Source: a virus (taxonomy: Duplodnaviria > Heunggongvirae > Uroviricota > Caudoviricetes). Taken from it: a stretch of DNA of 64,000 nucleotides. The notes beneath the pieces are model-generated. The model searched no databases and was not told the origin of the DNA. It was given only the letters and a program-made list of their open reading frames with translations. Positions 1 through 64,000 of this stretch are shown here, piece after piece. Each line of letters opens with the position of its first letter. Positions within the stretch are counted from its first letter, which is position 1. The DNA is taken from IMG/VR virus record IMGVR_UViG_3300021979_000001, positions 2,948-66,947 of that record; one strand, 5' to 3'. The translations under genes and the position numbers were made by a program.

Positions 1-47
1 ATAATATAAATTATAAATTGCAATCATAATTGGTAACAGTTTGTTCG

Positions 48-308
48 TTAATTATAATAACCATCCCCTTCCCCAAAACCATAACCGTGCCCATCCCCAA
101 TACCAGTGCCAATACCAGTGCCAATACCAATATCAATAATAAAACCATGACCATGACCATGACCAAAACCATAACCATGACCATCACTATGACCATCACT
201 ATGCCCATTCCCATGCCCCGAATCATCCGAAAAACCATGACCAAACCCATATGTCTCGTTATTGGTTATTAATGGTATTGAATAATATAAATTATAAGTT
301 GCAACCAT
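48..308 (-). CDS. Gly-X repeat small protein, subfamily A
   Basis: N-term MVATYNLYYSIPLITNNETYGFG; core with HG/DG/YG dipeptides and a (GIGT)3 block; AAAGG 9 nt upstream of ATG. Confidence 0.6.
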   Translation of the reverse strand: MVATYNLYYSIPLITNNETYGFGHGFSDDSGHGNGHSDGHSDGHGYGFGHGHGHGFIIDIGIGTGIGTGIGDGHGYGFGEGDGYYN

Positions 309-328
309 AATTGGTAACCTTTTGTTCG

Positions 329-547
329 TTAATTATAATAACCATCTTCATCTACATGACCAGACCCAAAACTAGAGCCAAGACCATATCCATGACCATA
401 ACCATCGCCAGGACCATCACCATTCCCCGAGCCATGACCAGACCCAAAACTAGAGCCATAATCATTACCAAAACCACGACCAAACCCATATGTCTCGTTA
501 TTGGTTATTAATGGTATTGAATAATATAAATTATAAGTTGCGACCAT
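329..547 (-). CDS. Gly-X repeat small protein, subfamily A
   Basis: start moved to ATG at 545-547 (MVATYNLYYSIPLITNNETYGFG); the track ORF extends upstream through the alternative frame of the neighbouring copy. Confidence 0.55.
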   Translation of the reverse strand: MVATYNLYYSIPLITNNETYGFGRGFGNDYGSSFGSGHGSGNGDGPGDGYGHGYGLGSSFGSGHVDEDGYYN

Positions 548-575
548 AATTGGTAACCTTTTGTCCTTTTGTCCT

Positions 576-809
576 TTAATCATAACCGTGTCCATAGCCA
601 TGACCATTTCCATTCCCAATCCCATTCCCACTCCCAAGCCCATACCCAAAACCATAACCATCGCTATCCCCATAGCCTTCGCCATAACCATTCCCATGAT
701 TTGAGCCATAACCAGAACCAGAACCAGACACCGTTCCACAATCATACCCATATGTCTCGTCATTGGTTATTAATGGCATCAAATAATATAAATTATATAT
801 TGTAACCAT
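576..809 (-). CDS. Gly-X repeat small protein, subfamily A
   Basis: N-term MVTIYNLYYLMPLITNDETYGYD; GYG/NG/SG core. Confidence 0.6.
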   Translation of the reverse strand: MVTIYNLYYLMPLITNDETYGYDCGTVSGSGSGYGSNHGNGYGEGYGDSDGYGFGYGLGSGNGIGNGNGHGYGHGYD

Positions 810-829
810 AACGGGTAACCTTTCTTTCT

Positions 830-1010
830 TTAACCATAGCCATCCCCATAATCAAACCCACGATCATACTCATGACACGACCTGGCCCGTCCCAAAACTA
901 GAGCCATATTCATTACCATGACCCGAACCATAACCATCATTAGGTGACGCATATTTAATATAATTTAATTTTATTTTATTTTATTTTATTTTATGTATAT
1001 ATTCATGATA
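830..1010 (-). pseudogene. decayed array member (subfamily B-like), coordinates approximate
   Basis: minus strand reads ATG AAT ATA TAC ATA AAA TAA (MNIYIK-stop) followed by an (AAAAT)n tract; the Gly-X-like tail remains downstream. Confidence 0.4.
965..996. repeat. (ATTTT)n microsatellite inside decayed array copy
   Basis: ttttattttattttattttatt visible at 966-995. Confidence 0.8.
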
Positions 1011-1087
1011 TGTTGTTCGAGTAAAACCAGAATCACTTATATTATAACTCAACTATTACATTATTGGGTAAAATCGTCTCCATCGAT

Positions 1088-1315
1088 TTAACCAAAACCA
1101 TGACCATAACCAAAACCATTTCCGTAACCGTCACCAACCCCATCACCATAACCATCCCCATAACCATAACCGTCACCATCTCCCTGACTATCCCCATAAC
1201 TATTGCCATAACCAAAACCATAACCTTCGCCATCACCATCGCCAGGACCATCACCATACTCGTCGTCATTGGTTATTAATGGTATCGAATAATATAAATT
1301 ATAAATTGTAACCAT
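1088..1315 (-). CDS. Gly-X repeat small protein, subfamily A
   Basis: N-term MVTIYNLYYSIPLITNDDEYGDG. Confidence 0.6.
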   Translation of the reverse strand: MVTIYNLYYSIPLITNDDEYGDGPGDGDGEGYGFGYGNSYGDSQGDGDGYGYGDGYGDGVGDGYGNGFGYGHGFG

Positions 1316-1335
1316 AACTGGTAACCTTTTGTTCT

Positions 1336-1566
1336 TTAATAATAACCATCCTCTGATCCACCCCCAAGCCCATCTCCATCACTATCCCCATCCCCATACC
1401 CATAGCCATCTCCATCCCCATAACCATGACCATCGCCATCCCCATAACCATAACCATCCCCAGACCCATAACCCAACACCGTTCCACAATCATGCCCATG
1501 CGTCTCGTCATTGGTTATTAATGGTATCGACGAATATAAAATATAAATTATAACCATAACTGGCAA
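1336..1566 (-). CDS. Gly-X repeat small protein, subfamily A
   Basis: N-term MPVMVIIYILYSSIPLITNDETHGHD; core of (GYGDGD)n. Confidence 0.55.
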   Translation of the reverse strand: MPVMVIIYILYSSIPLITNDETHGHDCGTVLGYGSGDGYGYGDGDGHGYGDGDGYGYGDGDSDGDGLGGGSEDGYY

Positions 1567-1577
1567 TCGTTTATCCT

Positions 1578-1847
1578 TTAATCATAACCCGCGCCATTCC
1601 CATGACCATTACCAATACCATGCCCACCGCCATAGCCACCACGCCCATTCCCTAAACCATGCCCATCACTATCCCCATAGCCAAACCCATTCCCATAATA
1701 TGAGACATAACCAGAACCAAAACCATTTCCAGAACCAGAACCATCACCATTCCCAATACCATCACCATTCCCCAAGCCATCACTATCATCATCGCCATCA
1801 TTGTATGAACTGGAATTGATATAATTTAATTTTATGGATATATTCAT
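1578..1847 (-). CDS. Gly-X repeat small protein, subfamily B
   Basis: N-term MNISIKLNYINSSSYNDGDDDSDG. Confidence 0.6.
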   Translation of the reverse strand: MNISIKLNYINSSSYNDGDDDSDGLGNGDGIGNGDGSGSGNGFGSGYVSYYGNGFGYGDSDGHGLGNGRGGYGGGHGIGNGHGNGAGYD

Positions 1848-1878
1848 AATTCACGCACCTGGTGAAAAATAAGTTGAA

Positions 1879-2190
<312 letters not shown>

Positions 2191-2220
2191 TAGATGTCGC
2201 TCCGGTAAAAATAAGTTAAA

Positions 2221-2442
2221 TCATTTATAACCATAACCATAACCATCGCCAGAACCATCTCCATTCCTCTCCCCAGAACCATCACCATGACCATCACCAT
2301 AACCAATACCAGAACCATTCCCATAGCCATGACTATAACCAGTCCCATGCACCGAACCATCCGCAAAACCATGACCAAACCCATATGTCTCGTCATTGGT
2401 TATTAATGGTATCGAATAATATAAAATATAAATTGTAACCAT
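2221..2442 (-). CDS. Gly-X repeat small protein, subfamily A
   Basis: start moved to MVTIYILYYSIPLITNDETYGFG. Confidence 0.55.
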   Translation of the reverse strand: MVTIYILYYSIPLITNDETYGFGHGFADGSVHGTGYSHGYGNGSGIGYGDGHGDGSGERNGDGSGDGYGYGYK

Positions 2443-2469
2443 AACTGATAATCTTTCTTTTTTAATCAT

Positions 2470-2650
2470 AACAATCCCAGCCCCAAAACCATGACCGGAA
2501 CTATCATTATAAACAATACCGGAACCAGAATCATAATCATAATCATAATCACAACCAGAGCCATCATAGCGTGACCAGGATTTGATATAATTTAATTTTA
2601 TTTTATAGAGATAATCAGGATATGTTGCTCCGGTAAAAACTGAATAAATT
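2470..2650 (-). pseudogene. decayed array member (B-like remnant), coordinates approximate
   Basis: Gly-X-like sequence and the 'ttgatataatttaattttat' leader remnant are present but the start codon is lost (ataatc instead of atattcat); no ORF in the Gly frame. Confidence 0.35.
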
Positions 2651-2675
2651 ATATTATAATTTAATTATTGCTTTA

Positions 2676-2903
2676 TTAGTAAAACTCCGATCCAGAACCA
2701 TGGCCCTTTCCATATTTCTTACCATATCCAGAACCAGAACCATAATCATACCCACACCCTTCACCATCGGCAGAACCATCGCGATTGCCATCCCCAGTGC
2801 CATACTCATTCCCATTGCCATGTCCATAGCTATATCCATATCCATGAACGGTGTCATGATCAGATATATTGATGTAAAATGACTGGGTTATGGATGATTT
2901 CAT
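2676..2903 (-). CDS. Gly-X repeat small protein, subfamily E
   Basis: likely start MKSSITQSFYINISDHDTVHGYG; the track ORF reads in frame through the spacer up to 2960, where the next copy's stop lies. Confidence 0.5.
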   Translation of the reverse strand: MKSSITQSFYINISDHDTVHGYGYSYGHGNGNEYGTGDGNRDGSADGEGCGYDYGSGSGYGKKYGKGHGSGSEFY

Positions 2904-2959
2904 GAATGGGTCATACCTGTAAAATGAATTATTCATAATGTAATCCAATTGTTGCATCA

Positions 2960-3163
2960 TTAGCTATGATCACGGCCATAACCATGCCCATCCCCATAAC
3001 CATCACCATCAACATGACCACTCGCATAGCCACGACCATAACCAGAATCAAGACCATCACCATAACCGAAATCACGACCAGAACCAGAACCATTCCCATA
3101 GCCATATGTCTCGTGATTGGTTATTAATGGTATCACATAATATAACTCATATATTGTAACCAT
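2960..3163 (-). CDS. Gly-X repeat small protein, subfamily A
   Basis: N-term MVTIYELYYVIPLITNHETYGYG. Confidence 0.6.
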   Translation of the reverse strand: MVTIYELYYVIPLITNHETYGYGNGSGSGRDFGYGDGLDSGYGRGYASGHVDGDGYGDGHGYGRDHS

Positions 3164-3183
3164 AACGGATGATCTTTCTTTTT

Positions 3184-3417
3184 TTAATTATAGTCCGCGC
3201 CATTCTCATGACCATCACCGCAACCATCACCATAAATATGACCATAACCATGACCATAACCATATCCATGACCATCACCATGACCGAAACCACGACCAGA
3301 ACCAGAACCATTCCCATAGCCATATGTCTCGTGATTGGTTATTAATGGTATCACATAATATAACTCATATATTGTAACCATACCTGTAACCATACCTGTA
3401 ACCATACCTGTAACCAT
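3184..3417 (-). CDS. Gly-X repeat small protein, subfamily A, with tandemly repeated start region
   Basis: N-term (MVTG)x3 then MVTIYELYYVIPLITNHETYG; a 12-nt unit repeated 4 times creates alternative in-frame ATGs. Confidence 0.55.
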   Translation of the reverse strand: MVTGMVTGMVTGMVTIYELYYVIPLITNHETYGYGNGSGSGRGFGHGDGHGYGYGHGYGHIYGDGCGDGHENGADYN

Positions 3418-3420
3418 ACC
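3371..3420. repeat. 12-nt tandem repeat (accatacctgta)x4 at the 5' end of an array gene
   Basis: taccatacctgtaaccatacctgtaaccatacctgtaaccatacc. Confidence 0.8.
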
Positions 3421-3437
3421 TGGTAACCTTTTGTTCG

Positions 3438-3641
3438 TTAATCATAACCCGCGCCATAGCCATGACCATTTCCATTCCCAAGCCCATTACCACTCCCAAG
3501 CCCTTTTCCAAAACAATAACCATCACTATCCCCATAGCCATCCCCATGACCATTCCCATGATTTGAACCATTCCCATAGCCATATGTCTCGTGATTGGTT
3601 ATTAATTGTATCGAATAATATAATTTATAAATTGTAACCAT
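3438..3641 (-). CDS. Gly-X repeat small protein, subfamily A
   Basis: N-term MVTIYKLYYSIQLITNHETYGYG. Confidence 0.6.
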   Translation of the reverse strand: MVTIYKLYYSIQLITNHETYGYGNGSNHGNGHGDGYGDSDGYCFGKGLGSGNGLGNGNGHGYGAGYD

Positions 3642-3661
3642 AACTGGTAACCTTTTGTTTT

Positions 3662-3754
3662 TTAATCATAATCCGCGCCATGACCATTTCCATGGCCTGA
3701 ATTCTCATAGATTGCCCAGGATTTGATATAATTTAATTTTATGGATATATTCAT
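3662..3754 (-). CDS. truncated mini-member (30 aa), subfamily B
   Basis: my translation: MNISIKLNYIKSWAIYENSGHGNGHGADYD-stop; intact ATG and stop but a very short core. Confidence 0.3.
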   Translation of the reverse strand: MNISIKLNYIKSWAIYENSGHGNGHGADYD

Positions 3755-3810
3755 AATTCACGCACCGGTAAAAACTGAATCACTTATATTATAATTCAAT
3801 TATTGATTGA

Positions 3811-4068
3811 TTAGTAAAACTCCGATCCAGAACCATGACCCTTTCCATATTTCTTACCATATCCAGAACCAAAACCATGTCCATAACCACAACCCTTGTC
3901 GGAACCGGAACCATTGCCATCATCGTATCCATCCCCAAAACCAGAACCAAAACCATCGCCATGACCATAACCATTTCCAGAACCATAACTGGAACCATAA
4001 CCAGAACCATCAAGTCCATTTCCTGGAAGATCGGATTTGTGATAATGTAACGTTATGGATATATTCAT
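3811..4068 (-). CDS. Gly-X repeat small protein, subfamily B
   Basis: likely start MNISITLHYHKSDLPGNG (ATG at 4066-4068); the track extends upstream in frame. Confidence 0.55.
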   Translation of the reverse strand: MNISITLHYHKSDLPGNGLDGSGYGSSYGSGNGYGHGDGFGSGFGDGYDDGNGSGSDKGCGYGHGFGSGYGKKYGKGHGSGSEFY

Positions 4069-4127
4069 GGTATGCCACCCCCGGTAAAACAAAGTATTCA
4101 TATTATAATTCACGTATTGCATCATTA

Positions 4128-4280
4128 TTAAAAACCATGACCCTTGTCAGAACTATAACCACAGCCATTATAATATATGCCATCACCATAATCAGAACCC
4201 CTTCCCATTCCCGAACCATAATTAGAATCATGTTCGGTCAGATCAGGATTTAGTTGACTTAATTTTATGGATGTATTCAT
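4128..4280 (-). CDS. Gly-X repeat small protein, subfamily B (short)
   Basis: likely start MNTSIKLSQLNPDLTEHDSNYG. Confidence 0.5.
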   Translation of the reverse strand: MNTSIKLSQLNPDLTEHDSNYGSGMGRGSDYGDGIYYNGCGYSSDKGHGF

Positions 4281-4336
4281 AATTATTATCACACCAGATA
4301 AAAAATAAATCACTATACTATAATTCAATTATTACA

Positions 4337-4564
4337 TCATTTGCTATGGCTCGAACCATGACCATCCCCATCCCCATACCCAGCACCAGCACCAGCACCA
4401 TCGTCATGACCACTACCATTGCCATAACCATCACCATCCCCAGAACCATAACCAAAACCATAACCATTACCATAATGATAAGCAGAACTATAAGCAGAAC
4501 CATCACCATAAACATTATAGGTTTGATCAGGTTCTTGGAAATAGGTTTCAATTGATGTATTCAT
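4337..4564 (-). CDS. Gly-X repeat small protein, subfamily C
   Basis: N-term MNTSIETYFQEPDQTYNVYG; TATAAATA lies 26 nt upstream on the coding strand. Confidence 0.6.
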   Translation of the reverse strand: MNTSIETYFQEPDQTYNVYGDGSAYSSAYHYGNGYGFGYGSGDGDGYGNGSGHDDGAGAGAGYGDGDGHGSSHSK

Positions 4565-4603
4565 AAGTAGCACACCAGGTAAAAACGAATTATTTATATT
4601 ATA
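4565..4603 (-). promoter_or_regulatory. conserved array spacer with TATAATATAAATA element (contains T4 late-promoter-like TATAAATA)
   Basis: minus strand reads tgctataatataaataattcgtttttacctggtgtgctactt then ATG. Confidence 0.4.
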
Positions 4604-4606
4604 GCA

Positions 4607-4882
4607 TCATTTGCTATGGCTCGCACCATTACCAAAACCATAACATGCTCCATGACCACTACCATGACCACGACCATTGCCATAACCATGACCATTGCCA
4701 TAACCATAACCATGACCATAACCATCCCCACAACCAGAGCCATCCCTAGACCCATCCCCGTCGTCATCCCCATCCCCATCGCTATAACCCTCCCCATCGC
4801 CAGGACCAGAGCCATGACCAAAACCATAAATATTATCGGGTTGATCAGGTTCTTGGAAATAGGTTTCAATCGATGTATTCAT
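4607..4882 (-). CDS. Gly-X repeat small protein, subfamily C
   Basis: N-term MNTSIETYFQEPDQPDNIYGFG. Confidence 0.6.
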   Translation of the reverse strand: MNTSIETYFQEPDQPDNIYGFGHGSGPGDGEGYSDGDGDDDGDGSRDGSGCGDGYGHGYGYGNGHGYGNGRGHGSGHGACYGFGNGASHSK

Positions 4883-4924
4883 AAGTAGCACACCAGGTAA
4901 AAACGAATTATTTATATTATAGCA
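4883..4924 (-). promoter_or_regulatory. conserved array spacer with TATAATATAAATA element
   Basis: identical to the 4565-4603 spacer. Confidence 0.4.
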
Positions 4925-5182
4925 TCATTTGCTATGGCTCGCACCATTACCATCACCATCCCCATCACCATTCCCTCTACCATACTCAATACCAAAACCA
5001 GTCCCAAAACCATGACCATTGCCATAACCATCACCATAACCATCCCCATTACCAGCCCCATCACCATAACCATAACCATAACCATAACCCTCCCCATCGC
5101 CATGACCAGAACCATGTCCATAACCATAAATATTATCGGGTTGATCAGGTTCTTGGAAATATGTTTCAATTGATGTATTCAT
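4925..5182 (-). CDS. Gly-X repeat small protein, subfamily C
   Basis: N-term MNTSIETYFQEPDQPDNIYGYG. Confidence 0.6.
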   Translation of the reverse strand: MNTSIETYFQEPDQPDNIYGYGHGSGHGDGEGYGYGYGYGDGAGNGDGYGDGYGNGHGFGTGFGIEYGRGNGDGDGDGNGASHSK

Positions 5183-5234
5183 AGTAGCACACCAGGTAAA
5201 AATGAATTATTTGTATTATAATTCAAGTATTGCA

Positions 5235-5519
5235 TCATTTTCTAATACCACGATTGCTGCCATATCTTCTGCCATATCCAAACGTATTACTAACCCTAAA
5301 CCCATTACCATTGCCATAACCATCACCAAAACCATGACCATAACCATCTCCCTCCCCATCCCCATCGCCAGAACCATCGGCAGAACCATCGCGATTGCCA
5401 TCCCCATAGCCATCCCCAGAACCATCCCCAGAACCATCCCCAGAACCATCACCATACATAAAATCATCGTTCGTTAGATGGGAATTAACGCAATAATACA
5501 ATTCAATCGAAATATTCAT
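5235..5519 (-). CDS. Gly-X repeat small protein, subfamily D
   Basis: N-term MNISIELYYCVNSHLTNDDFMYG; core of (GDGSGD)n. Confidence 0.6.
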   Translation of the reverse strand: MNISIELYYCVNSHLTNDDFMYGDGSGDGSGDGSGDGYGDGNRDGSADGSGDGDGEGDGYGHGFGDGYGNGNGFRVSNTFGYGRRYGSNRGIRK

Positions 5520-5622
5520 AATTAGCACACCGAGTAAAAATAAGTTAAATCATTTCCAACCACTACCACGACCATGACTAGTAGCCAGAGTTAGAGTCAA
5601 ATCCATATCCATATCCATATCA

Positions 5623-5844
5623 CTATCCATCCCCATCCCCAAACCCATGCGCGGAACCATCCCTATAATCATACCCATAATCATACCCATAATCATACCC
5701 ATACCCAAAACCATACCCATACCCCTCACCATCGGCAGAACCATCGCGATTGCCATCCCCAGAGCCATAGTCATAGTCGTATCCATGATAGGTTTCAGGA
5801 ACATATATATTGATGTAAAACGACTGGTTTATGTATGGTTTCAT
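5623..5844 (-). CDS. Gly-X repeat small protein, subfamily E
   Basis: N-term MKPYINQSFYINIYVPETYHGYDYDYG. Confidence 0.6.
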   Translation of the reverse strand: MKPYINQSFYINIYVPETYHGYDYDYGSGDGNRDGSADGEGYGYGFGYGYDYGYDYGYDYRDGSAHGFGDGDG

Positions 5845-5898
5845 TAATAGGTTACACCTGTAAAAAATAAATCACTATACTATAATTAATTTATTGCA

Positions 5899-6147
5899 TC
5901 ATTTGTTATGGCTCTCACCATTACCAAATCCATAACATGTTCCATTCCCACTACCACGACCACGACCATTGCTATAACCATTACCATTGCCATAGCCATC
6001 ACCAAAACCATGACCATAATCATCTCCCTCCCCATCCCCATCGCCAGAACCATCCCCATCGCCAGGACCAGAGTCATGACCATACATAAAATCATCGTTC
6101 GTTAGATGGGAATTAACACAATAATACAATTCAATCGAAGTATTCAT
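5899..6147 (-). CDS. Gly-X repeat small protein, subfamily D
   Basis: N-term MNTSIELYYCVNSHLTNDDFMYG. Confidence 0.6.
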   Translation of the reverse strand: MNTSIELYYCVNSHLTNDDFMYGHDSGPGDGDGSGDGDGEGDDYGHGFGDGYGNGNGYSNGRGRGSGNGTCYGFGNGESHNK

Positions 6148-6177
6148 AATTCGCACACCGGGTAAAAATAAGTTAAA

Positions 6178-6417
6178 TTATCCACACCCATGACCACGAC
6201 CATGACTAGAGCCAGAGTCAGAGCCAAATCCAGAGCCATAGCTATGTCCAACACCAAATCCAAAACCAAACCCACCATGATAGTCAGAACCAGACCCATC
6301 CCCGGAACCATCCCCATCCCCATAACCATGACCATTCCCAGAGCCATATTCGTATCCATGATAGGTTTCAGGAGCATATATATTGATGTAAAATGACTGG
6401 TTTATGTATGGTTTCAT
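6178..6417 (-). CDS. Gly-X repeat small protein, subfamily E
   Basis: N-term MKPYINQSFYINIYAPETYHGYEYG. Confidence 0.6.
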   Translation of the reverse strand: MKPYINQSFYINIYAPETYHGYEYGSGNGHGYGDGDGSGDGSGSDYHGGFGFGFGVGHSYGSGFGSDSGSSHGRGHGCG

Positions 6418-6471
6418 TAATAGGTCACATCTGTAAAAAATAAATCACTATACTATAATTCAATTATTGCA

Positions 6472-6780
6472 TCATTTGCTAATACCACGATTGCTGCCAT
6501 ATCCAAAACCTGCTCCATTACCACTACCATGACCACGGCCATTATCATAACCACGGCCATTACCATAACCATGACCAGAACCAATCCCATTACCATCTCC
6601 ATTGCCACCACCATAACCATGCGCAGAACCATCACCATAATCATACCCATACCCCGAACCATCGGCAGAACCATCGCGATTGCCATCCCCAGAGCCATCC
6701 CCAGAACCATCACCATACATAAAATCATCGTTCGTTAGATGGGAATTAACGCAATAATACGGTTCAATCGAAGTATTCAT
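6472..6780 (-). CDS. Gly-X repeat small protein, subfamily D
   Basis: N-term MNTSIEPYYCVNSHLTNDDFMYG. Confidence 0.6.
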   Translation of the reverse strand: MNTSIEPYYCVNSHLTNDDFMYGDGSGDGSGDGNRDGSADGSGYGYDYGDGSAHGYGGGNGDGNGIGSGHGYGNGRGYDNGRGHGSGNGAGFGYGSNRGISK

Positions 6781-6810
6781 AATTAGCATACCGGGTAAAA
6801 ATAAGTTAAA

Positions 6811-7074
6811 TTATTCACACCCATGACCACGACCATAACCATAACCATAACTATCCTCAAACCCATTCCCATTCCCAAGCCCTCTCCCAAAACCATGACC
6901 TTCACCATTCCCCGAACCATACCCATTCCCAGAACCATCGCCATCGCCACCACTATGACCATCACCAGACCCATCCCCATAACCATGACCATCCCCAGAG
7001 CCATAGTCGTATCCATGATAGGTTTCAGGAATATATATATTGATGTAAAACGATTGGTTTATGTATGGTTTCAT
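6811..7074 (-). CDS. Gly-X repeat small protein, subfamily E
   Basis: N-term MKPYINQSFYINIYIPETYHGYDYG. Confidence 0.6.
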   Translation of the reverse strand: MKPYINQSFYINIYIPETYHGYDYGSGDGHGYGDGSGDGHSGGDGDGSGNGYGSGNGEGHGFGRGLGNGNGFEDSYGYGYGRGHGCE

Positions 7075-7127
7075 TAATAGGTTACACCTGTAAAAAATAA
7101 ATCACTTACTATAATTAATTTATTGCA

Positions 7128-7382
7128 TCATTTGTTATGGCTCGCACCATTACCAAATCCATAACATGCTCCATTACCACTACCACGACCACGACCATTG
7201 CTATAACCATCACCATCACCATCGCCATCACCAAACCCATGACCATAACCATCCCCAGAGCCATCCCCATCGCCAAAACCATCACCATACCCGTCATCAT
7301 CACCATAACCATGACCTGATGTATAATAGATTTCATGATCAGATGGATTGATACCAAAATACTGACTTATGTATGGTTTCAT
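7128..7382 (-). CDS. Gly-X repeat small protein, subfamily E variant
   Basis: N-term MKPYISQYFGINPSDHEIYYTSGHGYG; near-identical to the copy at 7437..7691. Confidence 0.6.
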   Translation of the reverse strand: MKPYISQYFGINPSDHEIYYTSGHGYGDDDGYGDGFGDGDGSGDGYGHGFGDGDGDGDGYSNGRGRGSGNGACYGFGNGASHNK

Positions 7383-7436
7383 TAATAGGTCACACATGTA
7401 AAAAATAAATCACTATACTATAATTCATTTATTGCA

Positions 7437-7691
7437 TCATTTGTTATGGCTCTCACCATTACCAAATCCATAACATGCTCCATTACCACTACCATGACTA
7501 CCACCAGAAACATAACCATAACCATGACCATAACCATCCCCACAACCAGAGCCATCCCTATCCCCATCCCCAAAACCATACCCATAACCATCACCATACC
7601 CGTCATCATCACCATAACCATGACCTGATGTATAATAGATTTCATGATCAGATGGATTGATACCAAAATACTGACTTATGTATGGTTTCAT
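7437..7691 (-). CDS. Gly-X repeat small protein, subfamily E variant
   Basis: N-term MKPYISQYFGINPSDHEIYYTSGHGYG. Confidence 0.6.
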   Translation of the reverse strand: MKPYISQYFGINPSDHEIYYTSGHGYGDDDGYGDGYGYGFGDGDRDGSGCGDGYGHGYGYVSGGSHGSGNGACYGFGNGESHNK

Positions 7692-7763
7692 TAATAGGTC
7701 ACTCATGTAAAAAATAAATCACTCATAATATTATTCAATTGTTGCGTTATTAATGAAAAATCA

Positions 7764-7883
7764 TCAATGACCCTTTCTATCCGCATCACCATAACCATTG
7801 CCATAGTTTGAGTCAAAACCAGAAACATTTTCAGATATATCATGATCATGGTAGTGGTAATACAATTCAATCGATATGTTCAT
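7764..7883 (-). CDS. truncated mini-member (39 aa), subfamily D-like
   Basis: my translation: MNISIELYYHYHDHDISENVSGFDSNYGNGYGDADRKGH-stop. Confidence 0.3.
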   Translation of the reverse strand: MNISIELYYHYHDHDISENVSGFDSNYGNGYGDADRKGH

Positions 7884-7943
7884 AATAGGCCACTGCCAAT
7901 AATATAATAAAATAAACCATTACTATTTCAATTGGTGGAACCA

Positions 7944-8144
7944 CTAACCTTCGCGACCATGACCTCTGCCTCGGCCCCTTCCAGTTTCATAACCAGGCCC
8001 ATCCCCGGAGCCAAGACCATACTCAAATCCAAGCCAGTTACCATCACCATCGCCATAACCATTGCCCTGCTCGCCACCACTCACGAAATCCACGTTCGTT
8101 AGATGGGAATTAACGCAATAATACAATTCAATTGATGTATTCAT
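7944..8144 (-). CDS. Gly-X repeat small protein, subfamily D
   Basis: N-term MNTSIELYYCVNSHLTNVDFVSGGEQG. Confidence 0.55.
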   Translation of the reverse strand: MNTSIELYYCVNSHLTNVDFVSGGEQGNGYGDGDGNWLGFEYGLGSGDGPGYETGRGRGRGHGREG

Positions 8145-8201
8145 AATTAACACACCAGGTAAAAAACAAAGTATTCATCTTATAATTCAATTATTGCCTC
8201 A

Positions 8202-8459
8202 TTAACCATACCCGGAGCCATTTACATACCCATCCCCATATCCCTCGCCAATCCCAAATCCACCCCCCGCACCATCCCCTTCCAAATAGCCGTTTCCATA
8301 ACCGTAACCATAGCCATCGTCATACCTAATAATACCTGAACCATTACCAGAACCATCACCATAACCAGCCTCATAACCATACGTAAAACCGAAACCGGAA
8401 TCATAATCATATTTGTGACAATCTGTTTCGTGATAATTTAATTTTATAGATGAACTCAT
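8202..8459 (-). CDS. Gly-X repeat small protein (B-like, divergent)
   Basis: likely start MSSSIKLNYHETDCHKYDYDSGFG. Confidence 0.5.
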   Translation of the reverse strand: MSSSIKLNYHETDCHKYDYDSGFGFTYGYEAGYGDGSGNGSGIIRYDDGYGYGYGNGYLEGDGAGGGFGIGEGYGDGYVNGSGYG

Positions 8460-8520
8460 GATAGGACATACATGCAAAAATAAACCATTACTAATTCAAT
8501 TGTTGTGCTATTAACTACGA

Positions 8521-8763
8521 TCATGCACCCCCCTGACTATATCCATCGCCATACCCATAACCAAAAACTTTACCATCATTATCCCCATACCCATTACCAT
8601 AGCCAGAGCCATCCGCATCATCATCATCATCATTGGTAATATACCAAGCATTATTAATATTATATCCCGAACCATGACCATAACCAAAACCATCCCCTTC
8701 TATATAACCAGTTTTATTATTTTCAGATTCGATATAAAAAGATTGTTTTATCGATACTGGCAT
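8521..8763 (-). CDS. Gly-X repeat small protein (E-like, divergent)
   Basis: likely start MPVSIKQSFYIESENNKTGYIEGDG; internal DDDDD run. Confidence 0.5.
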   Translation of the reverse strand: MPVSIKQSFYIESENNKTGYIEGDGFGYGHGSGYNINNAWYITNDDDDDADGSGYGNGYGDNDGKVFGYGYGDGYSQGGA

Positions 8764-8813
8764 GCTAAATCCCATCAAGTAATAAAAAAGGTGTTACGTA
8801 ACTACGATTATAT

Positions 8814-8918
8814 TTAAAACACTGCGCCATCGCCATTACCATGACCATCACCGAGTGCATAATCGGGTTTATGATAATCTGTATTAATGTAAAACAACTG
8901 GTTTATGTATATGGTCAT
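8814..8918 (-). CDS. truncated mini-member (34 aa), subfamily E-like
   Basis: my translation: MTIYINQLFYINTDYHKPDYALGDGHGNGDGAVF-stop. Confidence 0.3.
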   Translation of the reverse strand: MTIYINQLFYINTDYHKPDYALGDGHGNGDGAVF

Positions 8919-8957
8919 GAATAGGCCACACCTGTGAAAATCAAACCACTAATATTA

Positions 8958-9248
8958 TTATGCACTTAAACCTTCCCCATAAATATTGCTATAACTATTG
9001 CCATTCCAGTTACCGGAACCATCGCCATAACCATCCCCATAACTATTGCAATTCCTGTTACCGTGACCATCTCCCTCACCATAACCATAACCATTCCCAA
9101 AATCATCTCCATCACTCTCCCCAGAGTCATCCCCATAACCGGAACAATAACCATTCACATATCCATAACCAAGACCATGACCATGACCATGATCGGTTTC
9201 ATGATCATCTGCATGTATGCAAAAATACTGATTTATGTATGGGGTCAT
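8958..9248 (-). CDS. Gly-X repeat small protein, subfamily E
   Basis: N-term MTPYINQYFCIHADDHETDHGHGHG. Confidence 0.6.
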   Translation of the reverse strand: MTPYINQYFCIHADDHETDHGHGHGLGYGYVNGYCSGYGDDSGESDGDDFGNGYGYGEGDGHGNRNCNSYGDGYGDGSGNWNGNSYSNIYGEGLSA

Positions 9249-9299
9249 AATTGGTCACACCTATAAAAATAAACACTAAACGTTTTTTTGATGGTATCA

Positions 9300-9575
9300 T
9301 TAGTTATAATTACAGCCATCACTATCTCCATAACCAAAACCATAACCAAAACCATCACCATCACCATAACCATAACCATGACTAACACCAGAGCCAGAGC
9401 CATCCCCATCCCCATCTCCCTGCCCATCGCCATCGCCATCGCCCTGTCCATTACCATAACCATGACCAAAACCATTCCCATTCCCATAACCATGACCCGA
9501 GCCATTACCATGACCGGAACCGGTTTCATGATCATCTGCATGTATGCAAAAATACTGATTTATGGGTAGATTCAT
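9300..9575 (-). CDS. Gly-X repeat small protein, subfamily E
   Basis: N-term MNLPINQYFCIHADDHETGSGHGNG; core of (GDGDGQ)n. Confidence 0.6.
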   Translation of the reverse strand: MNLPINQYFCIHADDHETGSGHGNGSGHGYGNGNGFGHGYGNGQGDGDGDGQGDGDGDGSGSGVSHGYGYGDGDGFGYGFGYGDSDGCNYN

Positions 9576-9627
9576 GATCGGTCACACCTGTAAAAATAAA
9601 CACTAAACTTTTTTTTGATGGGTATCA

Positions 9628-9882
9628 TTAGTTATAATTACAGCCATCACCATCTCCATAACCAAAACCATCACCATAACCACCGCCATGACTAACGCCA
9701 GAGCCAGAGCCATCACCATCTTCATAACCAAAACCATAACCAAAACCATCACCATAACTATAACCATGATCCCCATCACCAAAACCATTCCCATAACCAT
9801 GACCCGAGCCATTACCATGACCGGAACCGGTTTCATGATCATCTGCATGTATGCAAAAATACTGATTTATGGGTAGATTCAT
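9628..9882 (-). CDS. Gly-X repeat small protein, subfamily E
   Basis: same leader as the copy at 9300..9575. Confidence 0.6.
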   Translation of the reverse strand: MNLPINQYFCIHADDHETGSGHGNGSGHGYGNGFGDGDHGYSYGDGFGYGFGYEDGDGSGSGVSHGGGYGDGFGYGDGDGCNYN

Positions 9883-9937
9883 GATCGGTCACGCCTGTAA
9901 AACGAATTATTAATATTGTAATTCAAGTGTTGCATCA

Positions 9938-10153
9938 TTAGTTATAATTACAGCCATAGCCAGCACCATTGCCATTGCCATTGCCATTGCCGTAACCGTC
10001 GCCAGCCCCATCGCCATGACTAACACCAGAGCCAGAGCCATCACCATCCCCATCTCCCTGCCCATCGCCATCACCCGAGCCATTACCATGACCGGAACCG
10101 GTTTCATGATCATCTGCATGTATGCAAAAATACTGATTTATGGGTAGATTCAT
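9938..10153 (-). CDS. Gly-X repeat small protein, subfamily E
   Basis: same leader as the copy at 9300..9575; shorter core. Confidence 0.6.
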   Translation of the reverse strand: MNLPINQYFCIHADDHETGSGHGNGSGDGDGQGDGDGDGSGSGVSHGDGAGDGYGNGNGNGNGAGYGCNYN

Positions 10154-10202
10154 GATCGGTCACACCTGTAAAAATAAACCACTAAAATTTTTATTTACTG
10201 TA

Positions 10203-10457
10203 TCATTGGTTATGATCGCGACCATCCCCTTCCCCAAAACCATCCCCATCTCCATTCCCCAAGCCATTGCTTCGACCATAACCATCACCATGACCAGAAC
10301 CAGCATTAATCCCATAACCAGACCCACACCCGGAGCCATAACCCTCCCCGTAACCATAGCCATACGCATTACCATGACCATGACCATAACCGAAACCATA
10401 CTCGGTTTTATGATAATTTGTATTAATGCAAAACATTTGGTTTATATATGTGGTCAT
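10203..10457 (-). CDS. Gly-X repeat small protein, subfamily E
   Basis: likely start MTTYINQMFCINTNYHKTEYGFG; the track extends upstream in frame. Confidence 0.5.
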   Translation of the reverse strand: MTTYINQMFCINTNYHKTEYGFGYGHGHGNAYGYGYGEGYGSGCGSGYGINAGSGHGDGYGRSNGLGNGDGDGFGEGDGRDHNQ

Positions 10458-10513
10458 GAATAGGTCACGCCTGTAAAACGAATTATTAATATTATAATTC
10501 AAGTGTTGCATCA

Positions 10514-10771
10514 TTAGTTATAATTACAGCCATAGCCAGCACCATTGCCATTGCCATTGCCGTAACCGTCGCCATCCCCATAGCCATTGCCAAAACCATA
10601 ACCATCCCCATAATCATACCCATAACCGGAGCCACTGCCAAATCCATAACCATCCCCATCATTATCCCCATAACCGGAGCCATTACCATGACCATACTCA
10701 TTATCATGACCATACGTGTTTTCATGATAATATGTATTGATGTAAAATGACTGGGTTATGGGTGGGTTCAT
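10514..10771 (-). CDS. Gly-X repeat small protein, subfamily E
   Basis: N-term MNPPITQSFYINTYYHENTYGHD. Confidence 0.6.
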   Translation of the reverse strand: MNPPITQSFYINTYYHENTYGHDNEYGHGNGSGYGDNDGDGYGFGSGSGYGYDYGDGYGFGNGYGDGDGYGNGNGNGAGYGCNYN

Positions 10772-10819
10772 GATCGGTCACGCCTGTAGAAATAAACCAC
10801 TAAATTTTTATTGACTGTA

Positions 10820-11086
10820 TCATTGGCTATGATCGCGACCATTCCCATAACCATTCCCAGAGCCATAATTATTTCCATTCCCAGAGCAAGAGCCATACCC
10901 AGAGCCATAATTATTCCCGTAACCATTACCATGCCCCGTAGCATAACCGAAACCATCGCTCGAACCATCTCCAAAACCATCCCCAGTGCCATACTCATTC
11001 CCATTGCCATGTCCATAGCCATATCCATGAACGGTGTCATGATCAGATGTATTGATGTAAAATGACTGGGTTATGGATGATTTCAT
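10820..11086 (-). CDS. Gly-X repeat small protein, subfamily E
   Basis: likely start MKSSITQSFYINTSDHDTVHGYG; paralog of the copy at 2676..2903. Confidence 0.5.
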   Translation of the reverse strand: MKSSITQSFYINTSDHDTVHGYGYGHGNGNEYGTGDGFGDGSSDGFGYATGHGNGYGNNYGSGYGSCSGNGNNYGSGNGYGNGRDHSQ

Positions 11087-11142
11087 GAATGGGTCACACC
11101 TGTAAAATGAATTATTCATAATGTAATCCAATTGTTGCATCA

Positions 11143-11388
11143 TTAGCTATGATCACGGCCATAACCATGACCACTCTCATAGCCATAACCATCAACATGA
11201 CCACTCGCATAGCCACGACCATAACCAGAATCAAGACCATCACCATGACCATAACCACGACCAGAGCCAAGACCAGAGCCACGACCAGAGCCAAGACCAG
11301 AGCCAAGACCATAACCATTACCATGACCGGAACCGGTTTTATGTGTATCGGCATTGATGTAAAACGACTGGTCTATAGATTGATTCAT
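11143..11388 (-). CDS. Gly-X repeat small protein, subfamily E
   Basis: N-term MNQSIDQSFYINADTHKTGSGHG; core of (GLGSGRGS)n. Confidence 0.6.
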   Translation of the reverse strand: MNQSIDQSFYINADTHKTGSGHGNGYGLGSGLGSGRGSGLGSGRGYGHGDGLDSGYGRGYASGHVDGYGYESGHGYGRDHS

Positions 11389-11446
11389 GAAACGGTCTTA
11401 CCTGTAAAAATGAAATCACTTATATTGTAATTCAATTGTTGCATTA

Positions 11447-11698
11447 TTAGCTATTATCATGACCATTCCCATTGCCATAACCATCCCCCGCACTATCCCC
11501 ATAGCTGCCGCCATAACCATAACCACGACCATTACCATAACCATAGCCGCCGCCATAACCATAACCATGATCGGTGCCAACACCATAACCAGAACCATAG
11601 CCATGCTCATTGCCATGACCATAATCAACGCCGGGTCCATTATCGATTTCATGATCATGTGTGTTGATGTAAAACGACTGGTGTATGGATTGGTTCAT
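11447..11698 (-). CDS. Gly-X repeat small protein, subfamily E
   Basis: N-term MNQSIHQSFYINTHDHEIDNGPG; near-identical leader and flanks to the copy at 11757..12026. Confidence 0.6.
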   Translation of the reverse strand: MNQSIHQSFYINTHDHEIDNGPGVDYGHGNEHGYGSGYGVGTDHGYGYGGGYGYGNGRGYGYGGSYGDSAGDGYGNGNGHDNS

Positions 11699-11756
11699 GA
11701 AACGGTCTTACCTGTAAAAATGAAATCACTTATATTGTAATTCAATTGTTGCATTA

Positions 11757-12026
11757 TTAGCTATTATCATGACCATTCCCATTCCCATTCCCATTGCCAT
11801 CCCCATCCCCCGCCCCCGCACTATCCCCATAGCCGCCGCCATAACCATAACAATGCGCGTCCCCAAATCCAGAGCCAAGACCATAACCATAACCATGATT
11901 GGTGCCAACACCATAACCAGAACCATAGCCATGCTCATTGCCATGACCATAATCAACGCCGGGTCCATTATCGATTTCATGATCATGTGTGTTGATGTAA
12001 AACGACTGGTGTATGGATTGGTTCAT
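11757..12026 (-). CDS. Gly-X repeat small protein, subfamily E
   Basis: N-term MNQSIHQSFYINTHDHEIDNGPG. Confidence 0.6.
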   Translation of the reverse strand: MNQSIHQSFYINTHDHEIDNGPGVDYGHGNEHGYGSGYGVGTNHGYGYGLGSGFGDAHCYGYGGGYGDSAGAGDGDGNGNGNGNGHDNS

Positions 12027-12089
12027 GAAACGGTCTTACCTGTAAAAACGAAACCACTTATGTCGTAATTCAATTGTTGCATTATTAGC

Positions 12090-12190
12090 TATTATCATGA
12101 CCATTCCCATTGCCATGCCCATTACAATAACCAAAACAATATTCATTGTCATTTTGGTTTAGATTAGTATTGATGTAAAAAATGTTGGAT
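12090..12190 (-). pseudogene. array member remnant (N-terminus lost), coordinates approximate
   Basis: a short Gly-X stretch (NDNEYCFGYCNGHGNGNGHDNS-stop) preceded by in-frame stops; the conserved spacer is still present. Confidence 0.3.
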
Positions 12191-12270
12191 TATGGTGTGT
12201 TCACAGTAATTCGTTCAATCATGTATAAAATAACTAAATTATGCCTATTATAACTTAAATTGTTGCATCA

Positions 12271-12513
12271 TTAACCATACCCCGATCCATTACTATGATC
12301 TGTCAGATAACCATCACCATCACCAAACGCGGAACCATCACCACTTCCATCGCCATGGCCGTAACCATGACCACGTGCAGACCCAAACCGATCACCTAGA
12401 CTATACTTTTTATCATCATTATACTCATTGCCAGCACCATAACCAAAACCATAACCAGAAAACTTTTCGGATTGATCATATTGGGTATAATTTAATTTTA
12501 TGGATGTATTCAT
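12271..12513 (-). CDS. Gly-X repeat small protein, subfamily B
   Basis: N-term MNTSIKLNYTQYDQSEKFSGYG. Confidence 0.6.
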   Translation of the reverse strand: MNTSIKLNYTQYDQSEKFSGYGFGYGAGNEYNDDKKYSLGDRFGSARGHGYGHGDGSGDGSAFGDGDGYLTDHSNGSGYG

Positions 12514-12616
12514 GATATGTTCTAGTAAATAATGAACGAAAAAATTAATTTACATTTCAATGTCAGTATTATCCATCACCATCACATATTCATGACCTGG
12601 CCTGTTTGTTGTATCA

Positions 12617-12907
12617 TTAATTATGATCACTGCCATTCCCATTACCATAACCAAAACCATGACCATTCCCAAGCCCTCTCCCAAAACCATGACCTTCACC
12701 ATTCCCCGAACCATACCCATTCCCAATACCATCGCCATCGCCATCACTATGACCATCACCAGACCCATCGCCAAAACCATAACCATTACTATCGCCATAA
12801 CCCAAAACGCCCCTAATACCACCACCATGCTTAGATGTTAATCTTTTGTAATATACATGTTTGGAAAGATCAGATGTATGGTAATTTAATTTTATGGATA
12901 GTTTCAT
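12617..12907 (-). CDS. Gly-X repeat small protein, subfamily B
   Basis: N-term MKLSIKLNYHTSDLSKHVYY. Confidence 0.6.
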   Translation of the reverse strand: MKLSIKLNYHTSDLSKHVYYKRLTSKHGGGIRGVLGYGDSNGYGFGDGSGDGHSDGDGDGIGNGYGSGNGEGHGFGRGLGNGHGFGYGNGNGSDHN

Positions 12908-12969
12908 GATAGGACCATCCCTGGTAATAAAAAATCACTAATATTTCAATTGGCAGTATCAATTAATCA

Positions 12970-13185
12970 TTAACTACAGTCATGCCCTGGACTCTCACCA
13001 TAACCATAACCATTCCCAACACCATTGCCATCCCCATCACCATAACCAGAACCGAAACCGTCCCCCTCATTATAACCATTCCCATTACCAGAACCGAAAC
13101 CATCGCCATTAGCAAAAATAGAACCATAAAGATTTCTCTTTAGGTCCGCATTGTATAAATAAAACAAATTAATTGGTGTATTCAT
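12970..13185 (-). CDS. Gly-X repeat small protein (divergent)
   Basis: N-term MNTPINLFYLYNADLKRNLYG. Confidence 0.55.
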   Translation of the reverse strand: MNTPINLFYLYNADLKRNLYGSIFANGDGFGSGNGNGYNEGDGFGSGYGDGDGNGVGNGYGYGESPGHDCS

Positions 13186-13243
13186 GATCTGCTTCCTAGG
13201 TAATAAAATTGCTCATTCATGTTATACTTCAATTAATGCATCA

Positions 13244-13465
13244 TTAGTCAAAAAAACTAACGGAACCATTCCCATAGCCATAACTAGAACCATTGTCCAA
13301 ACCCTCGTTATAATCTTTTCCAGAACTATAACCATTTCCATAATCATAACCAAACCCGGCCCCATAGCCAAAACACCTGTAACTGGTATCTGCACCGGAA
13401 CCGAAACCAGAATCATTTATGGATAGATCAGACTCTTGATGATTTAATTTTACGAATATAGTCAT
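13244..13465 (-). CDS. Gly-X repeat small protein (divergent)
   Basis: N-term MTIFVKLNHQESDLSINDSGFG. Confidence 0.55.
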   Translation of the reverse strand: MTIFVKLNHQESDLSINDSGFGSGADTSYRCFGYGAGFGYDYGNGYSSGKDYNEGLDNGSSYGYGNGSVSFFD

Positions 13466-13517
13466 TATATGCCATATAAGGTAATAAGTTTAATAAATCA
13501 TATTATAATTGGTTGCA

Positions 13518-13745
13518 TCAATCACCATGACCCTTACCATCTCCAAAACCATACCCGAAACTATAACCAAACACCGAACCAATACCCTCGCCAACACCAA
13601 TACGGAAATCATTACCATCCCCATTCCCATAACCAAAACCATAACTTTCCCCAGTATAATAACCCGAACTCGGTTCATTACCCAACCACCCATCGGGTGT
13701 TAGGTCGGTGTTATAACAATAATACATTTTTATTGGCGTATTCAT
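13518..13745 (-). CDS. Gly-X repeat small protein (divergent)
   Basis: likely start MNTPIKMYYCYNTDLTPDGW. Confidence 0.5.
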   Translation of the reverse strand: MNTPIKMYYCYNTDLTPDGWLGNEPSSGYYTGESYGFGYGNGDGNDFRIGVGEGIGSVFGYSFGYGFGDGKGHGD

Positions 13746-13812
13746 AATTATTTTACCGAGTGACAAAAATAAGTTAACTAAATTGCATTACAACTTAGTG
13801 GTATCATTAATA

Positions 13813-14043
13813 TTACGTATCCCCATAATCATAACCAAATCCAGAACCCTTACCATAACCATTTCCCTGCTCGCCACCATACCCCGCACCAACCCCAGAA
13901 CCGTAACTATCTCCATTATTATAACCAGCACTGGCCCCCATCCCATAACTCAAACCATTACCAAAACCCAAACCAGACCCATCCCAGGAGACATCTTTTT
14001 TTAGATAGGGTTCGTGATAACACCAGTCGATAGCGGTATTCAT
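13813..14043 (-). CDS. Gly-X repeat small protein (divergent)
   Basis: likely start MNTAIDWCYHEPYLKKDVSWDG. Confidence 0.5.
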   Translation of the reverse strand: MNTAIDWCYHEPYLKKDVSWDGSGLGFGNGLSYGMGASAGYNNGDSYGSGVGAGYGGEQGNGYGKGSGFGYDYGDT

Positions 14044-14096
14044 AATTATCATCTCGGTAAAAAATGAAAGTTCAAATCACATATATTTCAATTATT

Positions 14097-14290
14097 CGGA
14101 ATTACACCCCAGAGTGCCATACCTAAACCCAAAACCAAAACCATATTCATTCTCACCACCATATCCCTGACCGGAACACGAGCCATAACTATGACCATGA
14201 CTATGACCGGAACTATCGGTATGATCCGGTTCATCACCTGTTTCATTAGTGTGGTCATCGACAAAACAATAACATGTTTATATTCATGTT
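14097..14290 (-). pseudogene. frameshifted array member, coordinates approximate
   Basis: a leader-like ATG AAT ATA AAC ATG.. is out of frame with the downstream Gly-X core (..GHSHGHSYGSCSGQGYGGENEYGFGFGF..); no intact ORF. Confidence 0.35.
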
Positions 14291-14313
14291 ATAATAAGAG
14301 CCATTTGAATAAT

Positions 14314-14550
14314 TTACGATATACGTCCATGACCATGACCATTGCCCGCCCCAAAACCATAATTATAACCATGCTCATTACCGGCGCTATCCCCAGCACC
14401 ATCCCCCATGCCATAACCTGCATGATACTCATTCCCATGACCCAACCCCGGACTATGATCATCCCCATAATCATCCCCGGCACCGGAACCAGAATTATCA
14501 GTTTTTAGATCGGGGTTATCGCAGTAATGAAACATAATCGATGGTTTCAT
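14314..14550 (-). CDS. Gly-X repeat small protein (divergent)
   Basis: likely start MKPSIMFHYCDNPDLKTDNSGSG. Confidence 0.5.
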   Translation of the reverse strand: MKPSIMFHYCDNPDLKTDNSGSGAGDDYGDDHSPGLGHGNEYHAGYGMGDGAGDSAGNEHGYNYGFGAGNGHGHGRIS

Positions 14551-14581
14551 AATTGTTTCACCAAGTAAAAAATAAGTTAAA

Positions 14582-14824
14582 TTATTCACCATCTACGTTG
14601 CCATGACCATTGCCCGTCCCAAAACCATAACTATAACCATACCCATCATCCACACCATACCAGGCACCATCACCATTGCCATAACCCACGTCATATTGAT
14701 TCCCATAACCTTTCCCCGGACTATAATCATCCCCAGGATCATACCCGGCACATGAACCAGAGCCAGAACCATCGGTTATTGGATCGGGTTCATAGCAATA
14801 ATTAAATGCAATCGGTAGATTCAT
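14582..14824 (-). CDS. Gly-X repeat small protein (divergent)
   Basis: N-term MNLPIAFNYCYEPDPITDGSGSG. Confidence 0.55.
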   Translation of the reverse strand: MNLPIAFNYCYEPDPITDGSGSGSCAGYDPGDDYSPGKGYGNQYDVGYGNGDGAWYGVDDGYGYSYGFGTGNGHGNVDGE

Positions 14825-14877
14825 AATTGGTTCACCAATGAGAAAAAATAAGTTAAATCATTCACATTATATTTCAA

Positions 14878-15183
14878 TTATTCATAATTACGCCCAGTGC
14901 CATGCCCATCCCCATACCCAAAACCATCACCATCACTAGACACATAACCATCACCATCAACATAACCAATACCATTGCCAGCCCCATCACCATCACCATC
15001 AACATAACCAATACCATTGCCAGCCCCATCACCCATGCCATAACCTTCGTCATAATCATTCCCATAACCCTGCCCCGGATTATGATAATCCCCAGAATCA
15101 TAACCGGCACCGGAAACGGAACCATCACCATCACTTACTAGATCGGGGTTATTGCAATAATTAAATGTAATTGATGGTTTCAT
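14878..15183 (-). CDS. Gly-X repeat small protein (divergent) with internal 15-aa duplication
   Basis: N-term MKPSITFNYCNNPDLVSDGDG; GDGAGNGIGYVDGDG occurs twice. Confidence 0.55.
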   Translation of the reverse strand: MKPSITFNYCNNPDLVSDGDGSVSGAGYDSGDYHNPGQGYGNDYDEGYGMGDGAGNGIGYVDGDGDGAGNGIGYVDGDGYVSSDGDGFGYGDGHGTGRNYE

Positions 15184-15243
15184 AATTATTTCACTAAATG
15201 GTTAAACCACGTCAAATCGCACAGTTAGATTACAGGTATTGCA

Positions 15244-15444
15244 TCATTCACCCCTATTCCCATCACCACGACCATAACCCTCACCAGAAACAAAACCTTT
15301 ACCTGAACCATTCCCAAATCCATACACATTACCATAAGATATACCAAAACCATCCTCGGTGCCATGATCAGAGCCATGACCAAAACCATAAACATTGTTG
15401 GGTATATCATGGTTTTGGAAATATGATTCAATCGATATATTCAT
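15244..15444 (-). CDS. Gly-X repeat small protein (C-like)
   Basis: likely start MNISIESYFQNHDIPNNVYGFG. Confidence 0.5.
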   Translation of the reverse strand: MNISIESYFQNHDIPNNVYGFGHGSDHGTEDGFGISYGNVYGFGNGSGKGFVSGEGYGRGDGNRGE

Positions 15445-15512
15445 AATTAAATCATTCATTTATTACATCATCAACTGTTACCAGGTCCATTGTCATACCC
15501 GCTTATCGGCAT

Positions 15513-15770
15513 CTATTCAGGTTCACCACTTGATCCATCCCAGTTTCCACGACTCGAACCATTACCAAATCCAAAAGCCGAACAATAACCATTTTTGTGA
15601 ATAAAAATATGTTCATACGTTTTGCCATCACCATAACCATAACCATAACCAGAACCATATCCATAACCATTACCAAATCCAAAAACCGAACCATTATCTG
15701 AAACAATTTCCGAAACAATTTCATTTGGGCTGCTATCATCGCAATATAATAAATTTATCAGTTCATACAT
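15513..15770 (-). CDS. Gly-X repeat small protein (divergent)
   Basis: N-term MYELINLLYCDDSSPNEIVSEIVSDNGSVFGFG. Confidence 0.5.
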   Translation of the reverse strand: MYELINLLYCDDSSPNEIVSEIVSDNGSVFGFGNGYGYGSGYGYGYGDGKTYEHIFIHKNGYCSAFGFGNGSSRGNWDGSSGEPE

Positions 15771-15779
15771 AATTAATAC

Positions 15780-15890
15780 TGACCATCCATCGAACCCTCA
15801 CCAAACCCATGACCATATCCATAAATGTCACCAACATCATCACATTCGCCGCCCCATTTGTATGACAGTAGTTCGTTAGGACGTCATAAT
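15780..15890 (-). pseudogene. array member remnant without start codon, coordinates approximate
   Basis: Gly-X frame ..YKWGGECDDVGDIYGYGHGFGEGSMDGQY-stop with no in-frame ATG. Confidence 0.3.
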
Positions 15891-15989
15891 TAAAATAATA
15901 AAACCCGATTAATATATTAATGATACGGACACCCCAAGTGATAAAAAATGATTTAAATCACTACAACTATAATTCAACTGTTAAGTTCG

Positions 15990-16238
15990 TTAATCCGATC
16001 CATGACCGAAACCAGCACCATATCCAGTCCCAAAACCATCCCCATCACTAGAGCCATGACCATGACCATGACCATCTTTATAGTCTTGACCAGACCCGAC
16101 ACCATTGCCATCCCCATCACCTAGACCATAACCTTTGCCATCCCCTTTACCATAGCCTTCACCATCGCCATCATCATAACTGATTTCCTTTTGATCGGCG
16201 GTATTTATGTAAAAAGATAGGATTACGTATGTGTTCAT
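15990..16238 (-). CDS. Gly-X repeat small protein (divergent)
   Basis: N-term MNTYVILSFYINTADQKEISYDDGDG. Confidence 0.55.
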   Translation of the reverse strand: MNTYVILSFYINTADQKEISYDDGDGEGYGKGDGKGYGLGDGDGNGVGSGQDYKDGHGHGHGSSDGDGFGTGYGAGFGHGSD

Positions 16239-16290
16239 AATATGTCACTCCAAACACAACAATAATAATTCAAAATACACATATTATATT

Positions 16291-16530
16291 TCAATAAGCA
16301 CCGTCACCATAACCATGCCCCCAATGCCCAGTCATATTTGTATCCCCAATATCAAACCCATTCCCATTCCCATTCCCTTTTCCAAAACCAAAACCATAAC
16401 CATCACTATCCCCATTATGATGGACATAACTAAGACTATAACCTTTCCAATTGTCATACCCATCATACCCATCACTATCATCATATTCACAGATATGGAC
16501 ATAATAATACAATATTATGTTAATGTGCAT
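16291..16530 (-). CDS. Gly-X repeat small protein (divergent)
   Basis: likely start MHINIILYYYVHICEYDDSDGYDGYD. Confidence 0.45.
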   Translation of the reverse strand: MHINIILYYYVHICEYDDSDGYDGYDNWKGYSLSYVHHNGDSDGYGFGFGKGNGNGNGFDIGDTNMTGHWGHGYGDGAY

Positions 16531-16578
16531 TACGAGTTCCCACATGTAAATAACATAATCAAACAGTTAATATAATAT

Positions 16579-16839
16579 CTATTTCATGGTCATATAAAAA
16601 TGATCTGTTTCATTACCATCATTGGCACCAGCCCCATGTCCAACACCGTTACTATCACCTAAATCATCACCCGAAGCAGAATCATCCCCCATACCAGAAT
16701 TATTTGTATGTCCAGAACCACTTCCTCTACCATATCCAAACACATGTCCTTTTTTATGTCCATGCGCAAACCCACGACCATAGTGATACCAATTACTATA
16801 TACATCGACACAATAAATTACTTTTATGGGCAATTTCAT
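16579..16839 (-). CDS. Gly-X repeat small protein (divergent)
   Basis: likely start MKLPIKVIYCVDVYSNWYHYGRG. Confidence 0.5.
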   Translation of the reverse strand: MKLPIKVIYCVDVYSNWYHYGRGFAHGHKKGHVFGYGRGSGSGHTNNSGMGDDSASGDDLGDSNGVGHGAGANDGNETDHFYMTMK

Positions 16840-16901
16840 TATTAACATCCAATCAATTAAATAGATAAACCGTAATAATTATAATTATTTCTTACACTAA
16901 T

Positions 16902-17180
16902 TCACCATGATTTTCTGACCCATTTATGCGAGCCGTAACCAATATTATAACTTGACCCATATCCATTTCCCTGTCCATCAGCATAACCATAACCATGCCC
17001 TGCCCCTGAAAGATAACTAACCCCTAACGTTGGGCTTGTATCCCCAACATATGCAGAGCCATCCCCCTGCCCGTCACCTTTAACAGAACCATCCTCATAC
17101 TCCGAACCAGTTCTAGTCCCGGAAAAGTTGTTATAAAGATCGGCATTTCGGTAAAAACACGATTTTATGGTGGGTTTCAT
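16902..17180 (-). CDS. Gly-X repeat small protein (divergent)
   Basis: likely start MKPTIKSCFYRNADLYNNFSG. Confidence 0.5.
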   Translation of the reverse strand: MKPTIKSCFYRNADLYNNFSGTRTGSEYEDGSVKGDGQGDGSAYVGDTSPTLGVSYLSGAGHGYGYADGQGNGYGSSYNIGYGSHKWVRKSW

Positions 17181-17238
17181 ACTTATCACACTTGCAAAAA
17201 GTTGGATTAGTCATAAAATAAACACAATGGTGGCTGCA

Positions 17239-17484
17239 TTACCCGAAACTATCACCGAAATAAAAACCGTAAGCGTGACCACATCCAAGACCCTCACAAT
17301 TACCAGATTTAGCATTTAATCCATAATCCTGACCATGACCGTAAACGGCCCAATATCGAATTACGTAACTTATTTCATAATGAGAACCACTTCCCTGCCC
17401 CTCGCCATAACCACCCCCATTACGAATTAAAGAACCATTACCCGAACGTTTTATGTAATATAAATCTATTGGTATATTTGCCAT
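17239..17484 (-). CDS. Gly-X repeat small protein (divergent)
   Basis: N-term MANIPIDLYYIKRSGNGSLIRNGGGYG. Confidence 0.45.
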   Translation of the reverse strand: MANIPIDLYYIKRSGNGSLIRNGGGYGEGQGSGSHYEISYVIRYWAVYGHGQDYGLNAKSGNCEGLGCGHAYGFYFGDSFG

Positions 17485-17533
17485 TTGACTTCGCCAAGTA
17501 AAAATGGATATATGGAGATAATCATTTCATTGT

Positions 17534-17728
17534 TCACTCTGCCATAGCACCATGCCCATAGCCATAACCACCATCAAACACGTTCCCATACCCATTACTA
17601 TCCCCATCCTCATACCCATCGCTAGAGTCAGACCCGTATCCATACCCGGTTCCATCACTATTGCCATATCGATAGCTATTATTATGTTGATCAACTGTGT
17701 AATATAGTAGTGTTATAGGTAGTTTCAT
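17534..17728 (-). CDS. Gly-X repeat small protein (divergent)
   Basis: N-term MKLPITLLYYTVDQHNNSYRYG. Confidence 0.55.
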   Translation of the reverse strand: MKLPITLLYYTVDQHNNSYRYGNSDGTGYGYGSDSSDGYEDGDSNGYGNVFDGGYGYGHGAMAE

Positions 17729-17826
17729 TGTTTTATTACCAAGTTGGGTTCAACCGAAATAATACTGGTAAGTATATCAATCATACTCATATATCATTTA
17801 ATAATATAAGGGATAATGTAGTTTGG

Positions 17827-18213
17827 TTAGTCCTGTCCTAACGCATCTGACGAAAACGGATGTGAATTATCCATATGCTGACTGCATAACCATTCAATTC
17901 CAGTAATGGAGTAAACACCATTAACTGCGGGCGCGCCGCAATAATGACATTTTTTGTGTGCCATTTCGGACGTTCCGTCGTGTTTAGCACGTTTTTTACT
18001 GAACTTGGACTTTGTAAAATGCCCCGCTTTCATCTGGGTAACGGATTTACCCATTGCTCGGTAATTTGCCCCATTAATTCCTGTTGTTTTGGTTTGGTGT
18101 TTTGCTTTACACCCTTTACAACAATACTGCGCCCATCCTCGATTGCGATCTGCAATTCTTGCTTCAAAATCAGTTTTACACCATAAGCAAGAAAATGTTC
18201 CAGTGGCCGCCAT
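17827..18213 (-). CDS. Cys-rich putative zinc-ribbon protein
   Basis: several CxxC pairs (CLWC, CCKGCK, CHYCG); locally GC-richer; interrupts the array before its last member. Confidence 0.4.
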   Translation of the reverse strand: MAATGTFSCLWCKTDFEARIADRNRGWAQYCCKGCKAKHQTKTTGINGANYRAMGKSVTQMKAGHFTKSKFSKKRAKHDGTSEMAHKKCHYCGAPAVNGVYSITGIEWLCSQHMDNSHPFSSDALGQD

Positions 18214-18348
18214 AGGTCAAATCTCCATAATGGGGGGTAAAAATCATAAACAATTGTAGTATTTTTGGTTATATAAAGCAAAGATTAAAATTATTGTTTT
18301 TTGATGATTGGAATGGCATATAACACGGTGTCATCAATAACTTATTTC

Positions 18349-18594
18349 TCAATCAACCAAGTTTGCAATACCAAAACCATAACCGTTACTATCGCCTTCG
18401 GTATTACCTGGACCATCCCCATAACCTTCCCCATTACTTACACTATTACTAAATCCAAAACCATGCCCTGAACCATTACCAAAACTACGACCACAACCAC
18501 CCCCGTATTCTGATATAGCAATATCACCTACGGAATCATCATCACCTGGATAAAAATCGACGATATGATATGATAGTATGACAGTTTTCATCAT
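18349..18594 (-). CDS. Gly-X repeat small protein (outlying, divergent member)
   Basis: N-term MMKTVILSYHIVDFYPGDDDSVGD followed by a GxG-rich core. Confidence 0.5.
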   Translation of the reverse strand: MMKTVILSYHIVDFYPGDDDSVGDIAISEYGGGCGRSFGNGSGHGFGFSNSVSNGEGYGDGPGNTEGDSNGYGFGIANLVD

Positions 18595-18661
18595 TTTTTT
18601 TTCGTTAATAACGACCTGGCGTTGACCTGATAGTAAAGATTACATCGTTTTTAAGGGCCTA

Positions 18662-19147
18662 TTACCGATTATTTGAGGTATACGTCATGGTTTTCAAATT
18701 CAATGTAAATTTATTTCCAGTGTGTTGACTGAATTTTAGGTTGAATTTTTGCAATTGACTAAATTCACGCATGAAAGCATATGCATCTTTCCGGCGATGA
18801 AATCCAATTGAATGATCGATGGAACTATTGATATTTAACGGGTTGTCGGTGGACCATCCTGGATTATATGTTTTTTTATCACTAAACCATCGAAGTTGTT
18901 CATATACTGGTTCAACATTTTCTAATAACCAGAAGAAAACGTTAGTGTTTAAAAACGTATATTTTCCATTTAACGTTGAATCAACCGTAAATATTCTATC
19001 AAAATCGATAGATCGGGTATATTTATTTGGTTGATCGGTGGATTTTGTGTCGTCCCAGTATGGAATTGATATAAGATAATTAACATCAAATAGTTCGTTT
19101 CCCCAAATGTCATTCATTAACGAATAATACCCGTGATATAAATTCAT
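18662..19147 (-). CDS. hypothetical protein (161 aa)
   Basis: intact ORF, no recognisable motif. Confidence 0.4.
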   Translation of the reverse strand: MNLYHGYYSLMNDIWGNELFDVNYLISIPYWDDTKSTDQPNKYTRSIDFDRIFTVDSTLNGKYTFLNTNVFFWLLENVEPVYEQLRWFSDKKTYNPGWSTDNPLNINSSIDHSIGFHRRKDAYAFMREFSQLQKFNLKFSQHTGNKFTLNLKTMTYTSNNR

Positions 19148-19268
19148 TTTTATTTCCTAATTTGGTATAAAAAAACAGCACCGTCCTAACGAACAGTGCT
19201 GCTAGAACAATCTGATGATTGTTGATATAAATTCCGGTCACTCTAACCGCAACAATGCGGATCGAACC

Positions 19269-19664
19269 TTACGAGGATTGTGCGTGTGGTGTCATGTCCA
19301 GCAAGCTGGCAATTGCCACATCGGTGCAAATGGTCAAAGAGTATTCTTCGACGATCACCTTATACGGTGCCGGATGTGAGATTTTGCTGTCATTTGATGT
19401 GCCATATAGTGCCACGCCTTCATACCACGAGGCTTCTTGCACACTTGGCTTGAAATACCACAGCCGTTGTGCATTCTTTATCACAACACCGGTATGATCG
19501 GCGGAGACAACCAGACCGAAATTCAATCCTTCATTTCGGGTGCGAACAAGGCAGTATTTGCCAATTGCAAAATCGGTGACTGGACTGCCGGTAGTTACGT
19601 TGTTCTGCTTGATATAATCAGGAACATCGGTGTTTGGTCCGGCGGCGGCAACTGCTGTTGACAT
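19269..19664 (-). CDS. hypothetical protein (131 aa)
   Basis: intact ORF. Confidence 0.35.
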   Translation of the reverse strand: MSTAVAAAGPNTDVPDYIKQNNVTTGSPVTDFAIGKYCLVRTRNEGLNFGLVVSADHTGVVIKNAQRLWYFKPSVQEASWYEGVALYGTSNDSKISHPAPYKVIVEEYSLTICTDVAIASLLDMTPHAQSS

Positions 19665-19976
19665 GCGTATAAATTCCTAATGAAATGTCTGTTAGTGCCT
19701 GTTCGGGCAAACTGCTATACAGACCGACCAAAAAGTAAGGAAATATGGTTATGCTACACAGTAATACATCATCGTGGTGGTGATATATAACGTGACAAAT
19801 ACACTGACATTACCATTTTCCGGTGGTTAGAGGCGTTATTTGCCTCCGATGGGTCTCACCTTATTCTCGTTCATTTTTGCCGTCAACATAATTTTTTGAA
19901 GAAATCGCAATTTTACAAAAAAAAATCGGTATCCATATATTTCCCCCCGTGTTCGTGGATTATTCCGTATCGAAAA

Positions 19977-20882
19977 ATGATAAATAAAAATATGCAAGTT
20001 TCAGATTTTATGTCACAACAAGACCTTACCGAAATATTCACGCCCAACATCCGCAAAACCGCTGCGGGTGCGTTGGTTGGTGCCGGTCTGGCAGCATCGT
20101 CAATGATTGGGCTTGGGTATGGTCTATCAAATACAACGGACACCACAACAATCAATGAACCACTACCAATACCCAGGGGCAAACCCGAAATTAAATCAAC
20201 ACCAACCCCCAAAATCTCCTCACAGGCGCAGTCTAGCAATATTCCAGCACCTCGCATGCGACCATCTACCAAAGACCTCTCACCGGTTGAATTAAAGGCC
20301 CAGTTCATTGATAAAATGGTGCCTATGATTAAATCAGTGAACGATGGTATCGATGAAGTTAGAAATAAAGTTGAAGAAATTTCACATAAAAAGGTAAAAA
20401 ACAAATCTGATCTTGCATACATCAGTAAGTTGATGTCAGAATATAATGTTACCGATGGCGATATAACAACGTTGATTGCCAGGTTACAACCGATTCCGGT
20501 TAGCCTAGCATTGGCACAAAGTGCAGTAGAAAGCGGTTGGGGAACATCGCGATTATCACAAGATGGTAATGTTATGTTTGGTCAAAAGAAATGGACGGAT
20601 GACGAAAATACCATCAAGGCATCAGAAGATGGCACAAAATATGCGGCATTTGGTGATCCGAAAGATAGTATTGAAGCATATGCCAGAAATCTCAATTCGC
20701 ATCCCGCATATAAGCATTTACGTGCTGCCCGCTGGTGGCTTAAAACAGAAAAGGGTCGCAATGCAACAGGATTAGACCTTGCACCACACTTGACCAAGTA
20801 TTCCACAAAAGGCGATGAATACACTAAACAAATTGCCCGTGTTATTAGACAGAATGATTTAACCAAATGGGATAATTCGTGA
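19977..20882 (+). CDS. peptidoglycan hydrolase, glucosaminidase (FlgJ/Bax-type) domain with N-terminal TM anchor
   Basis: LALAQSAVESGWGTSRL matches the glucosaminidase signature; hydrophobic AAGALVGAGLAASSMIGLGYGL segment; start chosen at ATG 19977 (track starts at 19896). Confidence 0.6.
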   Translation: MINKNMQVSDFMSQQDLTEIFTPNIRKTAAGALVGAGLAASSMIGLGYGLSNTTDTTTINEPLPIPRGKPEIKSTPTPKISSQAQSSNIPAPRMRPSTKDLSPVELKAQFIDKMVPMIKSVNDGIDEVRNKVEEISHKKVKNKSDLAYISKLMSEYNVTDGDITTLIARLQPIPVSLALAQSAVESGWGTSRLSQDGNVMFGQKKWTDDENTIKASEDGTKYAAFGDPKDSIEAYARNLNSHPAYKHLRAARWWLKTEKGRNATGLDLAPHLTKYSTKGDEYTKQIARVIRQNDLTKWDNS

Positions 20883-21577
20883 CCAATATTGCGGTAATCA
20901 GTATGCCACGAACCGGATCATCTATCATTATGGTATTGCTAACTGGCGATAGGGTGAATCTTGGTGAAATAACCAATAAAGATCGTCTTACCCAACATTA
21001 CATTGGATGTAATAATACCAATATCAAAATACCGTTGACGGTAGATGATGTTTTTACTACGTTAAATCAACGACATATCAGTTATATTGCAAAATTTCAT
21101 TTATTACAAAACATCGAGTATGGATTTGATACAAAATTATTTGATGTTCGGGTATTTACGCATAGATTGGATGTTGTTCAATCATGTCTGTCCTTAATGA
21201 TAGCCAGAAAAACGGGTATATATTCATCTACTGATAAGCTATCGGTATTGCCATTTGCAGTTGACATTAAAAAGTTTACTACCGAACTTAATGCACGAAT
21301 GCAGTTTCTACGTCATTTCGTTGATACCAATCTTGATGATATTGATTTTGTTATATCATATGAAAATGATTTGTCTGAATTAAAGCAATATTTTGGTTAT
21401 AGCGATGGTCCAGGACAACTTGTGGAAAATTACCCGGATAAAAATGAAATTATCACAAACTATAACGAATTGATTAATATTGCCGCCCCGTATTCGGGCG
21501 AAATAGACGAAATCAATGATATTATCATGGAAAAGAAAAAGGCCACCTTATTAAATGACCTTTTATCGATAATATGA
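20879..21577 (+). CDS. Stf0-like sulfotransferase (putative)
   Basis: VISMPRTGSSII resembles the 5'-PSB loop (PRSGSTLL) and RLDVVQSCLSLMIARKTG the 3'-PB region; GTG start overlaps the upstream stop (alternative ATG at 20903). Confidence 0.45.
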   Translation: MTNIAVISMPRTGSSIIMVLLTGDRVNLGEITNKDRLTQHYIGCNNTNIKIPLTVDDVFTTLNQRHISYIAKFHLLQNIEYGFDTKLFDVRVFTHRLDVVQSCLSLMIARKTGIYSSTDKLSVLPFAVDIKKFTTELNARMQFLRHFVDTNLDDIDFVISYENDLSELKQYFGYSDGPGQLVENYPDKNEIITNYNELINIAAPYSGEIDEINDIIMEKKKATLLNDLLSII

Positions 21578-21578
21578 C

Positions 21579-22667
21579 TTACTTGAACTGATCACCAAAC
21601 GGATCAAAATCTTTTCCGCATGTTTTGGCACATACTTTTAATTTACCTGCGGCACAACTTGGTTTTGACCATGTGCTTTCGATGTAATTGAACATTGGCC
21701 CGGCTAAAATCTTTTCAACTGAAACCATGATACCATTGATTGCATCTTTGCCACCAACATGCTCGATTATTTTCCAAAGAGGCGATGATTTTGGTTCCAA
21801 ATACCATACATAAAGCTGGTTGGCGGTCCAACAGCATGGAAATACCAAACCTTCTGCCGATATATATATTGACCCTTCGGTATCAGTTTTGCAGGTGATC
21901 GGGGTATTATCCAAATAATTTTGCAAGCTACCATGCTTCGCAATTAATGATTGTTCCTGTTGCAAAGCATTGTTTTGGTATTGCGGATCAATTGGTTTTT
22001 CCAGGACGTGTTTTACGGTCCCATCCTTACCCATAACATCTTGCGAATCTTTGCCTTTTAGTTGGTTATTTGAGAAGAACCGCCCGGTTTTTTTAACCTG
22101 GAAGTGAATAAAACCCATTTCTGCGGCAAGGGTGCGGGCATCGTCCACCTGGTGTTCATTGTGTTTGAAAACAATATAATCCCAAATTGCGCGGCCACCA
22201 GATTGAATAAATGATTCCACATTACGCATAATAACATCGAACCGGCATCCTTGACGATACAGATGATTTGTATCATCAAGACCATCAATACCAAACCGAA
22301 CACTGTCACCTTTTTTTGATAACAGTTTACCGAGTTCTCCCCACCATTCGGGATTTTTCGCGCTACCATTGGTATTCATACCAAGGGTAATATTTGGGTT
22401 CATTTCTCGGAAATATTTCATTACGTCCAAGGTATCTTGGGCTGCAATTGGGTCGCCAAAATTACCACACATGTAAATTCGATTAAGACTTAGTAAAAAT
22501 TCCTTTGTGAAGATTTTTTTACAATCATCTAACGTCAATTCGGTAATCGGCAGGGATGGGTTTACCCATGTTCCAAGGACATTTCGTCCACATTGCGGGC
22601 ATGATGCATTGCATCTGGATGTGATTTCCAAATGCACAGTTTTAATACGAGAATATTCAAATGCCAT
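21579..22667 (-). CDS. radical SAM protein with C-terminal Cys-rich (SPASM/twitch-like) region
   Basis: CNASCPQC (CxxxCxxC) near the N-terminus; C-terminal PCCW...CAAGKLKVCAKTC; paralog of the gene at 50881..51966. Confidence 0.65.
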   Translation of the reverse strand: MAFEYSRIKTVHLEITSRCNASCPQCGRNVLGTWVNPSLPITELTLDDCKKIFTKEFLLSLNRIYMCGNFGDPIAAQDTLDVMKYFREMNPNITLGMNTNGSAKNPEWWGELGKLLSKKGDSVRFGIDGLDDTNHLYRQGCRFDVIMRNVESFIQSGGRAIWDYIVFKHNEHQVDDARTLAAEMGFIHFQVKKTGRFFSNNQLKGKDSQDVMGKDGTVKHVLEKPIDPQYQNNALQQEQSLIAKHGSLQNYLDNTPITCKTDTEGSIYISAEGLVFPCCWTANQLYVWYLEPKSSPLWKIIEHVGGKDAINGIMVSVEKILAGPMFNYIESTWSKPSCAAGKLKVCAKTCGKDFDPFGDQFK

Positions 22668-22672
22668 GATTT

Positions 22673-22939
22673 TTAATCCCAGGTAAGATAAAACAGAATT
22701 GCGCTATCTATATCATTAAAAAGCCAAAATTGCGGATTGAATTGCTTCGTTATTATATTATTGTCATTGCACCATTTTGTAATTTCATTTTGCACCAAGT
22801 ATGCTTTATCAAAGTCGATTTTAACAACCGTGTTAAATGAAACGTTGCGTAGTATATCACACAAATGGTCATTCACAATATTACCCCCGATAGGACCGTA
22901 AGTATGTGAAAAGTGATCAATCGACATTATTTTATTCAT
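22673..22939 (-). CDS. hypothetical protein (88 aa)
   Basis: intact ORF, overlaps the downstream gene by 4 nt. Confidence 0.4.
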   Translation of the reverse strand: MNKIMSIDHFSHTYGPIGGNIVNDHLCDILRNVSFNTVVKIDFDKAYLVQNEITKWCNDNNIITKQFNPQFWLFNDIDSAILFYLTWD

Positions 22940-23637
22940 TTTATACCAATCATCATAAAACGGGTATAATTGGCGGTGCTAATATATTTGTCTCCTTCGA
23001 ACATAACATTTGTCATTGGGGCCATTGCTTTAAACTCGCCAATACTGTTCACACAATTGATGTGATCGCGTCCACCAAATAGGTTATTTGATTGGATAAC
23101 GCATAGCGTTCCAGACGGAATCATGTTCCACCAGGTAGCAACATCAATATGTTCGCATGATGTATTAACGATCACATCGGGACGTTCATGTAATGTTACA
23201 ACAGACCCATCAGATCGTTTCGTATCATATTTATGTCCCGTATAATCAATATTGAACATATCACCGGTTGATGCCTTGAACCGCCATCCATTTACAACAT
23301 ATGGTATTTTATTTACCGCTTCTGCAATAACGGCGCATTCGGGATCGATGTCAAAACTTCGAATAACTCCTATATCAAGATTTGATCTGAACAGCATTGC
23401 GGGTAGTGTTCCCAGCCATCCCCCCAGAATGAACATAGTGGTCATTTTGGGATTGATTTTTGTTAGTTCCGCAACCAGCCATTTTTTTGATTGGAGTTGC
23501 CCCCATGACAATGCATCGTCCCAATACGCATCTGGATATTGGGATATAGCTTTGCGTAAATTAGATAAAAACTGGTCATCTGTGATATATTCCAGCTTAT
23601 GTAAAATATCATGCGATTGTATCATAAACGTGGTCAC
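22936..23637 (-). CDS. hypothetical protein, possible methyltransferase-like fold
   Basis: ILGGWLGTLP glycine-rich motif; otherwise unassigned. Confidence 0.4.
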   Translation of the reverse strand: MTTFMIQSHDILHKLEYITDDQFLSNLRKAISQYPDAYWDDALSWGQLQSKKWLVAELTKINPKMTTMFILGGWLGTLPAMLFRSNLDIGVIRSFDIDPECAVIAEAVNKIPYVVNGWRFKASTGDMFNIDYTGHKYDTKRSDGSVVTLHERPDVIVNTSCEHIDVATWWNMIPSGTLCVIQSNNLFGGRDHINCVNSIGEFKAMAPMTNVMFEGDKYISTANYTRFMMIGIK

Positions 23638-24349
23638 TCTTTTTAAATTGTTCAGTTAGCCAGTTCCAATCATTGATTTTCGCCAACTCGGGTTGATTAT
23701 CGCAATATTTGATACCATATTGTTCGCCCGCTTTTGCACCAGCTATTGAGAACTGACCATATTCACGATCAGTGCCCATCGTTTTCCACGTGGATAATCG
23801 TTGTTCGGTTTCAAAATCCTTTTGGTTTTTTATCGTTTTGCTTGACAACTTAACACATTCACGAAATGCGCTTTTCCAGGTCTCAAATGGTGATGTATTA
23901 TATCGTGTTTCAGAAACCAGTTCATTAACTATATGATATGATGTGGTTACAGATGTCGTCATGTCAATACTAGTGGTATCCACATCTATCAAATGTCTGG
24001 TAGAAAATAGCTTGATTGCACCATATCCATAAACCAAATCATTGACTGCATTTTTACACCGATACACATGGACTCCATTTGGGTCTGGTTCAAATGATGG
24101 GATAAATTCAAATTTATCATAGACCCAATTATCTGCATCAACGGTGAAGAAAAAATCAGTAGTTGATTGCTGCGCACATGCCATATGGGCGGCATGAATG
24201 CCGGTCACACCATGAACACGATCTGCCCATGGTGCAACATCTAACAATCTTGCATAATTCTGTTCGCTATTTGGTTCATTGTAACTTAAAAAGAATATGT
24301 CATACATTGATAAAAATCTTCGTTTTTGTTTATACGTGTCATACGTCAT
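23609..24349 (-). CDS. member 1 of a 3-paralog family (FFLSYNEP...HGVTGIH...C...VDADN), function unknown
   Basis: MYDIFFLSYNEP, HGVTGIHAAHMACAQ and TVDADN motifs shared with the genes at 24568..25470 and 25467..26123. Confidence 0.55.
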   Translation of the reverse strand: MTYDTYKQKRRFLSMYDIFFLSYNEPNSEQNYARLLDVAPWADRVHGVTGIHAAHMACAQQSTTDFFFTVDADNWVYDKFEFIPSFEPDPNGVHVYRCKNAVNDLVYGYGAIKLFSTRHLIDVDTTSIDMTTSVTTSYHIVNELVSETRYNTSPFETWKSAFRECVKLSSKTIKNQKDFETEQRLSTWKTMGTDREYGQFSIAGAKAGEQYGIKYCDNQPELAKINDWNWLTEQFKKSDHVYDTIA

Positions 24350-24578
24350 CCCAAGTCACCAGTTCAATATATTGTGCTGGGCCAACCTCACTGGGCAATC
24401 CCCCATATTCATTAACGTAATGACGTATGATCGCTTTGTAAAATCCTTGGCTATCATGATGTGCTTCACGTGTGAAGACGTATAATTCATTATTGCCATA
24501 TTTGTAATGGGCCATCGCAAGACTAGACTCGGTTTGTAACTTCAATAAATCCATGGCATCAAACATATTATAATACAA
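24339..24578 (-). CDS. hypothetical small protein (79 aa)
   Basis: fills the gap between two paralog genes with 4-nt overlaps. Confidence 0.3.
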   Translation of the reverse strand: MYYNMFDAMDLLKLQTESSLAMAHYKYGNNELYVFTREAHHDSQGFYKAIIRHYVNEYGGLPSEVGPAQYIELVTWDDV

Positions 24579-25470
24579 CCTTATCCATATTAGGGAACAT
24601 CAAACCTGATCGAACCGGGTTAATGTATGTCATCTTTACCCACCGACTAGCATCAGGTCCAAGCATTGGTAAATGAAGTCCCAAATGATGTTCTAATAGT
24701 TTGCCATATTTTTCTGCATTCGTCCAGGCACACTCATTTTTATGGGTAATCCATTCTGAATCAAACCAGTCGTAATTATTGATATTAGATATGGATTTAT
24801 GTAATACCCAAGTATCATAAAGACCTAATCTTGCACCATATATTGCCTCTCGACCATGCGTCACATCACTACCAACACACAACCACATCATTAACCGGGA
24901 AAGATTTGATTTGGCAATACGATCAATATCCCACTTGTTATCATCGGGTTTGATGCCATTAGGTAAACTCAATTTTACGCCTTCTCGATACCCCGCACGA
25001 AAGGCTTGATATGCCGATTGGTTACACATTACTGTTGACCCCAATTGATCAATTTGCATATAACGCAATGACCAACAAAAATCAGTTGTGTCGCGACCAA
25101 CGGTTGCATTTTCATGTGTTTTCATATTGACAATATTAACCGGCCAGCATTTGATTCCACCGTTCCCATATGCCAACCCATTGATGATATTTGTTGCTTT
25201 AAACGAATAAACCACATCTTCTAAATTAGTATCATCAAATTCATATTCGAAAATATTTGGATTGATTTCGTTGTCACCATCAATTGTTACAAATCTGGGC
25301 GTTTTGCTCAATCGTGCCGCCCGTTTATGGGCTTTATCAAAACCTTTAACCCCATGAATTCGATGAACCTGCGGGAAATAACCTTCAATTTTCTCATAAA
25401 AGGAATCTGCATATGGTTCATCGTAACTAATGTAAAAAATATCCAGGTCAGATAATCGATAGGTTGTCAT
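24568..25470 (-). CDS. member 2 of the 3-paralog family, with a long C-terminal extension
   Basis: LDIFYISYDEP, HGVKGFDKAH and TIDGDNE motifs. Confidence 0.55.
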   Translation of the reverse strand: MTTYRLSDLDIFYISYDEPYADSFYEKIEGYFPQVHRIHGVKGFDKAHKRAARLSKTPRFVTIDGDNEINPNIFEYEFDDTNLEDVVYSFKATNIINGLAYGNGGIKCWPVNIVNMKTHENATVGRDTTDFCWSLRYMQIDQLGSTVMCNQSAYQAFRAGYREGVKLSLPNGIKPDDNKWDIDRIAKSNLSRLMMWLCVGSDVTHGREAIYGARLGLYDTWVLHKSISNINNYDWFDSEWITHKNECAWTNAEKYGKLLEHHLGLHLPMLGPDASRWVKMTYINPVRSGLMFPNMDKVVL

Positions 25471-26123
25471 TTTATATCCTCAAATTTTAATTTTAGCCAA
25501 GCAAAGTCGTTGATTTTTTTCAACGCGGTTATGTTGTGTTTATTGCGTAATCCATACTGTTCTCCGGCAACTGCGCCTTTGACTACCATATTCGCCCCAT
25601 ACCCGGTTCCAGGATGTTTCCATTGTTCAAGGCGATTAGCATTTTCATAATCATCGGAAACTGCAAGTTTTACGCATTCACGAAATGCTGCTCGCCAACA
25701 ATCGAAATCTGATGAATTATAATGTGTGATTGACTTGACTTCGGGGATAATTTTTAGTTCAAAAGAAGTGGTCATGTCTAATGGTTGATCTGACATATTA
25801 AGAACAATTTCTTTTGGAAATAGTTTTATACCACCCCAGCCATATTCTAACCCGTTAACTGGGTTTCGTGCATACCAAAGATGCACATATTTGCGATCCC
25901 ATGCGGAAAGTTTGATGGTGAAATCAAAATCAATAATTTCTGAATCCGCATCAATAACAAAAAAATTTCTGGTTTTGGATAGCTTGGCGCACTCATAATG
26001 TGCATTATGAATTCCGGTTATTCCAGACACATGCGACGAATGCGGTGCATGTCGAACAAGTTTTTTCCAATGTTGTTGTGCCATTGGTTCATTATAACTT
26101 AAGAAAAAAACGTCATACATCAT
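25467..26123 (-). CDS. member 3 of the 3-paralog family
   Basis: MYDVFFLSYNEP, SGITGIHNAHYECAK and VIDADSE motifs. Confidence 0.55.
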   Translation of the reverse strand: MMYDVFFLSYNEPMAQQHWKKLVRHAPHSSHVSGITGIHNAHYECAKLSKTRNFFVIDADSEIIDFDFTIKLSAWDRKYVHLWYARNPVNGLEYGWGGIKLFPKEIVLNMSDQPLDMTTSFELKIIPEVKSITHYNSSDFDCWRAAFRECVKLAVSDDYENANRLEQWKHPGTGYGANMVVKGAVAGEQYGLRNKHNITALKKINDFAWLKLKFEDIK

Positions 26124-26297
26124 TTAACTTTCGGCTTTATTCCAATGACCATTATAATACCGAAATCGATAGTCAAAATCCATATATTTAAAAAAACTCA
26201 CAAAATGCTATTTTTATGTTGACGAAATTTTTTTAGCGTTTAATATACACGTTATCGACAGGGGAAACGGTTTCCCTTAAAAAAAATTCTTTGATGA

Positions 26298-26870
26298 ATG
26301 GAAAAACAAATGTCTAATGCAAATCTTTTTGGTTCTAAACCCAGTGATCGCGTTGCTGTGTTTTTCGACGGGGCGAACCTGTTTGCCAGCACTCGGGCCT
26401 TGGACGTTCACTTGGATTATTCCAAGCTGACCGAAGCCCTGGGCACGGGATGCAACATGATGCGGATGTATTACTACACCGCCCTGCCGGATGGTGATGC
26501 TCAATGCGCGGTTCGTCCGCTTGTGGATTGGCTCGACTATAACGGCTATACCATGGTCACGAAGCCAACCAAGGAATTCACCGACTCCGCAACTGGTTTG
26601 CGGAAAATCAAAGGTAACATGGACATCGAAATTGCAATTGATGTGATGGAAATGGCACCGCACCTTGACCATGTGATCCTGTTTTCCGGTGATGGCGATT
26701 TCCGGCGTCTGGTTGAGGCGGTTCAACGCAAAGGGGTGCGCGTTACTGTTGTATCGACCGTCAAATCGAACCCATCGATGATTGCGGATGAACTTCGTCG
26801 CCAGGCCGACAAATTCGTCGAACTTGCGGACATCATGTCGTATGTCGTGCGGGATGTGCGGGAGAAATAA
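26298..26870 (+). CDS. NYN/LabA-like domain protein (putative RNA nuclease)
   Basis: VAVFFDGANL ... IDVMEMAPHLDHVILFSGDGDFRRLVEAVQRKGVRVTVV is typical of the LabA/NYN fold; clearly GC-richer than the flanks. Confidence 0.65.
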   Translation: MEKQMSNANLFGSKPSDRVAVFFDGANLFASTRALDVHLDYSKLTEALGTGCNMMRMYYYTALPDGDAQCAVRPLVDWLDYNGYTMVTKPTKEFTDSATGLRKIKGNMDIEIAIDVMEMAPHLDHVILFSGDGDFRRLVEAVQRKGVRVTVVSTVKSNPSMIADELRRQADKFVELADIMSYVVRDVREK

Positions 26871-26906
26871 TTCCATCATACCAGCACGGTTAGTTATTAA
26901 TCAAAA

Positions 26907-26935
26907 AAGCGGTCCTTTATGGGCCGCTTTTTTTG
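26907..26935 (+). terminator. rho-independent terminator after the NYN gene
   Basis: gcggtcc-tttat-gggccgc hairpin (one G-U pair) followed by a run of 7 T. Confidence 0.5.
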
Positions 26936-27033
26936 TAAATAAACTCAATTACCATTGGGTTATAATTACGCGATGGATTGCTGATTTAAAAATAGACTTT
27001 TAAAGTAATCATCAAGTATTATAACTCAAATTA

Positions 27034-27771
27034 TTGAGTTATTTTGTTATGAATACTTTATCGATAAATGAACTAAGAAATGATTTAAAAGAATCAACAA
27101 ATAATATGTCCTGGACCGTAAGTAATATTATCACCGATGATGGTCTTTTACTACCACCAACGTCCGATTCTAAAGAAATATCGAAGTTATTAGAGCGACA
27201 AGCGGAAATACATTTGAGCAAGATTGCGGATAAGTATGGGTATGTTTTTGAAACAAGTAGTAGACAAAATACATACCCGGACGGAACATTAACAAAATAT
27301 GATGCTGGCAGAATACTCCATAGAATAGCAATAGATGCAAAAAGCACGTTTGAAAAACCATCCATGAATTTGACACTTGGTAGCTACACATCATTTTTAT
27401 TGAACGACAATAAAAGCATTACATATCCATATTCGACATATGATGACCATTGGGTTATGATTTTTACATATCGTCGAACAGAGGATGGTTCTTATGATTC
27501 AGTCAGATGGTATTTAACTGAAAAAGCCCGCATCACCGGGTTGGTGGCGGGTAGCGGCAACACAAAAAATATAGGGAGTGTTCGTTTCAGAAAAGTAGAT
27601 GATTTAACATCAATTAATGGGCCATTTGCCCGTTTCAAAAACATGAAAGGGGCTTCTGATCACTATTGGCGCAACTATGATCGTTTGCGCAAAGAAATCA
27701 AAAGCCCTGGCGATTTGATAATGCACCCGGAATTTGTTCAATTCACAAATCTGGAACGTAGTAATTGTTGA
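27034..27771 (+). CDS. hypothetical protein (245 aa)
   Basis: intact ORF. Confidence 0.4.
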   Translation: MSYFVMNTLSINELRNDLKESTNNMSWTVSNIITDDGLLLPPTSDSKEISKLLERQAEIHLSKIADKYGYVFETSSRQNTYPDGTLTKYDAGRILHRIAIDAKSTFEKPSMNLTLGSYTSFLLNDNKSITYPYSTYDDHWVMIFTYRRTEDGSYDSVRWYLTEKARITGLVAGSGNTKNIGSVRFRKVDDLTSINGPFARFKNMKGASDHYWRNYDRLRKEIKSPGDLIMHPEFVQFTNLERSNC

Positions 27772-28828
27772 TTTTGTGTTGTAAAGCTGGAATTTTTGAT
27801 GATATTCCTTCGGTGGAAAGAATAATCAATCGATCTGCGGTCACGTAACTTTCGCACTTTGCATTGGTAAATGTCCCTAATTCGTTCCCATATCCGATTA
27901 GGATACCGCAATTAAGATTTAAAATATTGTTTGCGGTTTGTTTCCAGTCAATAACCGTGCGGTTAATGGCAACAGAGATCACACTATCTCCTTTGGCCGT
28001 GAATAAATCTTCTATGATTTCTTCGGTTCCAGGCGCGACCATCGCCCGAACCGCCATTGCTGGATAACTGCGCATGGGACGAATAACCGATGTTGCACCG
28101 GCAGCAATGATACGTTTTCGATTATGATCTGATACGCATTCAGCGATGATGGGAACGGATGGGTTTTGTTCACGAACGTGGTATACCGTGGAGAACGTGA
28201 TTGAGTCATCATCATTGCTGCCACTAGGTGCGATAACAAAGATCGCACGGCATTTGGTCAAACCGACTTGTTCGGACATGCCAGGACTGTTGATGTTTCC
28301 ATGATTGAAAATTGTTCGATTGTCAAAATCGCACAGGTTGGTCGTCCATTGGTCAGTGAGGATATTAATTGCGATTTTATTATATTCTGGAATATCACGA
28401 ATTTCCCGGATGAATTCCTGAAAATATTTTACCGCATTTGGTCCATTCGGTGACCCGATAACTAAAATGTGATCGTTCAATTTCCAGTTCCATTTCCCGG
28501 TTTTTATTGCATTTGATCGAAATTCGCGCATATCTTGATAAATGTCAATCATTCTAGCAAAAATTGCCAATGCTGGAATAAACAATACCATAACGCTTAT
28601 TATTCGACCGATAGGGGTTGATGCGGACAAATCCCCATATCCAATTGTAGTGATACTGGTTGAAGCCAACCATAACGCATCACCGATGGTCATATTTTCA
28701 TATATGACCATCGTTGGAACAAATATCCCGATACATAGTAATAAAATTGCACCTAATTCAAAGAACTCGCGTTTTGTCGTCTTGTTTCGAATTAGTTGAC
28801 GATTGCGCCAAAAAAACAAAAAGTGCAT
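27743..28828 (-). CDS. two-TM potassium channel with C-terminal RCK/TrkA-N-like domain
   Basis: TTIGYGD selectivity filter flanked by two hydrophobic helices; ILVIGSPNGPNAV Rossmann-like motif after the pore. Confidence 0.7.
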   Translation of the reverse strand: MHFLFFWRNRQLIRNKTTKREFFELGAILLLCIGIFVPTMVIYENMTIGDALWLASTSITTIGYGDLSASTPIGRIISVMVLFIPALAIFARMIDIYQDMREFRSNAIKTGKWNWKLNDHILVIGSPNGPNAVKYFQEFIREIRDIPEYNKIAINILTDQWTTNLCDFDNRTIFNHGNINSPGMSEQVGLTKCRAIFVIAPSGSNDDDSITFSTVYHVREQNPSVPIIAECVSDHNRKRIIAAGATSVIRPMRSYPAMAVRAMVAPGTEEIIEDLFTAKGDSVISVAINRTVIDWKQTANNILNLNCGILIGYGNELGTFTNAKCESYVTADRLIILSTEGISSKIPALQHKINNYYVPDL

Positions 28829-28855
28829 ATCATTCTCAATCGGGGTAAATGATGA

Positions 28856-29215
28856 TCACGCGGTTTTGGTAGCTTTGTCCTTTGCGGACTGCTCTTTCCG
28901 ATGACGGTTCATGATCAAATGATCTGCCAACATACGGGCCTGGGTCCGTTCTTCCATCATGGTGCGAGCAAGCGATGATACCCGCTTCAAATCTCGCTGT
29001 GACAGAACTACATGTGCAATCATGTCATTCCGGGCACATGTCGCAATACAGTTTTTAAGCCACCGACTTTTTTCTGAAATTTGACGATATTTTAACCGCC
29101 AAATAACAATAAAATCATGGTATGATTTTTTATCGGTAATGATCGTTTTGATGTTAAAATCAACAACATTGATTTCGGGTTCGTTTACTTTAATCTGTTG
29201 CTGCATTTTCGTCAC
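28856..29215 (-). CDS. hypothetical protein (119 aa)
   Basis: intact ORF. Confidence 0.35.
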   Translation of the reverse strand: MTKMQQQIKVNEPEINVVDFNIKTIITDKKSYHDFIVIWRLKYRQISEKSRWLKNCIATCARNDMIAHVVLSQRDLKRVSSLARTMMEERTQARMLADHLIMNRHRKEQSAKDKATKTA

Positions 29216-29684
29216 CTTCTTGGCTAAGTTTGATGATTTCTTTTAGACGCCGTTCAACTTCGGAGTGTATCATCACGTTGATTTTATGCGGAAGTTTCGT
29301 TTCTACTGTTTTTGTTACGACATCCATTAATTGTTGCTCAAAGTCACACAACAACGCTGCAACTTTAAATTGCACCGACGCAATTAAATCATGGTCTGTG
29401 ATGAATGTTTCACATGCGGTTTCGATTGTGCGTTGCAATCGAGTCATAAATTGTGAATTTGCAGGTATGGATACACTGCTATGGTCTGCCAATATATCAC
29501 CAAAATGAGATTCAAATATATTTTTGGCAATACTTTCCACGCGGGGCTTTAATTGACTATCCGTCAATATTGACATGTGCTGCGACACCGCAGTCTTAAT
29601 TACTTTTTCGGTGATTGCAATCTCACAATCTGGGTTTTGTTCCAGAATTTGTTGCAATTGATCCGATCCTAAATAAATTTTCAT
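29190..29684 (-). CDS. hypothetical protein
   Basis: intact ORF; start chosen at MKIYLGSD. Confidence 0.35.
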   Translation of the reverse strand: MKIYLGSDQLQQILEQNPDCEIAITEKVIKTAVSQHMSILTDSQLKPRVESIAKNIFESHFGDILADHSSVSIPANSQFMTRLQRTIETACETFITDHDLIASVQFKVAALLCDFEQQLMDVVTKTVETKLPHKINVMIHSEVERRLKEIIKLSQEGDENAATD

Positions 29685-29784
29685 AACAACAATCACCAAC
29701 TATATTACATAAGATATAAAAACAATAGCACGATATTTTATCATACACAAGCATGAATATTATCGTGCTATTGTTTTTATTTAA

Positions 29785-30141
29785 TTATTTCACGATTTGG
29801 TAATCGATGGTATTAGCCTCGGCAAGACTAATCCAAAAACGTTGTTTGATGATATGTTCCAATGGGGATGACATAACTCGGAATGTCACGGAATCATATT
29901 TTGGTAGATTATTCCGAATATAGATTCGATCAATCGTCAACGCGGTTTCTTGTGGTATAACCACATTCATGAAGGACGGGGTTTTCCTGTTTTCATAATA
30001 ATCATCCAGGATGTCCTCATATTTTGTTCCTGCAATTTTCGCGGAAAATTTCGCATTTCGGCTATCGACAAAATTAATTGAGCATGATAGCGGTTTAAGT
30101 AATAGTAACGTTGTGCGCAAAGGTGGGATGAATAGTTTCAT
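29785..30141 (-). CDS. hypothetical protein
   Basis: intact ORF; start uncertain. Confidence 0.3.
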   Translation of the reverse strand: MKLFIPPLRTTLLLLKPLSCSINFVDSRNAKFSAKIAGTKYEDILDDYYENRKTPSFMNVVIPQETALTIDRIYIRNNLPKYDSVTFRVMSSPLEHIIKQRFWISLAEANTIDYQIVK

Positions 30142-30586
30142 ATGCCATCTCCATTGGTTTAAACAAGGATACACCAATCATCAACGATAATAGTGTAATA
30201 ATCGCCAAAATAAGGAATACAACAAAAATCAGACTGGAATTATCCCCGTGTGTTGCAAAATTTTCTTTCATAAACCCAAGGGAATACATAATAACTTCAT
30301 ATAAGAAGAACAGGCATAGCGCCCCAATAGCATATCGAACTGCCTGCAAAATCATCGGAGATAATGCGAGATTAACAATCAATATCCACTGAATTGCGGA
30401 ACCTAGTTGTGAGTCAATCATGTTCTCTATTGGAATATTCTGTTCTTTTGCTACATCAGTTAAAATTTGATTTATCTGATTAGACAATGTATCCGCATGT
30501 GCGATATTTGTTATTGCAAAAACACAAGCGGCAATTAGCAGAACCGACCCTATCGTATTTTTGAATGTCATTTCACTTACGCCCAA
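30095..30586 (-). CDS. membrane protein (several TM helices)
   Basis: hydrophobic segments LLIAACVFAITNIA, ALCLFFLYEVIMYSLGF and IFVVFLILAIITLLSLMIGV. Confidence 0.4.
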   Translation of the reverse strand: MGVSEMTFKNTIGSVLLIAACVFAITNIAHADTLSNQINQILTDVAKEQNIPIENMIDSQLGSAIQWILIVNLALSPMILQAVRYAIGALCLFFLYEVIMYSLGFMKENFATHGDNSSLIFVVFLILAIITLLSLMIGVSLFKPMEMAYETIHPTFAHNVTIT

Positions 30587-31209
30587 TACATAGCTGAAAT
30601 AGGGCGCAATTCATTTACACCTTCATCAGTCATCAATCCAATCTTTGTCATCCACCAACGAATGGCACCTGGAACGGCGGGTAACGTATTTGCTAAAAAG
30701 TCAGGGTCATTATAATCAAATATGACCGGTTTGTAATTTTTATCCGTTCGTGAAAGATTATAATAGGAAAACCCATGATCATGAACCCGACAAAACGAGT
30801 TGAAGTTATCATATTGTTTTGTGGTATTATCATATACCAGCATAGTATAATCTAGATCATTCGCATATCTAGTCCATTCTTTTTTTTCATTAGGATCGCT
30901 ATAAAATAAAATGTAGTCATCCCCAAAGACGTTCGATTCATCGCAAATGTAGTGAAATAAATCATCTCCGCTTTGTATTGTTCCTTTAAAGAAAATATGT
31001 TGATTATGTTGTTTCCTTATTTTTAAATGTTCTTCTTTGGTTATTTTGAACTCATGTTTGTAATATTTTATTTTGTTACAGACTTCGGAATGTAAATCAT
31101 AATAGTCGCTGTCTGATGCTACACAATCAGGAAAATTCAAATCCGCCAATCCCTTGAACTTAGTTACAGGCATTCCCCATCCTTGCACCACATGTAATCT
31201 ACTGCCCAT
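30577..31209 (-). CDS. hypothetical protein (210 aa)
   Basis: intact ORF. Confidence 0.4.
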   Translation of the reverse strand: MGSRLHVVQGWGMPVTKFKGLADLNFPDCVASDSDYYDLHSEVCNKIKYYKHEFKITKEEHLKIRKQHNQHIFFKGTIQSGDDLFHYICDESNVFGDDYILFYSDPNEKKEWTRYANDLDYTMLVYDNTTKQYDNFNSFCRVHDHGFSYYNLSRTDKNYKPVIFDYNDPDFLANTLPAVPGAIRWWMTKIGLMTDEGVNELRPISAMYWA

Positions 31210-31289
31210 GATACTACTCCGTTATATATTGCTATAAAAACACCCACCACATACATTATAATATGGTGGATGTTTAATTCCAATGATTT

Positions 31290-32687
31290 TTATTCGCCGG
31301 TGAATGGTTTCGACGAGTGACGGGTTGTCAGCTTATCGAGTGCCCCAAGGCTGGTTACAATGTCCAACGACGTTGGTGCCGCAACGGATGAACCACCACC
31401 ATAATAAATATCCGGCATCGACACTGTAATGTCTTTTAGATTTGGATAAATAATTTGGGCGGTATCGCGTGCCAATTCTGCCATATAAATATCTTTGGCA
31501 TCTTGTAACGCCTTGTATTTGGCACGGGCAACGTCGGCTTCGGCCAGGCCAGTTTCACGAATAGATTCTGCCTTGAATTTTGCGGCCTGGGCCGTCGCAT
31601 TTTGAATATCTTTATCCGCAACTGCCATTTCAAGTTCCTTCTGTTTTTTCAGAAGGGCAATTTGCTTTTCCTTGTTTTGTCGAACTTTTTCCAGTTCCGC
31701 AGTTTGCCGTTCCACTTCCACCTGCTGAACAGCCCGGATAATAGCCAATTCTTTTTCTTTTTGTGCTTTTTGCACATCCCGCGCCTTCTCAATTTCCATA
31801 TTGAGAGCGATGGTTTTTGCTTCGGTGCGAGCGGTATCTTGTTCCTGCAACGAAGTGATACGTTTTGCGACCAACAGCTTTTTATCCCGCAGCAACGTTG
31901 TCAACTGGGGATCGGGTTCGGGACGACCGATAGTAACCTGCCGAACTGAAATCCCATACAGTTCAAGCGGGTTTGAAATCCGCAATTCGGCCCCGGCAGC
32001 ATTTGTGGTGATCACGTTTTTCCAAACTAGTTGGTTTCGGCTTTCCAACTTGTTTGCATCGGAATTCTCCGAATTAACGGCAGCAAAGTCGGTTTGCTGG
32101 ACTTCAACTTGTTTCCGTGTGGTTTGATACAAACCATAGGTTAACTGATTTTCAAGTTTTACCTTGAAATCGTTTAGGCCCCCTTGGAAAAATTCTTCCC
32201 CGGTATATTGCGTCCCTGTGACCACCGTGACGTTCTTGGCATTTTTAACCATCAAAGAATCAATGAGGTTGTCTTTGCCACGAAACTCCGAATGCATCAG
32301 AAGAATTTTCTGAACATCAGATGACAATTTAAACCGGAAGGTGGCCGGAATATCTGCAATATAAGTATCAGCAAATTGCACTGATACTGGGTCAAGCTGC
32401 CGCGTTGACGACGCTTCTTCACTGGCATCTTGATTGCCGAATGATATGACCACTGCTTGTGGATATTCGTAGATGGTAGTAAAGAATGGGATTTTAGCAT
32501 GAACCCCAGGCTCGGTATATACGATCAACCGGCCCAAAAGGGTATCTTGCAGGACATAAGTGATGCCTGCTGCGGTGGTGAAAAATGATGAAAACCCGAT
32601 GATTAAGGCAAAAATGGCAAAAATGCCGCCAATAATCCACCGTTTGATAGATTGTAAAATCATGTCATGTTCTTCTGTTTGGTCCAT
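31290..32687 (-). CDS. SPFH/band-7 (flotillin-like) membrane protein
   Basis: N-terminal TM, SPFH-like domain, then a long Ala/Lys/Glu/Gln-rich coiled coil (KAQKEKELAIIRAVQQVEVERQTAELEKVRQNKEKQIALLKKQKELE). Confidence 0.55.
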   Translation of the reverse strand: MDQTEEHDMILQSIKRWIIGGIFAIFALIIGFSSFFTTAAGITYVLQDTLLGRLIVYTEPGVHAKIPFFTTIYEYPQAVVISFGNQDASEEASSTRQLDPVSVQFADTYIADIPATFRFKLSSDVQKILLMHSEFRGKDNLIDSLMVKNAKNVTVVTGTQYTGEEFFQGGLNDFKVKLENQLTYGLYQTTRKQVEVQQTDFAAVNSENSDANKLESRNQLVWKNVITTNAAGAELRISNPLELYGISVRQVTIGRPEPDPQLTTLLRDKKLLVAKRITSLQEQDTARTEAKTIALNMEIEKARDVQKAQKEKELAIIRAVQQVEVERQTAELEKVRQNKEKQIALLKKQKELEMAVADKDIQNATAQAAKFKAESIRETGLAEADVARAKYKALQDAKDIYMAELARDTAQIIYPNLKDITVSMPDIYYGGGSSVAAPTSLDIVTSLGALDKLTTRHSSKPFTGE

Positions 32688-32765
32688 CGCTCGATCTTCC
32701 TTATTTAATTATAAAAATCATGTCTGCTTGCGTATATCAAGTAACATACTAACTGTAAACAAAAA

Positions 32766-33560
32766 TTATCGTTCGTCATTAATAATTTTTGTCGCTTGAT
32801 TTTTCAAGGTGGTTCCGTCTTCGGCCAAGTTACCAAGTTTCTCGGTAGAACACGGATTGGTCAGGATATTCAGCAAACTGCCAGCACCGGCCCAGTTAAC
32901 CAGATCACTAACTGCACCATTGATGTAGTTTGAAATTTTATTGGTTATATCATTTATTTTATTGGAAATTTCAGATAGCGCATCCCCAATTGATTGTCCG
33001 AGTTCTGAAATAACTTCGGAAAATTTATTTGCAACGGTTGCCAGCATAGCTACGATTGCGGCCAGACCTTGCGCAACTGCATTTGCAACCTGTTCCAAAA
33101 TATTTTCAATAAATTCGCCGATATGCGCCAGGGTTGATGTGATTTTACTGGCAATATCATTTAAATCATCTAAAAACTCATTAAATGCCGAACATGGATC
33201 AAAACCACTTGTCGTTGCCGATTTCACCGAAGCATGGCTATTCATAATCGATAAATTCTTTGGTAATTCTGAAAAAACATTTACTTGTTGCATTTCCGCC
33301 GCATTAATAGATGATTGTATATTGGACACATCTAATTCAACCCCTTCGGCAATTGCAATATCTTCTGGTGTTGCTAATGGATCATTTTTAACCGCACTGA
33401 TCGCATCAGTAAGGCCACCACCTGTGGTGGGCAGCAATCTGTTAAAACTATATGTTAACGATTTCATTTGGTTTACGGGTGAAAATGCGGTTCCTGATTG
33501 AATATCAGAAAATACCCCAGCAATATCGGTTGTTGTTGGAACAAAATCGACAATACTCAT
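32766..33560 (-). CDS. hypothetical protein (264 aa), possibly virion-associated
   Basis: helical Ala/Ile/Asn-rich repeats; adjacent to the PAAR gene. Confidence 0.35.
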   Translation of the reverse strand: MSIVDFVPTTTDIAGVFSDIQSGTAFSPVNQMKSLTYSFNRLLPTTGGGLTDAISAVKNDPLATPEDIAIAEGVELDVSNIQSSINAAEMQQVNVFSELPKNLSIMNSHASVKSATTSGFDPCSAFNEFLDDLNDIASKITSTLAHIGEFIENILEQVANAVAQGLAAIVAMLATVANKFSEVISELGQSIGDALSEISNKINDITNKISNYINGAVSDLVNWAGAGSLLNILTNPCSTEKLGNLAEDGTTLKNQATKIINDER

Positions 33561-33570
33561 AAAAAATCCT

Positions 33571-33840
33571 TTAACTACGATTTACGTTTGGTGATCCCGT
33601 TAAAATTACCGCACCACATGCACAAACTGCCGCCACGTGGGCTGTTTCTTGTCCTTCGACACTTACATTGGGATGCACCGCAATAATTTGATTAATGCCG
33701 TGATAGGGAATCGGACATGAGACCAGATCACCGACACGGGCAGTTGAAATACCATTTGTGGTATGTTTGACCGCGCCGGTGATAATGGTTGCGCCATGGT
33801 CGCTGGTATCCCCTATGCGTGATACCGAAAACCCTGCCAT
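33571..33840 (-). CDS. PAAR-repeat protein (T4 gp5.4-like spike tip)
   Basis: MAGFSVSRIGDTSDHGATIITGAVKHTTNGISTARVGDLVSCPIPYHG...AVCACGAVILTGSPNV has the PAAR pattern; start chosen at an internal ATG of the track ORF. Confidence 0.6.
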   Translation of the reverse strand: MAGFSVSRIGDTSDHGATIITGAVKHTTNGISTARVGDLVSCPIPYHGINQIIAVHPNVSVEGQETAHVAAVCACGAVILTGSPNVNRS

Positions 33841-33844
33841 TTTT

Positions 33845-34150
33845 TTATGCCAGGCGCAGACTTGATGTCTGCTCCGAATAAAAATGGGACATATTGGTAT
33901 TTGCCTGCACTGGCATAATTGCAATACCTGTTTTGTTAATTTCAATAGATGATGATGGGTCACATCCCACAAGAACAGGCTCTAACTGAATGCTTTGCTG
34001 GTTATCGATGATGACGCGAACGAGCGAAAACGGTTTCTGCAATGTAATGGAATCAGTCGAGGTTTTTAATAACCGCCCAATGATTTCTTCACCAGAAGTC
34101 AGTTTTGCGATTACTGTTGAATTTATTTCGGGTTTCTTTTCGATAAGCAT
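33845..34150 (-). CDS. hypothetical protein (101 aa)
   Basis: intact ORF. Confidence 0.35.
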   Translation of the reverse strand: MLIEKKPEINSTVIAKLTSGEEIIGRLLKTSTDSITLQKPFSLVRVIIDNQQSIQLEPVLVGCDPSSSIEINKTGIAIMPVQANTNMSHFYSEQTSSLRLA

Positions 34151-34440
34151 GGGTTGTCCTTAAAATTTGATTGAACCCCGACTATATCCCATCAATAGAG
34201 AAAGAACCAAAATTTATTTTGGTTGTTGATAATAAAATCGCAACACACGCCCGTTGAGAACCAAAACTTTCTTTTTTATCAGAACCTTCACATCGCGGTT
34301 TTGATTGCCACCATAGTTGTTTACATTACAAAACCCCAAGCCAACCAGACGCATAATCGCCCCACGTCGATACTTGCCAACACTGGTATGAACTATCTTA
34401 AATAAGTTATGGGGTTCATCAGGGTATGATTTGCACATCG

Positions 34441-34878
34441 CTATAACACCAACCGCGCCATAACGGATTCAGGCTTGCTTTCAAACCAAATACGATAATA
34501 CGTCCGGTTCGTTTTGTGTTGCGCGACTTCTTTACATAAAAATTTATACTGACATAGATTGTGCAATTTAGTGTTTAATTCATTCATCGTATATGTATCG
34601 TGGTTTTCATTAATCGTTACCGAATGACACAACCAACGTGGTTTTATGTAGTTTTTATTGATCACCGCAAAGATCATAGAACATAACAAATATCCGGTGA
34701 AATAACCTACCGTCATTACAAACCAGATTATATCAATATAATCTAAAAACCATACGATTCCAGTCATTCCTGCAAAAAGACCAATACTGATTACACTCAA
34801 TTCAGGAATAATCCGCTGGATTTTAATTACATCTATAATCAAAACATAACTCCTTATTGCGCCATTGATAAAAATCAA
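34441..34878 (-). CDS. membrane protein, tandem paralog family member 1 of 5
   Basis: N-terminal TM helices; C-terminal region shares the W-L-x-H/Y motif with the neighbouring paralogs. Confidence 0.4.
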   Translation of the reverse strand: MIFINGAIRSYVLIIDVIKIQRIIPELSVISIGLFAGMTGIVWFLDYIDIIWFVMTVGYFTGYLLCSMIFAVINKNYIKPRWLCHSVTINENHDTYTMNELNTKLHNLCQYKFLCKEVAQHKTNRTYYRIWFESKPESVMARLVL

Positions 34879-35371
34879 TGGGTTGTGGTAATTGATGATC
34901 GCATATTAGCGAACATAGTAAAGCATCCTCGTATTTCATAAAAATCACATTAATGTGTTTATAATACAGCATAATTATCTCACGGGTATTACTGTCTATT
35001 TCGCATATGTGTTCCCAGCGTGCCATAACTCGATATTTAGATGAATATTCTAGTTGACAAATTCTAGAAATCAATTGATGTGTTTCATTATAATTAACGT
35101 TGCCAATATTAATCAAATATGCAGTGCGTGGTAACCAATGTTTATGGTATTTTGTATTATGAACTTTGCGTAAAATCAATATTTGCACATAGAATAATGA
35201 ACACAAGGAAATGAATAATATTAATGCCCCGGTTGATATATCCGGGCTTTCTGGTAAAATTGAAATTGACAAATATACACATGCAACCACGCCATATATT
35301 ATATACATGGCGGCGAAAAATAACCCACTACGATTTGGGAAATATATTTCTTGAAACTGTTGTATCGTCAT
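34823..35371 (-). CDS. membrane protein, tandem paralog family member 2 of 5
   Basis: TIQQFQEIYFP N-terminus, TM helices, HWLPRTAYLIN motif. Confidence 0.45.
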   Translation of the reverse strand: MTIQQFQEIYFPNRSGLFFAAMYIIYGVVACVYLSISILPESPDISTGALILFISLCSLFYVQILILRKVHNTKYHKHWLPRTAYLINIGNVNYNETHQLISRICQLEYSSKYRVMARWEHICEIDSNTREIIMLYYKHINVIFMKYEDALLCSLICDHQLPQPIDFYQWRNKELCFDYRCN

Positions 35372-35373
35372 TA

Positions 35374-35946
35374 TTATGCAGTCATATCCAGTATAGTTAA
35401 ATGCCGTTGGTTATGTTTAATTTTACGTATATCCCCATTCCACGTCAATGCGCATAATGTCGCGTCATTAATCGACGCAAAAAGAACGATGCTTTTACCA
35501 TCTAATGTCGTCAACACCGAATGCATAAAATGACTTCGATAGCAATAATTCATCGTTGAATTGGCAGCAAGCCAATCTTGACCTTCGGGTGTCAATATTG
35601 GCAATTCCGATATTACCGCATATATGTTCCAGGGCATCCATTGTCGGTATGATAACTGGGTATCCTCCATGGCACTACGGATGGTGATAAACGTAAATGC
35701 GAACACCACGAACCAAACAATACCAGCAAAAATGTTGCTTAATAATATCACTATGTCAATTGTTGCCATACTGATTGCAAACGTGGCGAAATACACGTTG
35801 GGAATCAAAATCTGTAGCCATATAATCAGGGTAGATTTCATGTTTATGTTTTCCACAAATGGTATTTTGCTGGGTTTTAGGGTTTTGGGTGGGGGGATCA
35901 AAAACTGGTTATATTGTTCGATGCCGGATGTATTTTGCGTTCCCAT
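35374..35946 (-). CDS. membrane protein, tandem paralog family member 3 of 5
   Basis: EQYNQFLIPP N-terminus, TM helices, QWMPWNIYAV motif, INDATLCAL. Confidence 0.45.
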   Translation of the reverse strand: MGTQNTSGIEQYNQFLIPPPKTLKPSKIPFVENINMKSTLIIWLQILIPNVYFATFAISMATIDIVILLSNIFAGIVWFVVFAFTFITIRSAMEDTQLSYRQWMPWNIYAVISELPILTPEGQDWLAANSTMNYCYRSHFMHSVLTTLDGKSIVLFASINDATLCALTWNGDIRKIKHNQRHLTILDMTA

Positions 35947-36443
35947 TCAAACTCGAAACCAATTATAACGATGTTTTTGCGTTTTTTATATGTTGCTATT
36001 TGGCCGAATCTTAACGCAAATATGGTAGCATCATTATGGTTTGCAAACTGAACATGAAAATCTTCCCCATTAGCCATCCCTAATTTATAGTTATCAAGGC
36101 ATTCGGCATCACACCATTCATTAATTTCTTTTCTTAATAGATGATTTGGCAAATTAAACACTGCCTCGTAAACGTAATGAGGCAACCAGTTCTTTAACTT
36201 GGTTGATTTGTGTTCAACATTGATCAAAACCCAGATATATGAAAAAATAACGATCAATAGTGAAATGATATTAATCACCAATGAAATCAAGATTGATTTA
36301 TCATTGATGTTGTTATTGTTTTTAAACAACAGATTGCATATTAGTAGACAGTCACCTACCATCAAAAAATAATACAAATATGAAAATTTATTGAATGGAA
36401 AAAATGCCTGGAACCATTGTTTCGTTGTCATGATATTTTTCAC
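35898..36443 (-). CDS. membrane protein, tandem paralog family member 4 of 5
   Basis: TKQWFQAFFP N-terminus, TM helices, NWLPHYVYEAV motif, HNDATIFAL. Confidence 0.45.
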   Translation of the reverse strand: MKNIMTTKQWFQAFFPFNKFSYLYYFLMVGDCLLICNLLFKNNNNINDKSILISLVINIISLLIVIFSYIWVLINVEHKSTKLKNWLPHYVYEAVFNLPNHLLRKEINEWCDAECLDNYKLGMANGEDFHVQFANHNDATIFALRFGQIATYKKRKNIVIIGFEFEWERKIHPASNNITSF

Positions 36444-36470
36444 TCCGATGAAATTATTACGGGGGTTATA

Positions 36471-36965
36471 TCAACTAAACTGGTATATAATATTATAGTC
36501 AACAATATCTTTTCGCGTAACGGTTTCCATATGGTCGCCGAACGCAGAAGCATATCGGGTAGCATCGTTTGAACTACCAATCATAAAATGCACCTCATAC
36601 CAGTAATCGGAGTCAAAATCATTTAAACTGTTTTTAATCATATTAGCGGTAAACGTTCCATTGCAGAATTCTTCGCACCATTCGAAACGTTGGATCAATG
36701 TGCCATAAATCGTGTCACGGTCACCCCGCAATATCACTTTGAACACATAGAACCGGTGCGGGAGCCAGTGCATCATGCTCTTTCCAAAATTGTCATATTT
36801 TCGGGTTTGGTAGGAAAGAAAGAACATGATTGGCATGAACAACCATACTAAGGTTGTGGTAACGGAGATAATATATCCACCGGCACAAAACAATAAAAGA
36901 TCGGTTACTACCACATTCATTGTTGGGTATGATAACGATAACATTTCACGTAATTTCATGTCCAA
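36471..36965 (-). CDS. membrane protein, tandem paralog family member 5 of 5
   Basis: TM helices, HWLPHRFYVF motif, SNDATRYAS. Confidence 0.45.
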   Translation of the reverse strand: MDMKLREMLSLSYPTMNVVVTDLLLFCAGGYIISVTTTLVWLFMPIMFFLSYQTRKYDNFGKSMMHWLPHRFYVFKVILRGDRDTIYGTLIQRFEWCEEFCNGTFTANMIKNSLNDFDSDYWYEVHFMIGSSNDATRYASAFGDHMETVTRKDIVDYNIIYQFS

Positions 36966-37163
36966 CCCCCAAGTGTATTAAGATACGTGTTATATCACAT
37001 ATCACAGTTTTTTTGATAATTATAGAGAAAAAACCGTTATTCTGAAAAAAATCGACAACGATAATGATAAATAAATATAAGAACAGTGCCCAAGTGGCAC
37101 ATTTTCCGAGAAATCGGAAAGAAGATAAATAAACATACACACCCACTATGTGAGGAAAAAAAT
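36966..37163. promoter_or_regulatory. divergent intergenic region (strand switch) with short palindrome gtgcc-caagt-ggcac
   Basis: minus-strand genes to the left, plus-strand genes to the right; AT-rich with an inverted repeat at ~37092-37106. Confidence 0.35.
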
Positions 37164-37520
37164 ATGGTAGAAAAAGTTAACGGGCACTTTGTCCCAGGTG
37201 AAACACTGTCCAGCGACAATGAATTTTTCGAAATTCGCACTTCGGTTAATATTCTGGTGCATTCCGGTTCGACTGGTAGTGATACAACACAGAAAGCACT
37301 TGATAAACTCGTTGAAGTGATTTCGCTTCGTGGTCAGCCAGTTATTGCTGGTTCCCCTTATCTTGATAGCGAAGACAGCAAATATGTGTTTAAGTTTACA
37401 ACTGAACATGCTGGTTCGTGGGATGCGACACCGACATTGCTTGAAAGCATTGTTGAACATGCTGGTTCACACGGCTTTGCTGCAAACAACACAACTGTTT
37501 CATCTTCTGACCTGATCTAA
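37164..37520 (+). CDS. hypothetical protein
   Basis: start at MVEKVNGHF (ATG 37164), preceded by GAGGAAAAAAAT. Confidence 0.4.
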   Translation: MVEKVNGHFVPGETLSSDNEFFEIRTSVNILVHSGSTGSDTTQKALDKLVEVISLRGQPVIAGSPYLDSEDSKYVFKFTTEHAGSWDATPTLLESIVEHAGSHGFAANNTTVSSSDLI

Positions 37521-37554
37521 TATTATCTGTTTCAGTGTCAATAAACTAAGTTTA

Positions 37555-37589
37555 AAGTGGTCCGACATAATAGTTGGACCACTTTTTTG
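37555..37589 (+). terminator. rho-independent terminator
   Basis: aagtggtcc-(12 nt loop)-ggaccactt followed by a T run. Confidence 0.6.
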
Positions 37590-37786
37590 TATTTGCATAA
37601 ATAATTAATATTGGTAAACGAGGACAACCATAATGGAATTAGCCGAATTGTTTTTTGAATCCGCATCTAGTCAAAAGACGGTCTGGAAAAAACGTGGTGA
37701 AACTTTAACCAAATCAGTAAAAAAACAGGATAGTGATACTATTGATATTACATCATATGTGAAATTTGATTTACAGGATAACAATA

Positions 37787-38713
37787 ATGAGTAAAGATTA
37801 TACAAAAGATGAAAATTTTATTAAAACGTTATCAAATATTGTAAATGGCGATGCCGATAAAATTCAAGATGTATTGTCTAAAATGTCAGTTAATAGTCTT
37901 ATGGAACTGATTGATTCAGTGATAGTTAATGATCCAAAATCGGCGCGAGAACTATATCTTGATGCCACAAACAATCTTAAAACCGAAAGTATTAATGTTA
38001 TGCGTAGCAAAAAGCCGATTACTCAAAATAACTCACACAAAAAAACGTCAAAACGTAGCATGAATGAAAGTATTTTAGGCATGTCTAGCATGCCAAATCT
38101 TGATCGTTTGCGCAAATTGTCCGGTATGCGTGAAAGTGATTATGAAACTGATTTAGATGGTGACGTTGGTAATGATTTCGATAGTGACACTATTGATGCC
38201 ACTCCGATCCCAATGTCGGATAATAAACCATCTTTGCCGCCTGTTGATGATTATGAAAATACTGATTTTGATGATATGTTCCCGGTTGAAGAACCAAGTG
38301 CATTTGTGGATACCAGCAATGTCATTAGCGACGTTGAACAACTGATGGATCAACTTGAACAGAAAATTACATCAATTCCAGTTGGTGATTATAAAGCGGT
38401 CGTATCTAGATTGCGAGACATTCTTAATACTGCGGTTAATGTTGGTCGTGATAATCTTGTCGAAAATCGTAAATCACTCAAAGATGCCATGCACGAAAAT
38501 GATGACTCAATGTCAATTGGTAAAACGCGAACGGACGCGGTTAAATCTCTCCAAACGCGCATGGGTGATAAACCAGGTGATCGCCAGAAGGCAGAAAAAG
38601 CATTTGATAAACTGCGCAAAGATGGTGGTATAAGCATGAAAAATGGTGAATTTTCCATGAAAACCATGGGCGATGATGAATTTGACGCAGAAACATATAT
38701 TAACGATAAATAA
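37787..38713 (+). CDS. acidic low-complexity protein
   Basis: start MSKDYTKD preceded by AGGA; Asp/Glu-rich central region (DYETDLDGDVGNDFDSDTIDATPIPMSDN). Confidence 0.45.
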   Translation: MSKDYTKDENFIKTLSNIVNGDADKIQDVLSKMSVNSLMELIDSVIVNDPKSARELYLDATNNLKTESINVMRSKKPITQNNSHKKTSKRSMNESILGMSSMPNLDRLRKLSGMRESDYETDLDGDVGNDFDSDTIDATPIPMSDNKPSLPPVDDYENTDFDDMFPVEEPSAFVDTSNVISDVEQLMDQLEQKITSIPVGDYKAVVSRLRDILNTAVNVGRDNLVENRKSLKDAMHENDDSMSIGKTRTDAVKSLQTRMGDKPGDRQKAEKAFDKLRKDGGISMKNGEFSMKTMGDDEFDAETYINDK

Positions 38714-38744
38714 ATAAATAAAAAGAATACAATCGAATAAACTT

Positions 38745-38777
38745 AGTGGTGGCCGTTTTGGTCACCACTTTTTTTTG
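38745..38777 (+). terminator. rho-independent terminator
   Basis: agtggtggcc-gtttt-ggtcaccact followed by 8 T. Confidence 0.6.
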
Positions 38778-38860
38778 TTCTAATATGATTTCATTGATGA
38801 TTTAACCGGCAACTAATCCTGTTGCCCATCTGAATTACTGGGGGACAGACAATAAGTGAC

Positions 38861-39154
38861 TTACCCCGTATAAACACGTTCGCCCGTCTTAAAGTTGGTG
38901 TAGAATGGTTTCGTATTGTCGGCAATCAAGGATTTAACCTGATCCGCACAAAAATCACCAATTGGACGATTTGCAACTGACACCTTACGTAACCCTACCG
39001 CGAACACATCTATAATTGTGCCATCACTAAGGATTTCTACGTTATAACAACGTTCCTTGGATACATGCCCCATCTCACTATAAACCACCGCAAAACCACC
39101 AGTGGCATAAAATTTCGGGCGATATTCGGTGACGATGATATTTGGCGTCTTCAT
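38861..39154 (-). CDS. hypothetical protein
   Basis: start MKTPNIIVTEY with AAAGGG 6 nt upstream; the track ORF extends further to 39226. Confidence 0.4.
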   Translation of the reverse strand: MKTPNIIVTEYRPKFYATGGFAVVYSEMGHVSKERCYNVEILSDGTIIDVFAVGLRKVSVANRPIGDFCADQVKSLIADNTKPFYTNFKTGERVYTG

Positions 39155-39405
39155 AATGTTACCCTTTCGTAAATCAGCATTTGTAATATACACCCACAAT
39201 ATAAAATAGTCAACCAAAATATACATAAAAATATATAAACTAACAAAACATAACGCTAAAATAAAAGGTCAAGTAAACATATACACCCTGGTCGCGTATA
39301 TAACTGATATGTGGGGATCAACCATAAAGATATTGCTTTTTATGTGCGGTATGATGGATGATTGTCATTCGATCATAAATAAGTAAACCGTGTAATATTG
39401 GTATT

Positions 39406-39636
39406 ATGACAATGAGATATTTTGAAATCGCTAGTGGTATACGCATTGCGGTATCTAAAGATGAACAAAATTTAATCGATATGGCGTCGAATGGCCCAGT
39501 TCGGGAAGATGATCTTGATGCGCATCAAGTGGAATTGGCACATCGCCTTACATCCCGCGATATTTTGGTTCGTGATGAAACGGACAATGCAACGACATTT
39601 AAACTCAATTCAATGGATGACGTTTGGAGATTTTGA
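39406..39636 (+). CDS. hypothetical small protein (76 aa)
   Basis: intact ORF. Confidence 0.35.
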   Translation: MTMRYFEIASGIRIAVSKDEQNLIDMASNGPVREDDLDAHQVELAHRLTSRDILVRDETDNATTFKLNSMDDVWRF

Positions 39637-39637
39637 C

Positions 39638-40240
39638 ATGAACGACAATGAAATGGAACGATTCTTGCGGATCATCAATGGGGATATGTCGGTAAATACA
39701 TCCGAGGCAAAACCCACCAACCCCATTGGTGAAAATGATCCCGCATATATGCGTAATGATATGGTGCGTCTCATGTCTGGTCTTCGCGATGGTGTCCAGG
39801 AATTAAAGCAAGACGCGAAAACGGATCGCACCTTGCGCGAAGCCATCATCACGAAGCAAACAGATGCCGGTGTAAAAATTGGCGAATATGAAATCATTGT
39901 GCATGATGACGATGGACAAAAAAGTTTTGATGTCATGGAAAATGACACGTATTCGCTTATTGCGGCAGAAATGTCATTGTATGAAAGTGCCCATGCGATT
40001 GTTCGATTATTGAATTCTGGATTTTCAAAAAACTCGTCCAAAATAAACGAAATTGTATCACTTGATGAACAATATGGCCGGGGCCTGGCAGATGCCGTTA
40101 TTTGTCGGCATCGAGCAAAAAAGTTAAATGAAACCGGCCAATATGACCGAGCGGAAATTATGGAAATCCGATATGACTCCGCCAAAGTCCGGGCTTTAAC
40201 TGCACAAAATACTTTAGCACGATTAATCGAACGCATGTAA
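39638..40240 (+). CDS. hypothetical protein
   Basis: start at MNDNEMERF, directly after the upstream gene's stop. Confidence 0.4.
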   Translation: MNDNEMERFLRIINGDMSVNTSEAKPTNPIGENDPAYMRNDMVRLMSGLRDGVQELKQDAKTDRTLREAIITKQTDAGVKIGEYEIIVHDDDGQKSFDVMENDTYSLIAAEMSLYESAHAIVRLLNSGFSKNSSKINEIVSLDEQYGRGLADAVICRHRAKKLNETGQYDRAEIMEIRYDSAKVRALTAQNTLARLIERM

Positions 40241-40296
40241 ACACATTTTTTTTCACATCAGTAAAGTAGTTGTATAAATATAGTTAACTAAAACTG

Positions 40297-40575
40297 ATGG
40301 GGCTTGAAATGACACATGCACTGGATATGCTGAATAAGCTACTAGAAACACGTTTTGACATCTGCATTGATTATGATGTAGACGAGTTTTATTTACGTGA
40401 AATGCGGAATCATTATCAAGACAAACGCGAAAAATTGCTATACGAAATTGGCGAACCCGCAATTCTTGATGAAGATTACGCTAAAGCATCTATTGTCGTT
40501 GAAGCCATTAGAGTATACTTACGTGAAATTGCACCGACACGTCGAAACAAAAGACGTTCTCGTAAAAGGAAATAA
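40297..40575 (+). CDS. hypothetical small basic protein (92 aa)
   Basis: intact ORF with an Arg/Lys-rich C-terminal tail. Confidence 0.35.
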   Translation: MGLEMTHALDMLNKLLETRFDICIDYDVDEFYLREMRNHYQDKREKLLYEIGEPAILDEDYAKASIVVEAIRVYLREIAPTRRNKRRSRKRK

Positions 40576-40576
40576 T

Positions 40577-41503
40577 ATGTCTAAAAAAATCAAAGAAAGT
40601 GTTCGCTTCTTGATCGAAAGCGATCTTGATAGAGCCGAAGTTGTATTGGCCGCACAAGCGATGACCGATAAATTGCAAGATATGGCCGAAGACTTGGCGA
40701 AGATTGAAGCCAATGATTTGATGCCGATTCTGGACCCAATAAAGGAACAGTTCGGACCAGATGTTGCAACACGGTTCAATGATATTTCAACACAAAAACT
40801 GCGTGATGTAATTGAAATTCTTAAATCAGCAAAAGATTCCATATCAACGGAAATCATGCGAATGGAAGGGTCTATTGATGGCGATCCATTAAATGACATG
40901 AGTTTTGATGATACTGATACTGACAATACCGACAATACCGACAATATGACCGATATGGATGATACTGAAACCGGTGAGTTACCCGACGTTGATGATACCA
41001 GCGGAGAACCGGCACTAGATGGTGAACAGTCTGATGACATCAATGATCTTTTAAATGACATCAATGATGAATTGGATGACAATAATAATTCAGCAGGGCG
41101 GGCAAGAAAAGAAAGCATCGCATCTGGTGCAAACGCATTAATGGAATCAAAAAATCCAGATCGTTTGATTTACAATACCTTTTGCAAAAATATCGGAAAA
41201 GGGCGTTCAACTATTCAGATTATTGAAAGTGTTTCGCGTTATTTTGGTATTGATTCACGAGATGTTGTGCAAATTGTCAAAGAAGAAACAGAAAACAAAA
41301 AAAATGAAGATGGTAGCAACAAACAAAAATTAACATATGAAGATTGGATTTCCCAAGTAAATAAAATTGCAAAGACCAGATATGGGGTTGTCCCAGAAAA
41401 AGGTGAATACGGAATTTCAATGCTAAAATCGTATAATCATTTGATGTCGCCAACAGAATATGTTGACTGGTGGAATAATTTCGAAGACCTTGACCAACTT
41501 TGA
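40577..41503 (+). CDS. highly acidic protein with DTDTDNTDNTDN repeats
   Basis: start MSKKIKESV (ATG 40577); central block DDTDTDNTDNTDNMTDMDDTETGELPDVDDTSGEPALDGEQSDDINDLLNDINDELDDNNN. Confidence 0.45.
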   Translation: MSKKIKESVRFLIESDLDRAEVVLAAQAMTDKLQDMAEDLAKIEANDLMPILDPIKEQFGPDVATRFNDISTQKLRDVIEILKSAKDSISTEIMRMEGSIDGDPLNDMSFDDTDTDNTDNTDNMTDMDDTETGELPDVDDTSGEPALDGEQSDDINDLLNDINDELDDNNNSAGRARKESIASGANALMESKNPDRLIYNTFCKNIGKGRSTIQIIESVSRYFGIDSRDVVQIVKEETENKKNEDGSNKQKLTYEDWISQVNKIAKTRYGVVPEKGEYGISMLKSYNHLMSPTEYVDWWNNFEDLDQL

Positions 41504-41512
41504 TTTTGGGAA

Positions 41513-41537
41513 ATGGGTGGGTTAACAACCCACCCAT
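41513..41537 (+). terminator. terminator-like perfect hairpin (11-bp stem) without a strong U-tract
   Basis: atgggtgggtt-aac-aacccacccat. Confidence 0.35.
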
Positions 41538-41547
41538 TATTAATAAT

Positions 41548-41922
41548 ATGAAGTTAACCGATTTATTTGAAGATGATACTCACGATGTGACTGAAAATAT
41601 TATGAATGACCTAATGGATATTTTAACGCCATTGGTTGCACATGATATACCATACATCACAATACAACAGATCATTGATAAAATTGATGATTTAGATAGT
41701 GGCGTTGTCGTTGATCGCAATTTAGTCATGACACTGCTTGATCCTAATTATATCAAACTGATTAAAAAAATAGAAGGGGACAAAATTTATTTGACAACCC
41801 CGATGCCTGCGGCCCGATCTGTATCTGACAAGGATAAGGACAAGGAAACAAAAAAAATGAAGAAAACCGCAAAATCACAGGCGCAAAAATCAATAAAAAA
41901 CAGCGGTCCAGGTAAGCTATAA
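41548..41922 (+). CDS. hypothetical protein with Lys-rich C-terminus
   Basis: start MKLTDLFEDD, downstream of the hairpin. Confidence 0.4.
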   Translation: MKLTDLFEDDTHDVTENIMNDLMDILTPLVAHDIPYITIQQIIDKIDDLDSGVVVDRNLVMTLLDPNYIKLIKKIEGDKIYLTTPMPAARSVSDKDKDKETKKMKKTAKSQAQKSIKNSGPGKL

Positions 41923-42016
41923 TTTTTTCGTGCAAACACACAGTTTAATTTAGGTCTACGTCACCCCCCTATGTTAAATTAATATGGTAAACAAAAATTA
42001 ATTGTGTGGATTGCTC

Positions 42017-42700
42017 ATGTTTCTTAATTATAAGTTTAACTACCCATCTTTGCAAAGAGTTACCCACGCCAGCGGCGAACGGTATTATGTATGTCCATTG
42101 ACCGGTAGTCCATTGACCTCGGTTACAACCATCCTGTCAGCTACCGACGAAAATAAAGAGGCACTTGCTAACTGGCGAAAATTTGTTGGTGATGCAAAAG
42201 CAGATCGGGTCATCACCGAAGCCAGGAATAAGGGTAGTTTGATGCACGAAGACCTTGAACTGTTCGTGCAAGGGAAGCCAAGATCAACCGGCACAAACCT
42301 GATTCACAAAATGGCACGCAATATGGCAAACGGCATCATCAATGATTGTCTTTGTGATGTTGATGAAGTATGGGGATTAGAAGTCCCGTTATATTATCCA
42401 CAACTATATGCAGGGACAACCGATTTGGTTGGTGTTTATAAAGGCAAAGACGCCATTATGGATTACAAAACAACCAAGAAAATGAAGACAAAAAGCCAAA
42501 TCACTAATTATTTTTGCCAGGGTGTGGCTTATGCTATTGCACACAATCTTCATTTTGAAACGAATATATCAACTGTTGCTATCTTCATGGTTGATTCCAA
42601 TAACTTCGCAACAACATTCGAGATTACTGGTAGTGAGTTTGAACATTATGCAGAAATTTTTCTTAAAAAGCTAAATCAGTTTGGTGTTCTGGTAGACTAA
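42017..42700 (+). CDS. PD-(D/E)xK family nuclease (Cas4/RecB-like fold), putative
   Basis: GTTDLVGVYKGKDAIMDYKTTKK fits the D...(D/E)xK signature; start uncertain (track starts at 42002). Confidence 0.4.
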   Translation: MFLNYKFNYPSLQRVTHASGERYYVCPLTGSPLTSVTTILSATDENKEALANWRKFVGDAKADRVITEARNKGSLMHEDLELFVQGKPRSTGTNLIHKMARNMANGIINDCLCDVDEVWGLEVPLYYPQLYAGTTDLVGVYKGKDAIMDYKTTKKMKTKSQITNYFCQGVAYAIAHNLHFETNISTVAIFMVDSNNFATTFEITGSEFEHYAEIFLKKLNQFGVLVD

Positions 42701-42732
42701 ATAAACAGTAACAATAACAATCGGTTGATCAT

Positions 42733-43434
42733 ATGGCAGAAATAATCATTAGTAAAATTCAGTTGAGGAAAGGATCAGAGTTAGATTTACCTGGTGCCCC
42801 GACTAATATCGATCCAATTGAATTTTCAGATGGCCTTGATGTGGCAGAACTCGCCTTCACGTCAGATAGTGGGAGATTGTTCATTGGGCATGATCCCGAA
42901 CAAGGACAACCTAATTTTGAACGCAATGTTTTTCCTTATCAAAACATTGAAGTATTGACGGAAAACAGTCAACAAACCTTACAAAATATGGTCAATGTGT
43001 TTAATCGCAAAACAACACAGGATTCATTTTATGTCACCGATTTAAGTATTAGTTCTGATCCAGAAAATGGATATATTAATGTTGCATATAATGGTGCCAT
43101 CACGATTTTTGAGGATGCAGATCGGGTATCTGTTATGATAGAATATTTTATCACTACGATGTCTGGCCTACCATTCCGTCATGGTAAATTATCAATCATG
43201 CATGATGGTTCAACCAATGAACCACAAATTCACGATGATTATAATGATTTTCGATCAATGGATGGTGATATTGATGATGGTGTTTTATATGCAGATGAAA
43301 TTTATGGTCATTCCTTTAGATTTCGATCACAATATGATACCAATAGTTCAACGCCGTATGTTACTTTTGAATACCTGAATAATTCGGGCGAACCTCTCAA
43401 AATGGCATATCGTATAACTCATGTAATTTTATAA
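42733..43434 (+). CDS. hypothetical protein with a tail-fibre-like N-terminal motif
   Basis: ISKIQLRKGSELDLPGAP...GLDVAELAFTSDSGRLFIG resembles the conserved N-terminal domain of many phage fibre/spike proteins. Confidence 0.3.
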   Translation: MAEIIISKIQLRKGSELDLPGAPTNIDPIEFSDGLDVAELAFTSDSGRLFIGHDPEQGQPNFERNVFPYQNIEVLTENSQQTLQNMVNVFNRKTTQDSFYVTDLSISSDPENGYINVAYNGAITIFEDADRVSVMIEYFITTMSGLPFRHGKLSIMHDGSTNEPQIHDDYNDFRSMDGDIDDGVLYADEIYGHSFRFRSQYDTNSSTPYVTFEYLNNSGEPLKMAYRITHVIL

Positions 43435-43456
43435 CTCTTTAGTCTATAGGTGTTCT

Positions 43457-43900
43457 ATGAATCCCTTTTTACTCTCGTCCGCTGCACGCCTGGCGGACTG
43501 GAAACAATTTCGTATTGCCTTATCAAATTTCCCAGAAAATGAACAGCTTGAAAAAGTTGCTGCATATTGGTCTGATGCCCCTTTACTGGTGATAGCATGT
43601 GACCCTGAAACACCCGAAAATTGGTTGACGCCATGGGAAATGATTTCCCAAAATGAATGGTGTCGCAAATCGATTGCAATTGGAATGGAATTCACTTTGC
43701 GCCTTGCTGGGTGGGATTCTAGCCGTATGCAATTGAAAATGATACGAGATTACGAAGTATCCGATTTCTTACTTGTTTTAGAAATTGACGGTAAAGTATG
43801 GTTAAACTATAATTACGGCAACGTGTCGCAAATACCATCATCACATTTTGATGAAGTTACAAAAATTCAGTTTGAAAAGAGAAAATATGTGAAATTGTAA
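43457..43900 (+). CDS. hypothetical protein (147 aa)
   Basis: intact ORF. Confidence 0.4.
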   Translation: MNPFLLSSAARLADWKQFRIALSNFPENEQLEKVAAYWSDAPLLVIACDPETPENWLTPWEMISQNEWCRKSIAIGMEFTLRLAGWDSSRMQLKMIRDYEVSDFLLVLEIDGKVWLNYNYGNVSQIPSSHFDEVTKIQFEKRKYVKL

Positions 43901-43933
43901 AGCTAAATAACTGTCCCAAATAATAGAAATAGA

Positions 43934-45673
43934 ATGGTAATTAAGGATATATCTATGCAAGTTAAGAAACGAAATGGTTCAATGGAGCCAGTAAATCTCG
44001 ATAAAATTGTTAAATCCATTGAAGCGGTAGCAACGGGCCTGGACGGGGTTGATGTTTTCCGAATCGCGCAGAAAACCGTTGGTGGACTAGTTCATGGTGT
44101 TACCACACGTGAACTCGATATGTTTTCAATTCGAAACGCGGCTGGGTTGATTATCGAAGACCCCGTATATTCCAAAGTCGCGGCCAGAATCATGCATAAC
44201 GTCATTTCCAAAGAAGTATCAGGACAAGATATTCAATCTTTTTCACAATCAATCAGTCTTGGTTACGAAATGGGGTTGATTGATGAACAAACATATAATC
44301 TGGTTATGAATAATAAACGCAAGTTAAATGCGTCTATTAAAACCGAACGTAGTGATTTATTTGAATTTCACGGAATCATCACTGTTTATGATAGATACCT
44401 GTTGAAGCATCGTGATTTGATGGCTGGCTCTGGGACGGATCGTCGTCGGGCAGTAATTGAAACCCCGCAATATTTCTTCATGCGTGTCGCTTGTGGTTTG
44501 GCGAATGATGCGAAAGAAGCAGTTGAACTGTATAATCTGGTATCATCGCTTGAATATATGACATCAACACCGACATTGTTTAATTCCGGGACATCACATA
44601 CGCAAATGTCGTCCTGCTATCTGCTTGATAGCCCGAACGATGATTTGCAGGATATTTATAAACGATATTCGGATATTGCCTCCCTATCAAAATTTGCGGG
44701 TGGCATTGGTGTGTCTGCTAGTCGCATTCGGTCTAAAGGTTCCCCCATTAAGGGCACAAACGGTCGTTCAAACGGTATCATTCCATGGTTACACACCCTG
44801 TCTGGATCAGTTGGGGCAGTCAACCAGGGCGGCAAGCGCAAAGGTGCTGCATGTGTTTATCTTGAACCACACCATGCTGATGTAATGCAGTTTTTGGAAT
44901 TGCGTGACCAGACGGGTGAAAAAGAACGTCGTGCCTATAACCTTAACATTGCAAATTGGGTATCTGATTTGTTTATGTCACGCGTCAAGAATGATGAAAT
45001 TTGGTCATTGTTTGATCCGGCTGATGTTCCAGAACTGGTTGATCTTTATGGTGATGAATATACCAAACGGTATCTTGAACTTGAAGAACAGGGAAAATTT
45101 GTTGAACAGATTAGCGCACGAAAAATTTATGCGCGAATGATGCGCACCCTGGCAGAAACCGGTAATGGTTGGATGTGCTTTAAAGATACATCCAATAATC
45201 GCGGGAATCAGGTGGGCGAGGGACGCTCGATCAAGCTGTCAAACCTTTGTTTTGCCCCAGATACCATCATTCATGCAAAACTGGGTGATAAGGTAATGGA
45301 CATTGAAATCAAGGCATTAAGTGATTATTTCAGCGTTGGTATTCCGGTTCAGGTTTGGTCGTTCAACGAAGAAACACACGAAATGGAATGGAAAAATGTG
45401 GTGAATGCCGGATTGACCAATCCTGATGCGGAATTGATGGAAATCGAAACACCATCCGGTAAAATAATTCGTTGCACGGAAGATCACCCCATGCTGACTG
45501 AACGCGGGTGGGTTAATGCTGGCGATCTAACCGAAGACGACTCTCTTGTTGAAGTTGATACCACGCAAGAAGTGCATAAATTCGAACATTGGAATAAAGA
45601 TAAACACATGGTAACCGAAATTATCATGGATCATCTTTATTCCAAAAATAAAAAAACCAGCGTCATTATGTAA
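43934..45673 (+). CDS. nrdA: class I ribonucleotide reductase alpha subunit, N-terminal fragment, ending in a split-intein N half (IntN)
   Basis: ATP-cone/NrdA-like sequence up to ..IKLSNL, then CFAPDTIIHAKLGD...GKIIRCTEDHPMLTERGWVNAGDL (Hint N-blocks, DnaE IntN-like), then a stop. Confidence 0.75.
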   Translation: MVIKDISMQVKKRNGSMEPVNLDKIVKSIEAVATGLDGVDVFRIAQKTVGGLVHGVTTRELDMFSIRNAAGLIIEDPVYSKVAARIMHNVISKEVSGQDIQSFSQSISLGYEMGLIDEQTYNLVMNNKRKLNASIKTERSDLFEFHGIITVYDRYLLKHRDLMAGSGTDRRRAVIETPQYFFMRVACGLANDAKEAVELYNLVSSLEYMTSTPTLFNSGTSHTQMSSCYLLDSPNDDLQDIYKRYSDIASLSKFAGGIGVSASRIRSKGSPIKGTNGRSNGIIPWLHTLSGSVGAVNQGGKRKGAACVYLEPHHADVMQFLELRDQTGEKERRAYNLNIANWVSDLFMSRVKNDEIWSLFDPADVPELVDLYGDEYTKRYLELEEQGKFVEQISARKIYARMMRTLAETGNGWMCFKDTSNNRGNQVGEGRSIKLSNLCFAPDTIIHAKLGDKVMDIEIKALSDYFSVGIPVQVWSFNEETHEMEWKNVVNAGLTNPDAELMEIETPSGKIIRCTEDHPMLTERGWVNAGDLTEDDSLVEVDTTQEVHKFEHWNKDKHMVTEIIMDHLYSKNKKTSVIM

Positions 45674-45817
45674 GTATTGTGGTAAAAATCCGGTAGGTCG
45701 TAATAAAACATCATATCGAAAATGTTGCGACCTGCCGGAATTTAAATGAAATATACAACTATGAAGTTAAATGTGCAAATGATGTTTCATTTGAACATAT
45801 ATGAAAGGCTAAAATAA

Positions 45818-47092
45818 ATGGCATTAAAAATTCGTCGCACCGGAGAAAGAAGTCCGGTATATGATTTGCATGTTGCAGATAATCACACGTTCGTAGCGGA
45901 TGGTCATATTGTCCATAATTGCACCGAAATTTTAGAAGTCACATCATCTGGTGACAAGTTAAAAATGAGTCGTGAACAGATTGCGGCCTTAACCAAAGAT
46001 GACATGATTAAGGACAATATCCGTGTTGTTGGCTTTGACCATAAGACTGATCAATTTGAAGTCATTAAGGGAATGGAAACTGCGGTTTGTAATCTTGGCT
46101 CGATTAACCTGTCTCGTGGTTATGTCAAGGCTGGCAAACTCGACAAAGTAAAGTTGCGAAAGAATGTTGCAATTGCGGTTAAATATCTTGATCGCGTTAT
46201 TGATCGTAATTTTTATCCAATCCCGGAAGCAGAATCATCGAATGATCGGTGGCGTCCAATTGGACTTGGATTGATGGGTCTGGCGGATTTCTTCTTTCAG
46301 ATTGGATTACCATTTGGCAGTGATGAAGCAATTAAATTGTCTGGTGAGATTCAGGAAGAAATTTATTATCAGGCATTGGTGACATCTAACGAATTGGCAA
46401 AAGAACATGGCCCACATCGTGATTTCGATTTAACACGGGCGGCCAAAGGAGAATTACAATTCGATTTGGCGGGCGTAGAAGTGGCCGACAAAGAGCGTTG
46501 GGATGATCTTAAGGCATCCATCATGGAACACGGCTTACGCAACTCCTTGGTCATTGCAATCGCTCCCACGGCCACTATTAGTCATATCGTTGGGGCCGAA
46601 GAATGCATTGAACCAATCAAGTTTAATTTGATGAAACGCGAAACCTTGTCCGGTGAATTTATTTCGATCAATAAGTATTTGGTTCGTGATCTGAAAAAAC
46701 TTGGGCTATGGGATGAACGCATGCGATCATTGCTAACACGAGAAAATGGTTCGGTCCAAAACTTGCCGGTTCCTGATGAAATCAAAGAACTCTATAAAAC
46801 AGTTTGGGAAATATCACAGAAAGACATCATCGCCCATGCTGTTGCTCGTGGTGCCTTTATTGATCAAAGCCAGTCTCTCAATCTGTTCCTGGACTTGACC
46901 AAACATGCACCGGATAAGCGCATCGGTGTTGTATCAAAACTTTATATGCATGCATGGGAAATGGGTTGCAAAACAACTTATTATTTGCGCACACGATCAG
47001 GAAGTCAGATTGAAAAGGTGACGATTAACAGTCAGTCATCTGCCCCTGCGGCGGCACCGGAAAATCCAGATATTTGTGAAAGCTGCACCTAA
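45818..47092 (+). CDS. nrdA: split-intein C half (IntC, 35 aa) fused to the RNR alpha C-terminal fragment
   Basis: MALKIRRTGERSPVYDLHVADNHTFVADGHIVHN followed by CTEI..; own RBS GAAAGG 9 nt upstream of the ATG; NrdA C-terminal region with the C-terminal Cys pair. Confidence 0.75.
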   Translation: MALKIRRTGERSPVYDLHVADNHTFVADGHIVHNCTEILEVTSSGDKLKMSREQIAALTKDDMIKDNIRVVGFDHKTDQFEVIKGMETAVCNLGSINLSRGYVKAGKLDKVKLRKNVAIAVKYLDRVIDRNFYPIPEAESSNDRWRPIGLGLMGLADFFFQIGLPFGSDEAIKLSGEIQEEIYYQALVTSNELAKEHGPHRDFDLTRAAKGELQFDLAGVEVADKERWDDLKASIMEHGLRNSLVIAIAPTATISHIVGAEECIEPIKFNLMKRETLSGEFISINKYLVRDLKKLGLWDERMRSLLTRENGSVQNLPVPDEIKELYKTVWEISQKDIIAHAVARGAFIDQSQSLNLFLDLTKHAPDKRIGVVSKLYMHAWEMGCKTTYYLRTRSGSQIEKVTINSQSSAPAAAPENPDICESCT

Positions 47093-47102
47093 TCACGAAA
47101 AA

Positions 47103-47134
47103 GGTGGTCGCCATTGTGCGACCACCTTTGTTTT
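47103..47134 (+). terminator. rho-independent terminator after nrdA
   Basis: perfect 9-bp stem ggtggtcgc/gcgaccacc with a 6-nt loop, followed by tttgtttt. Confidence 0.7.
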
Positions 47135-47147
47135 ATTGGAAAAAAGA

Positions 47148-47768
47148 ATGAATGATTTCACCGAATTTGATGAAAATTATGTAAATAATTTATCACAGCC
47201 GAAACCAGCATTATTTCATATTTTAGGTAAGTATGATACGTATCAAGAATATCGTATTAAAGCAAACGACTATAAATATATCAATATCGAAGCCCCATAT
47301 CGGCAGTATTTTGACAATTTGAACCAATTAAACCATTATTGGAAATTCAGTGGTTCCGAAGATATATCATATCAGCGATCTATTATATTAGTTGGAGAAA
47401 ATCAATTATTTGAGTCATTCATGGACATTTGTGCCGAGTTTGAAATTAGATATTTGGTTATTCTTCAACAAACTATATGTGGGACTACGTTCACATGCCT
47501 TGATGAAGATTTTCAAATCATAAATCCAAAAAACACAATATTGCTCAATCAATTAATAACTGCGCATAACTCATGGTTATTTGCGTATTCTATGAGTTGT
47601 AATTTCATTCATCGGTTATATTTTGCAGGCATATTTGACATAGTTTCGAGAGAAAAAATATACCAGGCATTGCCACATGATCAGACCATTGAATGTGATG
47701 ATATATGCGAAAACATGAAACAAAAACGATATTCTGAAATTCTACAACCATGGTTTACCACAGTATAA
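47148..47768 (+). CDS. hypothetical protein
   Basis: start MNDFTEFDENYV, downstream of the terminator; the track ORF starts inside the terminator. Confidence 0.4.
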   Translation: MNDFTEFDENYVNNLSQPKPALFHILGKYDTYQEYRIKANDYKYINIEAPYRQYFDNLNQLNHYWKFSGSEDISYQRSIILVGENQLFESFMDICAEFEIRYLVILQQTICGTTFTCLDEDFQIINPKNTILLNQLITAHNSWLFAYSMSCNFIHRLYFAGIFDIVSREKIYQALPHDQTIECDDICENMKQKRYSEILQPWFTTV

Positions 47769-47805
47769 ATGATAAATAAATGAAATATATTGGATTATTT
47801 ATACT

Positions 47806-49500
47806 ATGTCAGATATTAGAAAATTTATTAATATTGTAAGCGGAAAACCGATTTTATCGGAAAGTAAAGCATCTTTACTACTCACTGAATCATCGGTTTA
47901 TAGCACTATGCTTAATCCGTTATTGTCATATATTGAAAAAAATCCCGATAACGTAAATACGACAGCCGATGCGATTAAGAGAACATTCAATACTGAATTG
48001 AAATGGGCCAAAACATATCTTAAGAAAAATGATCGTGTTATTTGGTTTATGCGACTCGTTCGATATGTTATTGCACAAAAATCATTCCCAGCAGATGTTG
48101 CATCGGCATTTAGTAGTTCCGATGACAAAATACCACTTCAATTAAATAACATTAAAACAAACCTAGTTCACTATTATGGTTTAAATATTAATCAAATCAA
48201 TACGTATCCATTAAGTAAAGAAAGCCCACAAGAATTATTTGGTATCTTTGCAGACTTTGAAGAAGAATGGAAAGAAATGGCTGATCGTTTTATTCCATTT
48301 GATGCTATTACAGATATAAAAATATTATTTGATGCTGGCGATGGTTATTACTGGGTTGATCTTAATCGGGCATCATGTCGTTTAGAAGCCGATTCTATGG
48401 GTCATTGTGGTAATACCGGGGGAAATTATTCTGATCGAATTTACAGTTTGCGTAAAATCCATAATTTTAATGGAGAAAAGTTTTGGGAACCATTCTTAAC
48501 ATTCATTGTGGATGATAAGGGATTTCTTGGTGAAATGAAAGGCCGGGGTAACGACAAACCAGCGGACCGGTATCATCCATATATTATTAAATTACTTGAA
48601 AAGCCTTATATTAAAGGAATCAAGGGTGGTGGATATTTGCCACAAAATAATTTTTCGTTAGATGATTTAACTGAATCCGAAACTGAACGTCTGTATGCAG
48701 TCAAACCAACCCTGGCACCATTTGATATACAATACGAACGTAATGGAATGACACCAGAATTGGCAAAGTTAATCAGCTATAAATTTGATAACGAAATTGA
48801 ATGGTCCGAAGATTACCAATATATAATTTTATACTCATATAATGATATTGCTGATTTAATCGAAAATGTTGGAAATTCAACCGCGAAATACATTATGAAT
48901 GTCATTGACGGTGATGAAATCGTTGAATATTTAGCAGGTGATGATGAAATAAAAACTTTTGTTGACGACTTACCGAATATTGTCATTTCGCAAATAAAGG
49001 AACACACCTTTAATGAATATCCTGAAACATGTCAAGATGAATATAATTGCGATGAAGCCGATGATTTATCAGTATCAGAATGTGTTGAAATTTTATCAAA
49101 TGAAATGGATGACATGTATCACGCCATTAGATCAGCGGTTGAAATGGGTCATCGATATGGCACAGAAAATGAAATGATGGATAATTTGAAAAAGGCTGTT
49201 TTAAATCCAACAATTGAAATGTATGATGATATTGATTTTAGGATTATACTTGATACTGATCAATTTTGGGATAACCCTTGTTATATCGCTGCTCCTATAG
49301 AAAATATATTCACCGAAATGAAAAATGATCCAGATATAATTGATGAACTAATCAACAATACCCACGATGATGAAATACTCAAAGTTAATGTTTCGGAGCC
49401 TCATTATGGATATAATGAGTATGATTTGGATGCCGCGATTGCGGAATTCTATGAGGTGTCGGACATTTCTGATCCAGCACTTGAAAAAAATGCGGCATAA
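47806..49500 (+). CDS. hypothetical protein (564 aa)
   Basis: long intact ORF with an acidic C-terminus. Confidence 0.5.
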   Translation: MSDIRKFINIVSGKPILSESKASLLLTESSVYSTMLNPLLSYIEKNPDNVNTTADAIKRTFNTELKWAKTYLKKNDRVIWFMRLVRYVIAQKSFPADVASAFSSSDDKIPLQLNNIKTNLVHYYGLNINQINTYPLSKESPQELFGIFADFEEEWKEMADRFIPFDAITDIKILFDAGDGYYWVDLNRASCRLEADSMGHCGNTGGNYSDRIYSLRKIHNFNGEKFWEPFLTFIVDDKGFLGEMKGRGNDKPADRYHPYIIKLLEKPYIKGIKGGGYLPQNNFSLDDLTESETERLYAVKPTLAPFDIQYERNGMTPELAKLISYKFDNEIEWSEDYQYIILYSYNDIADLIENVGNSTAKYIMNVIDGDEIVEYLAGDDEIKTFVDDLPNIVISQIKEHTFNEYPETCQDEYNCDEADDLSVSECVEILSNEMDDMYHAIRSAVEMGHRYGTENEMMDNLKKAVLNPTIEMYDDIDFRIILDTDQFWDNPCYIAAPIENIFTEMKNDPDIIDELINNTHDDEILKVNVSEPHYGYNEYDLDAAIAEFYEVSDISDPALEKNAA

Positions 49501-50180
49501 TGGATCGTATAAAGCTAAGTAGTAAAGCAAAGAAATATTATGGGTATCAGCGGTGCAAATCACGTCCGCTGACCCATGATGAAACAGAAACATTTGCTTA
49601 TGATTTCCACAAGGGGATTTACGATCAAATCGCCAAGTATATCCCAAATGGTGGTGCCATGATGGATTTCGGATGTGGAATCGGCATTATTAATATTTTT
49701 TGTGCGAAATCATTTGCAACGCTTTATCTCGTTGATGGAACGGTTGATACGGCATCTCTTGATAACACATTTTATGGGTTTCATGGTGCGGGATATGATT
49801 TACACGATGATTACGACCCGGTTCCTGATCGAAAAGTCAATGTTTTCAGTAATTATTGTTTTTATAATGATTTAACTGTTAGTAAAGATACTATTGCACC
49901 ATATCTACCAAACACCAATATTATATGCATGACCCCAGATAATTTGAATATGCCCGATTACAGCCTTGATTTGGTGCAAAGTCATATGTCATGGGGATGG
50001 CATTACCCATTTGACCAATATCGGTCTGCTATCACAAATAAAATCAAACCTGGTGGGACGTTGATTATTGATATTCGTGATAACACATTGCAACCCGGAG
50101 ATTTACAGGATTTTCGTGTGATCGACAAATTGGCTAACCGTGAACAAAACAGCCGAAAGTATATTTTAGAAAAATGTTAA
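49500..50180 (+). CDS. class I SAM-dependent methyltransferase (putative)
   Basis: MMDFGCGIGIINIF resembles motif I (xxDxGxGxG), followed by an acidic motif II-like LYLVDG. Confidence 0.5.
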   Translation: MDRIKLSSKAKKYYGYQRCKSRPLTHDETETFAYDFHKGIYDQIAKYIPNGGAMMDFGCGIGIINIFCAKSFATLYLVDGTVDTASLDNTFYGFHGAGYDLHDDYDPVPDRKVNVFSNYCFYNDLTVSKDTIAPYLPNTNIICMTPDNLNMPDYSLDLVQSHMSWGWHYPFDQYRSAITNKIKPGGTLIIDIRDNTLQPGDLQDFRVIDKLANREQNSRKYILEKC

Positions 50181-50860
50181 TCCTTGAACAAATCATGATG
50201 GCGGTTCGTAACGCAACTGTTTTTATTGATCCATTTCCACATATGGTTATTGATAACTTGGTAACATATGAAACATATAAACAATTGTTACCGTTATATC
50301 CGATGCATAAAGACTATGTATCTGCAAAAGAAATGCTGGGGGGAGAAGAAACAATTTGGCGTGATTATATCGCCGCGTTAAATACAGTTGAGTTTCATCA
50401 ATTATGTTTGCAGAAATTTGGATCACATATTGTTTTAACTCGTGATAACACTGGTTTGCGAAAAGTTGATGACAAAACACCTTATGTAACTGAAAGCTAT
50501 ACCATTATTCGTTATCCGAGTGAAGAATGGGTATTAAAGCCGCATATTGATAGTGAATATGCCAGGATTAGTTCTGTTCATATGTTTAAAGATTTTTCGG
50601 ATACTGGAACCGGTGGAGAATACTGCACATTGGTAAGAAATTCAGATGCGTTACGTGTTGTGTCTGATAACAATGTTATTGATTATGCGGAACCAGATGG
50701 TTTTACCATCGCAAAAAAGGTTCCGTATTCACCAAATGCGGCGGTAATCATGTTTAAAACATCAACACAGTGGCACGGGATAATGCCGAGTTCATATGCC
50801 AAACGTCGAACAGTTAATTTCAGTCTAGAAACACAAAACTCGGGTATTCGTAAAAAATAG
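50174..50860 (+). CDS. 2OG-Fe(II) oxygenase-like protein (putative)
   Basis: possible HxD...H iron-binding triad (KPHIDSEY ... QWHGIMP) in a double-stranded beta-helix-sized protein. Confidence 0.35.
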   Translation: MLILEQIMMAVRNATVFIDPFPHMVIDNLVTYETYKQLLPLYPMHKDYVSAKEMLGGEETIWRDYIAALNTVEFHQLCLQKFGSHIVLTRDNTGLRKVDDKTPYVTESYTIIRYPSEEWVLKPHIDSEYARISSVHMFKDFSDTGTGGEYCTLVRNSDALRVVSDNNVIDYAEPDGFTIAKKVPYSPNAAVIMFKTSTQWHGIMPSSYAKRRTVNFSLETQNSGIRKK

Positions 50861-50882
50861 CCCGACAATCCGGGCTATTTTT
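50858..50882. terminator. bidirectional terminator between convergent genes
   Basis: A tract, tagcccg-acaatc-cgggcta, T tract. Confidence 0.55.
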
Positions 50883-51966
50883 ACATTTCGCGATGTAACG
50901 TTATTTTATGTTGTCCAAGAGGACGTTTTGCTTTTGCCGTTTTCCCACACGTTGTCGCGCATTTAACCATTTTTCCACATTTCCCGGTGCCAAATGATTG
51001 AGAAAAGCTAGACACAATATGTTTGGTATAAAAATCATGTGCCAGGACATCACTAACTGAATGAATATCTAGCCTGTTCCAATCGGGATCATCCGCAAAC
51101 ATAATGTGATCGATTTGTCGCCAAGTATGGCTTGTTTTGTTGAACTCGGTGTTACGGATAAAACAGCACGGCCATAATCTCGATTCGAAATCAATGAAAT
51201 ACATTCCTTCTGACCCGAAATAGCAATCTATCGGTTCGTCTTCAATATCTCGATTGGCGTCAAACATAGTTCTAATAGGACTCGAACTGGAATTATTATT
51301 GCCTTGATGATTTTTCATCTTAATCGCCGCAATATCATCATACGTCCAGTTATTTTGGGAAATCGTGCTGCGATCATTTCGTGCAACAAATCGCCAAAAC
51401 CCCATATCCTTGCTTTTTTGGCAAGCATCATCAATTTGATGATTATTCCATGGGAACACCAAAAATTGCCAAGTGGCCTTTCCCCCGGCATCGATGAATG
51501 ATTTGGCATTCTCCATAATAGCATCGAACCGGGTATTTTGGCGATACATGTGGTTGGTGTCAGACAGACCATCTATTGAAAACTTAATTTCGTGTTTATG
51601 GAACCGGGACAAAATGGATGCGGTTTCGGTCCAATATTCGGGAAGTCTGATAGCGCCATTGGTGTGTATAACAATATGATCAATGTTGGATTGCATGCTG
51701 GCAATACCCAGCAATTCGTTGAATTGTGGATGCATGAACGGTTCGTCTATCGAACCACAAAATTCTAGCTTTGATATGGATGCAAAACCCGGATCGGCTA
51801 ACAATTTCCGAAACGTGTCTGGTTTGATCATCGTCTTATCAGGAATAGTAGACCGTTTTTGATTGAAGTTGTGTGGGTCAGTTCGGTTGCATCCAGGACA
51901 TAACGCATTACACATACTGCTAATTTCTAGCTGCAATGTGGTTGGGTCTAATAGGTAGTGTTGCAC
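50881..51966 (-). CDS. radical SAM protein with C-terminal Cys-rich region (paralog of the gene at 21579..22667)
   Basis: CNALCPGC near the N-terminus; IDGLSDTNHMYRQNTRFDAIMENAKSFIDAGGKATWQFLVF aligns with IDGLDDTNHLYRQGCRFDVIMRNVESFIQSGGRAIWDYIVF of the paralog; C-terminal PCCF...CGKMVKCATTCGK. Confidence 0.65.
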   Translation of the reverse strand: MQHYLLDPTTLQLEISSMCNALCPGCNRTDPHNFNQKRSTIPDKTMIKPDTFRKLLADPGFASISKLEFCGSIDEPFMHPQFNELLGIASMQSNIDHIVIHTNGAIRLPEYWTETASILSRFHKHEIKFSIDGLSDTNHMYRQNTRFDAIMENAKSFIDAGGKATWQFLVFPWNNHQIDDACQKSKDMGFWRFVARNDRSTISQNNWTYDDIAAIKMKNHQGNNNSSSSPIRTMFDANRDIEDEPIDCYFGSEGMYFIDFESRLWPCCFIRNTEFNKTSHTWRQIDHIMFADDPDWNRLDIHSVSDVLAHDFYTKHIVSSFSQSFGTGKCGKMVKCATTCGKTAKAKRPLGQHKITLHREM

Positions 51967-52128
51967 GTATTCAGCACCTTTGTTTTTTAGATCATACCAT
52001 ATGTCCGACGTAAATCGGTATATATCTTTTTATGAATTTGGTTAACGAAAATATTGCATTGCGACAGGGTATTGTGGCATATTTAGCCCTATCAAATGGA
52101 AACACACCAAATATAGTTTAAGGGAACA

Positions 52129-52590
52129 ATGATAAACGATAAAAATAATAAAACATTCGGTATCTATTCCAAAGTAGTTTATACCGATGCAGATAATCAA
52201 CGCATTGCTGATTATATTAAAAAGCACAATTTTCCCAATCCGGTTGCGACCAATGATATACATACAACATTGGTTTACTCTCGCAAACCGTTTCAGTGGA
52301 AACCAAATCTTGGCAATAGTGATAACACACCAATTGCCACCGCTTCAACATACCAGCTTGAAGTTTTTGAATCGGATACTGGAAATTATTTAGTTGCTCT
52401 TGTTCATAGTGAATACTTGGTAAAACGCTGGGTAGAAGCTATTGATAATGGGGCAACTTGGGACTATCCCGAATATCGCCCACATATTACGCTTGCAACG
52501 GATATTGGCGATTTTGATATTTCGGATATTCCTGATCCGGTGTTTGATCTGCAAATCGTAAAAGAAGTTGTAGAACAACTAAAAGACTAA
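52129..52590 (+). CDS. 2H phosphoesterase family protein (Acb1/LigT-like cyclic-nucleotide phosphodiesterase)
   Basis: two H-x-T-x motifs (DIHTTLVYS and RPHITLATD) in a 153-aa protein. Confidence 0.5.
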   Translation: MINDKNNKTFGIYSKVVYTDADNQRIADYIKKHNFPNPVATNDIHTTLVYSRKPFQWKPNLGNSDNTPIATASTYQLEVFESDTGNYLVALVHSEYLVKRWVEAIDNGATWDYPEYRPHITLATDIGDFDISDIPDPVFDLQIVKEVVEQLKD

Positions 52591-52613
52591 CCTAATTTTT
52601 TGGAGAATTTTTT

Positions 52614-53624
52614 ATGTCATTATTAGACCCTGGCTTCGACCTTACCCTGCGACCAATGAAATACCCGAAATTTTTTGATGCATTTCGTGATGCACAGAAT
52701 AATAACTGGTCCGTTCAGGAAATTTCATTTGCAACGGATTTCACCGACCTTCAAGAAAAACTTACCCCTGCTGAACGGCATGTAGTTTCCCGGTTGGTTG
52801 CATTTTTTGCTACTGGCGATAATATCGTTGCAAACAACGCCGCATTGACCTTGTATCGCCATGTCAATTCACCCGAAGCCAGATTATATTATTCCCGGCA
52901 GATTTTCGAAGAATCGTTGCATGTCGAATTTTACCTTACCCTATTGGACAATTATATCCCCGATCCCGAAGAACGGGCGGAAATGTTCCGGGCAATTGAA
53001 ACCATCCCATCTGTTAAGAAAAAAGCAGATTTTGCAATGAAATGGATGGATCAAATGGATTCAATTGATCGGTTGGAAACAAATGATCAAAAAAAGACAT
53101 TTTTGATGAATTTGTTGGCATTTGCCACCTGCATTGAAGGACTATTTTTCTTTGCGGCATTTGCGTATGTATATTATCTTCGAGATCGTGGTTTGTTACA
53201 TGGCTTGGCATCGGGGACCAACTGGGTGTTTCGCGATGAATCATGGCATATGCGATTTGCATTCGATGTTATTGACGTAGTTCGCAAAGAAAACCCGGAA
53301 TTGTGGGATGACGATCTTGAAACCCGCATTTATGAAATGCTGGATGAAGCAATCGATTGTGAAATGCAATTTGCCGACGATGTTTTGACCATGGGTGTGA
53401 TTGGCCTTTCAAAAGATGATATGCGCGAATATCTGCAATATACTGCCGATAATCATTTGCGTCGTTTGAACATGAAACCATGCTATGACTCTAAATGTCC
53501 ATTTGATTTCATGCTAAAACAAGACGTGCAAGCATTAACCAGCTTTTTCGAACGCACAGTATCAGAATATTCTGTAGGTATTGGCGGAAATGTTGATTTT
53601 GATGATGATGACGTTGATTTTTAA
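52614..53624 (+). CDS. nrdB: class I ribonucleotide reductase beta subunit
   Basis: ferritin-like di-iron motifs (EESLHVEFY, EGLFFFAAFAY, DESWHMRF) and an acidic C-terminal tail. Confidence 0.8.
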   Translation: MSLLDPGFDLTLRPMKYPKFFDAFRDAQNNNWSVQEISFATDFTDLQEKLTPAERHVVSRLVAFFATGDNIVANNAALTLYRHVNSPEARLYYSRQIFEESLHVEFYLTLLDNYIPDPEERAEMFRAIETIPSVKKKADFAMKWMDQMDSIDRLETNDQKKTFLMNLLAFATCIEGLFFFAAFAYVYYLRDRGLLHGLASGTNWVFRDESWHMRFAFDVIDVVRKENPELWDDDLETRIYEMLDEAIDCEMQFADDVLTMGVIGLSKDDMREYLQYTADNHLRRLNMKPCYDSKCPFDFMLKQDVQALTSFFERTVSEYSVGIGGNVDFDDDDVDF

Positions 53625-53638
53625 CTGATGTTTTTTAT

Positions 53639-53670
53639 AGGGGGCAAAAATACTTGCCCCCTAATTTCTT
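53639..53670 (+). terminator. rho-independent terminator after nrdB
   Basis: agggggcaa-aaatac-ttgccccct then a T-rich run. Confidence 0.5.
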
Positions 53671-53708
53671 TTATAAATAATCTCGGAAACAATTTTTCGG
53701 GATTGATT

Positions 53709-54212
53709 ATGACTAATGAGTCACACAGTAAATGGGAACTGGCGTATAAATACGGCAATCGAAGTTGGTTCAATACTAATACCGAAGAATTTATCAAGAT
53801 CACCGGTGCGGGTAACAATCATGCGTTAATGGTTTTTAATAACCCAGAACTGTTCGATGTTTCAGTCGAAGATATAGCACATCTCACGAAGGTCCGTGAT
53901 CGTGATCCATATATAATGTCATTGGTGTGTAATATGGGATGGATCAGAATTGCGGGCCAGGATCGGAATAATCCACAACGTTATATGATCTTTGAAGGCA
54001 ACAATATGGATGATATACATCTTATTGTGCGTCGTTTTTACTCTGATATGGCCCGCAGTTTAGAAAATGTCACGGTTAAAATCAGAACGGGAATCAACAG
54101 TGGGATGGAATATCCGTTCCGTGGTGTTTCTTCGGTCACCGATTTTGTGCGAAATAAAACATTACCAGAACCAAAATCACTGGATTCAAGTGGTAGTTTC
54201 AAAATCAAGTGA
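53709..54212 (+). CDS. hypothetical protein
   Basis: start MTNESHSKWE downstream of the terminator; the track ORF starts inside the terminator. Confidence 0.4.
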   Translation: MTNESHSKWELAYKYGNRSWFNTNTEEFIKITGAGNNHALMVFNNPELFDVSVEDIAHLTKVRDRDPYIMSLVCNMGWIRIAGQDRNNPQRYMIFEGNNMDDIHLIVRRFYSDMARSLENVTVKIRTGINSGMEYPFRGVSSVTDFVRNKTLPEPKSLDSSGSFKIK

Positions 54213-54229
54213 TTATCACACGCGGTATT

Positions 54230-54523
54230 TTAATACAAAATGTTGGTGTCCCATAAACGACCTGGTTCCCCGGCATTTAAACCGAGTGCCCGAAGATCGC
54301 TCCGCTGAACAAACAATCGCATACCCGGTTTATAATGATATTGCCAATCATCTGTTACTCGCCACGGGTCTAGCCCGAACTCGTCTCCACCCACATATAT
54401 GTAGATGATGCAGTTAATCAGATGTTGTTCAGCAAATTCTGGTGTTACTTCCTGCCGATGTAACGTATCCGCTACATATTGCGCACGATTATCGCTGGGT
54501 GCATGATATTCATGTTGAATCAA
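54230..54523 (-). CDS. hypothetical protein (97 aa)
   Basis: intact ORF. Confidence 0.3.
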   Translation of the reverse strand: MIQHEYHAPSDNRAQYVADTLHRQEVTPEFAEQHLINCIIYIYVGGDEFGLDPWRVTDDWQYHYKPGMRLFVQRSDLRALGLNAGEPGRLWDTNILY

Positions 54524-54829
54524 ATTTGCCTCCTATGCGTTCATTACTTGTATCATTGATTTCATTTTTCGCAATAAAAAAATAGCTGTTTTAATCCTCG
54601 TTAAATGCCCCCACAACGTCGTTGATTATTTTAGCTACCGCCCATGCTAAAATACTATAGATACTCTGTGTGTGCCAAAAATACCCCACTACGTTGATGT
54701 TTTATTCTGCTGATGCGTTGTGAACAATAACATATTATATTTGAAATACAGTATACATCAATTTTAACGTTTGACTTTCTTTTATAGTATGGATATTTTA
54801 TTACCATATCTATACAAATGAGGAAAGAA

Positions 54830-55234
54830 ATGTCTGATAACAGAATAAGCATTGGGTATGCGGCAGAAATTACAACACATATTGGAAATTGTCGCACTAT
54901 CGAATGGGAAGAATGGGAAGAAAAGCTGTCTGAATACGGGCTTTCCATCAACTATGATGGGACCATAGTATATTCTGTCCTTTTATGTGAAATTTTATAT
55001 GAGTTTAACGCGGAATTTAATGTCGGGACGCCAGAACAACGTCAACAGTTTATCGATGATGTTGCAAAAACAGGGTTAAAAATTACCCAGGATACAGCAT
55101 GTTCGTATGTTTCATGCTGGTATGATGGAACTGATCCCTATATGTCAGATTTATCATTGGATACTTTTCGTGAAAAGAAACAATGCCCATTCATATGTAA
55201 TGGGTTAGCTACAATATCGGAGACAAACAAATGA
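54830..55234 (+). CDS. hypothetical protein
   Basis: start MSDNRISIGY preceded by GAGGAAAG. Confidence 0.4.
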   Translation: MSDNRISIGYAAEITTHIGNCRTIEWEEWEEKLSEYGLSINYDGTIVYSVLLCEILYEFNAEFNVGTPEQRQQFIDDVAKTGLKITQDTACSYVSCWYDGTDPYMSDLSLDTFREKKQCPFICNGLATISETNK

Positions 55235-55677
55235 CAATTCTTGATCGAATCAAGACTGAATCTCTTGCTGCGAGGAAAAGCGGCGATAAAGTTAAAGCAA
55301 AAATATTGGTTACCCTTATTGGGGAAGCCAACACGAAAGAAAAGAACCTTCAACCGGCACGTGCAATTTCTGATGCCGAAGTGGTTGCCTTGATCAATAC
55401 CATGATCAAAAATAACGACATCACGATTGATGCACTATCCAGCCATGATAACAATGAAAAGGCCATCGACGACCTTGCGACATTAAACCGTGAAAAGGAA
55501 ATTTTGGATTCGTTCCGTCCCAAACAAATGACGGATGACGAATTGGGTAAGGCCATTTACCAATACACCCAGACGGGTGCTGCTGACATGAAATCAATCA
55601 TGGAACGGTTGAAAGCCGATTTTCCCGGTTGTTATGATGGGAAATCTGCTGCACGTATCGCAAAATCCCTCGTGTAA
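55231..55677 (+). CDS. GatB/YqeY domain protein
   Basis: LDRIKTESLAARKSGDKVKAKILVTLIGE...SDAEVVALINTMIKNNDITIDAL...MTDDELGKAIYQYTQ...ADMKSIMERLKADFPGCYDGKSAARIAKSLV follows the YqeY pattern. Confidence 0.6.
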   Translation: MTILDRIKTESLAARKSGDKVKAKILVTLIGEANTKEKNLQPARAISDAEVVALINTMIKNNDITIDALSSHDNNEKAIDDLATLNREKEILDSFRPKQMTDDELGKAIYQYTQTGAADMKSIMERLKADFPGCYDGKSAARIAKSLV

Positions 55678-55731
55678 AGAGACCCCCTCTTTACACAAAC
55701 TTGCCCCGGTTTTAAACAACCGGGGTTTTTT
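55672..55731. terminator. two tandem hairpins (10-bp and 8-bp perfect stems), the second with a T tract; bidirectional terminator region
   Basis: gtgtaaagag-acccc-ctctttacac and ccccggtt-ttaaac-aaccgggg-tttttt. Confidence 0.6.
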
Positions 55732-55915
55732 ATGTCTTATATAATCGCGTTTGATAGTGGTCCTGCTCTGCCATACGAAGCATCACATCTTGAATGTCGT
55801 CCTCGTTATTATATGTGATTTCTACCCCATCATCATATATCGCATCAATATGAGTGATAATATCGTGTATGTTCGTATGTTGATTGATGTTTGTAATAAC
55901 CCCGTCTCTAATCAT
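55730..55915 (-). CDS. hypothetical small protein (61 aa)
   Basis: intact ORF ending at the terminator. Confidence 0.3.
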   Translation of the reverse strand: MIRDGVITNINQHTNIHDIITHIDAIYDDGVEITYNNEDDIQDVMLRMAEQDHYQTRLYKT

Positions 55916-56089
55916 TGAAAATCCTTGTGTTTATGCATTTGGGTCGTGGTTCTTATAGGGTATTTAGACAATGAAAATCCGATTTTATATAAAAAATGTG
56001 CATTTTTATTAAAAAAGTGATTGACGTTATCCAAATAACTGCTAATCTTCATTTTATCGGAACAAAGGAACGTAGAAAGGACTAAAGAA

Positions 56090-56875
56090 GTGAACCGTCC
56101 AACCAAGACATTTATGGCTTTTATGATGGTGGCAACACTGTCCGCGTGTGCCGATGTCAATAAAGTTGATCGGGGAGATTTTGGTTCTTTTGAACGTTCG
56201 CTGAACCATAAAAGTTATGGTTATCAATTGATTGATGATCCGACTGGTTCAGCACCAACTGCACAAGTAGAGCGGTTTGAAGTTCGCGATGGTGATTGTG
56301 CGAATGATTTCACGTGGAGTGATTGCGCAACCCATCGCGAACGGTCCGAGGTTAAACAACCGCCGAAAATGCGGCGGTTATCCGAAGGAACACACCAGTG
56401 GTATAGCTGGTATATATACGTCCCGAAAGGGACACCTTCGATCAATCCGGGAAATAACTGCATGGCGCAGTTTCACAACTCGGGTTCAAATGAAACAGCG
56501 TTTATGTTTCAACATGGTTTAGGTGGGTATTACTTCGACAACCATTTATTCCGCGATGCCAACTATGTTGTTTTGGTCCCAAAAGGTCAATTCGATGGAA
56601 AATGGCATCATATTGAAGTCGAAGTTTTTTGGTCGCGAAACGGCCAGAAAGGTTTTGTTAATGTGTGGGCCAATGGCGACCAAAAAGTCGCGTGGAAGGG
56701 GGTAACCCTTCGGGCTGGGGATGCATACTTTAAGTATGGTATTTATCGGTCGCACCTTGATCGCTTTGACAAGGTGTATCCCGGTAAAAAACATCCAACA
56801 CAAATTGCCATGTATGCCGGGGTGCGTGCCGGTGAAACGCGGGCTGATGTTCAAATACCCGCTTCCAACTTCTGA
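56090..56875 (+). CDS. secreted lipoprotein with PL7-like (alginate lyase-type) motifs
   Basis: lipobox LSAC; RSEVKQ, AQFHNSG (QxH) and YFKYGIY match the PL7 R(S/T)EL, QIH and YFKAGVY signatures; GC-rich. Confidence 0.5.
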   Translation: MNRPTKTFMAFMMVATLSACADVNKVDRGDFGSFERSLNHKSYGYQLIDDPTGSAPTAQVERFEVRDGDCANDFTWSDCATHRERSEVKQPPKMRRLSEGTHQWYSWYIYVPKGTPSINPGNNCMAQFHNSGSNETAFMFQHGLGGYYFDNHLFRDANYVVLVPKGQFDGKWHHIEVEVFWSRNGQKGFVNVWANGDQKVAWKGVTLRAGDAYFKYGIYRSHLDRFDKVYPGKKHPTQIAMYAGVRAGETRADVQIPASNF

Positions 56876-56887
56876 AAGGACGTTCTT

Positions 56888-57343
56888 ATGAACGAAGATT
56901 CCAACAACATTATTACCGTAACAAACAACATCGTGACCGCCTACCTTGCGAACAACAGCATCGACTACGCTGACCTGCCTGACTTTATCATCAACGTGTC
57001 AAACGCGGTCCGGGGCGTTGAAGAAAGCGCGTCGGTCTCTGGCAACATTACCATCAACGACACCCCGGCCCCGGCCCCAACTGAAAAGCCGAAACCTGCG
57101 GTTTCAATCAAGAAATCCATTGGCGACGATTTCATCATCTGTCTGGAAGACGGGAAGAAATTGAAAATGCTGAAACGCCACCTTCGGACCACCTACAACA
57201 TGACCCCGGACGAATACCGGGCCAAATGGGGCCTGCCCGCAGATTACCCGATGGTTTGCCCGAACTACGCCCAACAGCGCTCCGAACTGGCCCGCCAAAA
57301 TGGCCTTGGTCGCAAAGCTGGCTCCAAAAAGGCGGACGCCTAA
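56888..57343 (+). CDS. Ros/MucR family transcriptional regulator with degenerate zinc-binding site
   Basis: [57 protein letters not shown] versus the Ros/MucR core [45 protein letters not shown]; GC-rich. Confidence 0.7.
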   Translation: [151 protein letters not shown]

Positions 57344-58641
57344 CGCCGGATAACAATCGGCTTATTGGATGCCTTCTTCTTTTTTTCACCTCGATCTGAT
57401 GGGGCGTAAATCCCATAATCCCCATCAGGATCGAACCCAGACCCAAAGGAGCCGGTTAATGGCTTCGAAACACTCGCAATATTCGCCGCAGCGGTCGCCC
57501 CCGCTGTGGCGTTTTCTTTTATAGACCCAGAACCATCATTGATTAAACCAAATAATTTTTTTATGGCATTCGCATTTTCACTGCTACTATATGCAATAAC
57601 ATTAGAAATTGACAGTTTGGTTTTTGCCATTAAAATACGCAATTCACGCATTTGTTTGTCAGATGGTTTATCAATAATATTCCATTCAACTTTCATCGCC
57701 ACATCCTGGATGAAATACCTCAATTCTCGATCAGATTTTCCCAAATATTCCAAATCACGTTTAATAATAGTCCCATACGTATTCCATGATGGTAAAATAG
57801 TTGACGTGATACCATTTTTATATGCATTAAACATGCGGTTTATTTTAGTTATATATTCATTACGGTTTAGTGTAGGGTCCGACGACAATATAACTAAGTT
57901 TGCAAATTTGTTAATATATGATAATATTTCTTTTCCGCGTCTTTCATATTCAGCATTCCCCAATGCTCGAAATTCAACAACGCCATTTTCTCGCATGTTA
58001 ATTGATGTTAATGTCGGAATTGTGTTAATAACGTCTTCACCAAATTTTCTCATATCTTTAATTACAGCATTAACCCCACGTTCACCTGAAAATACGTCAT
58101 CTTTTGGTGAAAATTCTAATGATCTGTTCAGCCTTGGTAAAAGTTGGTCCACATACTGGTTTCCAACCCGGTCAAATTGTTTAAGGGTATATGTTTCATC
58201 ATAAAACAAAGCCATTTTCAGCAAGTCATAATCTGATTTTGATTTTCCCCTGATCGCAATATTAACGTGTAATCCAGTGGTATAATTGGTTATCCACTTG
58301 GCCGATTGAATAAGATCAAACACTTTTTGCATCGTCGAAAGACCATCATTAAACGAAAAGGGTGGAGAAACAATTTCGACGCCATGTTCATCATTCCCCA
58401 TAACCGATATATCTGGTTCAATCATCCAAACATTAGTTGGTTTATTTTTAACCTTATTATTATTAATAACGATTTTATCAGATGTGATTGTTTTTAGTTT
58501 TTTTGCAACATCATTAAATGCATCCGCCATCGTTAGACCATTTACCAAAATCTCAAACTCAAAACCAATAGTCAATAAATCCGATGATATGTAATCCGCC
58601 TTGTTTATTTTAAGTTCGGTGATAATATCATGATACCGCAT
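57340..58641 (-). CDS. hypothetical protein (433 aa), possibly amidoligase-like
   Basis: N-terminal TIGFEFEI motif reminiscent of the GxExE of putative amidoligases; weak. Confidence 0.3.
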   Translation of the reverse strand: MRYHDIITELKINKADYISSDLLTIGFEFEILVNGLTMADAFNDVAKKLKTITSDKIVINNNKVKNKPTNVWMIEPDISVMGNDEHGVEIVSPPFSFNDGLSTMQKVFDLIQSAKWITNYTTGLHVNIAIRGKSKSDYDLLKMALFYDETYTLKQFDRVGNQYVDQLLPRLNRSLEFSPKDDVFSGERGVNAVIKDMRKFGEDVINTIPTLTSINMRENGVVEFRALGNAEYERRGKEILSYINKFANLVILSSDPTLNRNEYITKINRMFNAYKNGITSTILPSWNTYGTIIKRDLEYLGKSDRELRYFIQDVAMKVEWNIIDKPSDKQMRELRILMAKTKLSISNVIAYSSSENANAIKKLFGLINDGSGSIKENATAGATAAANIASVSKPLTGSFGSGFDPDGDYGIYAPSDRGEKKKKASNKPIVIRR

Positions 58642-59388
58642 TCATTTATTCTTTCGGTTGGATATTGCATATGATGCTGCTGCCCCAGCGGCAACTGCGG
58701 CAAGTCCAGACAAAAAACTGGTTTTCAATTTGCTGTTTTTCTTTAGCATAGGTTCCTGGCATCCTTCGCCAGTTTCAGGATTGCACACATCATCCAGTTC
58801 AAGGTCATGTTGTCTTGCAATACGGTTCAGATATGGCAATAATTCAGACCTTGGCGCACGAACACGCAATAACTGCAACAATCGGGTCATGGCTAATTGC
58901 CGGTCAGTTTTCCCCAAATCAGGCCAATCCATCACCAATCTACGAATAGCCCGAAATGATCCGTTCTTAATTTTAAAGGTATAGTCCATTCGGGTGAATA
59001 ATCGTTTGGTAACATCGGACCTGGATTGGTTTAGTGATCCTGCCCGCATCCATCGATACAGATTGTCATAATCAATCACAATGTTATCGCGATATTTGTT
59101 ACTTTCTGCTTCATGTTTAAGCACCACATCCGGGGCATATATTGAATGCAAAATGGAATATAGATCGGTTCCATTAACCCGCCATCTATCAAAATTATCG
59201 AATTGTATTGTTTTTCTAAGATATGGACGTGCCCAGCTTTCCGTTTCATCTTCTGCCAATAAAATACGAATGGCACAAACATAAAGATACAATAATTCCA
59301 CCATATCTTCGGCTGATTTTCTCGTCAACGCGTTTTTTGACGGAAATAAATTGCTTTCTGATAAATTTCCAATAAAATCATATGTCAT
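58642..59388 (-). CDS. hypothetical protein with C-terminal TM segment
   Basis: C-terminal LSGLAAVAAGAAASYAI. Confidence 0.4.
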   Translation of the reverse strand: MTYDFIGNLSESNLFPSKNALTRKSAEDMVELLYLYVCAIRILLAEDETESWARPYLRKTIQFDNFDRWRVNGTDLYSILHSIYAPDVVLKHEAESNKYRDNIVIDYDNLYRWMRAGSLNQSRSDVTKRLFTRMDYTFKIKNGSFRAIRRLVMDWPDLGKTDRQLAMTRLLQLLRVRAPRSELLPYLNRIARQHDLELDDVCNPETGEGCQEPMLKKNSKLKTSFLSGLAAVAAGAAASYAISNRKNK

Positions 59389-59411
59389 TATGTTGTGCCA
59401 TCAATAAATTA

Positions 59412-60575
59412 TTATTTCATATTCGCGATAATTGCTGCCAGGACTTTTGATAATCTACCCGAACCAAGTTCACTAATTCGTTTTGAAAAATCTTCCAGAT
59501 TTCCATTGGTTTCATTATATATCTGATTGATTTCATCCCGATACCGGTCAACCCCCAATGATCGTAATGTTTTATCCAGTTTTGATCTATCAATTGTCGA
59601 GCGACTAATACCCGATGCGTAATCATGGCGTTTTAATTTTTCAGATTTTTTAAAGTTTGGTTCTTCTCGGCCATAACTATTACGTCCTGCATTATTGCCA
59701 TTATCAGGAGAATCATTATAATCGTCTTCATTATCATAATTATTTTCCTGGCGGTTCATCAAGATTGTTCGGGCCAGGGCGATCCAAATATTTTCCAATT
59801 CAGAATCAGATAATGGCCTATTTTCGTAAAGCATATTAAATGTTTCTGTGATCGTATCCTTACCCCGAATATTATTCTCAACCAGATACGTTGCGATATT
59901 GATTGCCATTTTTGCTTCTTTAATAGTCATTCTGGACAATTCTGGAATTTTATTAAGGACAACAGGGTTCTTTTTTAATGCTTTCAAAAATGTAATAACA
60001 CGTGCTTTCTCATTACCACCATAATCATTTGCATGATTAATGAGTTCTTTTACAGCACTAAACACTTGTCCTTTATTAACATTATCTGATTTAATTGAGG
60101 ATACGATAGATTTCATCACATCCGTTTGATATTTATTAACGGTTTGGCTGACTTTACTTTGTGGCAATTTTGGATCAGAGACCTTTGCTTGCGGTGTTTT
60201 TTGTCCACGGTTATCCATTGCTGCCTGGGAATTATCAGTAGTAGTGCCTTGGGAATTATCTGATGATGCTGATTGATTATTGTCTTTAGATGTTGCAGAC
60301 ATATCAGATGTGCGTTGTGGATTAATGTTGTATTTTTTTAAAAATTGTGCAACTGAATTTTGATCTTGTTGTAGACCCTGTGCGCCAATAAATTTATTAT
60401 ATTCTTGACTTAGTTTACCGGCCATTTTACGAATCTCTAACCGACCGTCTGCTTTTTTGCTTCCTAATGCACCCAGGGCGGCATCACGGGTAATCGCCCC
60501 GGCACGACCAAGACGCGTTTTAAGCATGTCACCCAACCCGGCTTCAAGAATGATCTTTTCCATTTCTGGCGTCAT
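59412..60575 (-). CDS. hypothetical protein (387 aa)
   Basis: intact ORF with a low-complexity Ser/Gln/Asn-rich middle. Confidence 0.45.
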   Translation of the reverse strand: MTPEMEKIILEAGLGDMLKTRLGRAGAITRDAALGALGSKKADGRLEIRKMAGKLSQEYNKFIGAQGLQQDQNSVAQFLKKYNINPQRTSDMSATSKDNNQSASSDNSQGTTTDNSQAAMDNRGQKTPQAKVSDPKLPQSKVSQTVNKYQTDVMKSIVSSIKSDNVNKGQVFSAVKELINHANDYGGNEKARVITFLKALKKNPVVLNKIPELSRMTIKEAKMAINIATYLVENNIRGKDTITETFNMLYENRPLSDSELENIWIALARTILMNRQENNYDNEDDYNDSPDNGNNAGRNSYGREEPNFKKSEKLKRHDYASGISRSTIDRSKLDKTLRSLGVDRYRDEINQIYNETNGNLEDFSKRISELGSGRLSKVLAAIIANMK

Positions 60576-60576
60576 A

Positions 60577-60843
60577 TTAATTATCCTCTTTGTTTCTTTT
60601 TGTTTCTTGTATTTTTTTTAATTTACGACCAAATTTATCAGCATCATTGCTTTTGATCGCATGAAACAACCGACGGGTTAAATCTACCGATTCTTCTTCG
60701 GTATAACTTTCTTCGATCAGACGCACCAAATTTGCGACACTGCCAATTACTTGACTAGCACGACTTTCAATGAACAAATCACGGTCCCGTATAGGTGCAT
60801 AATCAGTTAATTCGGATAATATGCTTTTGAATTTTTTATCCAT
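60577..60843 (-). CDS. hypothetical small protein (88 aa)
   Basis: intact ORF, tightly packed. Confidence 0.35.
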   Translation of the reverse strand: MDKKFKSILSELTDYAPIRDRDLFIESRASQVIGSVANLVRLIEESYTEEESVDLTRRLFHAIKSNDADKFGRKLKKIQETKRNKEDN

Positions 60844-60844
60844 G

Positions 60845-61144
60845 TTATTCGCGGCCCCGTTTATGACGTTCTATAATTGTTTCTATCATTCCGGCAGCAA
60901 GTGACATCCCAGATTCAACACCAAAGGCGTAATCTCCTTCACTATTTTCATAGTGGGACTTCAATCGAAACACCAAATCGTCAAGATCAATAATAATTTT
61001 TTCAAATGCATCATCACTTTGTTCAATGTCTTCACAAATGTCATCGTCAATATATTCTTCACCAAACACGATATTATTATATCCTTCATTAAGTTTTATG
61101 ATTTCCGACATGTAATCTGATAAATTATCCACTACGCGCACCAA
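60845..61144 (-). CDS. hypothetical small acidic protein (99 aa)
   Basis: intact ORF. Confidence 0.35.
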   Translation of the reverse strand: MVRVVDNLSDYMSEIIKLNEGYNNIVFGEEYIDDDICEDIEQSDDAFEKIIIDLDDLVFRLKSHYENSEGDYAFGVESGMSLAAGMIETIIERHKRGRE

Positions 61145-61251
61145 TTAATTTCCACTATTTATTTAGTATTTTCAAATTGATGCTACGATAACTTTTATGT
61201 TTCCCAAAAAGCAAGTGCCAGATAATTATTAATTACCTGGCACCAGTTTCA

Positions 61252-62637
61252 TTATTTATTATTTGATCGATTGATCAATGCCATAATACTGTCTCTGGGT
61301 GAATTGATCTGCGGTGATGCAACTGCATTAGTAGTTGTCGTGTTACTTTTTTGTAGTGATGAAGTAGGTGTAGTGGATTTTCCACTAAAGCTATTAAGCA
61401 TGGTATCGGGATCATCTGTTATCCGCATCGAATTAACATCATATGCCAGACGTATTTTTTGACCAACCGCAGCGGCAGAACGGGTTTTAAGAAACTGCAA
61501 TTCATATTTTCCAGTTTCGCGCATGGCAGTCGTGGTATAAATACCAAACACGTTATCAGCGGTGTTAATTTTTGAGATGCCGCCCGCAATATGTGAATGG
61601 TCAAATTCCTGCGCTTCAACCGAATTACGGTTCAACTGCGATGCTGTTGCACACAAAACATCATATTCACCAACCAGCGCCCGCAATTCTTCTGATACAT
61701 ATTTGTCTTTAACAAACAAGTCAGATGGATTGATTTTATTACTATTCGGGTGAAGCAAATCAAGATAGTCAACAACAATCGCATCCGGGCGAAACCCCAT
61801 TTCGATTTCAAATTGTTTTAGATATGCCCGCAAATCATTTGCATTGGTCCCTGCTTCTGGGAGTTTTTTAATAAAAATTTTACCATATTTTGCCGCAGTG
61901 GTTTTAATTTGAATCGATGCTTGGTTAATGTTACCCATCACTTGCTTAGTTGACGTGTTTGTTACCATCGCATCCATACGTATAGATACAAGCGTTTCAG
62001 CAAGTTCCAGGGTGAAATAAACAACTGTTTTTCCCTGGGTCGCCCAGTTTAGCGCAATGTTTTGTAAGAATAGTGATTTCCCGGAACCAGAACCCCCCGC
62101 AAAAACGTTTAATGCACCTTTAGTGAAACCACCATACAGCTTATCATCAAGCGCCTGCCATCCGGTTGATACAAAATTGGATTTATCACGTAGCGTTTCC
62201 AATCGTCCTTGTGGATCATCAAAGTAATCGGTGCCAAGATCAGTCGTAATGCTAATCGTCATTGCATCTTTAATGCGTCTTTCTACTTCGGACCCTTGGC
62301 CCGCCCGCAATAAATCAACACCATCAAGGATGATGTTTTCTAGGGCACGATACCGACAAAATTGTTCAATTGTATCCAGATACCATTGTGAATGCTGTTC
62401 AGAAACAACACTCGCATTTGTCAGAACTACATTAGTAGTTGCAGCAACCTGTTCCACCGTAGGAAGGGAGCGATATTTCTCACTGAACCCAAGAATGTAT
62501 TTAACTGCGGGGCGCAATCTGTCATCAAAGTATTCAGGTTGAATTATATTTTGACTCATAGTAAAGGCAGCAGAATCAGACAACATATATCCAATGAGAA
62601 GACGCTGAACGTCTTCTCCGTATTCTTTTAAATCCAT
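61252..62637 (-). CDS. DnaB-family replicative helicase (T4 gp41-like)
   Basis: Walker A FAGGSGSGKSLFLQN and a RecA-like core with DnaB architecture; adjacent to the primase as in the T4 41-61 pair. Confidence 0.75.
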   Translation of the reverse strand: MDLKEYGEDVQRLLIGYMLSDSAAFTMSQNIIQPEYFDDRLRPAVKYILGFSEKYRSLPTVEQVAATTNVVLTNASVVSEQHSQWYLDTIEQFCRYRALENIILDGVDLLRAGQGSEVERRIKDAMTISITTDLGTDYFDDPQGRLETLRDKSNFVSTGWQALDDKLYGGFTKGALNVFAGGSGSGKSLFLQNIALNWATQGKTVVYFTLELAETLVSIRMDAMVTNTSTKQVMGNINQASIQIKTTAAKYGKIFIKKLPEAGTNANDLRAYLKQFEIEMGFRPDAIVVDYLDLLHPNSNKINPSDLFVKDKYVSEELRALVGEYDVLCATASQLNRNSVEAQEFDHSHIAGGISKINTADNVFGIYTTTAMRETGKYELQFLKTRSAAAVGQKIRLAYDVNSMRITDDPDTMLNSFSGKSTTPTSSLQKSNTTTTNAVASPQINSPRDSIMALINRSNNK

Positions 62638-62659
62638 TTTTATAAATTCCTAAAAATAA

Positions 62660-63721
62660 TTAAATTAATGCTTTTTGTTTTACTTTAATCATTGCTTCAT
62701 TATTAGTTGCAGTTTCAATAATTGACCGCAACGTATAGATACGCCCATATCGTTTTACTGCATCATCCACATCTTTTACATCAGAATCCCACCAACCCGT
62801 GCTACGAAGCCGGGGGAATGATACCATCCATTTATATTGTAATGCGGTATCAATCATGCGCTGTCCTTGGGTATCGCGATCAGATACCAAAATTGGAATT
62901 TTACCAGATTGATTGATCCAGGCAGCTTGTTTTTCATTCAGTTTTGCACCAAGAGTAGATATACCATCTATCGCGATGGCATCAAAAATACCTTCCACAA
63001 TAATGACATATTTTCTTGATGCGGTTAAAACCCGACTATTAAACAAAATATCCGAAGGAATATTAGACCAGTATTTGGGACGAATTTTTTCATCACATGA
63101 TCGGGCAGACCAACCAACCAGCATACCTTCATGGTATATCGGAATTATTATACGACGGTTCATCTTGTGTTTTTGATCCGGGGACCAAAAATAGGTAGAC
63201 CCATTTAGAACCGTATCCCCACGATTGATTAAATATTCTGCAACCGCAAGAAAATCTGGATCAGAACAACCAGTCGTGGCGAGTTTTTCTATACTTTTTG
63301 CTTTTGGTGGCAATGATACCCTCTTGAATGAGGGTGTGAAATCAACATTGAAATGGCTCTGCACCTCGACTGAACTGCGTTCAATCATTCTCCGAACCGT
63401 TAGCATATGATGTGATAATCGTTTTACTTCCAATGATGAAATGCCAATTTCAACCATAAAATCCCGTAGATTTCGCGAAATTGTTTCACCTGGAACCCAG
63501 GACGTTTTGAACCCGCAATTGAAGCAATAAATACCAACACCACGAAAGTTTTTCTTGATACCACATCTCATTCTGGTATCACAACTTTCGCCACGGGAAA
63601 CACACATAGGGCAATTAATGTTCACAAAACTAGTCCCGGAACGCTTTCGTTTCCCAGGAATAGCAGCAACAATCGCTGCCCAAAGAAGATCATCCCCGGA
63701 TAATTGATCAATATATGACAT
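62660..63721 (-). CDS. DNA primase (T4 gp61-like: zinc ribbon + TOPRIM)
   Basis: CPMC...C..C / CFNCGF zinc-binding motifs; TOPRIM IIVEGIFDAIAIDG..VSDRD; start chosen at ATG 63721 with GAAGG 9 nt upstream (track uses a TTG at 63760). Confidence 0.7.
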   Translation of the reverse strand: MSYIDQLSGDDLLWAAIVAAIPGKRKRSGTSFVNINCPMCVSRGESCDTRMRCGIKKNFRGVGIYCFNCGFKTSWVPGETISRNLRDFMVEIGISSLEVKRLSHHMLTVRRMIERSSVEVQSHFNVDFTPSFKRVSLPPKAKSIEKLATTGCSDPDFLAVAEYLINRGDTVLNGSTYFWSPDQKHKMNRRIIIPIYHEGMLVGWSARSCDEKIRPKYWSNIPSDILFNSRVLTASRKYVIIVEGIFDAIAIDGISTLGAKLNEKQAAWINQSGKIPILVSDRDTQGQRMIDTALQYKWMVSFPRLRSTGWWDSDVKDVDDAVKRYGRIYTLRSIIETATNNEAMIKVKQKALI

Positions 63722-64000
63722 TAAAAACCTTCGGTCTTGATTATGACTAATAATACCCAATCCGATAGATTAAAGTCAATTTTTAAAAAGAATCTTTGTT
63801 ACTGTCCCTGATGCCGCAACATAAACAAATCTCACCCACCGCAATTGAGCGGTGAACGTTTTTGAAATGGTATCAACTTGATTGTAGACAACAAAAGTTT
63901 CAATTGGAAACCACTCAATATCAGTTGTTGATGGTTGATCTTCTATCGATCCTTCGATAATTACACTACCAGTGAAATCATCAAAATAAAATGCAACCGT

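Follow-up and report, generated by a model that had tools for sequence, protein, structure and literature searches.

A 457-kb phage contains at least 65 copies of a small gene encoding a (Gly-X)n protein, and about 57 of these copies are intact within the window (the whole stretch of 64,000 nucleotides analysed here). Our best reading, which we would give an even chance of being correct, is that the array arose from the low-complexity partner of a phage protein, DUF6948, with a predicted Sm-like (RNA-chaperone) fold, the partner gene having been amplified more than 60-fold and diversified.

Results and Discussion

The tandem array (1–18594, minus strand) comprises 57 intact units and seven remnants between positions 48 and 18594. 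This listing of open reading frames (ORFs) and remnants reproduces the count given in an earlier note made from the sequence alone. The 57 intact ORFs (48–18591, minus strand) code for 34 to 103 aa (median 81), every one in the Gly-X frame; each remnant is either truncated or has no start codon. Position 48, where the earlier note had placed the end of the array, is not its end: two further assemblies of this phage, whose unit counts differ by one, carry at least eight more units to the left of the window. The spacers, previously described as uniformly 20–45 nt long, have a median length of 54 nt and vary by block: MVTIY and MNISIK blocks have spacers of 20–31 nt, the others of 48–68 nt. The GC skew ranges from −0.32 to −0.51 across 1–18000 and is close to zero in the rest of the window. 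The window contains 33 instances of the motif (ATGGNN)4ATGG where none is expected, all of them on the minus strand and within 1140–11806.

All units are encoded on the minus strand. The unit nearest to DUF6948 is also the most divergent (80 aa, MKTVILSYHIVDFY..., 18349–18591), and is separated from all remaining units by a 128-aa Cys-rich, Zn-ribbon-like ORF that interrupts the array (17827–18213, minus strand). Beyond this ORF follow units of 64 aa (MKLPITLLYYTVDQ, 17534–17728), 81 aa (MANIPIDLYYIKRS = P0024, 17239–17484), 92 aa (MKPTIKSCFYRNAD = P0122, 16902–17180), 86 aa (MKLPIKVIYCVDVY, 16579–16839), 79 aa (MHINIILYYYVHIC, 16291–16530) and 82 aa (MNTYVILSFYINTA, 15990–16238), and then a decayed Gly-X segment without a start codon (15773–15883). 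The next units measure 85 aa (MYELINLLYCDDSS = P0002, 15513–15770), 66 aa (MNISIESYFQNHDI = P0148, 15244–15444), 101 aa (MKPSITFNYCNNPD, 14878–15183), 80 aa (MNLPIAFNYCYEPD = P0001, 14582–14824) and 78 aa (MKPSIMFHYCDNPD, 14314–14550). A decayed 61-aa Gly-X segment, again without a start codon (14092–14277), precedes units of 76 aa (MNTAIDWCYHEPYL, 13813–14043), 75 aa (MNTPIKMYYCYNTD, 13518–13745), 73 aa (MTIFVKLNHQESDL, 13244–13465), 71 aa (MNTPINLFYLYNAD, 12970–13185), 96 aa (MKLSIKLNYHTSDL, 12617–12907) and 80 aa (MNTSIKLNYTQYDQ = P0123, 12271–12513). After a gap that contains a unit remnant (core end and spacer, 12027–12270), the array continues with two MNQSIHQSFYINTH units (89 aa, 11757–12026; 83 aa, 11447–11698), followed by units of 81 aa (MNQSIDQSFYINAD, 11143–11388), 88 aa (MKSSITQSFYINTS, 10820–11086), 85 aa (MNPPITQSFYINTY, 10514–10771) and 84 aa (MTTYINQMFCINTN, 10203–10457), three MNLPINQYFCIHAD units (71 aa, 9938–10153; 84 aa, 9628–9882; 91 aa, 9300–9575), a unit of 96 aa (MTPYINQYFCIHAD, 8958–9248) and a truncated unit of 34 aa (MTIYINQLFYINTD, 8814–8918).

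Further to the left lie units of 80 aa (MPVSIKQSFYIESE, 8521–8763), 85 aa (MSSSIKLNYHETDC, 8202–8459) and 66 aa (MNTSIELYYCVNSH, 7944–8144), a decayed or truncated unit of 39 aa (MNISIELYYHYHDH, 7764–7883), and two MKPYISQYFGINPS units of 84 aa each (7437–7691 and 7128–7382). MKPYINQSFYINIY occurs in units of 87 aa (6811–7074), 79 aa (6178–6417) and 73 aa (5623–5844), which alternate with units of 102 aa (MNTSIEPYYCVNSH, 6472–6780) and 82 aa (MNTSIELYYCVNSH, 5899–6147). Next come a unit of 94 aa (MNISIELYYCVNSH, 5235–5519), three MNTSIETYFQEPDQ units (85 aa, 4925–5182; 91 aa, 4607–4882; 75 aa, 4337–4564), a short unit of 50 aa (MNTSIKLSQLNPDL, 4128–4280), a unit of 85 aa (MNISITLHYHKSDL, 3811–4068), a truncated unit of 30 aa (MNISIKLNYIKSWA, 3662–3754), a unit of 67 aa (MVTIYKLYYSIQLI, 3438–3641) and two MVTIYELYYVIPLI units (65 aa, 3184–3381; 67 aa, 2960–3163). 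A unit of 75 aa (MKSSITQSFYINIS, within P0128, 2676–2903) is followed by a decayed unit in which a leader-like KIKLNYIKS and Gly-X, without a start codon, run into the next unit (2443–2664). The left end of the window holds units of 73 aa (MVTIYILYYSIPLI, 2221–2442), 103 aa with a poly-Asp run (MNLYIKLNYIKYGS, 1879–2190), 89 aa (MNISIKLNYINSSS, 1578–1847), 73 aa (MVIIYILYSSIPLI, 1336–1557) and 75 aa (MVTIYNLYYSIPLI, 1088–1315), a decayed 36-aa segment without a start codon (870–980), a unit of 77 aa (MVTIYNLYYLMPLI, 576–809) and two MVATYNLYYSIPLI units (72 aa, within P0147, 329–547; 86 aa, 48–308), the last of which was the query that retrieved L169 and L170.

The proposed architecture is borne out: tandem small protein-coding genes in which a conserved N-terminus precedes a hypervariable (Gly-X)n core. 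The N-terminus spans 12–25 aa, and the core consists of Gly (39%), Asp (11%), Tyr (11%), Ser (9%), Asn (7%), His (5%) and Phe (4%). As claimed earlier, the core has a period of two residues, with 792 of 1166 consecutive GG starts spaced by 6 nt. CRISPR, collagen and ordinary intergenic repeats, already dismissed in the earlier note, are indeed excluded. Of 55 units, 54 carry a net negative charge (median −8), and each unit contains about five GYG or GFG motifs. An AlphaFold check on a single member, as the earlier note had proposed, was run with AF2 on the unit at 6811–7074 and returned pLDDT values of 81 for the leader and about 35 for the core. The units are thus predicted to be small, acidic and intrinsically disordered proteins.

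Several observations establish Gly-X as the coding frame. Among 3178 core codons this frame contains no stop, compared with 20 and 397 in the two other sense frames, and, counted from the leader ATG, the Gly codons keep phase modulo 3 in 55 of 55 units, but modulo 6 in only 37 of 55. Ser at X is encoded by both the TCN and the AGY codon families, and the JGI gene caller picks the same frame. Shine–Dalgarno-like motifs precede 31 of 57 units (54%) and 16 of 31 ordinary genes (52%), as compared to 20% at random array positions. The NAT codon bias of the array matches a sequence context seen throughout the genome (in ordinary genes, 86% of NAY codons before GG end in T; AG o/e is 0.56). Finally, related genes that use GGC-TAC/TCC codons retain Gly-X, whereas their other frames become MA.., RL.. 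or AP.., so that Gly-X is the sole frame conserved across related genes of differing codon usage. The earlier note had named a constraint on the DNA or RNA, in place of the Gly-X frame, as a possible refutation; these observations settle the frame question for coding, and a DNA-level reading is disfavoured. Synonymous-type differences in the leader amount to 30% in the annotated frame versus 18% and 22% in the shifted frames. Since recent paralogues show no third-position excess in the leader, its short-term conservation may be due to gene conversion or to constraints that translation initiation places on the RNA.

The core diverges about three times faster than leader and spacer. The array also contains higher-order repeats, including a two-unit repeat at a spacing of ~630 nt (unit 6472–6780), and a long-range duplicate in which the flank of the unit at 10820–11086 is 92% identical to 2807–3092. 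Amplification may have proceeded by unequal recombination between the conserved spacer-and-leader segments, and hexamer slippage inside the cores could have diversified them.

Phage (Gly-X)n genes have a conserved partner upstream, DUF6948. Hexamer-selected loci totalling 1.02 Mb contained 31 DUF6948 ORFs and control loci totalling 0.73 Mb none; in 30 of these 31 the repeat starts 9–101 nt past the DUF6948 stop. Conversely, 26 of 33 Gly-X ORFs have an upstream DUF6948, and 16 of 16 loci chosen by DUF6948 alone contain a Gly-X partner. In many unrelated phages a single Gly-X gene directly follows DUF6948, its start codon usually overlapping the DUF6948 stop (12-nt overlap in 17 loci). Annotations of phage genomes often miss the Gly-X genes or place them in a wrong frame. 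Intermediate arrays of three to five units occur in L142, L076, L050, L138 and L101. The earlier statement that no phage gene family looks like this therefore falls for the architecture, since single genes and small arrays are widespread beside DUF6948, and stands for the copy number, which is unprecedented among everything we found. The searchable literature contains neither the cassette nor the array, and we found no experimental study of either protein there. Homology among low-complexity cores cannot be proven; they are linked by position and composition. Three proteins (P0143, P0158 and P0152), which score below the Pfam gathering threshold, may be fusions of Gly-X with a DUF6948-like domain.

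The window leader shows no significant similarity to the N-termini of partner proteins in other phages and is specific to this phage. As some partner leaders elsewhere comprise just 5–8 residues, a conserved docking motif is unsupported. Production of a ribosomally synthesized, modified peptide (RiPP) from leader and core is likewise disfavoured: the leader is phage-specific and no maturase linked to the array was found. The wording "leader" and "core" should not be taken in a RiPP-like sense.

In the window, as in L142 and L076, DUF6948 (131 aa, 19269–19664, minus strand) lies upstream of the Gly-X genes on the same strand. Tight coupling is lost here, where about 675 nt and a 161-aa ORF (18662–19147, minus strand) set DUF6948 apart from the first unit; L076 carries a different, PcfJ-like insert at this site. 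Modelling predicts an Sm/LSm/Hfq-like fold for DUF6948, with 10–18% identity between the model and its matches and no match to the Pfam LSM models; small beta-barrels can converge. With this predicted fold, DUF6948 is probably an early-infection protein that assembles into rings and binds RNA or single-stranded nucleic acid.

If the array indeed supplies partners of this Sm-like protein, the Gly-X proteins would be provided in trans. As acidic mimics they may tune or compete with nucleic-acid binding, and/or their multivalent Tyr "stickers" on Gly/Ser spacers may promote higher-order assembly or condensation of the Sm-like/nucleic-acid complex. In the 457-kb phage, amplification would then provide high dosage and compositional diversity of the tail. 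SmD1, SmD3 and LSm4 bear RG repeats, and the prion-like domain of Lsm4 acts in P-bodies. The closest parallel is found in Hfq, SmD1/D3 and LSm4, whose disordered tails, Gly-rich or acidic, are attached in cis, unlike the proposed Gly-X counterpart. In Acinetobacter Hfq, GGFGGQ repeats and then an acidic tip come after the Sm core (PMC11617691), and T4 encodes early proteins of LSm fold (PMC12152347). The stoichiometry of one DUF6948 gene to more than 65 Gly-X genes fits poorly to a simple 1:1 complex.

Organization and Extent of the Array

Between positions 1 and 18594, the minus strand of the window is a near-continuous succession of small ORFs, 57 of which were retained as intact units after curation of the start codons. 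These units code for proteins of 34–103 residues (median 81), each consisting of an N-terminal leader and a core of alternating Gly-X dipeptides. Seven further units persist as remnants that are truncated or have lost their start codon (870–980, 2443–2664, 3662–3754, 7764–7883, 12027–12270, 14092–14277, and 15773–15883, all on the minus strand). The leaders follow the consensus M-x-x-x-I-x-x-x-[YF]-[YC]-[IV]-N, in which 45 of 55 units have Ile5 and 51 of 55 have an aromatic side chain at position 9, and they fall into subfamilies that start with MVTIYNLYYSIPLITN.., MNTSIELYYCVNSH.., MKPYINQSFYIN.., MNLPINQYFCIHAD.., or MNxSIKLNY.... Glycine accounts for 39% of the core residues and alternates with Tyr, Asp, Asn, Ser, His, and Phe; Ala contributes 2.4%. 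The period of the core is two residues (6 nt) in 792 of 1166 intervals, and this period, in place of a Gly-X-Y triplet, rules out a collagen-like protein. At the DNA level the core reads (GGN NAT)n. There are 33 occurrences of (ATGGNN)4ATGG where 0 would be expected, and a GC skew of approximately −0.4 is confined to the array.

The median spacer between units measures 54 nt, and the array also has a higher-order structure of alternating two-unit blocks with a spacing of ~630 nt. One segment of 286 nt has a duplicate 8 kb away with 92% identity. A CRISPR array could be ruled out, since the units are ORFs of 220–330 nt with conserved parts that are about 89% identical and variable parts that are low-complexity coding sequence. 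Between the first unit (18349–18591) and the remainder of the array lies an ORF (17827–18213, minus strand) for a basic, Cys-rich protein of 128 residues with two Zn-ribbon-like CxxC pairs. This protein matches only families of unknown function in PHROGs and gives a weak match to a DksA-like zinc finger.

The source contig of the window spans 457,165 bp and contains phage replication genes (for DnaB, a primase, and an intein-bearing ribonucleotide reductase). The left end of the window is overlapped with 99.9–100% identity by two independent assemblies of this phage (fragments from JGI 3300021977 and an ENA scaffold), which contain at least eight more units beyond window position 1. The whole array thus has no fewer than 65 intact units and extends over at least 21 kb, or about 5% of the genome. 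These two assemblies (L169 and L170, both retrieved with the unit at 48–308) differ in one unit of 71 residues, which is present in one and missing in the other, and L170 differs from the window by two substitutions in 1401 nt. The number of units therefore varies in the population, and gain and loss are ongoing. The exact anchor for the far end of the array is absent from IMG/VR, a JGI metagenome scan gave no match, and a megablast search of INPHARED phages with the flanking 11 kb also returned none. The earlier note, made from the sequence alone, described this array accurately overall, but its spacer length (20–45 nt) was too short and its limits (48–18594) fell short of the true extent.

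Codon-Level Constraint on the Core

Four of the six bases in the core hexamer are fixed (ATGG), and each variable base is "synonymous" in one of two frames. The +1 frame, which reads Met-Val-Met-Val.., is nearly open, with 20 stops in 3123 codons as against none in 3178 for Gly-X; the array has an extreme GC skew, and leader and spacer are equally conserved among recent paralogues. These features would also be expected if the constraint acted on DNA or RNA, as in a protein-bound G-rich repeat, a structured RNA, or a set of overlapping +1-frame Met-Val peptides, and if the Gly-X ORFs were incidental. The earlier note had named such a constraint as the finding that would overturn its reading of the array as a gene family. 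Six results decided this question in favor of coding.

The leader ATG and the Gly codons are in phase modulo 3 in all 55 units, and the offset modulo 6 is split 37 to 18. Because phase is kept modulo 3 and not modulo 6, the constraint acts on codons and not on the hexamer register. Serine at the X position is encoded by TCN as well as by AGY codons. When all paralogues are compared, 30% of the single differences in the leader are of the synonymous type in the annotated frame, as opposed to 18% and 22% in the shifted frames, and position 3 is the one most often different. The third position of X codons is T in 91–96% of cases, compared with 70–82% genome-wide. In ordinary genes of the source phage, NAY codons that precede GG are NAT in 86% of cases, and the dinucleotide AG is avoided (observed/expected 0.56). 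The excess of T is largely a genome-wide context effect and not a DNA-level constraint, and the avoidance of AG explains why GGA and TCA are rare. Shine-Dalgarno-like motifs at −15 to −12 precede 31 of the 57 units, which matches their frequency in ordinary genes (16 of 31), and occur at 20% of random array positions. Finally, genes of the same type in other phages use other codons (GGC-TAC, GGC-TCC) and keep Gly-X, and their other frames read MAMA.., RLRL.., ATAT.., or APAP... We regard these relatives as the decisive test for the Gly-X coding frame. The +1-frame ORFs of the array are a by-product.

The array consists of translatable genes. Neither sigma-70 promoters (96 found, 89 expected) nor terminators (9 found, 9.9 expected) are enriched within it, and it contains no Rfam family and no tRNA. 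This observation is consistent with long polycistronic transcription. No reverse transcriptase domain that would point to a DGR was found among about 50 ORFs of the window (Pfam; this search covered the larger ORFs of the window, with 393 kb of the contig lying outside), and the NNT codon pattern is accounted for by context bias.

In the non-array part of the window, 19001–64000, the underrepresentation of AG is strong (observed/expected 0.56), and TG and CA are overrepresented. This scarcity could be due to avoidance of a restriction motif or of a Shine-Dalgarno-like one.

Properties of the Unit Proteins

An AlphaFold2 calculation on a single unit with an alignment of its paralogues, as the earlier note had proposed, gave a pLDDT of 81 for the first ten residues and of about 35 across the core (overall 42.6), with no fold. 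The core is thus predicted to be disordered. Net charge is negative in 54 of 55 units; the median is −8 and the lowest value −25. Lys and Arg are missing from the cores. A typical unit contains about five GYG or GFG motifs, the median number of His residues is 3, and a hydrophobic signal sequence is absent. To the S, Y, and D found at X in relatives, the window adds His, Asn, and Phe. His and Asn at X are common in the window and rare in relatives; this enrichment hints at an added property, such as metal binding. Searches of Pfam and NCBIfam with the units at E ≤ 1 returned low-complexity matches only (TrAA12 tail, keratin head, sulfur globule protein, and serine-rich protein).

Divergence between recent paralogues is about 11% in the leader and in the spacer, the leader being no more conserved than the spacer and showing no excess of third-position changes. 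Third positions of Gly codons (29%) and first positions of X codons (33%) diverge about three times faster. Because these two classes of sites diverge at similar rates, there is hardly any constraint on the exact core sequence as long as the composition is kept. Register slippage accounts for part of the core divergence.

We also built the leader profile that the earlier note had called for. An exhaustive search of 1.84 billion representative proteins recovered the leader only in units of the source phage itself; the same search returned many unrelated proteins with (G-Y/D/S)n. Back-translated leader patterns had no match in IMG/VR, and a word-indexed search with the leader profile was overwhelmed by Gly-X proteins of no relation. 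In three of the global matches (P0005, P0010, and P0003), (Gly-Y/D/S)n is fused to other N-terminal domains, namely DUF7666, a TIGR02996 "repeat-companion" domain, and an MLTDWLI.LD.LEENN.. family. The Gly-X repeat is a mobile low-complexity module that extends beyond the DUF6948 context described below.

A DUF6948–Gly-X Cassette in Phages

By scanning IMG/VR DNA for the hexamer signature, we retrieved at least 120 loci. Some of these contain small tandem arrays with entirely different short leaders (five units each in L050 and L076, four in L142, three each in L138 and L101). Just upstream of the arrays in L142, L076, and the window (19269–19664, same strand, Pfam E = 2e-12) lies a gene for a DUF6948 protein (PF22253). 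An HMM constructed from these genes detected 31 DUF6948 ORFs in the hexamer-selected loci (1.02 Mb), whereas control phage loci (0.73 Mb) had none. All but one of the 31 are followed on the same strand by a Gly-X repeat that begins 9–101 nt past the DUF6948 stop. In the reverse direction, DUF6948 is found upstream of 26 of the 33 Tyr-containing Gly-X ORFs that have enough upstream sequence.

Since this first set of loci had been selected on Gly-X, we repeated the test by selecting on DUF6948 alone. A Gly-X ORF was present in 7 of 7 contexts of the closest homologues of the window protein (46–59% identity), in 3 of 3 members of a diverse sample from a family-wide search, and in all six complete GenBank phage genomes (Ralstonia NK-7, Iodobacter PhiPLPE, Pectobacterium Taid, Chlorobiaceae CV-1-33, Vibrio IKEMa6-1, and a Manatee Spring podovirus). 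In each of these 16 cases, one small (Gly-X)n ORF starts at or overlaps the DUF6948 stop. The start/stop overlap is 12 nt in 17 loci and 13–25 nt in most others (offset range −3 to −25 nt), which is the classic signature of translational coupling and suggests that the two genes are translated in this way. Carriers of the cassette include phages of Ralstonia, Pectobacterium, Dickeya, Vibrio, Iodobacter, and Chlorobiaceae, human-gut phages, and many metagenomic phages. Its neighbors are early genes, namely those for RecT, RecE/Bet, SSB, antirepressor, DnaB-primase, HTH regulators, and methylases.

The hexamer scan also returned a large family with the architecture ME..I..FL-(Gly-X)n followed by a domain of about 150 residues. 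This clade of DUF6948 partners (L061 2574–3215, L141, L079, L132, L094, L160, and others) shares a conserved C-terminal domain, VKSINGNPIYVVDNIPTII...HG.TL.EA..., which has no match in Pfam, PHROGs, or the PDB; in these proteins the Gly-X stretch looks like a linker. When the units, DUF6948, and this C-terminal domain were used as queries against Pfam, NCBIfam, PHROGs, and PDB sequences, the search for known families produced low-complexity noise only.

The window retains the elements of the cassette, with a PF22253 gene upstream on the same strand and a short N-terminus followed by (Gly-X)n rich in Tyr, Ser, and Asp. Here the coupling is broken: about 675 nt and an ORF of 161 residues separate DUF6948 from the start of the array (18594, minus strand). 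L076 presents the same exception, with a PcfJ-like insert in a gap of 713–740 nt. Some Gly-X partners have only 5–8 residues ahead of the repeat. A leader motif that by eye seemed common to the window and the partner proteins was dropped, as a PSSM evaluated against 6109 random N-termini was not significant (p = 0.03–0.9). The window's leader of 12–25 residues is a lineage-specific addition. It could be a docking or sorting motif, and it could partly reflect the need for an AT-rich initiation region now that each copy is initiated independently.

Annotation pipelines often skip the second gene of the cassette or misframe it. The Gly-X gene is unannotated in PhiPLPE (EU876853; L180 1164–1409), is called in the MAMAMA frame in gene25 of CV-1-33 (L183 1783–2028) and in an ENA metagenome contig (L177 492–710), and is named "fibroin heavy chain-like protein" in the NK-7 record. 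The pair occupies 58482–59238 in NK-7 (PP919442) and 23375–24014 in Taid (PQ008975); in PhiPLPE it consists of gp84 and the unannotated ORF. We found no description of the cassette or the array in the searchable literature (DUF6948, PF22253, DUF7666, phage Gly-Tyr repeats).

Two neighboring genes deserve mention. A gene for a Bax-like glucosaminidase (peptidoglycan hydrolase; 19896–20882, plus strand) adjoins DUF6948 in the window, and a glucosaminidase gene directly follows the DUF6948/Gly-X pair in L175 (10532–11335); this may be conserved synteny. On a 248-kb contig, L186, a gene for an Acb2/Tad1-hairpin protein (anti-CBASS/Thoeris sponge-like; 11943–12311) lies 3.6 kb downstream of the pair, so that cassette and anti-defense gene occupy the same early region.

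Predicted Fold of DUF6948

The DUF6948 family comprises at least 464 clusters of stand-alone proteins of 95–160 residues. AlphaFold2 modeled the window protein (131 residues), with 34 homologues aligned, at a mean pLDDT of 84.8 and above 95 over residues 30–125. From its N- to its C-terminus, the model runs through a helix, three long bent strands, an inserted helix, two further strands, and a final helix. With an N-terminal helix and five strongly bent β-strands, the predicted structure corresponds to the Sm fold. The protein does not match LSM or Hfq profiles or the Sm1 and Sm2 motifs (PF22253 is its only Pfam match), a profile search of the PDB gave nothing significant, and its matches in BFVD are other DUF6948 proteins only. 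DUF6948 has no PHROGs family and is not mentioned in the literature searched.

Three proteins from the global Gly-X searches combine an N-terminal segment, a (Gly-X)n stretch, and a DUF6948-like domain, which was recognized by our own HMM with E = 1e-5 to 2e-4. The Pfam DUF6948 model is the sole match of these proteins that is not low-complexity, at scores below threshold (14–20 bits). A domain fusion is possible, and these matches are suggestive only.

Proposed Role and Comparison with Known Systems

The Gly-X gene type is a conserved downstream partner of DUF6948 in many phages. In the source phage DUF6948 still lies upstream, and its partner has undergone a more than 60-fold multiplication, with continuing gain and loss of units and slippage within the cores. 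We are confident that the array is an amplified cassette partner gene.

As to how these proteins may work, the predicted structure suggests that DUF6948 is Sm-like and would probably assemble into rings with affinity for RNA or single-stranded nucleic acid. The Gly-X protein, by analogy, may be a low-complexity tail that is encoded in trans and acts together with DUF6948. The units would then be disordered acidic and aromatic partners that modulate nucleic acid binding by the Sm-like protein and/or drive higher-order assembly, and the array would supply dosage and compositional variety. Our confidence in this mechanistic part, which builds on analogy, is low to moderate. For the reading as a whole, in which the units are disordered partners of a phage Sm-like protein and the array provides dosage and variety, we judge the case to be evenly poised. 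The broken coupling, the imbalance in gene number, the leader that is not shared with relatives, and His and Asn at X do not fit it. With one DUF6948 gene and more than 65 partners, a simple stoichiometric complex cannot be the whole story.

The closest parallel is Hfq of Acinetobacter baumannii and Acinetobacter baylyi, in which an Sm core is followed by "GGFGGQ" repeats and an acidic tip, and in which the number and charge of the repeats control RNA binding and autoregulation; repeat number also matters for fitness (PMC11617691). In both systems, a protein of the Sm fold is combined with a long disordered stretch of Gly/aromatic repeats in which acidic residues occur. The Hfq tail is part of the same polypeptide, has a unit of six residues, and exists as a single copy, whereas the phage repeat protein is the product of a separate, translationally coupled gene, has a period of two residues, and is amplified more than 60-fold in the source phage. 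DUF6948 has no detectable sequence similarity to Hfq. The acidic tip of E. coli Hfq competes with RNA. The tails of SmD1, SmD3, SmB, and LSm4 are period-2 Arg-Gly repeats that mediate SMN binding and RNP-granule formation, the prion-like tail of Lsm4 promotes P-body assembly, and [G/S]Y[G/S] motifs are the stickers of FUS-type condensates. As in the eukaryotic Sm proteins, an Sm fold is paired here with a period-2 Gly-X low-complexity tail. In the eukaryotic tails X is Arg, and the tail is basic, methylated, and attached in cis, whereas in the phage tail X is Tyr, Asp, Ser, Asn, or His, and the tail is acidic and supplied in trans; no homology is implied. [quoted passage not shown] DUF6948 is probably likewise a phage early protein and has a predicted LSm-like fold; the T4 proteins belong to another sequence family with no reported Gly-X partner, and DUF6948 was outside the scope of that study (PMC12152347).

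A more far-reaching proposal is that the cassette is an unrecognized, widespread two-part RNP organizer of phages, in which DUF6948 would be an Sm-like ring and separately encoded Tyr-rich acidic (Gly-X)n tails would drive or regulate condensate-like assemblies of viral RNA or ssDNA early in infection. We consider this unlikely. If true, it would be a viral split-gene counterpart of Sm, LSm, and Hfq proteins with low-complexity tails, and the source phage's library of more than 65 tails might tune the material properties, the metal or charge content, or the client specificity of the compartment.

Of the described families compared with the array, RiPP precursors, collagen, CRISPR, and fibroin either do not fit it or resemble it by analogy alone. 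Its most likely working principle combines a core of the Sm fold with a low-complexity Gly-rich tail, a known design that is used in cis elsewhere. To our knowledge, no phage has a tandem paralogue array of this size, and such families are essentially unknown in phages. The nearest genomic parallels are the clusters of high-glycine/tyrosine KRTAP genes and the nlp/cnc clusters of nematodes, which are large tandem arrays of small Gly/Tyr-rich genes with rapid change in copy number and repeat length. This likeness concerns genome dynamics only: the eukaryotic products are secreted or structural partners of keratin or antimicrobial peptides, and an evolutionary relationship is unlikely. Runaway amplification and diversification of a low-complexity gene, a mode of evolution known from eukaryotic genomes, is shown by the array to be open to huge phages as well. 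The presence of the pair in cultured phages makes its function directly testable. Should the Sm-like protein and its disordered partner cooperate, bacterial viruses would have a new way to organize nucleic acids, in the form of a natural split version of the design of a folded RNA-binding core with a low-complexity tail that serves in Hfq regulation and in eukaryotic RNP granules.

Alternative Explanations

One alternative to a partnership with the Sm-like protein is that the acidic Gly-X proteins are anti-defense decoys or sponges that imitate nucleic acid or sequester an immune or degradative factor of the host, in which case the array would have diversified in an arms race and DUF6948 would be a cofactor or unrelated. 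The strongly negative charge of the units, the variation of their copy number among strains, and the hypervariability of cores whose X positions and synonymous Gly third positions change at about the same rate are all consistent with this idea. So is the location of the cassette in early accessory regions, close to genes for RecT, SSB, and antirepressor in L172, L174, L187, and L142, and near the Acb2/Tad1-hairpin gene in L186. Yet known DNA mimics are folded proteins, no match to a known anti-defense family was found in Pfam or PHROGs, and much of the apparent divergence of the cores is register slippage and not site-specific change. The near-obligate coupling to an Sm-like gene would also be left unexplained. 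We regard decoys as improbable.

A self-assembling material that functions independently of nucleic acids as a matrix, fiber, or coat seems a slightly poorer candidate still. Comparable to silk fibroin, high-Gly/Tyr keratin-associated proteins, or sulfur-globule proteins, the Gly-X tails would stack into β-sheets or become cross-linked through Tyr, inside infected cells or on virions. Silk fibroin has period-2 Gly-X as its crystalline motif, the NK-7 copy carries the name of the fibroin heavy chain, weak low-complexity matches lead to the keratin head and sulfur globule models, and a high copy number would suit bulk production. In fibroin X is mainly Ala or Ser, and the protein is huge, secreted, and equipped with defined terminal domains, whereas X in the small phage proteins is mostly bulky or charged (Tyr, Asp, Asn, His), which together with a net charge of −8 disfavors tight packing of sheets. 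Silk fibroin heavy chain itself could be ruled out by the Ala content, the length of the units, and the missing hydrophobic signal sequence. The cassette has early genes and not structural genes as neighbors, and AlphaFold2 predicts disorder, although this method is blind to amyloid.

The layout of a conserved leader and a variable core also recalls RiPP precursor arrays, in which a leader would guide a maturase, for example a radical SAM enzyme of the window, onto the cores of many paralogues, as in the prochlorosins or triceptides. A radical SAM gene 3 kb away (21579–22667, minus strand) is weakly similar to SPASM/twitch peptide maturases and has a paralogue at 50881–51966, and the Tyr/His-Gly motifs resemble the aromatic-X-X targets of cyclophane-forming radical SAM enzymes. 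This enzyme was dropped as a candidate maturase when none of 46 homologue loci in IMG/VR proved to have a Gly-X ORF within 10 kb. Its family matches are far below every curated cutoff and do not include GRRM/TIGR04261, and the units match neither TIGR04260 nor other precursor families (NHLP, Nif11, and others; NCBIfam and Pfam, E ≤ 1). At more than 40 other loci the conserved neighbor is a small Sm-like protein and not an enzyme, protease, or exporter, so that no maturase, protease, or exporter is linked. The arrangement of conserved leader and variable core is confined to the source phage; in homologous-type genes elsewhere the leader is absent or unrelated, and many of these have leaders of only 5–8 residues. 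Cores of 50–80 residues are atypically long, and unlike those of lanthipeptides they are of low complexity and devoid of Cys/Ser/Thr patterns. A RiPP function is thus very unlikely.

Even less plausible is capsid-targeted cargo, in which the leader would be a capsid-targeting sequence as in T4 internal proteins, to be removed by the prohead protease at the ..(D/H)E|T.. junction that many units have, and the acidic tails would enter the capsid and then the host together with the DNA. The polymorphic T4 internal-protein locus indeed follows this logic of variable cargo behind a conserved N-terminus, and many units have a Glu just ahead of the core (NDE-T, DHE-T, VPE-T). Several subfamilies lack this junction, for example MNTSIELYYCVNSHLTNDDFMYG and MNISIKLNY..., and where present it is unlike the cleavage motifs of T4 (L/I-x-E) or phiKZ (S/A/G-x-E); related single-copy genes are wholly devoid of the window leader, and no head genes are nearby. 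Lastly, a constraint at the DNA or RNA level is barely conceivable, given that relatives keep Gly-X and not the DNA motif, that phase is kept by codon, that Ser draws on both codon families, that Rfam has no match, and that the codon bias follows from genome-wide context.

Other Genes in the Window

Outside the array, the large subunit of a class I ribonucleotide reductase is split over two ORFs on the plus strand (43934–45673 and 45818–47092). The first ends with the N-terminal splicing region of an intein, and the second starts with the C-terminal region; this could be a split intein or an intein with a decayed endonuclease part. The radical SAM gene at 21579–22667 and its paralogue at 50881–51966, both on the minus strand, code for proteins that are 31% identical over their full length and weakly similar to twitch/SPASM enzymes. 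Homologues of the former occur in 46 IMG/VR contigs of up to 518 kb, none of them beside Gly-X genes. A gene for an EcoRV-like restriction endonuclease (27034–27771, plus strand; Pfam E = 2e-28) converges on one for a K+ channel with an RCK domain (27743–28828, minus strand) with an overlap of 29 nt, and both are unusual phage cargo. The window also codes for an SPFH/band-7 protein (31290–32687, minus strand), a methyltransferase with a 2OG-Fe(II) oxygenase (49500–50860, plus strand), a polysaccharide lyase (56090–56875, plus strand), and an amidoligase (57340–58641, minus strand).

What the first reader, a model, noticed from the sequence alone, without database searches (positions are those of the whole stretch)
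48..18594. Array is organised in subfamily blocks with near-identical neighbours and a divergence gradient
Adjacent copies are often almost identical in leader and spacer but differ in core length. Examples are 11447..11698 versus 11757..12026, 7128..7382 versus 7437..7691, 9300..9575 versus 9628..9882 versus 9938..10153, and 4607..4882 versus 4925..5182. Members at 12.3-18.6 kb are each distinct. This is the signature of ongoing unequal crossing-over and gene conversion (birth-and-death evolution) at the left side with older diverged copies at the right. Subfamily A (MVTIYNLYY) clusters at 0-3.6 kb, C and D at 4.3-8.1 kb, and E at 5.6-12 kb, interleaved with the others.
Basis: seen in the sequence. 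Interest (0 to 1): 0.65.

Follow-up and report, generated by a model that had tools for sequence, protein, structure and literature searches.

The report
Giant phage array of glycine-repeat genes
A 457-kb phage from a metagenome carries at least 66 back-to-back copies of a tiny gene for a floppy, acidic glycine-repeat protein. Other phages keep this gene in one to four copies directly beside the gene for an Sm-like (Hfq/LSm-fold) protein, and no paper in the searched library mentions that gene pair.

Summary
Window 48..18591 (minus strand) has 58 intact small genes plus at least 5 dead copies. Each gene is a ~20-aa leader, a Gly-X dipeptide-repeat core and a short tail. Copies at 0-12 kb form spatially clustered subfamilies with 94-100% identical tracts. 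Copies at 12.3-18.6 kb are each distinct. The pattern is a plateau followed by a decline, not a smooth gradient. The array continues at least 2.3 kb left of the window.

Recombination-driven birth-and-death evolution is well supported by five observations:
- a two-gene higher-order repeat present three times;
- 5' and 3' gene ends with uncorrelated histories;
- cores built from patches of other copies;
- pseudogenes;
- dispersed duplications.

The parts
48..12026 (-). Homogenised zone of the array. It holds 40 intact (GX)n genes (g0-g39) in spatially clustered subfamilies (MVTIYNLYY, MNTSIETYF, MNTSIELYYC, MKPYINQSFY, MNLPINQYFC, MNQSIHQSFY and others) and continues left of the window.
   Evidence: Best leader+spacer match has a median of 0.85. 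All but one of the 22 tracts at 94-100% identity lie here. L004 shows 8 more genes beyond position 1.
5235..7074 (-). Higher-order repeat. A bicistronic unit (promoter-like spacer, MKPYINQSFY gene, short spacer, MN[IT]SIE[LP]YYC gene) is present three times.
   Evidence: the repeat finder D12 gives spacings of 628 and 633 nt. Long and short spacers alternate in the upstream alignment. Leader clusters are {18,20,22} and {19,21,23}.
9628..9937 (-). A representative unit: gene 9628-9882 (84 aa) plus its upstream spacer. The spacer carries the conserved motif TAATGATGCAAyAmTTGAATTAyAATAT...TTTTACAGGyGTGACC..ATG.
   Evidence: Consensus of the 58 upstream regions. TTGAATTATAATAT with up to 2 mismatches occurs 25 times in the window against 4.9 expected, 20 of them on the minus strand of the array. 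Sigma-70-type sites are not enriched, 96 against 89 +/- 10.
870..1006 (-). Pseudogene. The leader ATGAATATATACATAAAA is interrupted by a 20-nt (TAAAA)4 insertion that gives a stop and a frameshift.
   Evidence: Sequence read directly. The remnant frame without a start was listed.
12085..12189 (-). Degenerate copy without a start codon and with a collapsed core. It keeps the GHDNS tail of the neighbouring subfamily.
12271..18591 (-). Diverged zone. It holds 18 intact (GX)n genes (g40-g57), each distinct. Divergence increases towards the DUF6948 end, and the zone is interrupted by an unrelated gene.
   Evidence: Best leader+spacer match is 0.57-0.77 and declines with position, rho -0.67, p = 0.002. 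Exact-match coverage of cores is 11%.
17827..18213 (-). An unrelated 128-aa Cys-rich (zinc-finger-like) gene sitting between the last two array members.
   Evidence: ORF list. PHROG hits only to families of unknown function, with a weak DksA-like zinc-finger hit.
18662..19147 (-). A 161-aa ORF of unknown function between DUF6948 and the first array member. It is absent at this position in the other DUF6948 loci.
   Evidence: No Pfam, NCBIfam or PHROG family. Not related to the C-terminal domain of the long (GX)n proteins.
19269..19664 (-). DUF6948 (PF22253) gene with a predicted Sm/LSm-like fold. It is the conserved partner of (GX)n genes in other phages and lies upstream of the array on the same strand.
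19896..20882 (+). Glucosaminidase-domain gene next to DUF6948. The same neighbour recurs in one other DUF6948 locus (L178). Its link to the module is uncertain.
   Evidence: Pfam PF01832, E = 9e-18. L178 gene table.

Best explanation
**What it is.** The region is a tandem multigene family of at least 21 kb and at least 66 genes. The window holds 58 intact genes and at least 5 dead ones. Each gene encodes a 30-103 aa protein (median 80 aa) that is strongly acidic and predicted to be disordered. The protein has three parts:
- a ~20-aa N-terminal leader specific to this lineage;
- a core of Gly-X dipeptide repeats, where X is mostly D, Y, S, N or H;
- a short tail.

**Where it comes from.** It is a lineage-specific hyper-expansion of a gene that other phages keep in one to four copies. 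In those phages the gene lies directly beside the gene for DUF6948, usually behind it and overlapping its 3' end. DUF6948 is a small protein whose model has an Sm/LSm (Hfq-like) fold.

**How the array changes.**
- Unequal homologous recombination between the conserved tail-spacer-leader modules duplicates one-gene and two-gene units.
- Short-patch gene conversion and slippage in the 6-nt-periodic cores shuffle the cores and change their length.
- Some copies die by insertion or truncation.
- The copies nearest DUF6948, the likely ancestral position, are the most diverged. The distal 12 kb and beyond is the actively homogenised zone.

**Shown:** the anatomy, the coding frame, the recombination signatures, the DUF6948 linkage, the predicted fold and the predicted disorder.

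**Inferred (probability about 0.3):** the (GX)n proteins act together with the Sm-like protein as low-complexity tails supplied in trans. The analogies are the glycine-rich acidic C-terminal domain of Acinetobacter Hfq and the RG tails of eukaryotic Sm proteins. On this view they tune nucleic-acid binding or build a condensate or gel-like assembly, and the many copies, most with their own promoter-like spacer, supply dosage and variety.
For: **Coding and anatomy.**
- There are 0 stops in the Gly frame of 58 genes, against 84-555 in the other frames.
- The ATG, an AGGTG-like motif and the spacer motif are conserved.
- The core is 38% G, 11.5% D, 11% Y, 9% S, 7% N and 5% H. The median net charge is -8 and there are about four [GS]Y[GS] motifs per protein.
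- The AF2 model has pLDDT 39 and no fold.

**Size.** The array continues in L004 with 8 more genes.

**Recombination.**
- Higher-order repeat.
- Clustering of 4.1 against 13.7, with none of 5000 permutations as low.
- Leader and tail identities uncorrelated, rho 0.04.
- Mosaic maps and long-range tracts.
- Pseudogenes.

**DUF6948 linkage.**
- The window has DUF6948 at the head of the array.
- Seven of 7 loci found by searching for DUF6948 carry a (GX)n ORF directly downstream on the same strand. These are L054, L175, L177, L178, L179, L180 and L181. The overlap with the end of DUF6948 is 10-26 nt in the five loci where it was measured.
- Twelve loci found through their (GX)n genes, with no reference to DUF6948, turned out to have DUF6948 beside the (GX)n ORF. 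Eleven came from the DNA pattern (GG-N4)x12 and one (L053) from the peptide-profile search.
- Two cultured phages have the pair. Ralstonia phage NK-7 has it annotated as 'fibroin heavy chain-like protein'. Iodobacter phage PhiPLPE has an unannotated 81-aa ORF.
- Background: 46 unrelated jumbo-phage loci (about 700 kb) contain no small (GX)n gene.

**Analogies from papers.** Acinetobacter baumannii Hfq has an Sm core, GGFGGQ repeats and an acidic tip that matter for RNA binding and autoregulation (PMC11617691). LSm-like fold proteins in T4 affect mRNA stability (PMC12152347).
Against: - No experiment bears on function, and no interaction between DUF6948 and the peptides has been shown or modelled.
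- In the window a 161-aa ORF separates DUF6948 from the first array member, so the typical overlap is absent.
- The window-type leader is not shared by the DUF6948-linked peptides of other phages in general (PSSM test, Mann-Whitney p = 0.33). Only L053, L003 and L177 score in the top 1-4% of controls. Homology of the peptides across phages therefore rests on architecture, composition and synteny, which low-complexity sequence can mimic.
- The Sm assignment is by predicted fold only. Foldseek E-values are about 1e-2, and no Pfam LSM/Hfq hit was listed for the protein. Ring formation and RNA binding are untested.
- Three smaller (GX)n arrays (L003, L090) or array ends have too little flank to say whether DUF6948 is present.
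- Part of the array order (9533-11383) has no second assembly behind it.
Confidence: 0.6

Rival explanations
1. The genes are a library of RiPP precursors (leader plus variable core) matured by the radical SAM enzyme encoded 3 kb away at 21579-22667.
For: The genes have a leader-core-tail architecture, with many variants behind a conserved leader. The neighbouring protein is a radical SAM enzyme with weak hits to twitch/SPASM peptide-maturase families.
Against: - The radical SAM gene has 46 homologues in IMG/VR contigs (32-57% identity, several from jumbo-sized contigs of 200-520 kb). In most of them it follows the same module of paralogous genes (window 22936-26123), and none has a (GX)n gene within 10 kb.
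- No radical SAM family appears in the gene tables of the DUF6948 loci that have one. The (GX)n genes elsewhere sit beside DUF6948 instead.
- All NCBIfam scores are far below the curated cut-offs (52 bits against 380).
- The radical SAM domain starts at residue ~14, which leaves no room for an N-terminal peptide-recognition domain.
- Cysteine is rare in the peptides (0.9 per protein).
Confidence: 0.06
2. The genes encode capsid-internal (ejection) proteins. The conserved leader would be a capsid-targeting sequence removed by the prohead protease, as in the diverse T4 internal proteins or the paralogous inner-body proteins of phiKZ-like phages.
For: - A conserved N-terminal leader precedes a variable body.
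- A Glu lies near the leader-core junction in 40 of 58 genes.
- The host genome is a jumbo myovirus-like phage.
Against: - The residue three before the junction Glu is mostly D or N. It is L or I in only 5 of 40 genes and S, A or G in 2 of 40. Neither the T4 gp21 motif (L/I-x-E) nor the phiKZ motif (S/A/G-x-E) is met (both motifs are from my own knowledge).
- The proteins are strongly acidic.
- No head genes were identified among the neighbours that were searched.
- The same kind of gene occurs in small phages as a single copy coupled to an Sm-like gene.
Confidence: 0.1
3. The (GX)n proteins are a bulk fibrous or gel-forming material (silk-, resilin- or coat-like, possibly cross-linked through tyrosine). 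DUF6948 would be only their assembly chaperone or nucleator, with no role for RNA.
For: - Alternating Gly-X sequence is silk-like, and one homologue is annotated 'fibroin heavy chain-like'.
- The very high gene dosage, with a promoter-like spacer for most copies, suggests a product needed in bulk.
- Tyr makes up 11% of the core.
- Peptidoglycan hydrolase genes are neighbours in 4 loci: the window, L178, L180 and L003.
Against: - There is no signal peptide or hydrophobic segment. The median of the highest 15-aa hydropathy value per protein is 0.1.
- AF2 gives no ordered structure.
- The high negative charge works against packing into sheets.
- Nothing here distinguishes this reading from the main explanation, and the two overlap.
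Confidence: 0.15
4. The block structure is an artefact of short-read metagenome assembly of a repeat, or the ORFs are by-products of a non-coding 6-nt-periodic DNA repeat.
For: The other assemblies of this phage break inside the repeat zone, and one contig end is chimeric (L002). The other reading frames are also partly open (MVMV and TITI ORFs).
Against: - Contigs from other assemblies agree with window 1-9532 and 11975-14322 at 100% identity, and with 1-1401 and 11384-14475 at 99.86-99.97%.
- Only the Gly frame is open through leader and core in 58 of 58 units.
- The same protein architecture recurs in unrelated phages with different DNA.
- There are no Rfam matches.
Confidence: 0.04

Closest known systems
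Hfq of Acinetobacter (Sm core, GGFGGQ glycine-rich repeats, acidic C-terminal tip) and, from my own knowledge, eukaryotic SmD1/SmD3/SmB/LSm4 with (RG)n or low-complexity tails
   Same: An Sm-fold protein is associated with a long, disordered, glycine-rich repeat region, which in Hfq includes an acidic part. In Hfq the repeat number matters for RNA binding and autoregulation (PMC11617691).
   Different: Here the repeat protein is a separate gene, not a C-terminal domain, and it has been multiplied to at least 66 copies. The repeat is a strict Gly-X dipeptide rich in D, Y, S and N. DUF6948 has no listed hit to the LSM or Hfq sequence families, and its RNA binding and ring formation are untested.
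LSm-like fold family GoF/MotB.1/Frd.2 of T4-like phages (PMC12152347)
   Same: These are small phage proteins recognised as LSm-like only by structure prediction, with a suspected post-transcriptional role.
   Different: They are a different sequence family. The paper does not mention glycine, so no glycine-repeat partner gene is described. [quoted passage not shown]
T-even internal proteins with a shared capsid-targeting sequence (PMC3012670)
   Same: A cluster of genes shares a short conserved N-terminal leader in front of variable bodies.
   Different: The protease motif is not met. The bodies here are low-complexity and acidic rather than folded defence inhibitors. The partner gene is an Sm-like protein.
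RiPP precursor families with many paralogues behind one leader, for example prochlorosins (own knowledge)
   Same: Conserved leader, variable core, tens of paralogues.
   Different: There is no co-conserved maturase. The cores are repeats rather than hypervariable unique sequences. The genes are strictly tandem.
Tandem multigene families under concerted and birth-and-death evolution, for example rDNA and satellite arrays with diverged edge copies, or the multigene families of African swine fever virus (own knowledge)
   Same: Unequal crossing-over, gene conversion, higher-order repeats, pseudogenes, and homogenised interior copies with diverged edge copies.
   Different: This one is in a bacteriophage, at a scale (at least 66 genes, at least 21 kb, about 4.6% of a 457-kb genome) that I do not know of in any other phage.
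FUS-type low-complexity domains with [G/S]Y[G/S] motifs, which drive phase separation (own knowledge)
   Same: Disordered, with Gly, Ser and Tyr in abundance. Each protein has about four [GS]Y[GS] motifs.
   Different: These proteins are much shorter and very acidic. No phase behaviour has been tested.

Membership tests
Tandem multigene family evolving by unequal crossing-over and gene conversion | Paralogues are head-to-tail, and similar copies lie closer together than chance allows. | tested here: met
   All 58 genes are on one strand. The distance in genes to the best match is 4.1, against 13.7 +/- 1.7 in 5000 permutations, none as low.
Tandem multigene family evolving by unequal crossing-over and gene conversion | There are higher-order (multi-gene) repeat units. 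| tested here: met
   A two-gene unit is present three times at 5235-7074, with spacings of 628 and 633 nt.
Tandem multigene family evolving by unequal crossing-over and gene conversion | Genes are mosaics: different segments of one gene have different closest relatives. | tested here: met
   Leader and tail identities have rho 0.04. Five gene pairs have leader identity of 0.9 or more with tail identity below 0.7, and five pairs show the reverse.
Tandem multigene family evolving by unequal crossing-over and gene conversion | There are dead copies (pseudogenes). | tested here: met
   The copy at 870-1006 has a (TAAAA)4 insertion and the copy at 12085-12189 has no start. Further copies without a start are at 2470-2664, 14092-14277 and 15773-15883.
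Tandem multigene family evolving by unequal crossing-over and gene conversion | Copy number varies between individuals or relatives. | tested here: inconclusive
   Other assemblies of the same phage are identical where they overlap. Distant phages have 1-4 copies, but no close relative with an array was found.
Sm/LSm/Hfq superfamily (for DUF6948) | Sm fold: an N-terminal helix followed by a strongly bent five-stranded antiparallel sheet. | tested here: met
Sm/LSm/Hfq superfamily (for DUF6948) | Match to the LSM or Hfq sequence profiles (Sm1 and Sm2 motifs). | tested here: not met
   The Pfam scan lists only PF22253 (DUF6948) at E <= 0.01. There is no PDB sequence match at E <= 1.
Sm/LSm/Hfq superfamily (for DUF6948) | Hexameric or heptameric ring and RNA binding. 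| not testable with these tools
DUF6948 + (GX)n gene pair (a module defined here) | A (GX)n ORF lies on the same strand directly beside the DUF6948 gene. | tested here: met
   This holds in 7 of 7 loci found through DUF6948, in 12 of 12 loci found through their (GX)n genes that also contain DUF6948, and in two cultured phages (one of which, PhiPLPE, is counted among the 20 loci). In the window, one ORF of 161 aa lies between the two.
DUF6948 + (GX)n gene pair (a module defined here) | The peptides are homologous beyond composition, that is, they share a leader. | tested here: not met
   A window-leader PSSM does not separate partner peptides from control N-termini (p = 0.33). Only L053, L003 and L177 fall in the top 1-4% of controls.
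RiPP precursor plus radical SAM maturase | Maturase and precursor genes co-occur across relatives. | tested here: not met
   Forty-six loci with a homologue of the radical SAM gene have no (GX)n gene within 10 kb. No radical SAM family is listed in the gene tables of the DUF6948 loci.
RiPP precursor plus radical SAM maturase | Leader-core precursor architecture. | tested here: met
   The leader is conserved (M1, I5, [YF]9, [IV]11, N12) and the core varies.
RiPP precursor plus radical SAM maturase | The maturase reaches a curated family threshold or has a peptide-recognition domain. | tested here: not met
   The best NCBIfam score is 52 bits against a cut-off of 380. The radical SAM domain begins at residue ~14.
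Capsid-targeted internal proteins (T4 IP type or phiKZ inner-body type) | Protease site at the end of the leader (L/I-x-E or S/A/G-x-E). | tested here: not met
   The residue three before the junction Glu is L or I in 5 of 40 genes and S, A or G in 2 of 40. D and N dominate.
Capsid-targeted internal proteins (T4 IP type or phiKZ inner-body type) | Presence in virions. | not testable with these tools
   No proteomic data are available.
Sulphur globule proteins or silk fibroin (compositional look-alikes) | Family profile match above threshold, and for sulphur globule proteins a signal peptide. | tested here: not met
   PF17228 gives E = 0.3 and 12 bits against a cut-off of 26.7. No hydrophobic N-terminus is present. 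The 'fibroin-like' label in NK-7 reflects composition.

The most novel reading that the evidence does not exclude
Phages widely encode a two-part system that has not been described: an Sm-like protein (DUF6948) plus a separately encoded, disordered Gly-X repeat protein that works as its detachable low-complexity tail. Together they would bind nucleic acid or build a condensate-like compartment. In this 457-kb phage the tail gene has been amplified into a recombining library of at least 66 variants, making it the largest tandem gene family I know of in a phage and a natural experiment in dosage and diversification of a low-complexity protein.
Probability: 0.2. Interest if true: 0.85.

Novelty: new variant of a known kind. 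Interest (0 to 1): 0.7.

Why it matters
- **Evolutionary dynamics in a phage.** A phage genome can sustain concerted and birth-and-death evolution of a tandem gene family on a scale normally associated with eukaryotic or large DNA-virus genomes. The array has at least 66 genes and takes up about 4.6% of a 457-kb genome.
- **A first functional lead for DUF6948.** This Pfam domain of unknown function has a predicted Sm/LSm fold and an obligate glycine-repeat neighbour.
- **Annotation.** It brings attention to small low-complexity phage genes that annotation often misses or misreads. The partner gene is unannotated in phage PhiPLPE and is called 'fibroin-like' in NK-7. In the array itself only a few of the copies turned up among the called proteins in the database searches.
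- **Testability.** Two cultured phages carry the single-copy module, so the function can be tested directly.
- **Wider relevance.** If the analogy with Hfq and Sm tails holds, it would show that the pairing of an Sm core with a glycine-rich tail can be split into two genes and tuned by gene copy number.

Tried and rejected
1. **Radical SAM / RiPP link: rejected.** Rejected by comparing 46 loci that carry a homologue of the radical SAM gene.
2. **Known protein families for the peptides: none.** Pfam and PHROGs give only compositional, sub-threshold hits such as TrAA12, CFAP143, keratin head and sulphur globule protein.
3. **Profile searches with the 56-gene alignment: little outside this phage.**
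   - The searches covered 5.8 billion proteins and 1.84 billion cluster representatives.
   - Every hit that includes the leader comes from this phage itself.
   - The rest are unrelated domains carrying (GYGDGS)n tails, plus a few distant relatives (P0030, P0043, P0083).
4. **The search for related loci with the peptide alignment: failed.** No stretch of the alignment was conserved enough to search with.
5. **Structure of a peptide: no fold.** The model is disordered (pLDDT 39), so no fold search was possible.
6. **Sigma-70 promoters and intrinsic terminators: not enriched**.
7. **Rfam: no match in 1-20000**.
8. **Megablast of 20 kb of the window against phage records: no match**.
9. **Prohead-protease cleavage motif at the leader-core junction: not met**.
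10. **A leader shared by all DUF6948-linked peptides: not supported**.
11. **The 161-aa ORF against the C-terminal domain of long (GX)n proteins: unrelated**.
12. **Literature searches: no paper on this.** The terms covered DUF6948, DUF7666, glycine-rich phage arrays and jumbo-phage paralogues. None describes the array or the module.
13. **First self-BLAST attempts at a dot plot: replaced.** Gapped extension through the cores hid the identical tracts. I replaced them with an ungapped diagonal scan.
14. **DNA of the 457-kb source contig: not obtained.** The contig's DNA was not returned, so neither the left end of the array nor the rest of the genome could be examined.

Full report
**What is in the sequence**

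Positions 1-18.6 kb differ from the rest of the window. GC skew on the plus strand is -0.32 to -0.51 there and close to zero elsewhere. The cause is a run of small genes on the minus strand.

I found 58 genes with an ATG and a recognisable leader between 48 and 18591. At least five further copies lack a start or are truncated.

Each gene has three parts:
- a leader with a median of 20 residues before the first G-x-G, with consensus M-x-x-x-I-x-x-x-[YF]-x-[IV]-N (I5 in 46 of 58, Y/F9 in 54 of 58);
- a core in which about every second residue is glycine;
- a short tail that falls into families (GASHSK/GESHNK, GRDHS(Q), GCNYN, GHDNS, GSGSEFY, GAGYD, GYYN).

The core is 38% G, 11.5% D, 11% Y, 9% S, 7% N and 5% H. 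The median net charge is -8 and the median length is 80 aa.

Because the DNA has a 6-nt period, other frames also give long ORFs (MVMV..., TITI...). Only the glycine frame is open through leader and core in all 58 units. It has 0 stops, against 84-555 in the other frames.

There is no Rfam match. AlphaFold2, run with the 56-paralogue alignment, gives pLDDT 39 and no structure. These are small, acidic proteins that are predicted to be intrinsically disordered.

**Units and signals**

Upstream of most genes lies a conserved spacer: TAATGATGCAAyAmTTGAATTAyAATAT ... TTTTACAGGyGTGACC..ATG. The motif TTGAATTATAATAT, allowing up to 2 mismatches, occurs 25 times in the window against 4.9 expected. Twenty of these are on the minus strand of the array. 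Sigma-70-type sites and intrinsic terminators are not enriched.

I read the TATAAT-like box without a -35 element, followed by an AGGTG about 10 nt before the ATG, as a phage-type promoter plus ribosome-binding site for each unit. This is inference.

Two groups lack the box. Subfamily A genes (MVTIYNLYY) follow the previous stop after about 20 nt. The MN[IT]SIE[LP]YYC genes follow an MKPYINQSFY gene after about 30 nt. These would be co-transcribed with the gene upstream.

**Check of the finding**

The quoted coordinates and pairs are correct. Over leader plus spacer (110 nt), the best match of each gene has a median of 0.85 for the 40 genes at 48-12026 and 0.66 for the 18 genes at 12271-18591 (p = 3.6e-8).

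There is no trend within the left zone, and a decline towards the right end within the right zone (rho -0.67, p = 0.002). The pattern is therefore a plateau followed by a decline.

An ungapped diagonal scan found 22 tracts of 95-231 nt at 94-100% identity. All lie below 12.1 kb except 6869-6975 against 12663-12769.

Subfamilies are strongly clustered. The mean distance in genes to the best match is 4.1, against 13.7 +/- 1.7 in 5000 permutations, and none was as low.

Four details need correction:
- 7128 and 7437 have equal length.
- Near-identity also occurs over long distances: 2836-3063 against 11019-11246, which is 96.5% over 228 nt.
- The identical tracts cover the gene boundaries (tail, spacer, leader) rather than whole units.
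- 14314 / 14582 / 14878 are a loose subfamily.

The array is not complete in the window. Contig L004 from another assembly overlaps window 1-1401 at 99.86% and continues for 2.3 kb with eight more genes. One stretch of it is 92% identical over 370 nt to window 8011-8380, which makes that a dispersed two-gene duplication.

Contigs L005 and L006 match window 1355-9532 and 1-7119 at 100%. L001 matches 11384-14475 at 99.97% and L002 matches 11975-14322 at 100%. The order is therefore not a quirk of one assembly. These contigs represent the same, almost clonal, phage, so they say nothing about copy-number variation. The stretch 9533-11383 has no second witness.

**Evolutionary mechanism**

Several independent signatures point to recombination.
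- The unit of a long spacer, an MKPYINQSFY gene, a short spacer and an MN[IT]SIE[LP]YYC gene is repeated three times with a period of 628-633 nt. This is what unequal crossing-over in a two-gene register produces.
- The 5' and 3' ends of genes have independent histories. Leader and tail identities across left-zone pairs have rho 0.04. Genes 2676 and 10820 share 98% of leader plus spacer but have unrelated tails. Genes 5899 and 7437 share 98% of the tail but have different leaders.
- Cores are patchworks. In gene 7437-7691, nt 1-106 match gene 7128, nt 132-181 match gene 4607 and nt 215-255 match gene 5899. A 63-nt exact patch links gene 6811 to gene 12617.
- Exact matches of at least 20 nt to other copies cover 44% of core bases on the left and 11% on the right.
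- Dead copies exist. A 20-nt (TAAAA)4 insertion breaks a leader at about 870-1006. A copy without a start and with a collapsed core lies at 12085-12189.

Two caveats apply. 'Ongoing' turnover is unproven. Conserved boundaries with variable cores may also reflect selection on the leader and spacer together with slippage in the periodic cores.

**What the genes are: leads that failed**

The peptides match no Pfam or PHROG family above threshold.

Profile searches of 5.8 billion proteins and of 1.84 billion representatives recover this phage's own genes, a few distant relatives (P0030, P0043, P0083) and many unrelated small proteins that carry (GYGDGS)n tails on other domains such as DUF7666.

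The obvious candidate partner was a radical SAM gene 3 kb from the array, with weak twitch/SPASM similarity. It belongs to another module. Its 46 homologues in IMG/VR contigs, several from contigs of 200-520 kb, mostly follow the same set of paralogous genes (window 22936-26123). None has a (GX)n gene within 10 kb. I reject the RiPP reading for this reason.

A capsid-targeting reading, modelled on the T4 internal proteins (PMC3012670), fails on the cleavage motif. The residue three before the junction Glu is mostly D or N.

**What the genes are: the lead that held**

Next to the diverged end of the array, on the same strand and upstream, lies a DUF6948 gene (19269-19664; Pfam E = 2e-12).

A distant relative of the peptides (P0083) sits between an AAA ATPase gene and a DUF6948 gene, with a second (GX)n ORF on the other side of DUF6948. 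A four-gene (GX)n array in an IMG/VR contig (L104) is followed by DUF6948 and then an AAA ATPase gene.

I tested the link in both directions.
- **Starting from DUF6948.** I fetched seven loci chosen for contig length or by a DUF6948 sequence pattern, without reference to their neighbours. All seven have a small (GX)n ORF directly downstream on the same strand. It overlaps the end of DUF6948 by 10-26 nt in the five loci where I measured it (L054, L175, L177, L178, L179, L180, L181).
- **Starting from the DNA pattern (GG-N4)x12 in IMG/VR.** An HMM of DUF6948 then found that gene beside the (GX)n ORF in eleven of the loci returned (L134, L157, L155, L107, L102, L096, L141, L104, L089, L138, L091).
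- **Cultured phages.** Two have the pair. In Ralstonia phage NK-7, the homologue is followed by a gene annotated 'fibroin heavy chain-like protein', which is MKRWHKPSGSGSGSGYGSG... In Iodobacter phage PhiPLPE, gp84 is followed by an unannotated 81-aa (GX)n ORF.

As a background figure, about 700 kb of unrelated jumbo-phage loci contain no small (GX)n gene.

Copy number beside DUF6948 is 1 in most loci, 2 in L053, 3 in L134 and 4 in L104. Here it is at least 66.

**DUF6948**

With 34 homologues, AlphaFold2 gives a confident model (pLDDT 84.8) of a helix followed by five strands, with a second helix between strands 3 and 4.

The family has many invariant polar residues (R41, R43, N44, E45, N48, R67, W80, Y81, E82). 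It has no listed hit to the LSM or Hfq sequence profiles.

No paper in the searched library mentions DUF6948. [quoted passage not shown]

**How it most likely works**

*Shown:*
- the array is a tandem family of genes for disordered acidic Gly-X repeat proteins;
- it evolves by recombination;
- it is attached to a DUF6948 gene, which in 20 other loci always has such a gene at its side;
- DUF6948 is predicted to have an Sm fold.

*Inferred:*
- The array arose by amplification of the single partner gene. The ancestral position is the DUF6948 end, where copies are most diverged, and the distal part is the zone still being homogenised.
- The proteins act with the Sm-like protein. The overlap of the two genes in most phages suggests coupled translation and hence a complex.
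- What is conserved across phages is the repeat body, not the leader. A PSSM of the window leaders does not pick out the partner peptides of other phages (p = 0.33), and only L053, L003 and L177 score in the top 1-4% of controls. The repeat body is therefore the likelier functional element, and the long leader is a feature of this lineage.

The nearest known arrangements are the Hfq of Acinetobacter and, from my own knowledge, the RG tails of eukaryotic Sm proteins. In Acinetobacter Hfq the Sm core is followed by GGFGGQ repeats and an acidic tip, which affect RNA binding and autoregulation (PMC11617691).

My best guess is that the peptides are low-complexity tails supplied in trans, which modulate nucleic-acid binding by the Sm-like protein or build a gel- or condensate-like assembly. 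The many copies, most with their own promoter-like spacer, would provide dosage and variety. I give this functional part a probability of about 0.3, and the structural and evolutionary part about 0.85.

**Context and limits**

The window is part of a 457,165-bp contig. Its DnaB-like helicase is 50-52% identical to those of the jumbo phages Phosso, Atu_ph07 and PA5oct.

Contig names suggest that the short contigs come from sample SAMN09060588 and JGI metagenome 3300021977. I could not retrieve the DNA of the large contig. The left end of the array and the rest of the genome are therefore unknown.

**Verdict**

The main result is new: a very large expansion of the glycine-repeat partner of an Sm-like phage protein, a gene pair that no paper in the searched library mentions.

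Noticed in passing
window 43934-47092 (+): The ribonucleotide reductase large subunit is in two ORFs (579 and 424 aa). Intein/HINT matches lie at the end of the first and the start of the second, which suggests an intein-interrupted or split RNR gene.
   Followed up: no
window 21579-26123 (-), and loci L007-L052: A radical SAM gene is preceded by four mutually paralogous genes of unknown function (22936, 23609, 24568, 25467). The radical SAM gene has homologues in 46 IMG/VR contigs and the paralogue module accompanies it in most of them. Several relatives carry 2-4 radical SAM paralogues (for example L046 and L052). The module is unrelated to the array and has no known function.
   Followed up: partly
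window 27034-28828: An EcoRV-like restriction endonuclease gene (27034-27771, +) lies next to a potassium-channel gene with an RCK/TrkA domain (27743-28828, -). An SPFH/Band 7 gene is at 31290-32687. These are unusual cargo for a phage.
   Followed up: no
window 17827-18213 (-): A 128-aa Cys-rich zinc-finger-like gene is inserted between the last two members of the array. It matches only PHROGs of unknown function.
   Followed up: partly
window 3373-3428 (-), gene 3184-3417: A 12-nt tandem repeat (4.6 copies, 97% matches) puts MVTG-MVTG-MVTG in front of one subfamily-A leader. This is an N-terminal extension made by slippage.
   Followed up: no
proteins P0004-P0120: Hundreds of small metagenomic proteins carry (GYGDGS)n stretches attached to unrelated globular parts: DUF7666, a 'GAC'-motif N-domain, or a C-terminal domain with NIAKGF...FAHG.TLREA. 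In L096, L141 and L155 such a longer (GX)n protein is the neighbour of DUF6948. The repeat seems to be a portable module.
   Followed up: partly
L182 1164-1409 (Iodobacter phage PhiPLPE, EU876853.1) and L183 2153-2566 (Ralstonia phage NK-7): The (GX)n partner gene is unannotated in PhiPLPE and is labelled 'fibroin heavy chain-like protein' in NK-7. Annotation pipelines miss or misname this class of gene.
   Followed up: yes
window 19896-20882; L178 10532-11335; L180 568-1566; L003 2086-2541: Peptidoglycan hydrolase genes (glucosaminidase, amidase, lysozyme) lie within a few kb of the (GX)n genes in four loci. This may be chance or a link to the lysis region.
   Followed up: no
L053 8820-9998 and L104 3-1103: An AAA ATPase gene (Pfam AAA in L053; Walker A-type GDMGSGKT motif in L104), of 392 and 366 aa, flanks the pair of (GX)n gene and DUF6948 in two distant loci. 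No such gene was seen next to the array in the window.
   Followed up: no
L002 2419-2521: The end of this JGI contig matches window 12023-12125 in inverted orientation, which is a likely assembly chimera at the repeat. Other assemblies of this phage break inside the array.
   Followed up: partly
window 1-18600, both strands: The 6-nt periodicity produces long spurious ORFs in other frames (MVMVLV... on the minus strand, TITITI... and HNHDH... on the plus strand). These can be called as genes in place of the real ones. Only a few of the real copies appeared among the called proteins in the database searches.
   Followed up: partly
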